Positions 1 through 64,000 of a DNA stretch of 64,000 bases are shown here, piece by piece; positions within the stretch are counted from its first letter, which is position 1; each line of letters starts with the position of its first letter. This DNA is from Paragordius varius (taxonomy: Eukaryota; Animalia; Nematomorpha): contig OZ176053.1 of NCBI GenBank assembly GCA_964247055.1, positions 7,936,001 to 8,000,000 of the forward strand, written 5' to 3'. Made by a program: the position numbers and the translations under genes. The notes under the pieces were generated by a model. The model saw nothing but the letters and a program-made list of their open reading frames with translations, made no database searches and had not been told where the DNA came from.

Positions 1-333
1 GGGCCAAAAATTATTTCCATATACGAATACCATTCCCTCAAAATCAAAAGATTCCCTACCTAAAAACCCAATAAATCAAACTCTTACCCAACTCAATTTG
101 GTTCCAACTGCACAATTGATATTTCATCCCCATGTTGAATATTACAATAAAAACATTGATGAATATTATAGATATTTGAAACCAGAACTTCTAAGTCGTG
201 TGCACGTTATATAAAAAATTTAATAGCATTTTGACTATATTTATGTAATTTATTTGTATAAATTATATTAACAAATGATGCTTTTTATCTTTAGTGCTGT
301 AATAAATTCTATTCTAATTTATAATGAAACTTA

Positions 334-1187
334 TTATTTAGATAAATCGACTCCAAGCCATAAAGCTAGCTCTTCTTTCTGAAAAATTCCATCATGGTTT
401 TTGTCGCACATTTTGAGCATGAGATTGCGGAATTTCTCTATTTCTTCCGATTTTTCAGATGCATCCACCTAATAATTTTATATTGAATATTTACATCAAC
501 AGTTTTGAGCACATCCCTAATAAAAGCTAGCAGTTCGTTTTCTTCCAACAAACCATCGCCATTCTAATATAAAATAAAAGCAACAATTTACTTTTTATAT
601 ATGTAGGAAAACTCTGATTTATATAAAAAATGATAGTATAATGATTGGAATTTTTAACACATTTTAAATTGTTTAACATAAAAACAATAAAACCCCTAGA
701 TTTAAAAAAAATAATACAGTAAAGATGGATATTATACAAGCAATTAATATATATATATATATGGCTCATCTGCATCATTGGTTTTTTTAAAATATTTTTT
801 AGCGAATGTAATTTTTGATACACTATCAAAAAAAATTTCAATAATACCCACAAGTACACGCAACTTTTAACGGTTTATTTTCAAAATTGAAAAATGGAAT
901 ATTTAAAAAAGTTGATTATGATTAATGGGCATATTGTGGTACAAAAAATATTTACTATCAATTTAATTTGTGAAATTTAAAAGTGGTTAATTTGTTATGT
1001 ATTTGGGCAAACTGTTATGCGAAACCATGTTCATAAAAATTTCAATGCAAATATAACATTCAATGAAACCTTATCGTAATGATGAAAGATTGAGCAGAAG
1101 GTGTCAAATTTTAGGTCATAGTTATTCTTGTGTTTTCATAGGTGGATTCGGTAAAAACATTGTAAGAAAAATTTTGTTGATACATAC

Positions 1188-1226
<39 letters not shown>

Positions 1227-4200
1227 TTTTAAACATAGTAAGTATGTTGGGCAATTAAAGTAATAAATAACGAGAGCTATTACAGACCATTTCGGTATTT
1301 AAATTGGCTAATCCGATTTTTATTTAAATGTCTGTTGGTGTATATTTGATTTTCATTTTTATTAGTGACATCAAAATTATTTTCAATATGCGCGATATTG
1401 TATTTTTTATCCACAATTTTAATGTCTATAACCAAAAAAATGAAAATCATACATACCAACCAATACCTCCTTTACCCAATAAACCGAAATATTGAGCAAG
1501 TATTTATTTTTAATTAGAAATATAAATTAAATTATATTAATTCGGAAACCATCTTAAATTCTTATTAGGGTTGTGCTGGGGTCATGACTTGGTCAGTGAC
1601 TATTTATTTTTTGACCATTGTCATTTTAAAAAAAACAGCTGTTTTTGAAAAATTAGTGGAAATTTTTTGTAAAGTAAGATTTAATTGTTTTTTATATTTT
1701 TTAAAAATAAAAATTTATTTAAATATGCTTATTTAACAAAAAATTGTTAAACATGCTTTGTTATAACATTATCATATAAGAATATCTAGTTATTTCGAAA
1801 AACAAAACTATCAAGCACTTTGCAAAATATGCAATTATTCCATATATGTGAACCAATATTTTAAATAAACATTTTATAATTGGAAATTTAAATAATGAAA
1901 GAAATTTTAAAACAAACTAGGTAAAATTTTATTGGATATATCCAGTATTAAAAACTATGTTTGAAGATTCAGAAGGCCACAAACATGTGGCAAATTTATT
2001 TGAAAAGAAAATTCATCATTAAATTTGATTTAAAATATTTGTAAATAATATCAAAAAAAATATAATATAAACTTTTTAGAAATAGTGAAACGCAAGTTTC
2101 GTACGAAAACTATTTTCACAATCCAATATCGCATTATTTACTTAAGTAGGTCATGACCATGGTCTGACTGGGTCTGACCGGACTTTTTTGAAAAAGCAGT
2201 CAAATGCACAACCCTAATTCTTATATACACTATGAGATTTAAATGGATATTTAAAAATAGGCCATATTGTTCATTGAAAAAAGTCCCTGTTATCGTTTTG
2301 TTATTACAGATGCAACATTTGTAAAAATTCCTTTTGTATAATTTTCAATATAATTTTGAATCAAAAATAATAAGAATACCCTAAAAACGTCCAAAAAACA
2401 CCTTTAAATTTAGATCTAAAGCTTTAATAATAAGCTACTAACATTTTCCAAAAAAATAGGTATGGTTTAAGGGTAAAATTGTTTTTGCTCTGTAAAAGTT
2501 TTTACTGAAACATAAAACAACCCTTGTTCAGAAACAGTGTTACATATTATAATGTCATCAAAAATTTTAGCGGACAAATGTCTAATATGGTTATAAAGTA
2601 CATATTTTTTAATTATCCAATGATTTTTGAGCGTTAAAATTTGTAGTTTTTTTATAAAACTTAATAAGGCATTAAAAACAATAATGTTATTATAATAACT
2701 ACATTGTTAAAGGAATGCATCTATTCTCAGGTTTATAACTAATGTTGCTTGATTGAAATTTAAAAAGTTTGTTTTTTAACAGCTTAAAATGCTTAAAGAT
2801 GCAAGAAGCATATTATAAAAATAGTTAACTTGAATCTATGAATTACCTTGAATTTTATCATATAGTTCTCTTCAGGGGCGATTATTCTGTATATAAAATG
2901 ATGCATGAACAAATATTGAGAAAGTATTTTATTTAATGTGATATTCTATACCGAGACATTTCTTTAAAGCTTAATTGGCCATCGTTATCACTGTCATAAA
3001 GTTCAATCTATAATTTCGTAATGCATATAATAAAATACCCTTTTGAATATAAATGGGTATCAAATTTTGAAAACTTTTTATATGTGTTATACCATTTACA
3101 ATTCAAATTATTCCTTAAATTTAAATTTATCCTTAAAAAATTCAAATTCACCCTCAAATAAATTATATTTATTAAGATTAAAAATTACCTATATTTTTAT
3201 ATATTTTTAAAAAATAAATTTTGTTTTAAATTAAAATAATGTTGAAAAAATAACAAAGTATGCCATAAAGCTATAATTATAATAATGAGTTATATTAGTT
3301 CGAAAACACATAATTTATTTTTAGGGTGTTGAATTATTCAAGGGTGAATTTGAATTGTTCGAGGGAATTGAAACTGCAAACGGTATTCATCTTAATTTTT
3401 TTTGAAAAACAAACAAACATAATGAAAAGCTTGAGAGATATTAATATTAAATGAGTTTTGAACATTATATCTCTATAAAAGTTGATTATTTAAATTATTT
3501 GCGATATGATATGAAGCAAGTGGAAAAACTTAAAATTTCACACAATAATTATACTAGATTAATTATAAAAATAAGGTTAAAAATTCTATAGAATAAATAA
3601 TCTTTTAACTTTTTAGAGATGATAAGTAAAAAGTAAAATTATTATAATTTAAATAGCAATTAGTGTATTATAAATTTAAATTGTAATAAAACGCCATTCC
3701 ATGTTAAATAATTTTAGTAGTGGTGGCTTGAATATAAATTTAATTATTGGTGTATAAATAATAAAATACTAATGATAGGACATATTCGGTAATTTTGTCT
3801 TCCTCGACCTCTTTGTTGTTTAGTTGAAAAAGGTATGTTAAAAATTCCTATAAATTATTATTATTATTATTAATATAAAAACCTATGTAATTGAATTATT
3901 ATGTTGTAAAAATAAAATATAATTATTTTTATTCATAATTTTCTAAGTAATGTCAACCTTAATTTCCTCAGATGTGACAAATCGTTTGTCCTTGGAAAAT
4001 TTGGTCCAAGCCTGCGCGACATACAGCATAGATAAGAAACAAAATAATATAATTGAATTATCATAATCTTATTTATATATTTTATATATGTAGGTATCTA
4101 TGTAAAAGAAAACGCTGTTTATAGAAGCAACACTAATCCAATTACCGTTAAAAAGTCATAACCGGACATTAATGGAAGTTCGTATTGTATGATGGCTAAA

Positions 4201-6348
4201 AAATTTTCTTCAGGTTCTAAAATTTGAGCCATCTATTATAAAATTTTTATGTTATAATGCATGTACATTAAATAAGTTACCCTATTTTTAGATAAATAGT
4301 TAACATTTAACTGTAAGATACAAGAAAACAGGCGGTTTAAATATTTCTATTTTAGCCTTATAAAAATAATGTTAATGAAGCGTTCATCTTATTTTAGCCT
4401 ATGTCCGCTAACCCAAATTTTAATCTGTTTTTATAATCGCAATCACCACAACATTAAAATTTTAAACACTTGTTTGAAATTCTTTTAGTGGTAACTATTC
4501 CCAGCCTACCCTTCGTTCTCAGACCAATAGATAAATTATATAGATTCCAACAGTTTTTAACAAGCTTTAAAAAGAGGAACGGATTCAATACAAATACAAA
4601 TAATCTAATCTAACAGTTGCAAATATTTTTTGAGATGAAGTATTTTGTAAAAAAAATTGTGTTAACAAGATACCAATTTAAAAAATGGATAATTTTAATG
4701 TCAAATTATAATTAGGAAATATCTATTCTACAAACAAGCTTGCATGTTGTGCCTTTAGACGTCTATTTCATCTTATATAAAAATTTAATTAAATAAAATG
4801 TGTTTTGCTGGAACCTAAAATATTTATCTTCGGTACTTAAAATTTAAGTTTTAAATGTTAAATTTATATAATTTGAGATATTACATCTTGTTATCTTTTA
4901 AATCAATAGTATTCCCTTATTCTCTAACTAAACCATTTTTTTTCAAATTATGCAATTTAAATTTGAGTAAGAAAGAGTAAAATCTATCTGTTTAATGAGC
5001 GCTAACGATAACGCTACTTGCGTAACATTTATGCATGATAGTATTTAAGGCCCAGACAAAGAAGATTTTAAGGCACTCCACAAAATAAGAATTGTTTTGG
5101 TATTTTTCAAATCTCAATATTAATTTTTTTGGCCTTTTAAATTATTTAAATATTTTTATTTTCCAAATATTTTTTCCTATCTGAAACATTTTATTACCTC
5201 GCCAATCTCAATTTTTCCATCCTTATTAAGGTCAAATTCTTCCAAAAACTTTTTTTGCAATTCAATTAATTCAGCTTCCGTAGGATTCTGGATATAAAAT
5301 TCGTTGTCGGGTAAACTAACTTTGGCTCTCAGCGCCTTTGTAACCAAATCGCGTACAAATGACTTTAGTTCTTTTCCTTCAATAAATCCATTTCCTACGA
5401 AAACAAAAAAAACATAAAAGTAAAATAAAACAAGCGGCAAGTTTGTGCGTTGATAAAATTTTCTTTGAGATATAAAAACAATTTTATTAAAGTATTAAAA
5501 TTATTTTTATTTCAATAAATAATATATAGAATGAATGGTTTATATTATATAATCAAAAAAATTTATTTTGTTAAAACCCTATATAAAAAATTTGTGCAAA
5601 TTCGACCAAGTTTATTATATTACAAGTAATAATGTAAGACAAAGAATTTTTCAAAACTTAGTAATTAAATCAAATATCCACAAAATTACAGAATGGTAGT
5701 ATCTTCTTAAATAAACTAAAAGAAAAAACCAGTATTAATAAATTTATAATTAAACATAAAATTATCCAGGCATCTATTTGGCATGTAAAAAATTATTCAT
5801 TTACTATATAAAACATTCGTTCCATCAATAATCATTATAAAGTATGCCAAATAAGTACATTCGAATATTTACCATTCACAGTTCTAATTCACCCTTGAAC
5901 AATTTAAAATCACCCTCGAACAAATCAAATTCACCCTAAAATGAATTAGGTATTTTTTGAAATATGAAATTCTGTTAAAATTAATATAATCCTGAAAAAA
6001 TAATAAACTACGTCGTAAAATAAAAATAAACTGTTCATATTAGTGATGAGTTTATTATCCCGAAAACACATAATTTATTTTTAGGGTAAATTTGACTTGT
6101 TCGAGGGTGAATCTGAATTGTTCGAGGGTGAATTTTTAAATGGTTTAATACTTACTATCAGTATCGTATGCATTCCAACATGTGGTAAACTCCTGGGGTG
6201 TTAAACCTACACAAACATGTTTTAACCGTTTAATGATATCTTGGGGCAATTTATTTGATTTAAATAAGCGTCTTCGTATCCGTGTCCCCAATTTTACTGG
6301 CTGTTCTTCACAAACATTAGTAGAAATGTTAGAATTAGATTTCGGCAT
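334..6348 (-). CDS. SCGN: Secretagogin-like hexa-EF-hand Ca2+-binding protein, 11 exons: 6348-6156, 5394-5321, 5287-5198, 4232-4146, 4011-3958, 3847-3770, 3007-2952, 2886-2847, 1126-1070, 563-495, 468-334
   Basis: Manual splicing with GT-AG junctions and consistent phases. EF loops DTDRNGFIEGKE, DLNKDGKIEIGE, DSDNDGQLSFKE, DKNGDGLLEENE, DKNHDGIFQKEE; EENF/EENY linkers. C-terminus EKFRNLMLKMCDKNHDGIFQKEELALWLG resembles secretagogin more than calbindin/calretinin. The exon 9 acceptor (AAG) is weaker than the others. Confidence 0.88.
469..494 (-). other. 26-nt GT-AG intron (SCGN intron 10)
   Basis: gtaaatattcaatataaaattattag; retention frameshifts away EF-hand 6. An alternative donor 6 nt upstream would give 32 nt. 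Confidence 0.85.
1192..1220. repeat. (TA)n microsatellite; others near 746, 11213, 21917, 34661 and 53740
   Basis: Direct reading. Confidence 0.9.
1566..2216. mobile_element. hAT-type MITE (651 bp) in SCGN intron 8
   Basis: 11-bp TIR TAGGGTTGTGC; perfect 8-bp TSD ATTCTTAT (1558-1565 and 2217-2224); a second copy starts at 63411. Confidence 0.9.
3091..3384. mobile_element. Fold-back MITE with ~75-bp TIRs built from AATTCACCCTCGAACAA-like subrepeats
   Basis: Ends (T)ACCATTT...AAACGGT(A); related copies at 5871-6144 and 38421-38595. Confidence 0.75.
5288..5320 (-). other. 33-nt in-frame GT-AG intron candidate (SCGN intron 2)
   Basis: gttagtttacccgacaacgaattttatatccag; good donor and acceptor; removal restores the family-typical EF1-EF2 spacing; no stop if retained. 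Confidence 0.65.
5871..6144. mobile_element. Fold-back MITE copy in SCGN intron 1
   Basis: Mirror arrays of caccctcgaacaa / ttgttcgagggtg; shares cgaaaacacataatttatttttagggt with 3091-3384. Confidence 0.78.
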
Positions 6349-9300
6349 TTTGTGAATGATATAATTTTTTCAATTACTGAAATAAATATGTTTTTTGCAA
6401 TTTTTGATTTTTTAAATTAATATGATTATTATTGAATAATTTAATTTGTGTATATTTTTCTACGTCAAAAACTTGGGACAAAAGCAGGTATAAAAAGCGG
6501 ACGAATTTACAAGTTAACTGAAGGTAAAAACGTTTGATTAGATAATTGGATATATTTAGTATAAGATTAGCTCGTCATTATGGTGAAAAAAAATGAATTT
6601 ATACAATAATTATGTGACCAATATTTTTTAGAATATGGCTCAAAATTCATATAAAAATGAAATTGGATGAAAGTGTTATTACATTATTATGTGAAGATTT
6701 ACGTAAATGTTACGTTTTAGAAGGCCGATACGATACAATATATAATACCTAAACTGAAAAAAAAACCAAAAACCATTGTCTACTATCCTGTGATTCATGT
6801 ATTGCGAATGTTATGTTTGGTTTGTATTCATAAGGTAGTGTCGTTAGCTTGTTAGATACTAAAAGAAAAATCAATATGTCTTTCTTCTCTTTTAAAATAC
6901 TTCAATGTGTTGACCCTTAATTTTTACGCCTCCTATTTGTTATTAATTAAATATTTATTATGGGATTTTATAAGCATAGTGTGTCAAATTTGGGACTGAA
7001 AATATAGTTTGTAGATCATATTATATAAATAAATCAACAACTTTAAGAATCTTTACACCATATACCCGGGGCTAGTTTTTGGAATAGTAATACCCAACAA
7101 CAAAGAGCTTTAATTAAAAAGTTATGAAATATATAATTTGTTATTAAATAAATTCTTTTAAAAGTTTCAATCGATAATATCAATTTATAATTCAATTCGT
7201 TTAATGTTTAAGAAGTAAGCAGCCTGTTTTTATATTAATTAACATAATGGGAATATTGAGTACAAGCTTGGCTGATATTATGTAGTGTAAAAAATAGTTT
7301 AATTATTCAATATGTTTTTCATGAAAATACCATAGCTAATACATGTGATTTTCTCCAAAATATGCATCATGATATAAAAATTAAATTTTTACATAAAAAT
7401 ATAAAAAGCTAAAACATAACACTGTGCACATTATTTTTGGAATTTCATAGATAATAAGTTATATTATTGGAATTGGGCTCAAAAAAGTTAAATGATCCAA
7501 TTAAAAATTCCAAACCCGAACTGATTATGTTAAAAACTAATTTTGGAGAAGCTAAATTCAACCAAATATTTTGTTAATATTAATATTTTAGTATAAAATC
7601 AATGTTCGTTTTTTCAACCTTACTATTTGATGGTGGCATTCAGAGGGTGGAATTCTAATCACTAGTTTATTTGAAAAATCGAACTAAATTTTTCTCTTTA
7701 CGGGAAATAGCTAAAACCCTTAATCAATATTGGTTTTCCGAAATTTTTTTCAAAGCCACAGTTTATATGGTGGCGCATTTTACAGAGTAGGAGTCTTATC
7801 CAGAGGCTGATTTCAAAAAAGCGCAGTTTATGGCTTAATACTGGGAAACCTAAACCACTTGACAAAATTTGCTTAAAACAATTATTTTTGGGAATTTAGT
7901 TTTTTGCAAAAAATTTCATTTTACCAGGTAAGTGGTTAAGGATCGAATGGGCTGACTATGTTTGGCGCCTTCGTAAAAAGTAAATTTTATGTTCGAATAG
8001 GCCTAAAGATTGACCGAAAAACTCAAAGGCACAATTTTTGTAGGTTAAGCGGGTAGAGGGAATCCTAAATAGCTAATTTTAAAAAATTCTGACTAGACTG
8101 GCTGCATTACAAAAATAAAAGTTTACACTTTTAAGTATACCTGAGCACTCATTTTTTGTGGAAAAATATCTCAAAATCAACATTCTTTATTTTTGCAATA
8201 TATACATTATAAGGTCCAATTTTATCTATGGTAACATTATAATAATAAATATGTATTATTTTCAAGATACTAATAATATCAATTGATTATTGTTAGTATA
8301 AAAATATTCTTCGAATTAACCTACGATACAGCTAAAACCAGATGTAACAACGGTAACCATATTCCTTAATAAATAATAATATTAATATGAACTAATTTTA
8401 CATGATACAATATCAATCTTAATTTAATATCAGTTGTAGGCCTTTTGAATATCTAATATACCCTAATGTCTATACTTTTTATAGTTTATCCAATTATCTG
8501 AAAACTATAATTACTATTAAGGACGAATTTGCTAAAAAAAAATTATAAATTATATTTATCTTTGTTTGATATAAACTTTGCTAATTATAGGTTCCATGAG
8601 AATGGAAAACTTTAGATAATAAAGATAGAAAGTTTTGGATATCGCATAATTTAATTTATTCCTTTGGGAATGTTTCAGCAGAAACAAGGCCGAAATGCCG
8701 ACCAAAGGTTTTTCATATATTTCATCATAAGTTTTTATAAAAAAAATATACACAGCTTTTTTGCAATGATGGAAAAATTGCAGTAAATTAAAATTTTCAT
8801 TAACACTATTAACCTACCGACGTAAATACCCAAAGTATTGATAGTTGAATATACTTGATAAAGATTAAAAAATATTTATAAATTTAAATTGTCTTCCGAA
8901 ACAAAATAACCGATGCAATTACGTACCAACCAATGAGATAGAGTTGTTAACGGCACAGTTTAGCGCAAAACTAAAACCGCCACGTTATATCAATATCAGA
9001 AACCACACCAAATTATAGGAGTGCCGATCACACCGACCCTATGATTTCCATAAAAATAGAGAGTGTTTATTGCTAAAAATGATTATTAAAAAGTATTTTT
9101 CCTTTTTGGACACTGGTAATACCGTCTCTAATAGCGTTCAGAAATTCTGCCCAAAAGTTATATTGGATTAATCAACCTTAGAACTCCCTCCATAGAACAC
9201 GGTTCAAAAAAAACCAGATGTTTATTTATTCTGAGTTTAGATCAAAAACATTTTTCGAATTGACTAATGTTTAAGATTTTTGCTATAGTACAAAGTGTTA

Positions 9301-9752
9301 ATAAATATCTTAAAACAAATCATGAGTGCAAAATTTTTTATCCAATTAAAACCAGAATTTAGCTTTTTAATGACTCATAAACTCAAAAACCATAAGGATA
9401 TAGTTAAATTTATATATATCAGTTCCCCTTTTTTGAGCGTGGTTTATTTCTGCTCGATTTGTGAAAAAAATCCATGTCAATGTACTGAAATATTTTCCCC
9501 GTATTCTAATTTTTTTATTAAACCTAAAAGCTAATTTAAAAGATAAACCCAAATACATATTTTTCGTATGCAGATACTTAGCTTTTCCAAAGATGAACGA
9601 AATCACAATTCTATATTATTCGCTTTGTAATGTAGCCCACTTGTTATGGTAATAACAAAATTTTTCAGAATATTAATTGCAGTCAATTGCAAATACAAAA
9701 GAGCAAATAATATATTTTTTTAAATTATAAACGAAGTAAATAATAAATAATA

Positions 9753-12700
9753 TTAGTAGGGAGATTTTTGATAATATCCTTCTGAAATCATCGGGGATCT
9801 ATATATCATTTTTTCTTCAATATCTTTAAGGGCATACTTGTGATCACAAAGTTCTAGGGCCTCCCATTCAGCCTTTTTCAAAAATATTTCAAATTTTTAA
9901 ATAAAATGCGGTGAAATTTAAATAACGATTAAAACCGGAATCATTATGATCGCAATTACACAATTTTTTGTAGCGGGTTTCGGTTCCGATTTCAAAAATT
10001 TTGTTTTCCCAATTTTAGTTATGTCCCGTCTACTTTGTAATAAATTATAGCATAATTAGTTTATACGATATGAAAAAAAAACAAAAAATCACACTATAAA
10101 ACGTAAATTTATTGTATGCTATAATATATATTTTTTAAATTAATAGATAATTTGATAATTCATATAAGAAAAGTGGTAAATATATGGTTAGGGTTGTAAT
10201 ATAAATTAAATAAATGTTTTAAGCGTATTTAACAAAGCTATTGATTCTAAATTTTTTAAATAGCTAAAGAAAATCTCAATTTGATCCTCGGTTTGAAAAG
10301 TTGAACATTAGAGTTCAAATTAAGCATCATACTTATAGCTTAAATAATAAGGCCATATTAAAATTGGTAAAAGATGTTAAAAACAAGGTTTATAAGACTA
10401 TAGATTGATTAATTCAACATAAAGATGATTAAATTTGTTTAATATTAAATTAAAAATATTCGTCATAACCCATCATAACCGCGTACATCATATATTTTAA
10501 TAACCTGATAAACAATATTTTTTTATAAAAATTGTAACAAAATATTTCGGATCTACTGATCTCTATCAATTATATGAAATATTTTATTATTTTAATAAAT
10601 TTATTTTACACAAGTTATTAACAAATTGGTTATATATTAAAACTGGTCTTTGCATAATTGTATCTTGAAATAAAAAAAATCTTTAAATATTTGCAATTAT
10701 TAAAGCCATATAGATACTACCTTAAAAGCTTGCTTAGGGTCAGGAGGCATGGCCATTGCCGCGCCCGACATTTGATCCTGCATTCCTTTCGTTTGATCAG
10801 CCGCTATGATGATTAAAAAAATTTTATTGCAAATCGCTTTTATGGATACAAATCAACAACGATTCTCAACAAAATTTAATTTTAGGTTTCATGTATCGGT
10901 TATATGGGTTTTAACTGTTATAGGGTGAACAAATAGGTGTAAGATATAATTTTATCTTTTTTCCTCTCAAAATTGATGATTTAAGCACGAAATGAATTTA
11001 ATCAGACTTGCTCACAAATTTAATTATTGTCCCTATTAATAATTTATAAGATGACCTATATAACATCTATTATGACTGTAAACAGTGCAATGATAAACAA
11101 GATTAATAAGATACTTACCATTATTTTCGCCTAATACCAAGGCATATATGCTTCGCAATCCGAAAACATTGAGAAAGTACCAAGATGCGGAACTTACCCT
11201 AAATAAAATAATTTATATATATATATATATATATACATTGGTATTTAATAAAAATGGAAATTACCATGAAGCATCTAATGATTGTAATTCTACACCCCTC
11301 TGCAACATCGGTTTAAATCGGAGTGTCAAGGGGAATGGGACTTTCGCTATATATATATATAATATAAAGAAGTGAAAATTGTTGCAAAAAGTAAATTATA
11401 TTTATATATAGGGGGCTATATTAAATCATAAATAAAAAAATTTATTCTACTATTCACACCGTGGGGTTGCAAACATATATAAAATAATTTGATTAAGCAT
11501 TAAAGACTTTTTCTTGACAGTAAACGCTCGATATATTGCACATTATAAATATAAACAAATTCAGAAACCATTCTAACCAAAAAAAGTGAGTAAAAGGGCC
11601 AAATCATAAAAATGCAATTCAAAAAGCCAAAGACCATTTGACATTTATAAAACTTTTAAATATATAATAATATTAAAATTTTTTTTGCTAGACATTAATA
11701 ATAAGTGGTAATGGTCCTATAAATATAAAAAAGGATAATATATTATTTGTGAATAAGCATTAAATTGTTAAAACATGGAGAGTATAGGATTTGATACACT
11801 ATTAGGTTTGAAAATATTAGTTTTATATTATTTACAAATTAAAAAAATATATATATATTTTAGGGATATTTAATTTTTTTAAAAAAAGGGAAAATGTAAA
11901 AGAAAGTCGTTTAATAAATTGAAATTGCGATTAACATAATTTAATGAAAAGCATAAATCCATATGTTTTTTTACCTTTAATTTATTAATATGGACTTGAA
12001 AAGCTAATCTTCCCTTTTTATATGTTAGTATCTAATGTTCAATTTTGACAAAATTTAGCCTCAATTTTCTTTTTTAAGCTTATATTAAAAAAATAAGATT
12101 ATGCTACATTAACATACATTATTTAAAAATAAATTGGATATAAACTATCCAAATTAAAATGTAATTTTTATTCTTTACTAAAAATAACAATTATATGAAA
12201 AAATTAAAAAGTTTGACAGCATAAAAAATTTATAATTAATAAGCTAAATAAAGTTATCTTTGATAATAAAATATTTTTTAAAATTATAACTCACTTGTAA
12301 CGAACCCCGAAAATGTCCAATTAATCCAACCACCAATAACAAGCATAGGAAGCATGTTAGTCAAGTTTCCTTTTAACATTTCCGTCATCACACTGGGATC
12401 TAAAACAAATAGTGTTTAATTTTACCTGTCATTGGATTTTGTATTTGAGGCTTTCTTTTTTGAGTTTTGAAAAAACCATTCTCACTATTGTTAAAATAAT
12501 GTTTTCGGGAAAGAAATGCCTACATATATTTTTAAAATACCTGTTTTGGTATAAAGTTGTAATTCTCTCTTAAATTTCGGCTGCGCAACAAAGCTTGACT
12601 ATATGATTAAAATTCTTAAAACCTGTCTTGAATTTGTTGAATATCTACAGGTTTAGCTGTCATTAAAAGTATCGATATATAATGCCTAACAATCCCAACT

Positions 12701-12771
12701 AAGAATGTGATAAGGACTATTGGAATTATGACATAAAATCGAATATCGGGATCCAAAAATAAATCGTGCAT
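9753..12771 (-). CDS. EMC3: ER membrane protein complex subunit 3, 8 exons: 12771-12623, 12598-12541, 12519-12426, 12399-12295, 11346-11265, 11198-11119, 10803-10721, 9872-9753
   Basis: Spliced translation [36 protein letters not shown]...[74 protein letters not shown]...AEWEALEL matches EMC3/TMEM111 end to end. Confidence 0.96.
12400..12425 (-). other. 26-nt intron (EMC3 intron 3)
   Basis: gtaaaattaaacactatttgttttag; frameshift if retained; removal gives NPMTD|PSVMTEM. Confidence 0.93.
12520..12540 (-). other. 21-nt intron (EMC3 intron 2)
   Basis: gtattttaaaaatatatgtag; in-frame TAA if retained; removal gives IPKQ|AFLSRK. Confidence 0.93.
12599..12622 (-). other. 24-nt intron (EMC3 intron 1)
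   Basis: gttttaagaattttaatcatatag; in-frame TAA if retained; removal gives QDS|QALLRSR. Confidence 0.93.
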
Positions 12772-12937
12772 ATTGAATTTTTTCACCTATACGGTCGATA
12801 TTTAAATAATCATGTGTTTTGATTTTTAAGTGCTATAACCTGTCTGCCTTCTTATATGTTTCTCTCATAGTAGCAATTTAAATCTTTTCCTATTATTATT
12901 TTTATATACATGTAGTAGAGAGATAGATATAAAGTTA

Positions 12938-13119
12938 CAGTATGAGTAATCATATACTGCTAGAAAGTTATTAATTATTGCCAAATAGCATATGCAGCAA
13001 AGAGAGTTATTATTGGCTAATTATAGTAAGTGAAAATATAACTATAGGTTAGTAACACTGCCCTTTTTTTATTTGGCAATAATTAATAAATTTCTAGCAA
13101 TGTATACTTACTCATAGTG
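12938..13119. mobile_element. Tc1/mariner-type MITE, TA TSD
   Basis: TA|CAGTATGAGTAA...TTACTCATAGTG|TA; sister copy at 50275-50468. Confidence 0.85.
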
Positions 13120-13586
13120 TAATTTAGAGAGTCATTCCGTTTTCATAATAATATATAAAATGACTTGTTTTGATGTTTTTAGCGTTCATTAGTCATCACA
13201 ATGTTCTGTATAAACCGATCTGCACTGATCTTTAATTAACAGAAAGTATAATTTTTTTAACATCATAACTTGGTCCTTGATAAATTATCTGATTAGAAAT
13301 TCCACATACATTTAAAAGACAATCAACACTTAACAATCTTTTCGCTTTTTTACGCGATGATTTGGGGTGGTATATCCCAGGGCTCAATTTTGTAAACAAT
13401 TATTAGAAAAAGTTATTTTTACAATTTTGTGCTAGAGACTAAAATTGAGACAGTATGATTAAGACTCGTAGCTTATCATTAATTTATATTAAGGTTTTTT
13501 ATTAAAATGTAGCCTGAAATCTTTTATAATTATTTACTTTTTTTAAACATAATATACGTTTATTTCACTGTTGCCTTTTATAAAAT

Positions 13587-14742
13587 TTAACACTTGGATA
13601 CAACACATATTTTAGTCTTTCGATTCAAATTGAGATAGTTAAATACCCCAGGCCTGTTTAAAATTAAATTCTTTAAAAAGTATGGAAGGAATCTAAACTA
13701 TGGCAAAATTTTGCACTTATCTAACATTAACACTTGGATACAACACACTCATTTTAGTCCTTCGATTCAAATTGGGGTAGTTGGATACCCCAGGCCTGTT
13801 TGAAATCAAATACTTTAAAAAGTATAGAAGAAATCGAATCCATGGCAAAATTTTGCACTTATATAACATTAATGAACCTAAATATTTAAAAAATTTTATT
13901 CAAAAATATTTGATATTAAATATTTTAAGCCAAAACCGAAAGGTAAAAATTTCGTCAACGTGACATGTGTCAAATAGTAAAATTAAAAAATAATACAAAA
14001 TAAACCGCTTTTTCTATTTCTATCAATGCTAAATGTAATTTATATTAAAATTTATCTTTAGTTCTACCCTTAAAATTAAATGAAGACGATATTTTGCAAA
14101 AATTTCGTAAAATAAAAATGGCGTCGAAGTAGTTTGAGATGGAACTTTTTTTTCAAAACAAAATTTTATCAAGATCTTTTGGCATATTTATATTATTTTT
14201 ATCAGGATAGAAGCATAAATTTAAATTGGGACCGTTTAAAAGTCCTAATTTAAATTTAGTCTGGGGTATTTAGATACCCCAATTTGAATCGAAGTGTTAA
14301 TAAACCGAAATATATAAAAAAATTCATTCAAAAATACTTGGTATTACTTATTTTAAGCTAAAACTGAAAGGTAATAATTTCGTCAACGTAACATGTGTGA
14401 AATGGTAAAATTAAAAAATAATACAAAATAAACCGCTATTTCTATTTCTATCAATGTTAAATGTGATTCAAATAAAAAATTAGCTTTAATTTTACCCTAA
14501 AAATTAAATAAAGACGATATTTCGCAAAGATTTTGTAAAATAAAAATGGCGTCGAAGTAGTTTGAGATGGAACTTTTTTTCAAAACAAAATTTTATCAAG
14601 ATATTTTGGCATATTTATATAATTTTTATCAGGATAGAAGCATAAATTTAAATTGGGACCGTTTCCTTCAGTAATTTTTTAAAAATATTAATTTAAGTTT
14701 AGTCTGGGGTATTTAGATACCCCAATTTGAATCGAAGTGTTA
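13587..14742. mobile_element. Tandem cluster of piggyBac-like MITE pieces (TTAA-bounded)
   Basis: TTAACACTTGGATACAAC starts at ~13587 and ~13728; AATCGAAGTGTTAA ends at ~14300 and ~14742; internal ~340-bp segment duplicated; full-length reference at 61122-61706. Confidence 0.8.
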
Positions 14743-15289
14743 AAGAACAAAAAAATGGCGGCGAAAGAGTTTAAAATGAAAGTATTACAAATATACAATT
14801 TTTAATTTTTTTAAAGAAAGCATAATTTTGAATTCGGCTTAATACCAAAAATACTTTTTAAAATATTAAAATTTTAAATCGCTCTCGGTAAAACTAACCC
14901 AAAAGATCATGGAGTATTAAAACAAAATTAGAAAATTCAATACAGTATTTTAAAGTTTAATTATCGTATTTAACGTAAATTAGTATTTATGAATTTGGTA
15001 TGCAGAATTAACACTTCATGGGGTAGTTTTATACCCCAGAGCCATTCTAAAAAATATTTTTAGCATTGGGTCAAAATTTGCATTCCTTAGCCTTTTACGA
15101 AGGAAGATACAATTTTTTTAACCTAATTAAAAATAAAATAATGCTTATCTGCCGTTCTTTATATTTTAACGCTAATACAACAATCTATATATTAATAAAA
15201 ATAATAGCTGTTGACTTTGAACAAGGCTTGAGGAAAACGGATAAGCTTATTCCAACTCCAAAGAAAAACATTTAAAAATCTATATTGAA

Positions 15290-15860
15290 CCTGACTCTTC
15301 TCACACGTTTTCCGGTATCATATGTCAAATCCAATCTTCCAAAAAACCCCTTTTTCATGAGTGCGGGGCTAAACTAAAGTTCTAATTAAAAAGGGCTTAG
15401 TCACCCTCGGCGCATTTCTATTGAAATTAAAGGGGCCCACACGTTAAAACAAAACGGCGTTCAAACTTAAAATTTTAGGGACTAGAATTTCAAAACCTTG
15501 ATTTTTACACTGTATGGTGCAAAACTGATGGCCCAATATAAAAAAGGGCTATATCACTTTCGGCCTACTTATAGATGATTAAATCGTTTTACAAGCGCCC
15601 TATAAGTGACTAAGCCCTATTTAGCCCCTTAGTGTGATATTAGGGGCTTAAAGAAAATATTGACGTTGAAGCAATATTTTGGAAAGCGTGAAGGCCCATG
15701 CAAATTTGATAGTCTACTTTTCATATTGTTTTGAAATCGCGCTGAGGGCGACTAAGCAATTTTTTAGAATATTATTTTCAGCCCCACCCGAGTTAAATGG
15801 TTTTTTTTAAAACACTGGTATTGAAGACGTTCTTGAAAAACATGTGGGCGCAATTTCAAT
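15290..15860. repeat. Degenerate long inverted repeat
   Basis: gggcttagtcaccctcggcgcatttc (~15394) pairs with gaaatcgcgctgagggcgactaagc (~15732); further matches flank both arms; boundaries approximate. Confidence 0.55.
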
Positions 15861-17898
15861 AGTGTACCATGTAAAATCCAAAGTTTTTTGGAAGAATTTG
15901 GTGCGCATTTATTAAACTATAGTTTTTAGCTCTATTTGATGTCATGGTGATTGAATTTGCGCATTTTTTAAATAAAAAAATCTACCAGCTTTTGAATTCT
16001 GTAAATTGGAGGATAGTATATTTAACAATATTCCATAGATTTGCATAGCGTGATTATTTTGACAAATCTGGGTTAACTATGCTTCTGCAAAAATATATAA
16101 AATTTGGAACACACATGTAAAATCCAAAGCTTTTTAAAGGAACTATGAGCGCATAAATTTAAAATTATATTTAGATTTTTCAACGTCTTCTAGCAACCAT
16201 AATATATTACCCAGTAACATTTATTATTCCAACAATCAACCATATGTTTTCAACAATCAAATAATATTTCCAATCATGATATATTGTTGAAAATATATGT
16301 ATTGTTGATTTTTGGAATCATTAAAATGTTTTTGGGTATATTATGATTGTTGGTAATAATATTTTATTCGTTTGAAATATTTGCGCACTCTTTGCATTTT
16401 GAGGATCTCGTTGGGATAAAACCATTAGAATATACACATTTATTTTATATTTATAAAATTGCCATTAGATATCTACCATTTATTTTAATATATTTATTGA
16501 TAATAAATATATGATATTTCGTATTTAAGATATCGTTTCGTCATTACAAGCGGCTAAAAATCATCCTATATATATAGTGCACCAAATCGGGGTTTCTAAA
16601 AATCAAATAAAACTAGCATTATCATGGTACTTTCAGTTTTAGGTTCTAACGATTAATTTGAGAAAGTTGTGTAATTGTTCCATATCAAAATTAAATTAGG
16701 CATATTTGGTATTTTTTTCTACAAAAGCTTAATGCTTCCATTTTAAAAATATTACTAAATTATGACATAAGCTATATTTAGAAAGCAAAATAAAATTTGC
16801 AATTTTAGGCGTAAGCCCCAAAAGTCACAAATTTTTAGATCCTTAAATTTATCCACAAATTTAAAGCAAACGAACCTGATCAAATTGAGGTGATATTCAA
16901 GTTTAAGTCCTAATTTAGCGAGGTTTACCATATTCCATCTTTTCCGGGAAGTGGATATTGAATGATCAGGTTATGCTGTTAAGCGATAGAAAACGTAATA
17001 TCTCATCTTTTAGCTTGTATTATTTTAATTACTCTGTTATTATCAAAAATATGCTGAAAAAAATTTATTATAATCATTGAACATTATATATTTCGACAAA
17101 TATTTACAATGGAAACCATTATCAAAAAATAACAAAGTCAACAAGCCCCTAAAGATTCCTTTAAAAGAAATTAAGTAATTTACATTTTTACTATCCACTT
17201 ATCATTTGATGACTTGTTAAAATGTAGGAAACGAAACCGGCTTGCCCAAACTTTGCATGAAGACACCTTAAATAGATTTATTCTATTTTTAGTGTCGTAT
17301 AAACATTGGGAAGAAATATAAATATTGTGCAATAAAATACTTTAATTCATTGAGAAATTTTAAGATTTTTAAAAACATATAAAAACAAAAACCTTGATTC
17401 TTACTTTAACAATAAGCTGAGAATAGTTAACACAGTTATATTATACATATTGTTAAATATTATTAGATTACAACTACTAATTATTGCAAATGGTGTTAAA
17501 TTCTTAAGATAATCATTAATCTTTACTTGTGTTTGTGATATTTATATTTATTGTGTTTGTTTTGCATATTTGTTACCAGAATCTTGTTAAACTTATTGTA
17601 GCGTCGAGGAAAAATCTTTTGGGATTTATTAATGATAATAATTTAATTTAATGGAATCGCAATAATACACGCATGATAAAAGGTTAGTTAAGGTTTTTTG
17701 GCATCAACTTTTTTTTTACCAACAATTAGTATTTGTTTAAAAATTAATAATACATGTGTGTTTAAATAAGTTTTTTTTGCATTTATATATTAATATAACT
17801 TTATATTATTAAAACTTTTAAAACATGAAATCATGAAATAATTCTTATAAATACTTTTAATAATCCGTTTATATATTTTTTAAGTACCACACACAATA

Positions 17899-20800
17899 AT
17901 GATTAAAATATTGTTTTTATCGCTTGTAATTTTTTTGAGTTTGAGAAATTGCAGTGTAAATGCTGAAGAATCCAATTTATTATATCCGCAAGGAAGTGAC
18001 CATGGTGACTTAAACGTCACCAAAGGAGATGATAAAAGTTTTGAGGAAATAAAGGCTTCCGTACCTTTCCCATTCTTCAAGAAAATATATTCGAATATGT
18101 TTGTAAGTATTTTTATTAATAAATGGCAATTGTTATAATGCATAATTAGTAGGCTGTTTTACCAGAAATATAAATGCTATCCCTTTTCATCGCTAATGAT
18201 CTGACACATACATAATTCGTATTTTTTAAAGAGTTATTTTGCAAAAGAACGCCCGTAGTTTCGCCACTTATGGATTTTACCTACTGTTATGATTAAAATA
18301 TTTTTTTTAAAATATAAAAATAGCGACACCAATGCGTAAAACCAGGATTGATTACCAATCATTTATTTATGGCCAAGACCGATGTCAAATTAACTAGTTA
18401 AAAGGTTTTCATAAGTTTATCATATGATCAACAAACACGGCAGAAAATTACTTTTGTGAAAATCTAAATATTTGTTTGATTTTTAATACTTAAATAATAA
18501 GGCCTATGAAGCAATCAATATACGATTTTTATTACATGGGTAATAAGTGACTGCTTGGTTACTATATTTGGACATGTCAAAACGTCATCCTTTGGTAACC
18601 TATAACTATTAATCAACTGAAGGTTTTTATGGCATAAATATATTTAAATTATCCATTTTTATGGTGTAAAAACACAATTTATTTCTTTCTTAAATCGAAA
18701 CATATTTGTTCTTAAGACTTCCAATTTCTAAAAAAATGTAATTCAGAGTCTAAAATATTTTTCCCGCAAATATCAATTTATGATTGTAATAGAATGTTTA
18801 ATAGCTAAGATAAAGGCATATATTTATTAACCTTGGTGACTCCGAATAGCGAGAAATAATAATTAATTGTAATTATAAAAATTAACAATTGTTCTTATCA
18901 TATAAATTTTAGATAAATACAAATGGAATCATATCATTTAAAAATCCAATACCACAATATATACCCGAAAAATTTCCAGTTAAACGTGAAAATCTAACCG
19001 TAATAGCTCCATATTGGTCAGATATTGATACATCGTCCAAGGATTCTGGACAAATACTTGTACGACAAACTACAAAGGATGAAGATCTTGATATGATAAC
19101 AAAGGATATAATTAAAGCCTTCCCAAAATTCAAAAAATTTAAAACTTTATGGGCGCTTATTGCGACGTGGAAAGATGTTACACCTTATGGGGCAAATGAT
19201 ACAAAATTGGTAATTTTTTAGGCTTTTTAAAAAATTTTACCGTTTGTTTTGCTTTTACTACCGTAATATATGGTCATTTCACATTTTATGGCCAATTGAA
19301 AAATACAACAGCATATGGGTAGGAAAGAATGGTTGAAATTACAATTTTCCCCATCTTATAACATGAAATGTCATTAATTGAACAAAATTTGTTTTGTGTC
19401 AAACGCTATTGTATTACCCTTGGCCAACAATAATGTGAATCCACTATTAATGTCCACTATATTATAAATTTAACTAGAAAAATACATTTCAAGCCGCTTT
19501 AGCTACGAACGGCAAACATTCATTTGTTATTTACAATTATCCAAAATTAACGTGGACCTCCAGTTATTCGGTAGCTGGTAATGCAAGTGGGCTTGGAGGG
19601 AAATCGGCTCAGGTATTTTTTTATAAAATACATTCATAATTAATCAAAAAAATAATTATACAGGCGGGATTTAATGAAGGAGATGGCAAAAAATACCTTA
19701 AACTTCCGGGTTCAGGAACGCCTAAAATTTTAGAAATCGCCAAAGAAAGCAATATCAAGACACCGGGAAAATGGATTTATCGCACAGATCAAAATAAAAT
19801 CGAAAAGGGTGGATGTAACACAAAAGGTTAGAATACATATTGTAACAATAAATATTTTATTGTTGAGTGTACAACATTCATAAACCATTAATTGGTTTTA
19901 GATTATCTCCACGGTACCTATAGTTAGTTTTTTATTATAAAACTTAATTTAAATATGATGTTTTTGTCATACACTAACTATTTATTTCTATTTCGAATTT
20001 CCATTAACCACAAATTTTATCCAAACTAGAATTTATGATGGAATTTCCGAATAATTTGATTAATTATATAAAAATTTAATAATATTTGTCACATTAGGAG
20101 GCATATGAATGAGCCTTGAGCCAGAAATGAGCCGAATCCTTCCTGGCTTAAATATAGCTCAAGAGTTAAATTCGAAATGGGAAAACTTTTGGTCACTATT
20201 TTTGTGTCTTAATTAATTTCAGAATCTAAGAACACAAAAGGCAGGTGAAAAATATGGTTTGGTAAAATGTATTCTGGCACGAATTATGAGTTAATAAATA
20301 GACCGGCAAATTTGAGCCTTAACCTCTTTTTCCCATGGCAAATTTACAATGAAACACTTTTAGTATTAAACGATACCTAATTTTTTTGCTGATTTTCGAA
20401 AACATTCAGACCTATGATATTATCAATATGATTACAATTTTGCATTAGCCTTATCCATTTTTTCACTAATAAAGACATCAAATATATGTCATTACCTTAG
20501 GTGCTTTAGTGATAGAGCCATCAAGTGGAAGCATGCTAGGTGGTACTCTACTCAAAATAACTGGCCCATGTTTGGATATGATTGAAGCTGCTGAAAAGGG
20601 GGAAACGGAACAACCAGATGACAAGGATGAGAGCGAAACACAAAAACCGAATAAGAAAGAAAAACGAGATGACGCACAAAAAGCAAACAACAAAGGACAA
20701 TACATCGATGCTGGAGAACTAGTTAAAAACGAAAGAGTTAAATGTATGATTGGTAATGAAGTGATTGATGCAAATGTAGATGTGAAAAAGGGTGAAATTT

Positions 20801-23800
20801 CGTGCATAACACCTACTATCCCTTGGATAGGTAGAGTTCCTATACTAGTCTCTTTAGATGGAGGAGATACGTTTCCATTCATGGGTATTCTTAATACAGG
20901 TAAAAGTTGTAACAATATAGTAAATGTCAAATATTTTTTTTGAGATAAAAATATAAAATCAACAAGATGTAAGTAAAAAACCCAATTGTGATATATATTG
21001 AAATATTTGGTTAAAAATGCAAAGATCTTAAAACCCAGATATTTAAAAGAATTATAAATGCAAAACTATGAGAAAAAATTCGTATAATTTCAAAAATACC
21101 ATTAAATAATTATTTTTTGGTATTAATATATTATATATCAGTTTATTGATTTTGTTATACATGGCCGAGTAAAATTAATTATGTTAACCCCGAATGACTG
21201 CTGTCATAAAAGGGAATAATTTTTGATCTAGTTGAAGATTTAACCCTATAATAAAAAAAAATTCTACAGGAAGTACTGATACTTTGAAGCCAGAAATAAC
21301 TCGAAGAAATATGCTTAATTGGACCCAATCTCCAGAACCACCTTACTACATACAATGGGATCCTGAAAAATTGCCTAAAACAAAGGAAGTCGATGTTGAT
21401 TTGATGGGATATGCGTATTTTTTAAATAATTTTAAATTAATAAATGTGTCAAATCGATAAAAATGTAAGCAACACGCACCAGCCTACAGGTTAGAGTCAT
21501 TTAAATTTTAGATATTGGATCGTATTAACCAAGCATTGTACAATTAATTATTAATTGTTCTGTAATATGTCCCTAAATATATATGTAAAAACAAATTGAA
21601 AGCAAAAACACAAAATGTTTTTGAGATAAATTTTCAAACCATTTATGCTCCGTTTCAATGATGATAATAATGTACCAATCCGTTTATTTAGAGAAAAGGA
21701 TGGTAAGATAGAACCCAAATTTTATCCGATAGCACATGACGTTCCAAACACCGGAAATTATAATATTGAACCATGGCGTGTAGCGAATCGACCCAAAGAC
21801 ATAAAAGTTGGGGCCTTGCGCATCACTCCAAAACGTAGTCCTGATGACCAAATCGAAATGTAAATCTATTTACTTGTGTGCACTGAAAAATATAAAATTT
21901 GGATTCAATTATGTAAACATATATATATATATATACATAATATGCATAAACGCTTTAATTTAAAAACATTTTCTGGATTTATTCAAGATTTTTTGGTTAA
22001 TTATAATTAACTGTTTTATAGCTAATGATAACCCTCTATTTTCTGTTATCAGTTTTTTTGCATTTATTTCTCTTATATGGCTTTTGACCACCAACATTTT
22101 TTTGTAAAAAACATCGACCACCATCCAAAAAATAGTCGACAAAAATTCACAAGAGGTAGCCCTAAATTTAATGCACTATGTATATATAAAGACGTAACAC
22201 GCCCATGTTATGGTCGGATATACATCCACTTGGTTGGTTTTTACGTGGAGACAATCCACCCCATGTATTTGCACAAGATGCACAGCGTTTATGTCAACAG
22301 GCTTTGGAAGCGGATAAACGAAGACCGGTACAAATGCTCGATGTTCCTGCTTGCCCTTGCACCCAGTGGCAAGCTAATAGAGATATTCTTTCGTTTGAAA
22401 GAGACCCCGTTTGTGAAGCACACAATCATTACTATCCCCTTCCTCCGGATCGTATGGGGTGCCCGGCAAAAGGCAATGATACTTGGTCCTGTTTTAGATC
22501 AATATTTCCTGGGTATGTATTTATGTTACAGCAAAGTATAAATTATATGCATAGCATTTCACTAATCGATTGCCTATTGTCAATAAAAATATATGTGGAA
22601 ATGGATTTAATTCTTTTATCAATTGTATGAATCTCCAAAATGTCATTTGAGAATTATTTTGTTTTATCAAATTAGTTAAAATCGCGAAATATAAAATTTA
22701 GTAAATATTGTGATAAATTTCTTGGCAGAGATTATTAATTTCCAAATTACTTTGCTATTATAATTATATTAAAAAAGCATAAAAATTATTGGATTTAATT
22801 CATTTATTGAGCCCATAAGTCCAGTGCGTACCGAGCATTTTCGGGCGTCCGGGGTATAAGACATTTCTGGCGTCCCTCCCCCCTTTTTATAAAAGCCAAT
22901 AAAACAATTTAGTAAAAAAAAATACAAACGTTGTAACCTAAATATAAATTTTAAATCTATATATTTATATGATACTAAATTTATTCAATGGTACTAATTA
23001 GGTGAATAATCTATATATTTATGAAAATGGAAAATGCTGGCTTTGTGATCTGGTACAGGAAAACTGGTAGACCCAATCAAATCCAAATATCGAAAAAATA
23101 TAATCATTAATAAATGTCCCGACAATAGCTTCGCCCTTTTTTTGAAATAGGCCCCCATCGTGTTTTTGAGACAATTTTCCGGAGAACGTGTTGGACCATT
23201 CGATTTCAAATATGATTTTTGTTTACTTATTTTCGATTGCGCCGAACATAGTCGAGTCACTTTTTTGATTTAGGCCCTCTTTTTACCCGCTCCCCCCGTA
23301 AAATGCCATTTTTTTCAAAAAAAACAAAGTCCACAAAAATATTTTTTTGATTGTATTTTTTTGCCCAAGGTATGAGACTGTAAAAATTCGAGAAGGATTT
23401 TTCGTTATGCCTGTTACAAGGCAAAAATTTTAGTCAGGCGTTTCTTTAATGATAGCTGCTGAGTAAGGAGTATCTATCATATGTATAGCATGTTAAAAGA
23501 TATATGGATATTAAAACATTATTTAAGGTAATCTATAGATTTATAAAAATGGAAAATGCTGGCTTTGTGATCTACAGGAAAAACGGTAGACCCATTTAAA
23601 TCCAAACTTCGAACCCCCCCCCCCCCCCCCCCAGAAGTCCGAAGGACTTCCTCGGGCTGCGTAGCAGCACGAGATTCACGCTAGTAGTTTATATTTATAG
23701 GGATTATTACCTAAATTGCTGAAAAATCTCATTTGAAAGTTCTTATTATTTTTGCATAATTAAAATTTAATTTTAAAAAATCATTTAGGCGCCCCTAAAT

Positions 23801-26800
23801 AACGGCGCCCTGGACATGATGCACCCCCTTGCCCCCCCTCGGTACCCCCCTGCATAATCTTATAAAAACCCGTTAAATGGACTCTCCTTAAGATAAAAAC
23901 GATGACGCTGAGTGATAAATATCAATCTATACTAAAAATTGTGATCAATTTTATTGAAAACGCCTGTTTAAAATGTTAACAAATGGTTTAAGCATATTTT
24001 AGCGTCTTAGATAAGGGAATTGGGAGCATACTATCCATAAAAGTCCTTGTCTACATGTTTGCTACCGAATTTTTTAAATTGGTTTTCAAAAATTAATATT
24101 TAACTTCAAAGGCAAACGAATCTTTAGATGAAATTTGAGATGATAGATTTAAAAGAGGGCATCAAATTAATTATAAAAAAGTTTCAATATATTTAAGAGT
24201 TTTTCGTTTTAAGCAATTTTAAAATATAGTATAATATACGATATTAACCAAATTTTATGATTTAAAAGAAATATAAGAAAATTATTTAAAAAAATTTTCA
24301 AACTCTGTGATGTTTAAATATAATATTTTAAATAATTTAATCTGAAGTATTTCCCACAAAAACTTAAACACAATGTTAAATTCCCTATTTTTTCCAAGTC
24401 ATACAATATTTTATCCTTACTTATCATATATTATGAAATAGGGTGTTTTTGCCGCTCTTAATAAGATTAAAAAAATTGGCAAATATTTCCATAATTTAAT
24501 GTTTTATTTTCTGATTAAATATTTCCGAAATATAAATTATTCCATCTACATAACGCACATTGCGTTTAAAATGAAAGTATTCGTGAATGAATCATTATAT
24601 ACAGGAAGCGCTTGTTTGTGCACAAAAATATATATTCAATATTAATCATTTTAATGTAGAAAAAGCGGTGCCGGACAACAATGCTGTTATACCAAAGAGG
24701 GTCGTCTTTTGCTCAACCAAAAAGGAGATAAAGGTGCTGGTACAATACAATTAGCTCACCCCAAAGGATGTATGGACATCTCGCCGTTTGATCCAAGACT
24801 TCGTGGACCAAATGCCATACATAAATATGCACCCAAACAAATGTATATATATCATATTTTTATACTCATCATGAAAAACCAAGGAAACAGTTATTTTCAT
24901 ATATATCTTTATATAAACATTAATTAGATCGAGAACCAACAATATACCAATCGTTTCTAATTTGATAATTGATGAATTCCCCGCTTTGGCCTGCTGCCAC
25001 TGGTCGCCTCAAACAACAGGATTGTGTCGTGAATACATGAATAGACGACCTTCTGGTGACTGCCATAATTATGAACCGCCTAGAATAGGTTTGATACATA
25101 TTTTTAAAAAAAGGGATGGCCAATCTTTTTTTTTCTAAAAATATTTTTATCATGAAATCATTAATCTATCATACGTTAGGGCTTGGATTCGGAGATCCAC
25201 ATATTATAACATTGGATGGATTATCGTACACGTTCAATGGTTTGGGCGAATTTATTATCCTCCAATTAAATGGTGATTTTTTTGAGGTGCAAGGAAGAAC
25301 TCAGCGTGTTTTAAATTTAAATGGTATATTATCAATTGAAACAGTTTACTCATCTAAATGATTAAACAAAATACACAGAGTAGATTATATGTAATATTAG
25401 TTTTATTATAATATCTAATATGTTGATACCATTCGGTAACACATTATTTTATCTCGAACAGGGGTACTCAACGCGCGGGCCTTCCAAAATATTTCAACGG
25501 CTCGCGAGAAATTTCTAATGCAAATTTTTACAAAATCCAAGAAATTATTTTCTTAAACAAAATTCTTAATAAATCTTTCCGAATTTCAGCAATGACGAGC
25601 AAAAAATGTTAAAATAAATAGATTTTTTACAGTCTTAAATGTAATAAAATATTTGTTAATGCCCATATTTTTCGAATTCGACCCGCCGGATTTTTTCGAT
25701 CAAATGGAGTGCGAAACCATTTGTTTTGGACACCCCTGATATATAGTCTAAATGGGGTAATATTTATTGGGGAATTACTGCGTTCTTGTTTTTCCCTTAA
25801 AACCGAAACAAATGATTTCCAGCAAACGTGTTACTATACACTTGTGCCTACCCGCAGCAATAAAACATATTTTAAGATACCCTTTTGAGATACTGATATG
25901 TTTCAAATTTGACGGTTTGATAATTATATCAGTAACATAAACGACATATTTTCAAGAGATACGCCTTTAGATATTTACTAATTTGTCTAATCACTATTAA
26001 AATAATTAATACATCCAATGATAAATAGGTCGTGATTTAAGGGCTACATCATGGAAGGCCCTAGCTTTCAAGGAGAACGGAAAAAAACCGATTCATGTTG
26101 AAATTGGTGATAACAACGCTCTTGATATTTATATCGATAACAAACTTTGGGACGAGACAAATGACGGAGAATTAAACCAAAAAAATGCCAGTTATAAAAT
26201 GCAAGGTTTGTATATATTCGCTAGTAGATATTTTCCAAATATTTTAATACCTAAAATTTGGGTTATTAAATGTAGACTATGATATAAGACGACACAATGA
26301 CAATTCCGTCGATATTGTTTTTAAAGAAGGAATATTGATTCAAATTAATGCAACACAGAATGTGCTAATCTTCAAAATTGCCTTACCCAGAATCTACAAA
26401 AGTAATTTAACCTTATACGAAATGTATTACATTTTATTTCATGTATAAAATATCTTTGGCAGATAAAACTAGAGGCCTTTTAGGCATATGGAATGATGAT
26501 ATTACAGATGATTTAACTACTCCGGAAGGGCAGATAATTAGAGTCGATGTCTCGCCAGAAATATTATTTCAAGATTTTGGACTCTCATGTGAGTTGATTT
26601 CTTCTATCTATGTCATATATTATGTAATCTTATTTATATATGATCGTTTTTCTCTAAATTAATCTAGGGGCGATTCCAAATGCCAATAAATCGATATTAC
26701 ATTATACGGATGGATTATCTCATGCAATATGTAACAAAGAATTGCACACTTTCCGTCCAGTATTTGATTGGACAGCAGAGCTGGATGAATTAGATCAGGA

Positions 26801-27524
26801 GACGATTCACGATTTATGTGGAAATAGCATGGAATGCGCTTATGATTATGCCCTCACTCATAATCAGGAGATTGCTTTGTCATCGAAACAAGCGTATGCC
26901 GATTACATCTCACAACCGGAACATAAAACATTTTTCAATCGTAAATTAATGATCTATGTGAATTTTGTTAGGCATGGTTTAAGGTTATACGAGTATTTTA
27001 ATGGCTAAAAGGGTATTCAATTTACATGTCAGTAGCAATTAAGTTTTGCTTATATGAGTTACAATTATTAAACTTTCACAATTTTTAAGAATGTAACAAA
27101 AACAAAAAAATTCATACATGGCTACTGACATGTATATTTAATACCAGGATAGCTATTTAAAATACAGATAGGACCTATAAAGCACTCGTCACCGTGTATA
27201 TAATATTTTAATAGTTTTAGCGATTAAAAACATCTTTAATGTTATTATAAAATCTTTTATACTACTTATTTACTTTCTATGTTAGTGAACAGAGTTTGTA
27301 AGTCATTAACTGAACCTGAAAATGGATCTATCATCAAAACATCAAATTTACCAGGATCAATATCGAAATATGGGTGTAAGAAGGGATTTTTGTTACAAGG
27401 ACCTTCAACTCGTTATTGCCTGAAGGATGGAACATGGACAGGTGCTTCACCAATGTGCGTCCCAATTAATTCGACAGACTTGTCAAGTTTAAATATTATA
27501 CTTATTTTTAGGGTATCGATTTAA
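17899..27524 (+). CDS. mesh: Mesh/SUSD2-like protein (signal peptide, NIDO, IPT/TIG, AMOP, VWD, Sushi), ~1086 aa, 16 exons: 17899-18102, 18913-19209, 19478-19612, 19664-19826, 20501-20899, 21270-21414, 21692-21859, 22192-22512, 24660-24842, 24928-25088, 25180-25323, 26029-26205, 26276-26401, 26463-26588, 26668-26940, 27286-27524 (3' end uncertain)
   Basis: Exons sum to 3261 nt in frame. NIDO (IAPYWSDID, ATWKDV, NTFQAALAT, AQAGFNEGDG), IPT (PSSGSMLGGTLLKITGPC), AMOP (PACPCT, QQCCY, CCHW), VWD with FGDPHIITLDG and TRGLLGIWN, Sushi (CKKGFLLQGPSTRYCLKDGTWTG). Confidence 0.9.
22822..23852. mobile_element. CAG(T/G)G(G)CGTACCGAG-TIR MITE carrying a nested insertion, in mesh intron 8
   Basis: Termini cagtgcgtaccgag and ctcggtacccccctg; flanks cataagtc/cataatct; inverted sister at 62574-62765. 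Confidence 0.7.
23010..23684 (+). mobile_element. Non-autonomous Helitron-like insertion with duplicated 5' end
   Basis: A|TCTATATATTTATGAAAATGG start, repeated at 23532; GCTGC-GTA-GCAGC hairpin then CTAG|T end; absent from the sister MITE at 62574-62765. Confidence 0.75.
25459..25738. mobile_element. Charlie/Buster-type hAT MITE (~280 bp)
   Basis: CAGGGGTACTCAA...GGACACCCCTG; internal tttgttaatgcccatat shared with other copies. Confidence 0.8.
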
Positions 27525-28232
27525 GATATTTATCCATAAATCAAAGATTAATGCTCAGTGAGTATTAAAGTTTGTCTTTTATATTGCCCATATATTTTGT
27601 TAAATAAATATTTTTGTGTATTTGTATTTATTGATATTTTTAAAACAATAATGTAATCTACATATTTGAAGCGAGAAAATGGTCTCTTCAATACTTTCAT
27701 ACCTAATTATCTCAACTCCATTAGATCTTATTTACGTTTCAAACAAAATTCATTAACCAGATATGTTTTTCAGAGAATTGTAGATTGGTATTAGGTTGCT
27801 ATAAGTTATACCTTTCTCCCAAAGAGTTTTATAAATATATTTAAAAGTTTTGATATTCGGCCATATTTAAATGTATACAATTTACAATTAACTTTAAGGC
27901 GCCTAAAGTATTATTTAATTGTGACATTGAAAAAAATCTTGTTTCGACAGCCAAATTTTAAAATTATTTGTGTAATCGCTATCACACTGTAAATATAATA
28001 TTATTTTAAAATGCTTTATATTATGTATTGACAACAATTTATTTATTATTTAATAATTGCTTGTTTTTAATTGGATTTGGGTGTTATCGAAATTCATATG
28101 CAACAATGTTCAAAACCCGTCCCGTAAAAATATAAAAAATACCAAATAAAATTAAAATCCTAATGTGCCAAATATTCTATTTGTTAATCTTATTAAAATT
28201 AAATACTCTTTAAAATATGTTTACAAGTATTA

Positions 28233-28275
28233 CTAGCTGACTGTCTAGCATTGCTGTGACTTAGTTGAAATGCGC
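28233..28275 (-). mobile_element. Helitron-like 3' terminus of a different family
   Basis: Minus strand ...gtcacagcaatgctagacagtcagCTAG|T; 5' end not located. Confidence 0.45.
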
Positions 28276-30515
28276 TGCCATACGCAGCTGATTTATCGAA
28301 CAGTCCTAAATGGGGGTGATAATTATTTTTTCTGCAATTGGTGAATGAATTGGGTGCAAATAACATTAATAGTTAGGTCATATTTCAATGTTTAAACCTC
28401 GCTATATTGCCTTTTTCTTCCAGATTATTTTGTTATTATACTAATTTCTTATCTCACTTCTATGTTTAAGTTATTTCATGAAATATTTTATAAATCAGGC
28501 ACTTCTTATAATGGTGGATTCTATTGAACAGCTTTTATTTTTAGAAACATTAATCATATAAATTTACCTGTATTAAAATAACATCAAAATAAAAAAATAT
28601 AATGTTATTATATACATCATTTTGGGGTCAATGGTGAAATATGAAAGAAAGTGGCTTACTATGCCCGCAGTTAAAAATAAATAACAAATCCTTTTATTGA
28701 ATTCAAATGGGACTCCCTGTTTTAAGGAAATTTGTCTTAAAATCAACATTTTTTTATTTCAAAATAAGTGAAGGTAATGTCAACAGGCATTTCAAAAAAA
28801 ATGTTTTTTGAATATTAAAATATAATTTTTACGACTGACGATGGGAGAAACGTAAATATACATGGAGTGGTGCTAAACACAGAGGCTTATTCAAGAAAGT
28901 GATTTTACCATAAAACTACGAAATAAAATTTTTAGGCGATATATTAATTAAATGCTACGCGTTTCCCTTTTGATGTAGGGATCCATTTGAACCCCACAAG
29001 CGGCTATATTAAAAGCGTTGGGTTAACATATCTGTCTTAACACTGTGTACCCTAAACACTGTTATTATTTAAGGTCTCATAACTTGGTCGATTGTTTGGA
29101 AAAAAATATTTTTGAATATTTTGCAAAATAAGTCACTTAACGGGGTAAACGGCCTAATACAGAAACCTTAAAGTGGTTAGATGTTAGGCGCACGAGTTAA
29201 TAAATAAAAAAATATTATTGAATCTGAATGGGGCTATACACAATTCTCAAGACAAGATTTTTGGTCTGGTATTTTAGGCCTCCCCCGTGGGGGGATTAAC
29301 TGATGGTTATGGAAAAAGCCACTATGTCCGTTAATAATCATTATAATTTCCACATTTGTAATAATTGGCCAACATGATTTACTGAAAAATTGTTTCAAGG
29401 CCATCACTTTATATATTTATTAATATATAGATGTCTTATTTTAAAATTTTGACACCTTTTTGGATCAACGTATTTATGTGAAACTGGATTCTCAACCTTT
29501 GATTTATTAAAAAATTAAACTAGACACAAATTAAAGGTTAATGAGCAGGTGCATATTATCTGGCCCCAATATGGAAATATTTCTTGCAGATACAATAATA
29601 TTGATTTTTATCTCTGTTTTTTGGAGGAGGTGGGGTAAGATTTTTTTAATTTGGTAGGGCGTGGACAAAAAAAATGTTGGGAACTCTGCTGTATCAAATA
29701 AAATTTGAAGAAAACCCATAAAATTTTTATCGAACATGATCTTGCTAAATGTAAGCTTTTAAAATTGGCGCTTGAAGACAAAGCGGATAGATATAATAAA
29801 TAAGGATATGAAAAGGTTGATTTGTGTATTTATTGATATTACTAGAAGAGAATTTTGATCAAGTTTGAAAAGGGTAATTTTTTTATATAATATAAATAAT
29901 AACTTTTAAATACCTACTTTTTGAGATAAAATTAAATTTTTTTAAAATCCGACGCCACTTCAACCATGGCGCCCGGTACATGAGCCCCCTAGCTACGCCA
30001 CTGTTGCGTTTAGAGATATTGCAAATTTAGAAAACTTTATTTGAAAAACCATTATTTTCCACTTTTTCTGTGGAGCAAGTTTTTCTGATAAAAGCTAATC
30101 AATCTTTCGTATACATCTTGGGAGCGCTAAAATAAGTAAATTACACTTAGACTTGGGATAGTTTTTACCACAGGGCATTAATATCTTAAAATTTAAAAAT
30201 ATGCACTCTATGGTTTTTTCAGCGCACTAGGAAAAAATATAAAAAAAATTGAATTAAAAAAAGAATCTCAAACTTTTTGTCCCCTAATTTTTTTTCATTT
30301 TAAAATAATTATTAGCGTTAAATATTTATGCCGAGAACTATTTTTGATAATTATTAATTTTAAAATAAGATGTTTGAACCAAGTGTATATAAAATCTATC
30401 TAAATTAGAACCTAGAGCGGGGATGTCCACACTTTTTTTGGTACGCAAAAGTACTCTAAAAAAATGTTAAAAAATTATACAATTGGATTTCAATAAAATT
30501 AACGATTATTTAGAA

Positions 30516-30845
30516 CAGGGGTGTCCAGCACCAATGGCTTAGCGGGCCCAATTTCGGATCCAAAAATCTGACGGACTGCATTGAAAAAAATATGGGCATT
30601 GACTAATATTTTATTAAATTTTATACACAAGACTATAATATTATTAAGAGAAATTCGATTAATTAATATCTCTACATACCGTACAAATTTGAAAATTTTC
30701 CCTAATTGGTTTGAAAACAAAAATAATTTATATTAATTGTAATGACACATGCCAAATTTGTAATTAAATTTTTTTATTTAAAAATATAATTTGGATATTT
30801 ATTCCTTAATCTTTGATTTAAGTTAAGTAATCGCGGTCCAAATGA
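30516..30845. mobile_element. Same hAT MITE family, inverted, one TIR missing
   Basis: CAGGGGTGTCCAG start; gggcattgactaat internal motif; right boundary approximate. Confidence 0.6.
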
Positions 30846-32490
30846 AAATTCAAGCAAGTACATCTTATATTATAATTTCGTCCTAGCTGGATGAACATTA
30901 TTATCGCTTTAAAGTTTGATTGGCGAAAACATTTATAAATTAATGAGGGTATATCTCTTTTTAATAAAATACCATCTTGTTTTAAGTTGTCAATTCGTTA
31001 AACATAAAATAATAAACGCTAAATGTTACTTCATACCATAAAGACATGTAAATAGTTTTTTTCATCATAAATTTATTTTAAACGTAATGTTAATAATAAT
31101 TAATTAAAAATAATATGTTTTTATATTTTATGAACATCCCATTATATTCGCAAATGGGCTACCAAAATGAGGAGCAAAACTGAAGCAGCATGGAAAGATA
31201 TTCATCGGGAATTCGTGGTGGACTCTGGGGCAAATAATATTTCCATAGCGCCAAATTAAACAACTATATCGTAATAATTGTGGCGTAGCTTAGATAAATA
31301 ATTAGAACTCTATACTTATTTTGTACAATACATGAAATCATATTCTAAAAATAAAGGACATTTGTTTCATCAACTTAACATTTTAGGTACCGGGCATCTA
31401 TATCATTTATATTAATATATGGGCCATTGATTTCAAAATAAATGCTTATTGTTTAATTTTTTATTGTTTGTGACTTATTTCATAAATTTAGGATGAAAAT
31501 GATCAAAATAATTTCCGTAAAAAATTGGGTGGCAAAAATTACATTTATTAGCAAAGACTTGACTTAAATGTTTTTTATCACCGATCTTCAAGTGTACACT
31601 TTCTGGCTTAAGTAAACTTGCTCAACTTGCCACGCTTGACATGCAAGTCAAGGGCCATTTTTATCACCCCACCCATAAATTGTGTTTTATTACAAAAAAT
31701 CGCCGATTTTTTAGGGCAAACAAACTTTTAAATTAATAGAAATGTTTAGCCGTATCATATAGAAAAAAAATGTTTTTATAATGTCTTAAAGCCTTTCTAT
31801 ACAGTTTCCATCCCTCATAGTATGAAGTATGCTTCAAGAAAATTTTGCTTGATATGTATTTTTCAAACAAAATTTAGCATATATTTAAAATTTTTATCGC
31901 GCAATCCCGGTATTTGTGCTATTAATTTAAGAGAACCACCCTATTTTGGAAGAAAAACTTTGGGACTTACGAGCCCACATCTAAAAATTAGGATTATTTA
32001 AAAATTTTGTTTTGCTATTTATGTGTACTTAATAATAAATTTTGTAAGCATTTACCTTTCACCAAAAATTTATTACAAAAATGTGCTCATATATTTATTG
32101 TTTCTGATATGAGCACTTACAAATGTATAAATAATTTTCTTAAATTACTCGTAAAGACTTAAAGCAAAGCACCATAAATAATCCTGAAAGATTTTTCTGT
32201 CAAAAACTATAATTTTTAGGTTATTTTGTAACTGTGTAATCAGTATTTTATATTTTCTAGGATGAAATTTTTACCAAAAAAATTTTATAAAATAAAACGC
32301 AATTATTATTTCCGATGTGGTGCACACTAAACTGTAAATAACTTTAAATCACTCGCAAAGGGTAAAAATCAACACCAAGATGATTCTCACACATTGCCTA
32401 TCTGAATATACCATATATATTATATATATATATGATATCGGGTGTTTTTTTATACCACCAGATTAGGCAATTCCAAATAAAAGTCTATAG

Positions 32491-34500
32491 CAGTGGTACT
32501 CACCAAAAAAATTTGACGGGCCAAATAAAAATTTTTTTTCGAGGGTCATGAACCTTATATAGCAAATATTCCATAAGTATTTGGCATATATTTATAATTT
32601 AATCAGCACAATTAAATTTTTGCGGATCGCATGTAAATCCAGCTAAAAACTCGTTTTGCACCATTTAGTTTAAAAAAGTAAAATATTTTGATAACAACAT
32701 TTATTTTGATATTAACCAATAATTTGTGACGAATTTGATGACAGGCCAATCTTAATACGTCGTCCATATGATCATCGGTTAATCGATTTCTGTATGTATT
32801 CTTGACATACTTCATTTTTGAATATGCCGTCTCACACGTGAAAGTTGAGGGAAAAACAGTTAGGATAACTTGAGGACATTTTTCATATTTTCCTATTTAT
32901 TTGGCACATCTTGCCAAAACTACATATCTTTCATCTATGCAATTCCCCTGAATAAAGCCTCCAAATTGGAATCATTTTTAAAATCTACGAATCTACAATG
33001 ATTAGCGCTTGATCGAAACCAAAATCAAGTTGCATAATATTGGATATATCCATATGCCATGGATTTTCAACGAGTTTAAGCTTTTAATATTTCTTAACTC
33101 TTAAAATCTGAACATTTCATTAGATAAAAATGTTAATGATTGTCTATTATTAAATCAGTAATTTCCATATTTTCTTCATGAATCGTTTTAAGTGTTGGAA
33201 ATTATAGGAGTGTTTTATTTATAAAATCTTGTTTATATATTATTAATTTTTTTCAAAAGCAAATATATGATTAGCAAATTGGGTTATATTTGCTCCCTTG
33301 AAGACTTGTATTAAAAACACTCAGTTTGTAAGTAATGTCGCAAAGGTAGGCTTAGAAAACCCGCCATTTGTCGCTATTAATTTCCTTGTTAAACTTTCTG
33401 TTATCTATTATACATAATAGAATTTATGTCTTAAAACAAAAAATAGATTTAATATTTTGCTAGGACTTAGCCATCTCGCAGCGGTGTACAAAAGAATATC
33501 AACAAACTCACTGTGGATATTTTTCAGAAGCAATACTAAATATTTGCAGTTTTTTAGCGCAAATAATGTATTATTAATAATAGATTTAGACATATCTTTA
33601 ATGCCTCGAACACAAGTTGAATCAGAAAGTTGAAGTTTTTTAATTTGCCTCATGATTTGATTTATGGAATTTATCAAATAAAAAACTGCAACCATTTATT
33701 AGACATTCTTGGGAATCAGTAAACGGTTTCTAATTTTTTCCTAAAATATAGCAAATTTTATTCGAAGCTAATGTTACAGCTTTTTTCTGTGAGAAAGCTA
33801 TGGGCATAATAGATTTTTCTCTGATAAATTCCTTAATCTTTTTATAGTTTTCGTTTCTTTCCTCATGATTTTCTGGTAATTTGTGAGAATGATGGATTGT
33901 ACAATGTCTTTCAATATTGTTTTTTTATATTTATCTTGTCCTTACTAAGACAGGTAACAACATTTTTATTTAAAACGACAAAGAATTTTTCTTCCCATTT
34001 TTTTAAAGGAGTGATTTTCATCGGATATACGTTTTTTATCATTGGATGTCATTTATTTGAATTTTTGTATTATGCTATAAGAAACAAAATTTAAATGATG
34101 TTGATTTGAAAAATATTTTATGGGAATGAGTTATAAATAATTATGCAGGATAGCAATGAGAATATGTATATGCAGTTTGGGTGAAAGGCTTGATTCAATA
34201 TAAAAAAGGAATGCAATAAAAATTTTAAAATAAAAATAAAATACAGAAACAGAAACAATGTGTGCCAAATTTTTGAAGTCATTATAATGTAGGGGGATTT
34301 TTCTACATTTCAAATTGGATAATAAATTACCAAAATTAAATCTAAAAAAATAAATCAATATTAAAATAAGCGAATCATTTATTTTGTATTTTAAAAATTC
34401 ATCAATAAAAAATAATTTAAGTATCAATATGATCATAGGGCAATTTTAAAGCACTCCTATGATCGCATGCGCCCCGCGGGCTTTGGTTTGAGTACCAATG
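32491..34500 (-). mobile_element. Decayed, internally deleted hAT (Buster/SPIN/GTF2IRD2-like) transposon, ~2 kb
   Basis: TIRs CAGTGGTACTCA / TGAGTACCAATG; flanks gtctatag/gtctacaa; broken transposase pieces LQLSDSTCVRGIKDMS, LLYTAARWLS and hATC-like MKYVKNTYRNRLTDDHMDDVLRL. Confidence 0.85.
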
Positions 34501-34933
34501 GTCTACAATAAACTTTAATATAATTTCTACCTTAGCCATTGGGTTAAAACGTTGTAATCTTTTATTTAGTGTTGGTATATATTTAAATAGCATTTTTTCA
34601 AAAGTTTGAAATACCTATAAAGGGGTGTTTTTATAATTTTAATATAAATTTATTTATAATATATATATATATATATATATATGACAATGACAATAACACG
34701 GGGTACACCCCTTCGTACAATTGGTGAACCAATTGTCAGAGTACCGTGAGCTATATAAGTATTTGGAAAAAACCTTTTAACTTTTCTAATAAAATTTTTA
34801 TGATTGCAAATGTTTATATATATAATATATGTATGTATATAAAATATTATTGATTTAATTTTTTACAAATAAGGCCTCAGCAAAATTATTCACATATGCT
34901 CATAAACTTATTTTTTTGCATATACTCATTAAC

Positions 34934-36100
34934 ATGGTCAAGTTTAGTGGAAAATACAAGCTAGTCAGAAGCGAGAATTTCGATAAATATCTGGAAGCAA
35001 AAGGTTTTTTTAGATTTAATTTAGGTGCTAATTTTTTTGTTATAAAAATGGCTACAGCGCTAACGCCGACTTTAGAAATAAATATTGACAACGATGTTTG
35101 GATTCTTAAGGTTTATACAATATTAAAATCCATTACCGATATGAAATTTAAAATTGGTGAAACATTTGAACACAAACGTATGGATGGAACTTTGTGCAAA
35201 GTTTTTTTATTTTATAATTTTAGTAGGTTCGTATGACTATTGAGGATAATAAGTTGATCGAGGAAGAGACGCCTGTAAATAATCCTGAACATTGCCAAAC
35301 AATCGTTCGAATTTGGGAAGATGATGATCATGTAGTCTTAGTATGTTTATCTTAATATAATTTGATAAATTCCGGTTGAGTTGAAAATTTTGTAACGTAA
35401 TATGTTTTCGATTATTTTGCAATCGGTAATCAAGAAATAAATTGACTAGTTCAATCAATTATATTTGTATCCAAATGTCTTTATACGCTTCTTTATGGTC
35501 TATCTTTTTATTTAACTATTAAAATATTTTGTCCCGATTTTATAATTTAGATTCCATTTAAAAAATCTTAGCTTTTATAACCGTACGAATGCTTTTTGTT
35601 AAAAAATAAGAAATTACTTAAATATTCCAAAAATAAGAAATTACTTCAATATTCCACTTTTCTTAATAATAATAATAACCGTATATAATTATGTTTAAAG
35701 CGTACTTTTTTCGATTTAATTTCAATATGATACTTATTTTACTCAAGATAATGCCTTTTTTAAAAAAATATATTATTAATAACTCTTCTTACACAATGAT
35801 TATACTATAGTCATAGTAAAATTTGAATCTATTGAATAAATATGCGATATATTCGCAAATTAATAACTGATTTACTATATTATGGTCATAGAAAATTGAA
35901 ATAAAATTAATATTTATTTTTATAATTTTTTTCTAGTGATAAAATTGATTATGTCATATGACTTGATTTGACAAAACAACCGTATTTTTATGACCTTAGT
36001 GCTTATTTTCATCGATACAATATGTTTTTTTGATGCATCATTTTAGGTCCTAACTTGCAAAGATATTATAGCCAAACGTTATTTTGAACGAATAATGTAA
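34934..36100 (+). CDS. FABP: Fatty-acid-binding protein (iLBP family), 137 aa, 4 exons: 34934-35003, 35025-35200, 35227-35340, 36047-36100
   Basis: FSGKYKLVRSENFDKYLEAKG, FKIGETFEHKRMDG and final strand VLTCKDIIAKRYFERI; three introns at the usual iLBP positions; exons sum to 414 nt. Confidence 0.92.
35004..35024 (+). other. 21-nt in-frame intron candidate (FABP intron 1)
   Basis: gtttttttagatttaatttag, phase 1 inside the Gly codon where iLBP genes have intron 1; retention inserts 7 aa (GFFRFNL) with no stop. Confidence 0.75.
35201..35226 (+). other. 26-nt intron with TAGTAG tandem acceptor (FABP intron 2)
   Basis: gtttttttattttataattttagtag; only the distal AG keeps the frame open (CK|VRMTIEDNKL). 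Confidence 0.9.
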
Positions 36101-36305
36101 AGACACATACATTTATTTATATTGCTCATCTAACTGTGACATCTTCAATCAGTATGCGCATGTTCTTATATATATATTTATTTATTTTTAATTATATATT
36201 TCGTATCAGCAATAATTATAAATAATACTAAAGTATAATCTCTTTTGGCATTATTTTTTAATACATATCATTTTTCACTCATGCTTTGCACTTACCTAAT
36301 TCAAT

Positions 36306-39300
36306 TTATATAATAAAATCATTGTTTATATTATTCATATTGTTGGTATTAAGTTGTGTATTATGGAAGGCAGTGATCCATTCATATTTATCAAATCTAT
36401 AGATCAGAAATAATATATATGTATATATAGTTTTAAGTTGGTATTAAAATCAAAAAATACGATAATACATTATTTTAATCATATAAATAAACCTGTTTGC
36501 ACATTCAATGAGAAGTTGGCAAGATTGATTCTCATGATTTTGTTGCATAACAATTAACAAACAATTATTTATACATTCAGATGGGGTATGCGAAAGATTT
36601 GTCTCCAAATCATACATTCCCAAGTGTTGTTTATAACAATAATCGATGATTTCAGTCGTTTCACTAGATCTAAAAATTTAACAAATGTATTATTCTCAAA
36701 AGTAATTTTAATTCGGGCTTTAAGTACTCTAGTTTAAAGTTTTGTTTTTATCATTTGTTTTTTGTCCCAACTATTTAAAATTCAAAAAATATTTGGTTAA
36801 ATACTAACAAGTGCTGCTATTATCATATATAAAGTATTTTTGCTTGTTAACGTTCCGCGATGTCCATATTTTTGCCAAATTATAAATATTGAAATAATTT
36901 ACCTTTTGCGTTTTCCAATTAAAAATAAATCATTGAATAGGATTAGGTGAAGTGGCACTTTCACAATTTTTTTGTGGCTTAATTTTTCCATAATATGATA
37001 AATGTCGGATGTATTTAAAGTTATGATTGATAAAACATCACCATGTTTAGCTACATACCGGTGTTGGGAAATTAAGGGTATTTCCTGTTTATAAAATAAA
37101 TTGTTTTATATTTTGTGCAAAACGTCGTACATGAATTGATTATATTTATTTTAAGCGTTATAAAATGATTGATTCCCTAAAACTTCATATTTGTTATTTA
37201 AATAGTATAGTTTTATCAGATCGTTTATTATTATTAGCTTTTTTTTACAATGTGAGTTACTATACATTGCTAATTATTTATTAAAATTGCCCGAAAGCAT
37301 ACAAAGAGCATTGTTGGTGAATTAGATAAAGCCTACAATATTGCTCCTTGCTGTATAACTACTGGCAGTAATTAACGAAAATCTAGCAATTAATCTGTAT
37401 ATTGAAGGCTATAAAAAATAAACCAAAAATTATAAATAAATTGTTATCATTGGGTTTAAAAGGGGCTTATCATTGAAAACATCTATGGCTCGAAAAACTT
37501 TTAGTTGACACATTTGTTTTAAATTTTTTTTAAATAATCCATATTAAATTGTTTAAGTTTTTTTTCAAAAGTAGTATAAATTAATGGAGTTGCCTTATTA
37601 ATTTGCATTCATCGTAAATTACATAAAATAAGGGTATGTAGGTTTTTAAATGCCGTTTAATTGACATATTACATTAAATATTTGAAATATATAAGTATAA
37701 CAAACAATGTTTAGCTTAAAATATGATAATAAAATTGATTTGATCATCCTTTTATTTAAAAAAAAATTAAGTCCAAATATTGGGGTGTATTATAAAGTTT
37801 CACAATTGTTATGGACCTTTTCAGTATTTTAAATGGGTAAAAGAAAGCCATACATGTATGGATTTTATTTGTTACATATCTAATAAAACTTTATTTTTTT
37901 CTTCACAATTCAAAAAAATGTAAATAAAAACGAAAAATCTCTTGCATCGACACCCTTTTAGCCATTTTACCGAAATTTTCTTTACGTTATGATAAGGATA
38001 AAAAATTTGATTTTTTAAGCTATAGATTTGCGTTAATAACGATTTGAATGTATCCGCATATTATATATTAATTGTATCATACTTTGACTTTGAATTTCAG
38101 TGTCTGCAGGAGATCAATCATTCGTTCAATTCTTTCCATCACCTTTATTCCTGTATTACATTTCGACACAATCTGTAATCATGCACGCATATGTATAAAT
38201 TAGCAATTAATTTAATCTTTTCATATTTCAACGCTTTTCCTGATATTATTGTTTTATTAACTATTTACATATAATTTCTTAACTTGTGAATTGTTAGGCC
38301 GCAAATGTGCAAAATTTTGAAAAATTAAAAGCTTACTAAAATATGAATTCGATTACATGATTAAAGACTATTCATGATAAAATTTACACAAAACCCAAAA
38401 AATTCGTTTAGCCCAAATGTACCATTTACAATTTATCACCCTCGAACAATTTAAATCACCCTTGAGAAATTCAAATTTACCCTAAAAATAAATTACGAAT
38501 TTTCGTGCTACAGTATTATTTTAATTCTACACAAAATTTCATTTTTTAAAAATATAATAAAATATAACTAATTTTTAAATTTCAATAAATTTTACAATAA
38601 ATAAAATACATCATTAAAGAGGCGTAAAGCCAGTTCTGCCGAAAGATATTCGGGCGTTCCGACCACCCGTCTATCCAGTATAGCTTTGATGAGTAAAGGC
38701 ATACGCGTTATTCGTTGCATCGGTAAAATTAGATAGGAGTAGAGTGATAATCCACGGCAAGCAGGATCGTTTTCCAAAGTCCTGAGAGTTTTGGCGAATT
38801 GATGGTTTTTCCTAGGAGAAAATTGAATAATATTATTTGCTTGTTTTATGTAAATTTCCATTTTATACTTTACATGGTAATCAAACAATTTGATGTTTGA
38901 CACGTCTAATCATTGCAATATATAAATACATATAAAAATTGTTTAAATTATTGAAATATCAAAGCTATCTACTTTAGAAAGGAGAGTGCTTTAAATTGGT
39001 ATGATTGATTTGAGCAATATTTGATGTAGACTTGAAATCCTGAATCGCCCGTTTGACAATGGCGAATGATTATGTCGCATATGTCTTTTACGATTAAACC
39101 TTCCTCTAACCATCTCTCATTGAGAGCGTTCAAGAATCTAATAAATTAATGTTATTGATAAATTTATATTATATCTTTCCATATATTTAATTTGAATCGG
39201 AAAGTTTTTTGTTTTGTTAAAATTTAATATATTTACTGAATTTAATATTACCTAAAGCTTTTTTAGCAAAAAAATTCATTTTATTTTAACATGAATTATA

Positions 39301-42300
39301 TTTTTTGAAGCATACCTTTTGCTAGCTTGTCTTACGGCTAAAATGTTTGAGAACAAATAATGTTTTTCTTGCGGATTTATTAAGGGGTTTCGAGAATGTC
39401 CTGAAGATTTTTCTTTTGTGTTGCAGAAATCCGGGTGCTCATAAAAGGTTTGGATAAGTATATTAAGGTCATTGTAATATGATTTTTCAGTCATCAAGAT
39501 TTCATACATAGCCTATATTTGATATCATATAAATTAAAATTTAAATTCTTATAACAATTAGTTAATATATGGACCGATTTAATTATGAAACTATAGGTAT
39601 TCTCTTTCTTAATGTATAGAACAGTGCTAATCAATATGTTAATAACTTTGAATATTTATAAAAAATGCAGTGCTAAAACTTTCAAATTATTGGTTTTTAA
39701 AAAATAAACAAATTTGGATTTTGCAATTTGTCGATTTTTTAGTGCTTACCTCTAAATAATTGCTTATAAAACTGCTTTTAATAACAAGTCCGAAAATTGA
39801 TATGCACACAAATATGTTATACAAGTATAATTCTAATTTCATATATACTTTGAAATATATATTAAATTAAAATTAATAAAACAATGATACTATTTACGAT
39901 ATGGTGTTATAGACTGGCACAAAAAATAGTAAGACAATTTAACACCTATCAATAACTATAAGAAAATGGCACCTTCCGCGAAATATTTAAATTTCCAAAA
40001 TTTAATTGATTAATTGGTTTTAATTATCTCAAAAATAAAATAATTTATGCTAATCTGATATAAAAACAATTTTTTACATTAAATAATGTGTATTAATTTT
40101 AATTACGAGAGATAAACATATGTATGACAACTTTTGACCCGTTATTTTTATAGTCGTTGGTTACGGTTATGATTGCATTCATTCGATCAAACCCCTAATT
40201 ACTATACACAGATAAAATGTTTTTTATGTTTAACGCATATACTTTTGAGTGTCGTTTTTAATTTTTAAAACATGGTAAAGTTGATCGCGACGAGTGTGCT
40301 AAGCCACGTTAGTGATTTAATAAAAATGTAAAAAAACAATACTTCCTGTTCCTGGATAGTCCTTGGATCCATGTTTTGAAGTATATTTCCTTGTTGAATC
40401 TGTACGATAATGAAGAAATTAAAAATCAAATAATATTTACTTATTAATATTTATGGTTACTTCAGGGATATCATGCCATAAGGTATTAAAATGCGGGACA
40501 TTTAAAAAATGTTTAAAATTTGAAGGTAGTTGACTTTTGCTTGTCTCCTGCATTGATTTAAATCCTACATTACCAACTGATTCCTCCAAATATGGATGAT
40601 TTCTATTTTCATTTTCATTGAGTAAAAAAATTTCTGACATAGGTCGTCGAATACATTGTGAGTGAGATCTTGAAAGCTCCAATCTTTGATTACCGAGTTA
40701 AAAATATAATTAAATTTTAAAATAATTAAATTTCAAACTTATCCTAATCTTAGCATTATTGGGTTAAATTTACTTTGAGGCGGATAGGTTGGATAACATT
40801 ACTCCATCATTGTTAATATTCTTGATCAGTTTCTTCTTTGAATTGGAACGCATAGTTAAGAATTTTTTTATGCCTCCCTTAGATTTGCTGGCTAAATTTA
40901 AGTTTTTGGTTGATAAAGATGCATTATGATCAATGATAGATAACTTACTCCTCGTATTTTCAAAAAGTAAAGGAGTTGATGATATTGTTGGTTGTTTTTC
41001 CGCTAAATTTATACATGATTGATGATATAAACTTTGTGGTTTGGGCCTAAATTTGGTAGGCTCACAGGTGCGATCCATATAGTTATTAACAAAATTATTT
41101 TTATCGATAATAACTTGGTTGTTACACGGTAAATTTTGATAGATTTCAGGGAATTTTTGTTGATGCGTTTCCTCTTCCTTCATAGTTTCCCCAATGAGCT
41201 TTTTAGCCTTTTGAGCTGCTTGATTAGATACAATTTTCCAATCGTATGAGATCGTTACATTTGACTGGGGCGGATTTATCGAGCTAACGATATCATTTTT
41301 ATTTTGTGCTACAATGTGACTAGCATTGCCCAAATATTGCCTTTTAGGGATGACGGGGGGCGGAAGGGGTATTGTGTTATTGGAATTCGAAGAATTCGTA
41401 TCAGACAATTCAGATATGGCTGAGTCTTTCTCAACATCCTTTTTGCAAACGTTTGTTGCACTTCTATCCATAAAATTATTATTATTATTATTATCCTGCT
41501 TATAATTATTATTGCTACATTGAAATGATAAATTTATAATGTTATTGCTGATATCATTAACGCCATGATAAATCTTAGTCGATTCCGCACCCGTTTTTGT
41601 GTTGATTGGTTGATGTTGCGGAAAATTATTTGCCTTCTCATTAGTTATGGTCTTAAGTAAATCGAATTCCTTGGTAATATTTATGGGTTGAGATTTCCTT
41701 ATAAAATAACAAAAGTAAAATTTGCCACTAAAATATTCAACACTTTTAATTACCATCATCAAAATGTATTTAAGTAATTACTTGGTTGTTTTCAAGTATT
41801 CATAGAAGGCCATTAACAAAGGCTCTACATTCGGATTTTGATCTGTGAAATATAAATATGAGAGTTTGTTAAGTAAATGATGTAAATATTAGATTCGATG
41901 TCAAAAATTCTCAAACTGCATTTATCTTTCCTGTCTACCCTAAAACTCTAATATAATATTAGCTTCCCTTAAAATTTGCTAAGTTACCCTTTGTTATAAC
42001 CAGTCAAAAAATACTACATATATTTAGAGCACAGAAAGGGTGGATTCAGATAATTATATATTAATAATCTAATTTTATGGCTAAAGACACGTTTCGGTTT
42101 CGGACTTAAATTGTATTATACATGCATAATAAATAGGTATTTCATAACACCACTATAACTTCAAACTCAAACAAACCAATTTACCATAATCATTCTAGAT
42201 TTAACGGTTACTTAATTAATTCAGGCGCGTTTAACATGCGGCCATCCAAAACATTTCTGCGGCCCATAGAAGTTTCATCACAAAATTTTATGAAATCTAA

Positions 42301-45300
42301 ATAAAATTGATTTTGTTAAACAAACTTTCTAAAATAATCTTACCAAATTTTGGCAACTAACTGGCAAAAAATTGTAAAATAAATACAATCTTATATTTAA
42401 AATCTAATAAAATATTTGTTAATGCCCATATATTTTGCGTAAGCGGCCTCTCGGATTTTTTGACCCGAAAATACGGCCCGTGAAGCCAAGACACCCCTGA
42501 TCTAATTAAATGTAGATTTAAATTTCATCTTAAATACTTGGTGCAATATTGGGTGGTATTTTTCCACAAAGTGACATTAATTTTTGGCAGAACTGGGAAT
42601 ATTCTTCATCCATCGGTTGCTTTGAACATGGATTTACATTATCCCTTGAGAGGCATTCGATATTTCCAGATTCTTTGAGATTATAATACTGAAATTTGGG
42701 TGATTCATATTTTAGGGTAGATTCATCGCCATCTTCAAAAGCTGGATAAAATTAAATATATGTTTGCAAAGATGTGTAATTAATATACGGAAAATTAATC
42801 TACCAACCAAATATCTAACCCTGTGTGTTCGGACATTCTTAAATCTTAAATTTATATTTTTGGTTTAGCATCCAAACACGAATCTATTAGCTAATGAACG
42901 TTTGATTAATAGTTATTGGATTTATTGTTTCTCATAATGTTTTGTTTTTTTTATGTATCCAATTCAGAAAAGTATGTCAATAATTTTATATCAGTGTAAA
43001 ATAAAAAAATATTATCCCATTTTTTTAAATTTCCAAATTTTTAATTATAATTTATATGTGTTTGGTTTTATCTTATTTTTATTTATGTAGACTCTTAGCT
43101 CGCACAGCGAGAATTAATGAAAATTGTGGTTTTAGTAATTTAAGCAAAGTTTATTTTCGCGATAAAAATTCAAATCTATAGATTAAAATTAATTTAATGC
43201 GTTTTGAATCTAAATATACAAAATCTTTAAAGATATATTTTGAGACTTTTTACAGCGGATGTGTTAAAAAGGTATTTTAATTTTAAAATGCTTTTTTTAT
43301 ATATTTAACCGCTTAAGATATCTCACATCCAGATTTTTTAATTTAGAGTTTAGGTTTAGTAGTTTTTTGTAGTAGAAATGCGAAAAAATTAAATTATCTG
43401 AGATGCTAGATATTTAATTAAACTCAATTTTTACTTTTTGGGCGAAAATACTCGTATCCGGTCGAATCTGTTTCTATTGTTTCAGCTGTTTGGTTATGTC
43501 CTGGTTGATATATATTTTGCTGTTGTGTGTGGTTAATTTTGGTCAAAACATGCGGTTGTGCAGAAAAAAATATGGGAGGTGTTTGTTGCTTTTCATCATC
43601 TTTGATAAGGTGTTGTTTCTTTTTATCGGTAGAAAATAATTTTAATTTTGGCATTGTGCTATTCCAAGGTTTAATTATCGTATTAGATTCATTTTGTGCA
43701 TTATGCGATTGGTGCGATACTAATTTTTCATTTACATTCTCTTGCGGATGTCCATTAAAAATTTGCAATGATGAATTCCGTTGTTGTCCTTTTTTGTACC
43801 TTTCAGTGACGGGTTTAGATTTAGGTAACTTGGGATCTAACATATTTTTTCTTATGTGCTTGATTGGACTGCTGCAATCTGATTCGGAAGGCAAGCTAAA
43901 ATGATCCGTATACATTGACATTTGTTGTTTAGCGTTTATTAACGAAGTTAATTGATTCCCCATCATTTTATCCACACTGTTTGGAACTACTATGTTGTTG
44001 TGTAAGTTTAGTAGACTCTTATGTAAAAGGAAATCTTTATTCATATGTGTAGAATTGGTTGTTGAATTTAAACCAGGTGTAAAGTTAGTATTTGTATTAT
44101 CAATATTAACAAACTTTGGGGCATTGGGGAAGGCGATATGATTATTAAATGTGTTATGGTTGTTGTTGGAAATATTATCACTGACTAAATGGGTATAGGA
44201 ATTTGCGTGAGATAATAGTTTTTTCTTATCACTCAATACTCGTGTTGACCAACTACCAACCGGTTCTAAAAAGGGCAAAAATTTTAAGTACCGCAAAAAT
44301 TATAAAAAAATATTTTAAATACAATAACCCATTCATTTCTCATTAAAATTTAAATTTAACGACAACATTATAAGGTTTACAAGATTAGTAAGATAATTTA
44401 ATTGGTATTTTTTTAAAAATATTTATTTGATAGATTTTCAGACACAGAAAAATGTCCTACCAGAGGTGTCCAAACCCGCAAACCGCATGCAGCACTTTGA
44501 GACTTTATAAGCGACCCGCGTTGGAAATTCATAATTTGCAAAAATATGCTTACAACATCTTAGTAAATTTGTATTTTTTAAACGATTTTTGTATATAAGT
44601 CTATCCAATTGGCAAAAACTAGAAAAAAATATTATATTATGTTTGCATTTTACAGTCCTATGTTTGAAATCTAATAAATTATTAATAAATGCCCATATAT
44701 ATTTCTAATGCGGCATGCCATTTTTTAAATAAAAAATGTGGCCCAAAGCCATTTGTCTTGGTAACCCCTGGTTTAAACGCATAGAAATGTTGAAAAACTT
44801 GTTTAAGTAAATTTATAAAAGAAATTTTTGCATTGATATAAAATATATTTAATATTCGCGAATTCAACTAACATTTTATGGTTAATATTGTTTTAAAAAA
44901 AATTCTAAATCATTCTTAAAAAAATGGTTTGCGATATACATAATACTAAATAAAATTATTTTTAATTTTTTTTAACTACAAAACATATATAAACTTGTTG
45001 GTTCCGGATTAACTTTTGGCATAAGCTGATTTTGTTGGCATTCAATATCTTTATCCACATCTTGATTTTTTGTGCTTTTTCCTGAACAATTCAAATCTGG
45101 CGTACAGTTTGAAATGGCATGTCTATTAAATTTATTATTGTAAGTACCACCAACCGATAATTTTTTGGACATGGGTTGCTTAACAATAAATGTCCCAGCT
45201 TGTTGTTTTCTATTATTGTTATTTGACTTTTTCTTTTTGTAAGTTGTGTTTATTGAGGAGGAGTAGGAGTAGGAGTTTATTGGTTTATTGAGTTTTTCTT

Positions 45301-48300
45301 TCTTGATACCATCCCTAATTCCTCCTGACATGCTATAGTGTGCCGATGAATTGGTAGAGGATGTATCATGATTCCTGGCTTTCTGGTGTTTAGCCAATGT
45401 AAAATTATCCTTTTTATACGGATTATTATTTACATTATTTTTGTTGTTAGCTTTGTTGGTGGTAATGTAAGTTGATGTACTTTGGTTAGAGTCATCCTCT
45501 AAATCATCCCAATCGGTTTGCCAACTTATATCCGAACCTTCTGAACCATAATCTTTATTCTAATACATTTTGAAGGAAAAAAGTTACGTAAATTATAAAA
45601 TTTTCAAAGATAATGGGTGAGGTAACGACCAAGGTTTGTCAAGTAGTTTGTATAATTATGTCGGGAAAAATTGAACATGCTATTTATCTCAAATTTTGGT
45701 ATAAGGCATCGTTTCATCGGGAGTTATTTAAAATATCTACTATCACCCCGACAATGCCAGTGTGCAAAAATTTGTCATTTTAATAAATATATTTTTTCCC
45801 TATTCACGAACAGTTTTCAAGTATTCCTTATAATAAACATGAATTTTAACAAATACCATTTCTTCTCTGTTATCATTTTTGATGGTGATGGAAGGAGTTA
45901 AAGAGTGTGGTTGGAACTGATCATTTTTCAATTTGTTTGCATTAGCATTAAAAAATTTGGATGATGTCATTACAATATTTTGGGCTCCGGTCAAAGTATC
46001 GTTTGCCCGTTCACATATCAGCTGAGACATTTTGTTTATTGGTGTTTGGATATTTGCTACAACAAGTGGCGTGTTAATTATTCGGCTAAAAAGAATATTG
46101 GAAATGAAAACATAATAAATTAATGTAATTATTTAACTATATAATATATATATAAAGTTTTGCATTAGTTTATTAAGTGTACTGAAATCGACCAGGCGTT
46201 TCTTAAATCTAGGATAAATATAAATAAATCAGGGGTGGTTAGCACGCGGACAAAATATAGCAGCCCGCGAGAAATATACATAATTTCACGAAATTTAAAT
46301 AAAAATGATTGATTATCTTAAACAAATTATCTTAATAATTCTTCTCGAATTTTGGCAACGAACTAGAAAAAAATGATAAAAAATAGCATTTTTAAAATCT
46401 TATATTTGGAATCTAATAATTTATCTGTTAATGCCCATATATGCGAATGCGGCTCGTCGGATTTTTAGATTCGAAAATGGAGCCTGCGAAGCCATTTGTG
46501 TTAAACACCTCTTATCTAAATTATGAGTTTAACCCCGTTAAATTTAACGCTATTTGGCAAATTTTTACCAATTATTGATTCATAAAATGTATTTATTAGT
46601 GTTTGAGTTTAATCTTATCAAATCAGCTAAAAATTATGAAGTTTGATCGAGTAATAAAAAGTAAAAATCACATGCAAATTTGCCTCCAAATAAAAATTAT
46701 CCCAATAAACTTGTATGCAATAGTGTGTATTTGTCAATTTGTATCTAAAATAGCTTATTCAATTTTAACAATAAACCTGTGTATGAATAATTTTTTAAAT
46801 CAATTACCATTATCTTTTATTTAATTTATAATTATATATAAGTATTTGAATAGTCATTATTGTATGTAATTTTTTTACTTTATATGAAATAATTTTTGCT
46901 AATATTCGTGACGAATTTATTTTTTCATAATATTTTTGTACATATTAACCTCAATGCTAAAGGTGACATTTACAATGTGATAAATGGCAATACAATGTTA
47001 CTAACAAAAATAGATTATTTTAATATGACACCAAATCCAAATGGTTAATATAATAAAAATAAATAATTTTACAAAAATATGAAATTAGATAGGGAAAAGA
47101 ATCGAATTTGAGAATGTTTAATTTTTAGGAGGTGTCAGGAAAAATAATGTAAATGAATCGATACATTCTATGTTGGATCATGTAGTTTTAAAGTTAATAT
47201 TTTTTATATAAAAAATCACCAGTCTTCTCAAAAAATTGGGAATCGGAGAGTATAAAACAAACTTTGTCATCAGTTGTTTTTACAGGAGAAATATATACTA
47301 AGGCAATTAGCCAAGATATTTATAATAATTTAGTAAATACAAATTTCTTATAAATATTAATAAATGGGTTCGATATTTTAAAATGAAAAACAAAAAATAA
47401 GTTGTGAACATATGTTGTTAATGGATGTATTTTGATAGATGAATTAACACTTTATATAATTTAAGGAATTTTGTTTTTTTGCAAAAAAATGTCAATTTAT
47501 GGGAAAGCAGCCAAAAATAAGGGTAAAAATAGCTCGACTATTATTTATTATAGCTAAGATTGTTGTCGATTTATTGCTTTTTCGAAAGTATATTTTCTCC
47601 AGATTATTCGATTGTAAGCGAGTGCTGTTAGCTGTTGTAAAGAAAGATTGGTTTTTTGGTTAGGTTTTTGATCCAGCGCATCTTGCAGCGTCCACGTTTC
47701 CTGGATCCTTCGACCTTGCCTGTTATTAGTTGGAATTTCAAGTCATTAGCTCTGGTAATATAACCAAAGTATGATAATTTCATTTTGAGGCACATGCCGA
47801 TCAGGTGTATCTCGGGATTTATTTTGCCATGGATTACGGTTCTTTATTTTGTCTTTCCAGGTGATTTGTACTATCTTCCGCCAGCACCACATTTCGAAGG
47901 CGTTAATGTATCTTTCGTCATCCCTTATTATTGTCCAACTTTCTGCCTCGTATAGCATATTAGGGGATATTAGGAATTTAACAATCGGATTTTTGTTTTG
48001 AGTTTGATGTTGTGTGACGACTATAGTTTATAATATTTTATCATTTTTGATTTAGCGATTCCTATTCTTCTTCTGATATCGGGAGTACTGTTGTTGGTCG
48101 TATTGATAAGACTGCGTAAATAAGTGTATTGGGAGACTACTTCGATTTTTTGGCTGTCGAAGGATAAATTCTTGCAATGATTCTGAGCGTTTATATTCAT
48201 AATTTTAGTTTTTTTGTAGTTGGTCGTCAGACAGAATTTTTGACATTCAGTTGAAAATTCAGTTAAGAGTTTTTTTAGGATGTCCACTGAATTTGACAGC

Positions 48301-51300
48301 AGTATAGTGTCGTCAGCATAGTGAAATGATGATATAATATTGCTGGCGATGCTTATGCCATTAGCTTTATCTATATTTCTTAATACACTTTCTATGCAAA
48401 CGTTAAAAAGAGTCGGTGAAAGGACGCATCCTTGTCGTGAACCATTGTTCATTCATATCTTCACTATGTTGACGACACCACAAAGCTGTCAAATTCAGTG
48501 GACAAACTAAAAAAACTCTTAACGGAATTTCAACTGAATGTCAAAAATTCGGTCTGACGATCAACTACAAAAAACTAAAATTATGAATATAAACGCTCAG
48601 AATCATTACAACAATTTATTCTTTGACAACCAAAAAATCGAAGTAGTCTCCCAATACACTTATTTAGGCAGTCTTATCAATAGGACTAACAACAGTACTC
48701 CCGATATCAGAAGAAGAATAGGAATCGCTAAAAATGATAAAATATCATGACATCAAACTCAAACAAAAATCCGATTAGTTAAATCCCTAATATCCCATGC
48801 TATACGCGTCAGAAAGTTGGATGACGAAAGATACATTAACGCCTTCTAAATGTGGTGCTGGCGGAAGATAGTACAAACCTGGAAAGATAAAATAAAGAAC
48901 ACAGCAATCCTTGACAAAATAAATTCCGAGATACACCTGATCGGCATGTACCTCAAAATGAAATTATCATACTTTGGTCACATTACCAGAGCTAATGATT
49001 TGGAATTTCAACTAATGACAGGCAAGGTCGAAGGATCCAGGAAACGTGGACGCTGCAAGATGCGCTGGATCCAAAACCTAACCAAACAAACCAATCTTTC
49101 TTTACAACAGCTAACAGCTCGCTTACAATCGATAAACTGGAGAAAATTTACCTTCCAAAAAGCAATAAATCGTCAACAATCTTTGCTATAATAATAATAT
49201 ATGTAATAGCTCTTATACGGGACGTTAAACTAAATTATTATGATTGGTTTAATATGTTTTTGCATCAATATTTGATCTAATTCATGTTTAATGAAATTAA
49301 AAAAATAACCAAATAGGTTTTTTAAATTTTTTCATTTATTATATAGCTAGAGAGACGGTATATTAATTTGTTTTATTAGTGATTACGATGCATTACCTCA
49401 GTTAGAAAAGTGTAAAAAAAATAATTCAATGCAAACAGAATAATTAACAAACAAAGGAAAAAGTATAGAATTAAATTTGAATGTTATGTACCTACCATAA
49501 GCGAGATCAATCAATATTCTAAATATATTAGTCAAAACAAAATATTATAATCTATATTAATAGGACATAACCTACATCCTTGGACCATTTACTTTAATAT
49601 ATAAAAATCAAAAAAATGTTACATTAAATAACAAATATTATTTATATTTTTGTTAATATTTTTTAAAATATATATAGCAGACAAATGATAAAGCGAGCGA
49701 AAAAATGGTATGTATCAATATAAATACCATCTAAATACATGTAACCTTTGTATGAAAATTGTTATTGAAAAAAAATAAAAAAAATTTTGCCATCCGTCAA
49801 TAATTTTAATATGAATCTTTTCTTATCTAATCTAAAATCTATATATATGAATTGGAAACTTCCATAATTATATATTGTATTTATGGTAAATTAATGTGTT
49901 AAATTACAGTTAAATGAAATTCGTTTGTTCATTTAGTAACTGTTTTTTATAAATATAAAATATAATCAAAAAGAAGTAAGCATGTTGATATTCAGAATTT
50001 TAGCGATATTTCTAAAATGACATAATTACAAATTTACTTAAAACAAAGCATATAGTTGTTGCAATTGGGAATGTGTTACATAAATGTAATTAACAGAGAA
50101 TCTGTGCACCAAAATTTTTTAACACAAAAAGTACACAAAGAAAGAATCAATTGTTTTTACGTAACATATTAAAATTTTACGTTTTTCTGAATAATAACCC
50201 TGTTAGACTTAAAAAACTTAATAATTTTAACATAAGCCCAAGGTTGTTTATTGTAAAAAATATTTTTTACAATACAGTATGAGTAAGTATATATTGCTAG
50301 AAAGTTATTAATCATTGCCAAATAGGCATATGGAGCAAAGAGAGTTATTATTGGCTAATAATAGTAAAAAGTGCAAAATTAACTATAAGCCAATAATACT
50401 GCCCTTTGTTGTATTTACTATTTGGCTATAATTATTAACTTTCCAGCAATGTATACTTATTCATACTGTAAATGTTCAAATATTTAACGCATATTTTTAA
50501 CGGATTGGCCATATATGCATATATATGTATATATATATTTATGTACATATGGATAACACAACAATTTGTTTAACCTTCAAACGAGATGATAAAAAATTAG
50601 TCAAGCATTATTTTTTCGTTAAATTACCACCGCTCTTGTATTAAAAATAACTAATTTAATAAATATTTTTTAACAAAAGTATAAATTTAGAAATTTTGAT
50701 GTTTTACAACTCACACAACAAACCAATCATATTTTAGTTATTATCAATGATCTAAAAATCTCATTGTAAAAAAGAGATTTATAATTCCAAAAGTTTATGA
50801 AGATACCTTTGTTTTTAGAAAATATTTTTTGCGAACAAATAAAATTAATTCTTTAACGCCTCGATCTATATCGCACATATCAATTTCATTACATAGTGAG
50901 TGCAGCATGCAACAAAGAGTTGCCGCTTATTTTAAGAGGATTAAACCTTAGTTATTGATTGATATCTTATTTGTTTAAAAATATGGTTAAGCCTACTACA
51001 ATTTTAAAAATATTTCCATAAGCATTAGTTTTTAACAGTTTAACTATTCAAAGTAGGTTCAACTCAACAGGAGACTCGTGTATTATAGTGCAAATGTGCA
51101 TATGTTAATTATTCTTTCGTGAAGAATATAGTTTTGAGGTATCAGTTTGTGAAAAACAAAATTTTTTAATTAAAATCTAACCGTTATACAGTGAAGATAT
51201 GACCTCATATTCCTTGATGAGTTTGTTCATTAATGTTTGTTTAGGTTTCATCTCAATATGAATTTTTTTAAAATAATATATATAATATCAGAGATTTAGA

Positions 51301-52478
51301 ATATATCTAAATAAAAAAACCGTTACAAAACTAGTAAAATACTTTGAAAAATCTTTAGATTTTTGAAGTCCTTCGCCCAAATTTTCCATCATTTGCTTAA
51401 ATGTCATTTTTTGGTTTTCTCGTTTAAATATATTAGATTGCCCAAAAAGAGACAATCGCTTTTTAAAATTATTGTTTGTGTTATTATTGCAAGACAAGGG
51501 TGAAAGTAAATTTTTTATTGTAGTATTGTTTGGGGGATCATTATAAGTTTTTTCTGGCGAAGGTTTGGTTAAAGCTTGGTCCTTATTTAGTATATCAGAA
51601 TTGTTATTAAAATTGGTGCTATGCCTATTGACATCTTCGGTTGAAAATGAATCTTGGAGCCATTTGGTGATGACATTTTGTTGTTTTTGCTCACTTAAGC
51701 AATAATTGTGTACAGTTTCATTGTCCGATTTCGTATACTCTATAATATGGCCATTTATGCTACTGTGCATGGCTGGTATGCTTTTAATCGTAGAGTTGGT
51801 TTCATTTATCATATTGGCTACTGGCATAAGGGTTCTGGTTTCGTTACAAAGGATAATGAAATCGTCACCCTTCAAATCATCCGTAAAATTATATGATGGT
51901 TGCAAATCCTGATGTGGACAAGGTTGTTGAATATCATTGTCGTTAGCGTTCGATAAATTAGTTGAAAACACGGAATTTTTATCTTTTTGCGATGATAAGT
52001 CACCATCTATCGAGGCATTTGTCCCTTCTTTTTGACTCAAAAAATTCTGTAAAATACTACCAGGTGACAAGAAAACTTCATCTGTTGTATTTGCAGAGAC
52101 TTTTTTGATTTTTCGTACTTTAACTTTCTCGGATTTTGACGCAATAGAAGGGACAACAAAGTTCCCATTTTCATGTAGTACGGGCCAATTGACATATATG
52201 GGTTCTTCTTTAACGAATTTATTATTATTATTATTATAGCATTTTCTTTCAAGTTCTTTGTTTTCCATTGCACGATTTTCATAGTTACTCAAATCTTTTT
52301 TGCTTTCTCTTTTATTTAATATGGGATTCATGAGAAAGTCAACCGAATGGTGTCGAGTCTCAAGTTTATTTTTCAATTCTATAAAAACATCATCTGCATT
52401 ATGATTTGAATATGAGGTGTTTATACCAACGTTTAAAGAAGGAATGTTTAAATGTAAATATTCAGCAGTCAATTCCAT
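36306..52478 (-). CDS. Ephexin/ARHGEF26-like DH-PH RhoGEF, ~1777 aa, 16 exons: 52478-51343, 46085-45857, 45559-44995, 44265-43435, 42741-42538, 41842-41782, 41697-40774, 40683-40461, 40399-40343, 39512-39316, 39137-38973, 38811-38610, 38172-38083, 37084-36903, 36669-36493, 36396-36306
   Basis: Exons sum to 5334 nt with matching phases. Ephexin-type LWHDIPE...QEAMYEILMTEKSY, HYLFSNI, YIKYCSNQSYQ, LILPMQRITRMPLL (DH); LISQHRYVAKHG, LILFNDLFLIGK, IIDYC, QQNHENQ, EWITAF (PH). The joining of the N-terminal exons rests on open frames and splice phases, not homology. Confidence 0.85.
38421..38595. mobile_element. Truncated fold-back MITE copy (one TIR) in a RhoGEF intron
   Basis: accatttacaatttatcaccctcgaacaa...accctaaaaataaatta; reverse complement of the right half of 3091-3384. 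Confidence 0.65.
42222..42499. mobile_element. Same hAT MITE family
   Basis: caggcgcgtttaac...agacacccctg; flanks aattaatt/atctaatt. Confidence 0.75.
44461..44770. mobile_element. Same hAT MITE family
   Basis: cagaggtgtccaaacc...ggtaacccctg; aatgcccatat motif. Confidence 0.75.
46230..46512. mobile_element. Same hAT MITE family
   Basis: caggggtggttagcacgcgg...gccatttgtgttaaacacctc. Confidence 0.72.
47541..48453 (-). mobile_element. 5'-truncated RTE-like LINE, 3' RT fragment (pseudogenised)
   Basis: RQGCVLSPTLFN, FHYADDTILL, YTYLRSLI, AFEMWCWRKIVQITW; (TAA)n-like tail toward 47541. Confidence 0.88.
48465..49198 (+). mobile_element. Second 5'-truncated RTE-like LINE fragment, opposite orientation
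   Basis: Starts at the YADD-equivalent; WCWRKI, LSYFGHITR, GKVEGSRKRGR...RW; ends in ataataataat; highly similar to the left copy. Confidence 0.88.
50275..50468. mobile_element. Tc1/mariner-type MITE, TA TSD (RhoGEF intron 1)
   Basis: TA|CAGTATGAGTAA...TTATTCATACTG|TA; colinear with 12938-13119. Confidence 0.85.
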
Positions 52479-55400
52479 TGAGATATGATAAAGAAAATGT
52501 GTTTTCTAAATATACATTTTCGACTTTAAAAGTTGTATAACAATCTAAAAACTGAAACGTTTGAATGATCAGAATATATACATTTTTAGCGAACGAGATT
52601 CATTCCATGTAAAAAAACAAAAAAAATATTTTAGTAATATCACTAATTTAACAATTATGCATTGTAATGATAGGTAGGTAGGTAAGTAATACAGTTTCTC
52701 TTCTCTTGTTCGTTTTCCATCTTCTTTGCTTTCTACTGTTTTTTCAAATATACTTTTTTTTAATAACGATGAAATTGATTTAATATACTAAATTTTATAT
52801 AAAATAAAAATATTTTCAATATATTTTTTAAAAAATAATTATTGAATTTGCACGCTGTAAGGTGGTTAAAAAGTGTTGCAATTGAGATTTTTTCACAATC
52901 CACAATCAAATGGTTATTATCAAAATATATGATAATTATATTTATCAGTATAAGTAAAAAGTCAAAACACAAATTATATAGTATAATTTTACATGTCAAC
53001 TTCATATTACTATTTCATATTTTTTTATAAAAATATTTTGTGGTTTGATATTGTTTTTCATAAAAAAGGTGTAATGGTGTGAAGAACGTTATTTTAATTT
53101 GATTATATTGTTTATATATCACTTATTTTATGAGTTAGCTAGTGAGCTATCCTCACGTTATGTTAACGTTAAAAAAATGCTAATTTTTTGCCCATAATTT
53201 TAATTATAACAATATCGTTTTTTAATTGATAAACATAGAAGAAATATGTAAAATATATCTCCTTCATTACTAAAAACTATATAATATATAATAAATAAAA
53301 AGATTTTCGCGCGTTAAAGGTGTATATATAAATTAATAATTTACATAATGGTAAACTTGGGATAAGATACTCTCTACATATAAATTATACAGTTGTTTTT
53401 GGTAATTTTCTATTTTATATTTTAGGAAAAAATCGAAATACCACACTTGTCTGAACTTTTAATTGCAATGAGAGAGTACATAACTTGTCAAATATGTAAT
53501 GTTATAGTTTCCCTTATTTATGTAAAATAACATATATAAAAAGTGTGTATATAATTGATAATTATAAAATGTATATAATTATAATAAAAAATGTTCAAAA
53601 TATTCAGTGACACCAAAATATTTCTCTCCTCATCATGTTATTGATTAGAAATAATAATTGATTCATTTTTACTTCGTATATATATAAAATACAATTAGAG
53701 GTAGTTATATATACACTATCGTTAATATCTCACTGATTTATATATATATATATATATATATGGTGAAATAATGATTTCAAATAGGTGTAAAAGTTTTTGT
53801 TATAATTAAAATATCAGAATTCAGAGAGCGAGATTTGAATTTCATATTCAATTATACTTATTTCTGTGTGAAAAAAGAAGATTGGTAGGATCTCGAGGTA
53901 AAGATAATATGCATAATAAAACGAGGAAAAGGTAAAAGAATTAAAGTAAAAAGTGAAGAATAAAAGTTTAGATAATAAATTTTAGGTGTATACCATATAA
54001 ATAATATTTTTCAAAGGTGTTATATACTTATTGTTTTTCTAAGAGTATACGCTAAATATTTAACTGCTAGTAATATATCTATTATATATATTAGCGTTAC
54101 TTTTTTAATTGTACTTAGAAAACGTGCATTGTAGATGCGTTTTGAAACGCATTTTTTTGATAACAGAAAGAAATATCAAATATTTTAATTTAATCAGTGG
54201 CATACGAAGATTAGAACAATTAAAAAGATTTTTGATACTTGAAAATGAATGTAAGACTGAACACGATTTAAACTTCCAGGATTTATTTTAAAACAACCAA
54301 AAATTATGATAACAGAAAGACTTCTAGTTATATATTCATAATCTTTGTAAATAAGGTTATTTTATAAAATAAAGGGTGACTAAATTTTTGTGGATTTACA
54401 TGCTGTTAAATTTGGCATAAACTATATTTTATTTAAGTATTAAGAGGTTAATTAAAATTTAAGAGCAGGTATCTCTGACAATATATTGGAACATAATAAA
54501 GCTTGAATTTAAAATTATTTAAATATAATTTATTAAAAGAATGATTATTTTCATAATATATAAAGGGATGATTTAAGATTAATTATAAAAAAACTCTAAA
54601 GCATATCTAACAGACTTTTTTTTCTTAATTTTTGGAAATGGTATTTTGTGAATTCTAACGCAAATTAGATTTTTGTAAAAATGATGTTTATGTATAACAA
54701 ATATGTAAATCAAAAAAATAACTAATTTAGAGATTTTTGTGTTATTAGACATTGAGTCAGCCAGCTCTGCTATTTACAAATTTAATCCTCCTAGAACAAT
54801 TTATCATATAGCATGAGCTTTGCGAATAAAATAATTTTATAATAATAATACATAATAAAAGAATTTGCAACCAGAAACCAGGAAATTAGTGCAAAAAATT
54901 AACATAAATAACTGTTTTATAATATTTTTAAACAAATGAAAGGGAGAGAGATTAACTGAAGAATTAGTAAAGACATATTATTACAAAGATAATAAATGCA
55001 AAAATACGTGTAAAATATGGGTGGGATTTTGTTTGAATTAATATATTTCGCATAAAAATTCACCAAAAAATATAAATTTCTAAAATTGTGGTTAATGCTT
55101 AAAATTTAAATTTAAATTAATAAAAATGACCCTTCCCATTTTTGAATGAATTTTTAAATATTATTCAATTTTTTCCTTATACTTAGCTGTGTCATCTTAA
55201 ATTTGCCGTAATAGAAAGCGATAAGTTTTGGTAACTGTTTAAAACAAAGAATCGCAATGTTAAAATAATTTCCTTTTTTCTCAAAAATCCATTCTATATT
55301 AATTACATTTAATAGTTTAATCTAAAACTTAAGTTATATATAATATGAAGAGGCAAAATGCGAGCATTGCCTTATAATTTTCTATTATTTCGGCAAAAAC

Positions 55401-58400
55401 AAACTATTTTACCCCATCCAATAATTGTGGATTATTATTGATAAAAAAAATCGTTTAATTTTATTTTGAAGACATAAAAAATGTTTTTGAATATTTAACT
55501 GAAACAAAAGCCGTTCCATACCAACAACATTGTAATATTATAAAAAATCCCTAACTAAAAACATCGAAGACATTTTAATAGCCTTTCATGTAAACTGAAA
55601 TAAAGATAGTTTTTTAATTAAAAATAAAATATAGTTAATTAATTAATCATCACTCATCAGATTTATATAGTTTCACGATTTTTGAGTTATATTAGAGTAG
55701 CACTGTAAAAATTAAAATAGGGACCAAAAACCGAAACGAAATAGTTTCACACAAAAACGGGTCCCGCCAAATAAAATAATAAAATTAGGACGGAAGAGAC
55801 TCTTGTGAAATGTATTTTGTTTCTTAGGATATAATCAATTCGGTAAATTTTCTCAGTTAGTGTTATATTTTGGATGAAAAGAGTAGTTTTTGATATTTTA
55901 GCATTTCGCGCTAAATAACTATCCAACTTTAAGAATCCAAAAATGAGGATCATTAAACTAAAACAACAATTTTTTAGCAGTGGGTTATTCATAAAACGTT
56001 TTAATAAAATTCATTATAAAATTAAGATAGGTCGCTGAGCGACTATCTCACCATACTAGAATCCATGCATATTTCTCCCCCGCTACAGATTTCAATCATA
56101 AATATATAACTTGAAAATATATATAATATTTAAATAACACTGTATAATTGGAAAAATGGCCCATCATTTCAATGAAGAAATACAAATTATTGCTTAAATT
56201 TTTCCCTTATATTTTTGAAATAGAGTACAGATTCAAATAGTATTTAATTACGTTAAAAATATAATCTCAACTTTTTAACTACTGATACCAATCAGCCAAT
56301 GTAGTGTATGAGTGAAACATAAAACAAAATACCCGGGCAGTGGGCATTTATTTTCTTCTGTTTTGAAGAGGTTTTCGCCGTTGAACACAAAATTTTATAA
56401 ATATCCCAAGAAAGTTACCAAAATATAAGAGACTTGTTACGGAAAAAATAAAATATCTTTTTGTAAATTTTCGAAATATTAGCGGATTTTCCTGCAAATA
56501 TAGAGTTGTTTAGAAACCGAATACAATAAAGACCGTAAAAAATATGTAAAATAATATTTGATCAATACAACATTTGTTACAAAGATATTGAATTCAAAGG
56601 GTCCCTAACATTGCGGACCAAAATGGGTCATATAAAATTGTATCCTGATTAAATATAGATAGAAAAATCTTTCAGGATTATCATGGTGCTTTTGGTTTTG
56701 GGTAAATATGATATAAGAAGGTTATTACCACTTTTATGGTATTTGCTCAATTTCAGAAAATGGCAAATTTTTCTCACAATTTGCTACATAAAAATTTTTG
56801 GTGAAAAAATGCTTCATTTATATTATAAATTATATATATAAATAGCAAAAAATATTTTCAGAATTTTAAATTTTAGATGTGGTCTCTGCTTTAAATTTTT
56901 GGACGCACTAAAACTGGCAAGTTTTCCTAAACTAAACGAGAAATTTCCGATATTGCGAAATAAAAAAAATAAATATGTGCTAAATTTTGGTGGAAAAAGT
57001 TGCCAAAAATGGATATTCTGCTTTAAAATTAATAAACAAAATTTTGGTAATGCGAGTTTTTATATTTTGAAGCATTGTAGAAACGGTAAAAAAACACTTT
57101 AAGATATCAACAAATTTTTAACTGTAATTCAATTATGCTGAACATTTCTATCACCTCATATTCATAACTTAGAAATGTGATGTTAAAAACCCAATTTATA
57201 TCTAACTTTAATTTGTCGACAAACAAAATTTTAATCGAAAATCTGACGTGATAGATATGTTTAGCATCATCGAATTGTATGAGAAACTGTTTTTATAATC
57301 CTATGTTTTCCTACCGTTTCCATCATTCAAAATACGTTAATACTCGCTTCACCAACTACAAATTTAATTTTTGATCCGAATACCCATTTTTTCGGAAAAA
57401 TCTCTTCTGATGTCAAATTTATCATAACACCTCTTGATCGCTCGGGGTAGTTGTATGCCCCAAATGCAGAAAAGATTTAAATATCTGAATTTTTAGTTAG
57501 CCAAACAATGCTTTCTTAAGCCTTCAGGCGCATGATACAAAAATTTTTTGTGAAAAAAATGGATTGTAAAAAAATCCTTATCTCAAATAAACGCCATTTT
57601 TTTCTTTTATTTTAAATCGTGAATAAACAGGCAATAAATGTATATTATGGTTGGAAATAATAATTAATAAACTTTGGGAAGTGGCACAATTCAGCAAATT
57701 TGTGATATATATTTTTTAATATCAGCTGTAGTTTCAATCGTGTTAGGAGTTATCTGTATCCGGGACTCTATAAGTTATGAAACGTGAGCATTAACTTATC
57801 TCAGTCAGGAGAAAAGGGTATAAAAATTTTAACCAAAAAAATTTTAAAACTTGTTTACTACTTAGAGCTCAGTGAAGGAAAACTACCCCAAAATATCATC
57901 ATGTACAAATAAATGAAATAGTAATGATTTAAAATTTTTATCGCGTAACATCGCATTTTTGCGTTTGAAAGAAAACTTGTCAATTTTAGACGGAATTAAA
58001 AATTTAAGATTTTCGGAAGTTCTAAATTTAAATATAAAAATATGTTTAGGTTTGATATATAGTTTATGATATATTTTGTGATATTTTTTGAAATAAAGCA
58101 TTTTCACTAAAAAAAATTTATTTAGCAAAATGTGCACAAATTTATTTTCTGATATGTAGTAGTTAACCAGGAAAGTGACAATTACTTTCTGGTATCACTC
58201 GTCAAAACCTATAATGATAATCCTAATACATTTATCTATCTATATAATTTATCAAGCGAAAGTGTATAAACTCAAGGCATCACTTATGTTTTATTCTTTT
58301 TCATTTCTTTAGTATATTGGCTGAACTATAAATGACTTCCTTAATGAACGCCTCTCCTATTTTGTCTAAAAAAAGCGACCCCTTTAAAACAAAATTTTCC

Positions 58401-59498
58401 AAATAATAAAGGTGTTTTTTTATATTCTTAACGGTGGCGGAATCGGTTATTTGGAAAAATAAATAAATCATATTTAAAAGATACTAATTCTGATTTTCCC
58501 AAATATTCAAGCGGTCTTCAGCTCTTGTACTCGGACCATCCTTTTTATCCTATAATATCTGAAAGCGCATGATCATGTGGAGTTGTATTTTAAAATTTAT
58601 AATTACATTAATTGAAGGGTTCAATTAGTATACAACATAGTCTTAGTTTCATAAATATCAATGTTTTTAAGCGTATTAAATTTGAGAAATTATATTATTA
58701 CCCTAAATTTAGATATTTACTATTGAAATTAAAGATTTTCCATAGCTATTAGATGGTAATTTTGAAGTATATGATTTGTCATTATAAAATTTTACCATTT
58801 GTATGAATTCGTTTGCGGCGCTAAAAATATGCAATATTTTTGGTACAATGACTACCTTCAATAGTTGATGATACCGTTTTCTACATACATAATCTACAGT
58901 GATTTTATAAATATAGGAAGGTCCGAATCTTCGGCTTTGACTCAACGGTTTCTGCACAGAAAACTTTTTATATCCGTTTCATAAATAATAAGTTTTACCG
59001 ATGAAAACCAGAACGAAATTGCTATAATTTAAAAAACTGAACCGGAGTTTAAAGCCTTACAGAGATATTTTTTTGAACAGAATTCTTTTTAAATGCAAAG
59101 TAAAACGGAGATTGGTCGCAAATTATAAATCATTCACAATCTTCATAAAGAAAAGGTTTCTGTAAGCTGTATATTAGGATAATAATCGTAGGACAGGGAT
59201 AATACATTATATCAGTACATGACAGAAAAATACATAATATTTACAATTTTAACTGCTCACATCCTCAAGTATTATTTTAAGTCTTACTGGTGTTTATCAT
59301 CCAATAATATTTATAAATTAAAACGTTTGGGATAATGTCCAAAATTTATTAATGTCTTGGTAACAACCCGGGTACCATAATAAAGAAAATAAATTTGAGC
59401 ATATTTATGTTTTAAATTTTTCCATAGTTACAAGTTACACAGCGTTTATCCGTTTAATTTTATCACATTATTTATTAACTGTGTTAATAAATTTAAAT

Positions 59499-59787
59499 CA
59501 GGGGTGTCCAACACAAATGTTTTCACAGGCCGCCCTTTTTGTTAAAAAATCGGGTGCGCCGCATTGGCAAAATACATGGGCATTAACAAAAATTTTATTA
59601 AATTTTAAACATAAGATTGTAAAAACTACTATTTATTTTAACATTTTGCTATTTCATTGCCAAATTTGGGAAGAATTTTACAAAAAATTCAGTTAAAAAA
59701 ATAATTTTACTTGGATTTCGATAAATTTTGTATTTAAAATTTCTTGCGGGCTGCAGAAACCCGCGGGCCGCGTGTTGGTCACCCCTG
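59499..59787. mobile_element. Same hAT MITE family, inverted, with intact TSD
   Basis: CAGGGGTGTCCAA...GGTCACCCCTG flanked by a perfect 8-bp ATTTAAAT duplication. Confidence 0.88.
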
Positions 59788-61121
59788 ATTTAAATGATAT
59801 TCATAATATTTTTTATATTTAAATATATTGCAATCATTAGAAATTTTCAGATAATTCAATAACATAGTAAGAAATTATTTATGATGACCGGTAACCGATC
59901 AATATTAGACACTAGTTTTTGAGATTGTAATTTTTTTGTAATATACGAATTTTAATGAATAAGTGAAAGATCTCAATTATTCAAATTTAAAGGTAGTAAT
60001 TTTAGCTTCAACTCCCTGATCCGAAATTCCCTTTTACTTTGTTAAATAATTAAAAGACACAAAAGAAAGGTCTTACTAATTCGTTATATAACGAGCGTGG
60101 GTATCACCTGTATAATCCATTTTACAATTTCTAACATTGAATATTTTATTTTCTTTTTGCAAAATTAAAAGTATGAGATTTTCACTTAAATTGCATTTGT
60201 TTTCTCTGGTAAAATAATTTTGTATATCTACATCATTATTTGATGTTAGAGTTCATTTTTTCTTCATTTCTTACGGTTCTTCATAATAAATTACCATTGT
60301 CAAACTATAAAAAATACCAAAACGACAACAAAATTAGCATAATGTATTTTTCTACATTTGAATTTATTATTGTTAATTATATTTAATTTTATATAATTTA
60401 TCACACTATTTAGCAGCTAACATCCATTCTCACTACAATGTAAATGACCTTTTGATACTATGATATAATTTATGGGTATTTAAAGTTGGATGAATATATA
60501 ACCTGAGGTCTACTCAAATTTTCCTATTAATTCCAGTTTTAATTTTTCAAAATTTTAGATAAGCTTTTATAATTCTAAAATAATTGGTTATTCATTACTT
60601 TCGCTCATCATAAATTATAAATAATTCTAAATCAACCAACTTCTATAAAAATATGAAAAATAAATACTAAAAAACAATGAATATATTTTTGAACTAATTT
60701 TCATTTAATTATGATCGGATCGAAACCGTTTTTGTAGTGCCGAAACCCCCCCTTTTATATACCCATTTTATAACCAATATGAGTTGTGTCCGAACGGTTT
60801 TGTATTTTTTTTCTTCACTACAATTATGTGTATATCATAGTGTGCCAAATTTAGGACAATGTATTTTTCTTAATTTCGCATTTTTGGATAAAGAAACTCA
60901 CCGGCTTTCAGAATCTGAAGCATTGGGGTCAAGTTTATAAGAAGTACAAGATAAAAAGTTATTCCAACCAATCATTTGTTTTTAAAAATTTTCTACAATA
61001 TTTAAATATAAAAATGGCTATAGCTATTATCAATTGATTACAATATATGTTTCATAAGTTGTTTTTCAATAAGATTCAAAATTAACAAAAAAAGCGCAAA
61101 TGGAAAAATCATTTTTATTAA

Positions 61122-61706
61122 CACTTGGATACAACACATTCATTTTAGTTATTCGATTCAAATTGGGGTAATTAAATACCCCAGGCCTGTATAAAATTAA
61201 ATTCTTTAAAAAATATGGAAGGAATCGATAAAATGGCAAAATCTTGCACTTGTATACATTAATAAACCGAAATTTATAAAAAAATTTATTCAAAAATACT
61301 TGATCATACTTATTTTAAGCTAAAACCGAAAGGTAAAACTTAGTCAACGTGACATGCGTGCAATAGTAAAATTAAAAAATAATACAAAATAAAGAGCTTT
61401 TTCTATTTCTATCAATGTTAGATGTAATTTAAATAAAAAATCAGCTATAATTTTACCCTTAAAATTGAATGAAGACGATATTTTGCAAAAATTTTGCAAA
61501 ATAAATATGGCGTCGAAGTAGTTAGACATGGAACTTTTTTTTCATAACAAAATTTTATATAGATATTTTGGCATATTTATATCATTTTTATTAGGATAGA
61601 AGTATAACTATAAATTGGGACCGCTTGCTTCAGTAGTTTTTTATAAATTAAATCCTAACTCAAACTTAGTCTGGGGTATTTAGATACCCCAATTTGAACT
61701 GAAGTG
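61122..61706. mobile_element. Full-length piggyBac-like MITE (585 bp)
   Basis: TTAA on both sides; TIR CACTT...AAGTG; subterminal GGGGTA-N5/6-ATACCCC hairpin at both ends. Confidence 0.85.
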
Positions 61707-62573
61707 TTAAATATAATCGAAAGTATTAATTTTTCATATTAAAATGTTATAATGTGGATTAACTAAAGTAACTTTTTTGATGAACGCTTATTTTTGCAAA
61801 TTGGCTTTTTAACTTTTTGCATAACTAATGTGAACCCGTATGGTAAATGAGATTGAGATATAATATATGATTTTACATTACAAAACTTAGTTTATATTAT
61901 ATATAAAGTTTATTTTAACATTTAAGCACACCGTGTTAGAATTAAGAATAATGCATTAAAACGGCTTATTTTTTATATATGCTCTGACATTATAAAATAA
62001 AGCAGTTAAAATGCAAAAATCAATTTTTTAGATACAATCGAAATTTAGGAACGAACTTCCAATTGTTTGTGGGGGAATATAAATTTAAATAGTGTACAGT
62101 TTCTAAAAACGCTGAAAATCAAAATTTTATAATAAAAACATATTAACCTGTTTAATACTAGATTTGCTGTTAAGTAAAAATAAGCTTGATAATATATAAA
62201 ACTGTTTGGATGCTTAATTAAAAATATCTTGCCATCTCACCGAACGAATTAATCCATGATTATTTTTTCCATTTTAAAACCTCCATTACGAAATTTTATT
62301 TACTTTCTATTTCATCGCGTTTCAGGAACATTTTATAGATGTAAAGGCTTATAGTAACACAAGCTTATTTTATAAATATTTTATTCTATTTAGCCATTTT
62401 GATTCATTTAAGAACAAATATTCTTCACAACTGAATGTTTAGAATCGGTACTTTGCATTTTTTTCCTTTTATGCAACGTGACCCCAACCTTGTTATGATC
62501 TGAAAGCTGGTACACTATCCGAAAATATTATGAAAATCAGCCATGACATTAAATTTTGCATACTATATATATT

Positions 62574-62765
62574 CAGGGGCGTACCGAGGGGGGGGCAAGG
62601 GGGTGCATCATGCCCCGGGAGCCGTTATTTAGGGGCGCCTAAATGATTTTTTAAATTAAATTTTAATTATGCAAAAATGATAAGAACTTTTAAATGAGAT
62701 TTTTCAGCACTTTAGGTAATAATCCCTAAAATATATACTCTATTATTCACCTAATTAGTACCATA
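62574..62765. mobile_element. One-ended copy of the CAGGGGCGTACCGAG MITE without the Helitron
   Basis: Reverse complement matches 23685-23852 then directly ~22988-23009. Confidence 0.75.
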
Positions 62766-63080
62766 AAACGAGAATGACCTAACATTATTGAGAGTGGTAA
62801 AAGAAAAAATTTAATATGATAGATTTTAATAATATAATTGATCATTTGCAATATCAAAAGCCAGAAAAAATTAAACATAAAAGATATTTTTTCTCTTAGT
62901 TGCTTTTTTCCTTTGCAAGTGAAAAAATCTTCATATAATTAATATTTTAATTGCATTATAATTCTATTAAAATCGTATTGTAAAATTCGCTTAGAATTAC
63001 AATTATTTTTTAAATCATTATTGTTCGCCATTATCATAAGATCAATTCAAATGCAACTAAAACATTATTTTTATATATAA

Positions 63081-63140
63081 CTAGTGTAAATCTCGTGGTG
63101 CTACGCAGCCCGAGGAAGTCCTTCGGACTTCTGGGGAGGG
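63081..63140 (-). mobile_element. Helitron 3' terminus, same family as 23630-23684
   Basis: Reverse complement ccagaagtccgaaggacttcctcgggctgcgtagcaccacgagatttacactag|t. Confidence 0.75.
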
Positions 63141-63410
63141 GGGATTTTTGATTTTAAGCAATTTTGTTATGCGGCACGAAGTTTTAAAATGAATCACAGA
63201 GTCTTATAAGTTTTCTGAAATTTGGCGTATCGATATGGCGCAGTTGTAGGCAGCCCCCTACCCAGAGGACAATATAAAAATGCAGTTAGATAAAAAAATT
63301 TGTCTTTTACCTGGAATTATACATTCCTAATAGTTTATGGAAGAATGGCTTCAAAACTAAATAATAGTTCAATGATAGCCCGTTTTTTATGAGTAAAGGG
63401 CCTATTTAAC

Positions 63411-64000
63411 TAGGGTTGTGCTGACCAAATCATGACCCGGTCAATTGACCGGGTCATGACCAGGTCAGTGACTATTTATTTTTTGACCATGGTCATTTAA
63501 AAAAACAGCTGTTTTTTAAAAAATTGCTGATAATTTTTTTGGAAGAGAGATAGTAAGATTTTATTGTTTTTTTATATATTTTTGAAAAACTAAAAATTAA
63601 ATATTTTAATATGCTTATTTAACAATATAAAATTGTTTAACATGCATTATAACATTAGCATTTAAGCATATCCAGTTATTTCGAAAAACAAAACAATCAA
63701 GACTTTGCAAAATATGCAACTATATTTGTGAACCAATAAAAAGAATTTTATAATTGGATATTTCAATGATGTAAGAAAGTGTAAAACAAACTAGGTAAAA
63801 TTTTATTTGAAATATCCAGTATTAAAATCTATTTACTTGAAGATTCAGACCACAAACATATGGAATTCTTGACTAAATTTGATTCAAAATATTTGGAAAC
63901 AATAAATATCGAAAAAATGTATAATACCAACTTTTAAGAAAAAACATGACATTATTTGAGTAAAACGCAAGTGTCGTTCGAACATTATTTCCATCCAATA
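63411..64000. mobile_element. Second copy of the TAGGGTTGTGC hAT-type MITE (runs off the window)
   Basis: Same TIR and colinear similarity to 1566-2130 over ~550 bp. Confidence 0.88.

What the first reader, a model, noticed from the sequence alone, without database searches (positions are those of the whole stretch)
469..35226. A distinct class of ultra-short (21-33 nt) spliceosomal introns in a repeat-rich animal genome
Seen: 7 of the 50 introns I resolved are 21, 21, 24, 26, 26, 26 and 33 nt, all GT-AG and AT-rich, in three unrelated genes; the next sizes are 51, 61, 61, 65, 66, 70 nt and up to 5.3 kb. Five of the seven must be removed or conserved proteins break. Established: most animal spliceosomes have a practical floor of about 40-65 nt; introns under 30 nt are known mainly from ciliates, nucleomorphs, microsporidia and dicyemids, which have compact genomes. 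Inference: here they coexist with long transposon-filled introns, which suggests two recognition modes (intron definition with a ~21-26 nt ruler alongside exon definition) and possibly a modified spliceosome.
Basis: partly seen in the sequence, partly recalled or inferred. Interest (0 to 1): 0.9.

Follow-up and report, generated by a model that had tools for sequence, protein, structure and literature searches.

The report
Tiny 21-26-base introns, ecdysozoan genes
Three ordinary genes of this AT-rich, repeat-rich animal genome (an ecdysozoan, probably a horsehair worm) are interrupted by six GT-AG introns only 21-26 bases long. Three of them sit exactly where a priapulid, a scorpion and an oyster have ordinary introns, so they look like real introns below the supposed 30-base animal minimum, although I could get no RNA to show the cutting.

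Summary
Six of the seven reported ultra-short introns hold up: EMC3 24, 21 and 26 nt; FABP 21 and 26 nt; secretagogin-like 26 nt.

- **Sequence.** All six are GT...TAG and 81-88% A+T.
- **EMC3.** Removing its three gives a 256-aa protein that aligns without gaps at 79% identity to scorpion EMC3. All seven EMC3 introns, the three tiny ones included, lie at the same CDS nucleotide and phase as ordinary introns (102-6515 nt) in Priapulus, Centruroides or Crassostrea.
- **DNA.** Contigs from two separate studies carry the EMC3 tiny segments unchanged in length, so they are not an assembly artefact.
- **The seventh.** The 33-nt candidate is in frame, has no stop and has coding-like composition (64% A+T). 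It is more likely exon.
- **RNA.** The two runs I laid that are labelled RNA covered none of EMC3, even at 80% likeness, so excision is inferred and not shown.
- **Taxon.** The EMC3 tree and the FABP matches point to an ecdysozoan. They fit neither published case of animal introns under 30 nt (myxobolid Myxozoa and Dicyema, PMC13644364).
- **Interpretation.** The idea of two recognition modes or a modified spliceosome was not tested.

This scan has noted the same phenomenon many times on other pieces of this genome. One earlier agent reports RNA confirmation there; I did not check it.

The parts
9753..12771 (-). EMC3 gene. It has 8 exons: 12771-12623, 12598-12541, 12519-12426, 12399-12295, 11346-11265, 11198-11119, 10803-10721, 9872-9753. 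Its introns are 24, 21, 26, 948, 66, 315 and 848 nt.
   Evidence: The spliced 256-aa product is 79% identical to Centruroides EMC3 and gap-free over residues 1-240. Exon 1 matches Pfam EMC3_TMCO1.
12599..12622 (-). EMC3 intron 1. 24 nt, GTTTTAAGAATTTTAATCATATAG. It lies after CDS nt 149, phase 2. If retained, it gives a TAA stop at once.
   Evidence: Priapulus (1395 nt), Centruroides (102 nt) and Crassostrea (1657 nt) have an intron at the same position and phase. It is present with no differences in DNA contigs of X1 and X3.
12520..12540 (-). EMC3 intron 2. 21 nt, GTATTTTAAAAATATATGTAG. It lies after CDS nt 207, phase 0. If retained, it gives a TAA stop. Position +4 varies between T and G.
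   Evidence: Centruroides (3413 nt) and Crassostrea (294 nt) have an intron at the same position. An X3 contig spans it. The 12537 A>C difference is heterozygous in X1 and fixed in X3.
12400..12425 (-). EMC3 intron 3. 26 nt, GTAAAATTAAACACTATTTGTTTTAG. It lies after CDS nt 301, phase 1.
   Evidence: Priapulus (2056 nt) and Crassostrea (244 nt) have an intron at the same position. An X1 contig (12244-12508) and an X3 contig (12397-12702) span it without gaps.
34934..36100 (+). FABP gene. It has 4 exons: 34934-35003, 35025-35200, 35227-35340, 36047-36100. Its introns are 21, 26 and 706 nt.
   Evidence: It matches solved FABP/CRABP chains at E 2e-13 and the Pfam Lipocalin profile at positions 26-79. 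One search gives the model. Four exons and three introns is the canonical FABP layout (PMC3796463).
35004..35024 (+). FABP intron 1. 21 nt, GTTTTTTTAGATTTAATTTAG, phase 1. It is in frame and has no stop.
   Evidence: The unspliced translation carries a 7-residue insertion, at exactly this place, relative to all three best solved FABPs. It is 86% A+T.
35201..35226 (+). FABP intron 2. 26 nt, GTTTTTTTATTTTATAATTTTAGTAG. It lies after CDS nt 246, phase 0. The acceptor is TAGTAG and only the distal AG keeps the frame.
   Evidence: If retained, the protein stops after 11 codons. Removal continues the frame into ...TIVRIWEDDDHVVL and the last exon VLTCKDIIAKRYFERIM.
335..6348 (-). Secretagogin/calbindin-like gene with six EF-hands. 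It has 10 exons. Its introns are 761, 965, 134, 110, 762, 65, 1720, 506 and 26 nt.
   Evidence: Searches give the model. Exon 2 matches secretagogin at E 9e-9. Exon 10 matches EF-hand 6 of secretagogin at E 4e-10.
469..494 (-). Secretagogin-like intron 9. 26 nt, GTAAATATTCAATATAAAATTATTAG, phase 0. It separates EF-hand 5 from EF-hand 6.
   Evidence: The two exons are in different frames. If the segment is retained, the frame shifts, a stop follows and EF-hand 6 is lost.
5288..5320 (-). The 33-nt GT-AG candidate inside secretagogin-like exon 2. It would encode VSLPDNEFYIQ. It is more likely coding sequence than intron.
   Evidence: It is in frame, has no stop and is 64% A+T, like the coding sequence. 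For removal: exon 2 is exactly 11 residues longer than the EF1-EF2 stretch of zebrafish secretagogin.
19613..19663 (+). A 51-nt intron in the NIDO domain of the MUC4/SUSD2-like gene. It is the shortest intron I checked in the next size class.
   Evidence: GKSAQ|AGFNEGDG is joined by removing a GT...CAG segment. Pfam NIDO matches the neighbouring exon.

Best explanation
**What it is.** The six 21-26-nt segments are genuine GT-AG spliceosomal introns. They are ancestral bilaterian introns that shrank to near-minimal size in this lineage. They sit in the same genes as introns of 51 nt to about 1.7 kb.

**How it most likely works (inferred, not shown).**
- An ordinary U2-type spliceosome removes them by intron definition.
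- The 5' signal is reduced: GT followed by A/T, with no G at +5 in any of the six.
- The acceptor is always TAG.
- The branch adenosine must lie only about 7-17 nt upstream of that acceptor.
- Retention is mostly harmless to the cell, because five of the six then give a premature stop.

**Shown here.** Presence in DNA, conserved position and phase, and restoration of conserved proteins.

**Exception.** The 33-nt candidate is most likely exon.
For: - **Sequence.** All six are GT...TAG and 81-88% A+T, against 62-65% in the coding sequence.
- **EMC3 protein.** Removal of its three gives a protein 79% identical and gap-free over 240 residues to scorpion EMC3.
- **EMC3 positions.** The window's seven EMC3 introns follow CDS nt 149, 207, 301, 406, 488, 568 and 651. 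Each is the exact position and phase of an ordinary intron in Priapulus, Centruroides or Crassostrea. The tiny ones are at 149, 207 and 301.
- **FABP.** The unspliced reading has a 7-residue insertion, relative to solved FABPs, exactly at the 21-mer. The gene has the canonical four exons and three introns (PMC3796463).
- **Secretagogin-like gene.** EF-hands 5 and 6 are in different frames, 26 nt apart.
- **DNA.** Contigs of two studies carry the EMC3 tiny introns at the same length. There is one substitution, at intron position +4, and no joined form.
- **No odd RNA structure.** No special fold surrounds them.
- **Precedent.** Introns of 22-27 nt with reduced GTa...AG signals are documented in myxobolids and Dicyema (PMC13644364).
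Against: - There is no RNA evidence. The two runs labelled RNA for this organism's label that I laid covered none of EMC3 at 80% likeness, and all five listed RNA-labelled runs held next to none of the words of either stretch.
- Position conservation was shown with tools only for EMC3.
- For FABP intron 2, the support is frame continuity plus family resemblance that I judged by eye. Exon 3 alone finds nothing in PDB or Pfam.
- The sample is small (n = 6), so the statements on motifs and branch points are descriptive.
- I did not establish the taxon independently below 'ecdysozoan-like'.
Confidence: 0.85

Rival explanations
1. The segments are artefacts or lesions: assembly or polishing insertions, or frameshifting indels in decaying pseudogenes. 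They only look like introns because GT...AG is common in AT-rich DNA.
For: Short GT...AG segments are frequent by chance here. There were 327 open-frame candidates of 18-40 nt. No RNA shows these genes expressed.
Against: - Short-read contigs from two different studies carry the EMC3 segments at identical length.
- The three EMC3 segments fall on the exact nucleotide and phase of introns in three other phyla.
- After removal the proteins are full length, conserved and free of stops.
Confidence: 0.03
2. The segments are removed at the DNA level, like ciliate internal eliminated sequences. Alternatively they are removed from RNA by a non-spliceosomal endonuclease and ligase route, like the 26-nt XBP1/HAC1 intron or tRNA introns.
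For: The 21-26-nt size resembles the XBP1 intron and Paramecium eliminated sequences. The DNA runs may be dominated by germline tissue (inference).
Against: - The termini are GT-AG, not TA-TA, and there are no paired stem-loop cleavage sites.
- Folding of the introns with their flanks is no better than shuffles for five of six.
- The DNA contigs show no joined form (weak evidence).
- The positions are ancestral spliceosomal intron positions.
Confidence: 0.03
3. Some in-frame members are optional. The FABP 21-mer and the 33-mer would be retained in part or all of the mRNA as coding 'exitrons', so the true obligate class is smaller: five segments of 21-26 nt.
For: Both are multiples of three and free of stops. 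The 33-mer has coding-like composition, 64% A+T.
Against: - The FABP 21-mer is 86% A+T.
- It lies in the phase-1 glycine codon where, from memory, vertebrate FABP genes have their first intron.
- It would insert 7 residues into the helix-turn-helix region, which no solved FABP tolerates.
Confidence: 0.3

Closest known systems
Ultra-short introns of myxobolid Myxozoa (Henneguya, Thelohanellus, Myxobolus), median 22-27 bp (PMC13644364)
   Same: They are GT-AG introns of about 21-27 nt at conserved positions between conserved exons. The 5' signal is reduced (GTa) and the polypyrimidine tract is short or absent. A-rich stretches upstream of the AG are the presumed branch site. The organism is a parasite.
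   Different: - In myxobolids the tiny class is the bulk of introns in compact genomes of 20-200 Mb.
- Here the tiny introns sit beside 51-70-nt and kb-sized introns, in AT-rich DNA full of repeats.
- Here the host is ecdysozoan-like by the EMC3 tree, not a cnidarian.
Dicyema japonicum introns (about 26 bp), the other published animal case (as cited in PMC13644364)
   Same: They are animal introns under 30 nt with reduced splice signals, in a parasite.
   Different: - Dicyemids are usually placed among the spiralians (my own knowledge) and have a small genome.
- The window's EMC3 falls outside the well-supported clade that holds all the spiralian sequences in the tree.
- Long introns coexist with the tiny ones here.
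Ciliate tiny introns (Paramecium about 25 nt, Stentor 15-16 nt; PMC5014332, PMC13644364)
   Same: The size range is the same, they are AT-rich, and in most cases retention gives a premature stop.
   Different: Ciliates have essentially only tiny introns. Here there are two or three size classes within one gene.
Human 'ultra-short' introns (43-65 nt) and SPF45/RBM17-dependent short-intron splicing (PMC4463651; 10.1101/784868)
   Same: It is a separate mechanistic class of short introns within a genome of long introns.
   Different: The human floor is about twice as long. Whether an RBM17-like factor acts here was not tested.

Membership tests
U2-type GT-AG spliceosomal introns | GT at the 5' end and AG at the 3' end | tested here: met
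   All six firm segments are GT...TAG.
U2-type GT-AG spliceosomal introns | Absent from mature mRNA, with exons joined exactly | tested here: inconclusive
   The two runs labelled RNA that I laid (X4, X6) covered none of EMC3 at 80% likeness. All five listed RNA-labelled runs had word shares of 0.00 for both stretches.
U2-type GT-AG spliceosomal introns | Position and phase homologous to introns of orthologous genes in other lineages | tested here: met
   The three EMC3 tiny introns, at CDS nt 149, 207 and 301, match introns of Priapulus, Centruroides and Crassostrea exactly. For FABP the only support is the canonical three-intron layout (PMC3796463). This was not tested for the secretagogin-like gene.
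U2-type GT-AG spliceosomal introns | Branch-point adenosine and lariat formation | not testable with these tools
   Each intron has TTAAT-, TAAAC- or TCAAT-like motifs 7-17 nt upstream of the AG, but such motifs are expected by chance at 85% A+T.
U2-type GT-AG spliceosomal introns | Present in genomic DNA (not an assembly artefact) | tested here: met
   Tested for EMC3 only. X1 contigs span introns 1 and 3 with no differences. One X3 contig (12397-12702) spans all three with one substitution.
Lineages with genome-wide ultra-short introns (Myxobolidae, Dicyema) | Median intron length under 30 bp | tested here: not met
The rest run from 51 nt to 1.7 kb. The genome-wide distribution was not available.
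Lineages with genome-wide ultra-short introns (Myxobolidae, Dicyema) | [quoted passage not shown] AG) | tested here: inconclusive
   None of the six tiny introns has G at +5. Four of the 13 longer introns in the same genes do. Position +4 of one is polymorphic. The sample is too small for a logo.
Lineages with genome-wide ultra-short introns (Myxobolidae, Dicyema) | The host is a myxozoan or a dicyemid | tested here: not met
   EMC3 is 79% identical to chelicerate EMC3. It falls with arthropods and nematodes, outside the clade of Priapulus, Spiralia and Deuterostomia supported at 99/95. The best solved FABP matches are mite proteins.
IRE1/XBP1-type or tRNA-type non-spliceosomal introns | Cleavage sites in conserved stem-loops or a bulge-helix-bulge | tested here: not met
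   Folds of the introns with their flanks are weak and no better than shuffles in five of six.
Nematomorpha (taxon of origin) | Sequence affinity to a nematomorph genome | not tested
   Only indirect support. The window's 27.2% G+C (from the base counts) and its repeat richness resemble Gordionus montsenyensis (26.93% G+C, 63.8% repeats; 10.1101/2023.06.26.546503). Earlier scan notes name a horsehair worm. My searches returned no nematomorph protein.

The most novel reading that the evidence does not exclude
This is a third, independent animal origin of introns under 30 nt, and the first in an ecdysozoan with a large, transposon-laden genome. There a sharply bounded 21-26-nt class is spliced by its own intron-definition mode, with a 5' splice site to branch point distance of about 15 nt or less, alongside exon-defined kb introns. 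A corollary follows: gene predictors and BUSCO-type surveys that forbid such short introns would break these genes. [quoted passage not shown]
Probability: 0.4. Interest if true: 0.85.

Novelty: new variant of a known kind. Interest (0 to 1): 0.7.

Why it matters
- **The 30-nt limit.** Until 2026, introns under about 30 nt were held to be absent from animals. The only published exceptions are myxobolid Myxozoa and Dicyema, both with compact genomes, and there the shortening is read as part of genome reduction (PMC13644364). An ecdysozoan with a repeat-rich genome that keeps 21-26-nt introns next to kb-sized, transposon-filled introns in the same genes would separate extreme intron shortening from genome compaction.
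- **A natural test system.** One spliceosome handling two very different intron geometries could be studied directly.
- **Annotation.** Default minimum intron lengths in aligners and gene finders would mis-model genes such as EMC3, FABP and the secretagogin-like gene here. That could inflate apparent gene loss in this phylum. This last point is inference and was not tested.

Tried and rejected
- **RNA evidence.** Two run searches found only RNA-labelled runs with a word share of 0.00. The single read-laying run, on EMC3 with two such runs at 80% likeness, laid nothing.
- **Homologue searches.**
  - FABP exons 1-2 found no candidate.
  - EMC3 exon 1 found only exon-sized fragments at 68% identity or less, with no close relative.
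  - A search with crinoid EMC3 gave 120 full-length EMC3 proteins, none from a nematomorph.
- **Exact-protein look-ups.** Two long window ORFs are not on record, so I could not trace the assembly.
- **Rfam.** The scan of the window found no snRNA or other RNA family.
- **FABP exon 3.** Alone it finds nothing in PDB or Pfam.
- **Blind scan.** A scan for all GT...AG segments of 18-40 nt that join open frames returned 327 candidates. Nearly all lie inside long ORFs, so it cannot discover such introns without homology.
- **Other candidates set aside.** A 22-nt candidate at 26646-26667 would require an I/Y/F-rich read-through, and an ordinary longer intron fits better. A 39-nt candidate at 39252-39290 in the RhoGEF gene was left unresolved.
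- I did not look up or fold the spliced EMC3, FABP or secretagogin-like proteins. They have no reference, and long sequences are not to be typed.
Full report
**The window.** It is 27% G+C and full of (TA)n runs and transposon fragments. In the flagged range I found four genes:
- a secretagogin/calbindin-like EF-hand gene (minus strand, 335-6348);
- EMC3 (minus strand, 9753-12771);
- a MUC4/SUSD2-like gene with NIDO, AMOP, VWD and Sushi domains (plus strand, about 17.9-27.5 kb);
- an FABP gene (plus strand, 34934-36100).

Pfam supports these identities.

**EMC3.** Reading the minus strand and modelling the gene gives eight exons and introns of 24, 21, 26, 948, 66, 315 and 848 nt.
- The spliced product is 256 aa. 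It aligns from residue 1 to 240 without a gap, at 79% identity, to EMC3 of the scorpion Centruroides, and at 70-79% to other arthropods and to Priapulus.
- I fetched the EMC3 loci of Priapulus caudatus, Centruroides vittatus and Crassostrea. I solved their exon structures by exact protein-to-genome matching.
- The window's introns follow CDS nucleotides 149, 207, 301, 406, 488, 568 and 651. Every one is the exact position and phase of an intron in at least one of the three species.
- The tiny ones compare as follows:

| CDS position | Size here | Priapulus | Centruroides | Crassostrea |
|---|---|---|---|---|
| nt 149 | 24 nt | 1395 nt | 102 nt | 1657 nt |
| nt 207 | 21 nt | no intron | 3413 nt | 294 nt |
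| nt 301 | 26 nt | 2056 nt | no intron | 244 nt |

The three tiny segments are orthologues of ordinary ancestral introns.

**FABP.** The gene starts at 34934.
- The 21-nt segment 35004-35024 lies in phase 1 of a glycine codon. Translated straight through, exons 1-2 match solved FABPs at E 2e-13, but with a 7-residue insertion exactly there in all three printed alignments.
- The 26-nt segment 35201-35226 (GT...TAGTAG) must go, using the distal AG. Otherwise the protein stops 11 codons later.
- After removal the frame runs on through ...TIVRIWEDDDHVVL. After a 706-nt intron it reaches VLTCKDIIAKRYFERIM and a stop.
- The result is the canonical FABP gene of four exons and three introns (PMC3796463). 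From memory, the first two junctions (CDS nt 70 in phase 1, and nt 246 in phase 0) correspond to those of vertebrate FABP genes. I did not test this with tools.

**Secretagogin-like gene.** I built a ten-exon model with introns of 761, 965, 134, 110, 762, 65, 1720, 506 and 26 nt.
- The 26-nt intron (494-469) separates an exon that aligns to EF-hand 5 from one that aligns to EF-hand 6 of secretagogin at E 4e-10.
- These two exons are in different frames, so retention destroys EF-hand 6.
It is GT-AG with a good donor. Its removal would make the EF1-EF2 stretch exactly as long as in zebrafish secretagogin.
- Against that, it is in frame, has no stop and is 64% A+T. The coding sequence is 62-65% A+T and the six tiny introns are 81-88%. 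I rate it as probably exon, to be settled by RNA.

**DNA and RNA.** The run search found two presumably DNA runs of 'organism A' (94% and 87% of the EMC3 words), one run of 'organism B' from another study (31%), and five RNA-labelled runs with a share of 0.00. I laid two of the RNA-labelled runs and two DNA runs on EMC3.
- X1 contigs span introns 1 and 3 with no differences.
- One X3 contig (12397-12702) spans all three tiny introns without gaps and with a single substitution. This is 12537 A>C, which is intron 2 position +4, T to G. It is also heterozygous in X1.
- No joined form appears in the DNA runs.
- The RNA-labelled runs X4 and X6 laid nothing at 80% likeness.

So the segments are real DNA in at least two data sets, but their excision from RNA is not shown here. 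Those runs may be another species under the same label, or not transcriptomes at all.

**Anatomy of the class.**
- There are six members, of 21, 21, 24, 26, 26 and 26 nt.
- All end in TAG. None has G at +5, whereas four of the 13 longer introns of the same genes do.
- All have an A-rich TTAAT-, TAAAC- or TCAAT-like stretch 7-17 nt before the AG. That stretch could be a branch site, but at 85% A+T it is not significant.
- If retained, five of the six give a premature stop.
- No RNA structure stands out.
- The next sizes I verified are 51, 65 and 66 nt, so the gap between classes is real in this window.
- The tiny introns are the first three of EMC3 and the first two of FABP, but the last one of the secretagogin-like gene.

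**Taxon.**
- EMC3 falls with arthropods and nematodes, outside a well-supported clade (99/95) of Priapulus, spiralians and deuterostomes.
- The best solved FABP matches are mite proteins.
- This speaks against a spiralian origin, and the high identity to arthropod EMC3 makes a myxozoan unlikely.
- Earlier notes of this scan call the genome a horsehair worm.
- The base composition and repeat load fit the published Gordionus montsenyensis genome: 26.93% G+C, 63.8% repeats and BUSCO 71.6% (10.1101/2023.06.26.546503).
- I found no nematomorph sequence to compare with, so I treat the assignment as likely but unverified.

**Literature.**
- A paper of September 2026 states that introns under 30 bp were considered absent from animals. 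Among 51 genomes it reports them only in myxobolid Myxozoa and Dicyema japonicum, with reduced GTa...AG signals and canonical U2 and U2AF. It predicts further lineages (PMC13644364).
- Full-text searches for Nematomorpha or hairworm together with introns found nothing on intron size.

**Verdict.** They are best explained as bona fide minimal spliceosomal introns of ancestral origin in an ecdysozoan with a bulky genome. This is a new variant of a phenomenon published for two other animal groups.

This scan has reported the same finding repeatedly on other pieces of this genome. One earlier agent reports RNA confirmation there (s1-310045), which I could not check.

Noticed in passing
window 9860-10534: The X1 DNA contigs fall into two haplotypes of about equal depth (187 and 194). 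In EMC3 intron 7 these differ by dozens of substitutions and indels, including a 214-nt stretch replaced by 196 other letters. Intronic heterozygosity in the sequenced individual is therefore very high.
   Followed up: no
window 9700-12850 (run X3): A run filed under a different organism label and study ('organism B', 519 Mb of contigs) holds this locus at about 5x depth. It shows 1 difference in 306 nt across the EMC3 tiny introns. It is therefore the same or a very close species under another label, or a host-plus-parasite sample.
   Followed up: partly
runs X4-X8: All five runs labelled RNA for the window's organism label hold next to none of the words of two exon-bearing stretches. The two that I laid (X4, X6) put nothing on EMC3 at 80% likeness. 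They may be another species under the same name, or not transcriptomes. A 2026 preprint reports species misidentification in public nematomorph data (10.64898/2026.02.03.703548; abstract only, as listed).
   Followed up: no
window 47460-49280: Fragments of a non-LTR retrotransposon reverse transcriptase lie in inverted orientation: 48024-48452 on the minus strand against 48538-49188 on the plus strand, with near-identical peptide stretches. This looks like an inverted duplication or nested insertion inside the large RhoGEF gene region.
   Followed up: no
window 38595-52505, minus strand: A RhoGEF (DH-domain) gene has very long, low-complexity, N/S/T-rich exons, seen as ORFs of 195-405 aa. A possible 39-nt GT-AG intron at 39290-39252 was not resolved.
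   Followed up: no
window 35220-35226: FABP intron 2 has a TAGTAG tandem acceptor. The proximal AG would place a TAG stop as the first codon of exon 3, so only the distal AG gives a protein.
   Followed up: partly
window 17884-27521, plus strand: A MUC4/SUSD2-like gene has NIDO, IPT/TIG, AMOP, VWD, C8-3_MUC4 and Sushi domains. I found no intron under 51 nt in the parts I checked.
   Followed up: partly

Follow-up and report, generated by a model that had tools for sequence, protein, structure and literature searches.

Three consecutive, probable tiny introns at the 5' end of EMC3 in the hairworm Paragordius varius, with in-frame stops at the level of chance

The EMC3 gene of Paragordius varius is interrupted near its 5' end by three consecutive segments of 24, 21 and 26 nt that are very probably real introns. 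The evidence is of several kinds: i) the anatomy of the gene; ii) the colinearity of its exons with the protein of other animals; iii) intron positions shared with other animals; and iv) the occurrence of the gene as a single copy. Taken together, the most probable reading is that these are genuine U2-type introns, shrunk from ancestral ones and removed by the ordinary spliceosome, and that the stop codons within them are incidental; splicing itself is read from the genomic sequence. The segments lie in a window of 64,000 nt (contig OZ176053.1, positions 7,936,001 to 8,000,000 of the forward strand), the G+C content of which is ~27%, the value also reported for Gordionus. Plain coordinates below refer to this window.

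Anatomy of the EMC3 gene

EMC3 lies on the minus strand (12771-9753) and consists of eight exons. Exon 1 (12771-12623, 149 nt) opens with the ATG at 12771 and is followed by tiny intron 1 (12622-12599, 24 nt, phase 2, 17% GC), exon 2 (12598-12541, 58 nt), tiny intron 2 (12540-12520, 21 nt, phase 0, 14% GC), exon 3 (12519-12426, 94 nt), tiny intron 3 (12425-12400, 26 nt, phase 1) and exon 4 (12399-12295, 105 nt). Longer introns separate the remaining exons. Intron 4 (12294-11347, 948 nt), which starts with GTGAGT, leads to exon 5 (11346-11265, 82 nt); intron 5 (11264-11199, 66 nt) to exon 6 (11198-11119, 80 nt); intron 6 (11118-10804, 315 nt), which starts with GTAAGT, to exon 7 (10803-10721, 83 nt); and intron 7 (10720-9873, 848 nt) to the last exon (9872-9753), which begins AEWEALEL and holds 117 coding nt followed by the TAA. 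Each of these introns, tiny or long, has GT-AG ends. With the tiny segments taken out, the reading frame is intact over its 256 codons. The GC content of the tiny introns is 14-19%, compared to ~33% in the flanking exons. The sequence-only reading had described a run of 24-, 21- and 26-nt introns amounting to 71 nt, and internal exons of 58, 94, 105, 82, 80 and 83 nt; the run is exact, and the exon sizes all hold.

Identity, colinearity and copy number

Exons 1-4 were translated separately and each was searched alone against solved structures. Human EMC3 (6ww7_C) was the top match in every case: exon 1 aligned to residues 5-51, exon 2 to residues 52-71, exon 3 to residues 72-102 and exon 4 to residues 104-137. 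Residue 103 corresponds to the codon that the 26-nt intron interrupts. Residues 5-137 are thus covered with zero gaps, and the three tiny segments therefore have no counterpart in the protein. The Pfam family PF01956 (EMC3/TMCO1 family) matches exons 1, 4, 5 and 6 at family positions 1-35, 86-117, 119-141 and 144-169, respectively. Over the conserved exons, identity to other animals ranges from 60 to 100%. For example, the protein of exon 1 shows 65-68% identity to arthropod EMC3, that of exon 6 shows 100% at two of the loci compared (L012 and L041), and that of exon 7 shows 78-81% at three (L009, L010 and L012). A word search of the protein collection with exon 1 gave no match above 68% identity.

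When the entire 110.6-Mb assembly was searched in six frames with PF01956, three places were found: the EMC3 locus itself, the related gene TMCO1 on a different contig, and a weak match on contig C2 that is under the family cut-off. TMCO1 is the sole other strong locus, and no intact EMC3 paralogue was seen in that search. The description of EMC3 as a conserved housekeeping gene is supported, and the gene is single copy in the assembly. The intact paralogue elsewhere, which the sequence-only reading had named, together with an untranscribed locus, as grounds for giving up its interpretation, was looked for and not seen.

Intron positions in other animals

EMC3 loci of other animals were found by the word search with exon 1, and their contigs were compared exon by exon. 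Intron 1, which follows ...QD in phase 2, occurs at the identical position in L008 (Stegodyphus mimosarum), L012, L013 and L041, where its counterparts measure about 55-256 nt. Intron 2, which follows ...PKQ in phase 0, has a counterpart of about 1.2 kb at the identical position in L013. The position of intron 4 is common to L012, L013 and L041, and that of intron 6 is common to L012. At the position of intron 3 there is no intron in L009, L012, L013 or L041, the four loci that cover it, and at that of intron 5 there is none in any EMC3 locus compared.

Introns 1, 2, 4 and 6 of the hairworm gene thus share codon position and phase with ordinary U2-type introns of L008, L012, L013 and L041. The ordinary introns range from about 55 nt to 1.2 kb and begin with GTATGT, GTTAGT or GTAAGC; introns 1 and 2 of the hairworm gene, at 24 and 21 nt, have weaker 5' sites than their counterparts. 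Since the position and phase are identical elsewhere, at least two of the tiny EMC3 introns appear to be shrunken ancestral introns. The earlier suggestion that the intron positions are ancestral is therefore borne out for introns 1 and 2, which are found in arthropod-like loci; for intron 3, no counterpart was seen in the four loci covering it.

Tiny introns in other genes

EMC3 is one of five genes in which such introns were identified. The set consists of 13 introns in EMC3, FABP, TMCO1, Mago nashi and RCAN, all checked by colinearity. The FABP gene lies in the same window (34934-36100, plus strand) and has introns of 21, 26 and about 700 nt. Its intron 1 (35004-35024, 21 nt, GT-AG, phase 1, 14% GC) holds no in-frame stop, and the open reading frame that runs through it shows, against solved FABPs, a 7-residue insertion exactly at 35004-35024. 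The intron splits a glycine codon at what we take to be the place where vertebrate FABP genes carry their intron 1. After intron 2 (35201-35226, 26 nt, phase 0) the FABP frame resumes; the exon that follows, searched alone, gave no Pfam match, and the read-through frame shared zero words with the protein collection.

TMCO1 (L006:1474-1850, G000:C5, minus strand) has five short introns of 24, 22, 41, 27 and 28 nt, and a sixth intron begins after the last exon read. The 27-nt intron is without an in-frame stop, and the 37 residues flanking it correspond position for position to residues 71-107 of human TMCO1. Mago nashi (L040) has introns of 25, 24 and 24 nt. Its four exons match the Pfam family at 2-24, 26-45, 47-108 and 111-142, contiguously, and one 24-nt intron (L040:1570-1593, G000:C3:9018054-9018077) is GC-AG, with the Pfam match contiguous across it (45|46). 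RCAN/calcipressin (L035) has a 21-nt intron with an in-frame stop and a 45-nt GT-AG segment (L035:3333-3377, G000:C4:7193333-7193377), which is open in frame and would add 15 residues if read. The latter probably represents an intron of intermediate size that has no stop.

In each gene where later introns are visible, the tiny introns follow one another without interruption at the 5' end. The order of sizes is 24, 21, 26 and then 948, 66, 315 and 848 nt in EMC3; 21, 26 and then about 700 nt in FABP; and 21, 45 and then a further intron in RCAN. In Mago nashi all three are tiny. SOD2, in a 200-kb piece, showed no tiny introns in its covered part, its 5' exons being outside the stretch. Wider scans did not separate such introns from background. 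When candidate introns were removed to restore reading frames in 264 kb, decoy dinucleotide pairs matched as often as GT..AG or more, and when candidates were chained over the same 264 kb the decoys were again equal to or above GT..AG. Codon-position composition, counted on the joined EMC3 exons, was too flat to serve as a coding filter.

In-frame stops

If retained, intron 1 of EMC3 reads AGG TTT TAA and intron 2 reads GTA TTT TAA; intron 3 shifts the frame and brings in an in-frame TAG at its end. The in-frame TAA in both introns of a length divisible by three (3n), and the frame shift by the third, had been noted in the sequence-only reading and are there. That reading went on to call each of the three introns retention-proofed, in the manner of the introns of ciliates that are guarded by nonsense-mediated decay (NMD), and here the numbers do not follow it.

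The explanation at issue accepts the tiny introns as real and adds selection: a 3n intron would survive only with a stop in frame, which would direct any unspliced mRNA to NMD, as in Paramecium. That all three EMC3 introns give a premature stop on retention is what it predicts, and the genome encodes both Mago nashi and the zinc-binding domain of UPF1. How often stops would occur by chance was estimated from every GT..AG segment in 264 kb that measured 21, 24 or 27 nt and had no more than 25% G+C. Depending on length and phase, 44-67% of these segments hold an in-frame stop, and the chance that both 3n introns of EMC3 do so is 0.35. In the first five cases tested against this null model, a stop was observed in 3 and expected in 2.9. 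Over the whole set, six of the eight 3n introns contain a stop, as selection would have it, where about 4.6 are expected; two of the eight (FABP 21 nt and TMCO1 27 nt) are stopless, where about 3.4 are expected from composition, and these counts are to be read with n=8 and with the greater ease of spotting introns that contain stops. In-frame stops are common in tiny introns because the introns are ~85% A+T and the genetic code is standard.

The lengths point the same way. Eight of the 13 tiny introns are divisible by three, which in this small sample is no deficit and is the opposite of the pattern in Paramecium. The ciliate is a precedent for a selected guard, and the signal is visible there because it has a single stop codon (PMC11334263). 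An absolute rule that 3n tiny introns always hold a stop is rejected by the two stopless cases, to which the 45-nt segment of RCAN may be added. A moderate selected depletion of stopless 3n introns may exist, given a sample of only 8 in which stop-holders are easier to spot. The in-frame stops of EMC3 are at the level of chance and are probably not a safety device; retention-proofing is not supported, and the selective explanation as a whole is unlikely. More generally, where a genome is AT-rich and its code is the standard one, a stop in frame within a tiny intron is no evidence of selection.

The UPF1 zinc-binding domain was matched in two sets (G000:C1:5917851-5918458 and C1:5941468-5942484) about 24 kb apart, which are possibly a tandem duplicate.

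DNA contigs from other samples

Contigs of four runs, from other samples and studies, were compared with the window, and all were DNA-like and colinear with the genome. Runs X4, X5 and X6 had small word shares that could have meant exon-only RNA contigs, but all of them proved to be DNA. Record 7 of X3 spans 12397-12702 with one difference, and record 13 of X4 spans 11999-12726; the tiny introns are present in both. In the X4 contig one base of intron 3 (12406) is missing, a change in length of the kind that a non-coding segment tolerates. No DNA joint that skips the tiny EMC3 segments was found among contigs from three samples. That the DNA contigs all keep the segments argues against an assembly artefact and against removal at the level of DNA.

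Two further explanations bear on these contigs. In one, the EMC3 locus is dead or untranscribed and the segments are small insertions that have GT and AG ends by accident. In its favour is that the contigs compared were all DNA-like. A dead copy would, however, have had to preserve both a frame of 256 codons that reads without interruption when the segments are taken out and exons as conserved as those described above; it would be the sole EMC3 in the assembly; and its accidental insertions would have fallen, in two cases, exactly at ancestral intron positions, with the same architecture recurring in four unrelated genes. This explanation is very improbable. The other is that the segments are cut out of the DNA by programmed elimination in somatic cells. 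Short AT-rich intragenic segments are eliminated from DNA in ciliates, and this is the one ground on which it was considered, nothing direct pointing to it; GT-AG ends, ancestral intron positions and the retention of the segments in the DNA contigs of three samples leave it close to negligible.

Other features of these contigs were noted. Runs X4 and X5 are labelled with the species of the assembly and come from a different sample. Against the window they show 49 substitutions and 18 gap letters over the 728 nt of 11999-12726, mostly in intron 4, which reflects high diversity or, alternatively, a close relative under the wrong label. Upstream of EMC3, at 12841-13174 and 13509-14000, DNA contig depth rises about a thousand-fold, the summed word depth being 250,000 up to 2.5 million. 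The many joints and loose ends in the same stretches indicate very high-copy repeats, and two similar repeat units are found at 13656 and 13798, 142 nt apart.

Splice signals and the proposed mechanism

Twelve of the 13 tiny introns have GT-AG ends, as do all three in EMC3, and one has GC-AG ends. At the 5' end, the first base is G in 13/13, the second is T in 12/13, and the third is A in nine introns and T in four. At positions 4-6 only A and T occur. A G at position +5 pairs with U1, and it is found in 0/13 of the tiny introns. The longer EMC3 introns begin with GTGAGT, GTAATT, GTAAGT and GTAGTA. A pyrimidine at -3 (12/13) and a common A at positions 8-11 from the 5' end are, in 85% A+T, inseparable from background. 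No tiny-intron 5' end resembles (A/G)TATCCTT, and the minor, U12-type, class was rejected for these introns. A search for U12 snRNA gave no match in the 110.6-Mb assembly, a result that says little because the control was also without a positive anywhere.

The genome contains a full-length U1 snRNA gene (124 bits) with a normal 5' end (ACTTACCTG) and a U2 snRNA gene (178 bits) with the normal branch-binding box GTAGTA. With canonical U1 and U2, nothing points to a specialised RNA machinery. The U1 genes are clustered, about a dozen to a cluster, and many of the copies are degenerate (G000:C6:565000-634000 and C6:3718000-3734000), and the U2 copies form a large array (G000:C3:257000-528000).

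The preferred reading, in which shrunken U2-type introns are handled by the ordinary spliceosome, can be put as a sequence of steps. The first three introns of EMC3, ordinary in the ancestor, would have contracted to 21-26 nt and been left with few signals: G-T-(A/T) and no G at +5 on the 5' side, nothing but A and T in the interior, and Y-A-G on the 3' side. The canonical U1 and U2 snRNAs in the genome suggest that the ordinary spliceosome would remove them. It is reasonable to suppose that a 21-nt intron has little room for U1 and U2 at once, and as 21 nt would not seat the two particles side by side, a sequential occupancy is proposed. Splice sites would first be paired across the exons of 58-105 nt, and the 5' site would then be handed early to U6 and U5. 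The stops would follow incidentally from an A+T content of about 85% and the standard code, and would not be a selected guard. A retained intron would lead to a premature stop anyway, and the transcript would probably be degraded.

Comparison with known systems

To our knowledge, introns shorter than 30 nt were long believed absent from animals. In a survey of 51 animal genomes they were found only in myxobolid myxozoans and Dicyema; no third lineage is named there and nematomorphs are unmentioned (PMC13644364, Mol Biol Evol, Sept 2026). In the hairworm genome papers examined, the word 'intron' is absent. The evidence inclines us to regard this animal as a third independent animal lineage with introns below 30 nt, and one with two classes of intron, a 5' run of 21-28 nt followed by ordinary or kilobase introns, both served by a canonical spliceosome. 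As EMC3 has four introns of 66-948 nt, the intron lengths of the genome are probably two-peaked and not uniformly short.

Such introns have practical consequences. A lower limit on intron length in a gene finder would break up the 5' ends of EMC3, FABP, TMCO1, Mago nashi and RCAN. The BUSCO score of the Gordionus genome is 71.6% (10.1101/2023.06.26.546503); if gene finders cannot model tiny introns, part of the low completeness scores could be an annotation artefact. Furthermore, a slow-evolving animal in which tiny and kilobase introns occur in one gene would be a cleaner system for studying how a 21-nt intron is recognized, because the same machinery would handle both classes and long orthologous introns are available for comparison.

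The tiny introns of Paramecium are 20-34 nt long, are guarded by NMD and show a deficit of lengths divisible by three in a genome with a single stop codon (PMC11334263). The hairworm introns fall in the same size range, and their retention mostly gives a premature stop. They differ in three respects: i) 8/13 lengths are divisible by three, as against a clear deficit; ii) chance stops are frequent with three stop codons and about 85% A+T, whereas these are rare with one stop codon; and iii) stopless examples divisible by three exist.

The myxobolids and Dicyema japonicum offer the closer animal parallel. Their genomes evolve fast and are compact, the median intron being 22-27 nt long, and the 5' signal of their ultra-short introns is reduced to 'GTa' with a canonical U2 (PMC13644364). 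The hairworm shares with them GT-AG introns of about 20-28 nt at conserved positions between conserved exons, a 5' signal of 'GTa', a canonical U2 and the clustering of tiny introns side by side. In contrast to both groups, its EMC3 is slow-evolving and also holds introns of 315-948 nt, its tiny introns form an unbroken 5' series, and the pyrimidine at -3 is kept in 12/13.
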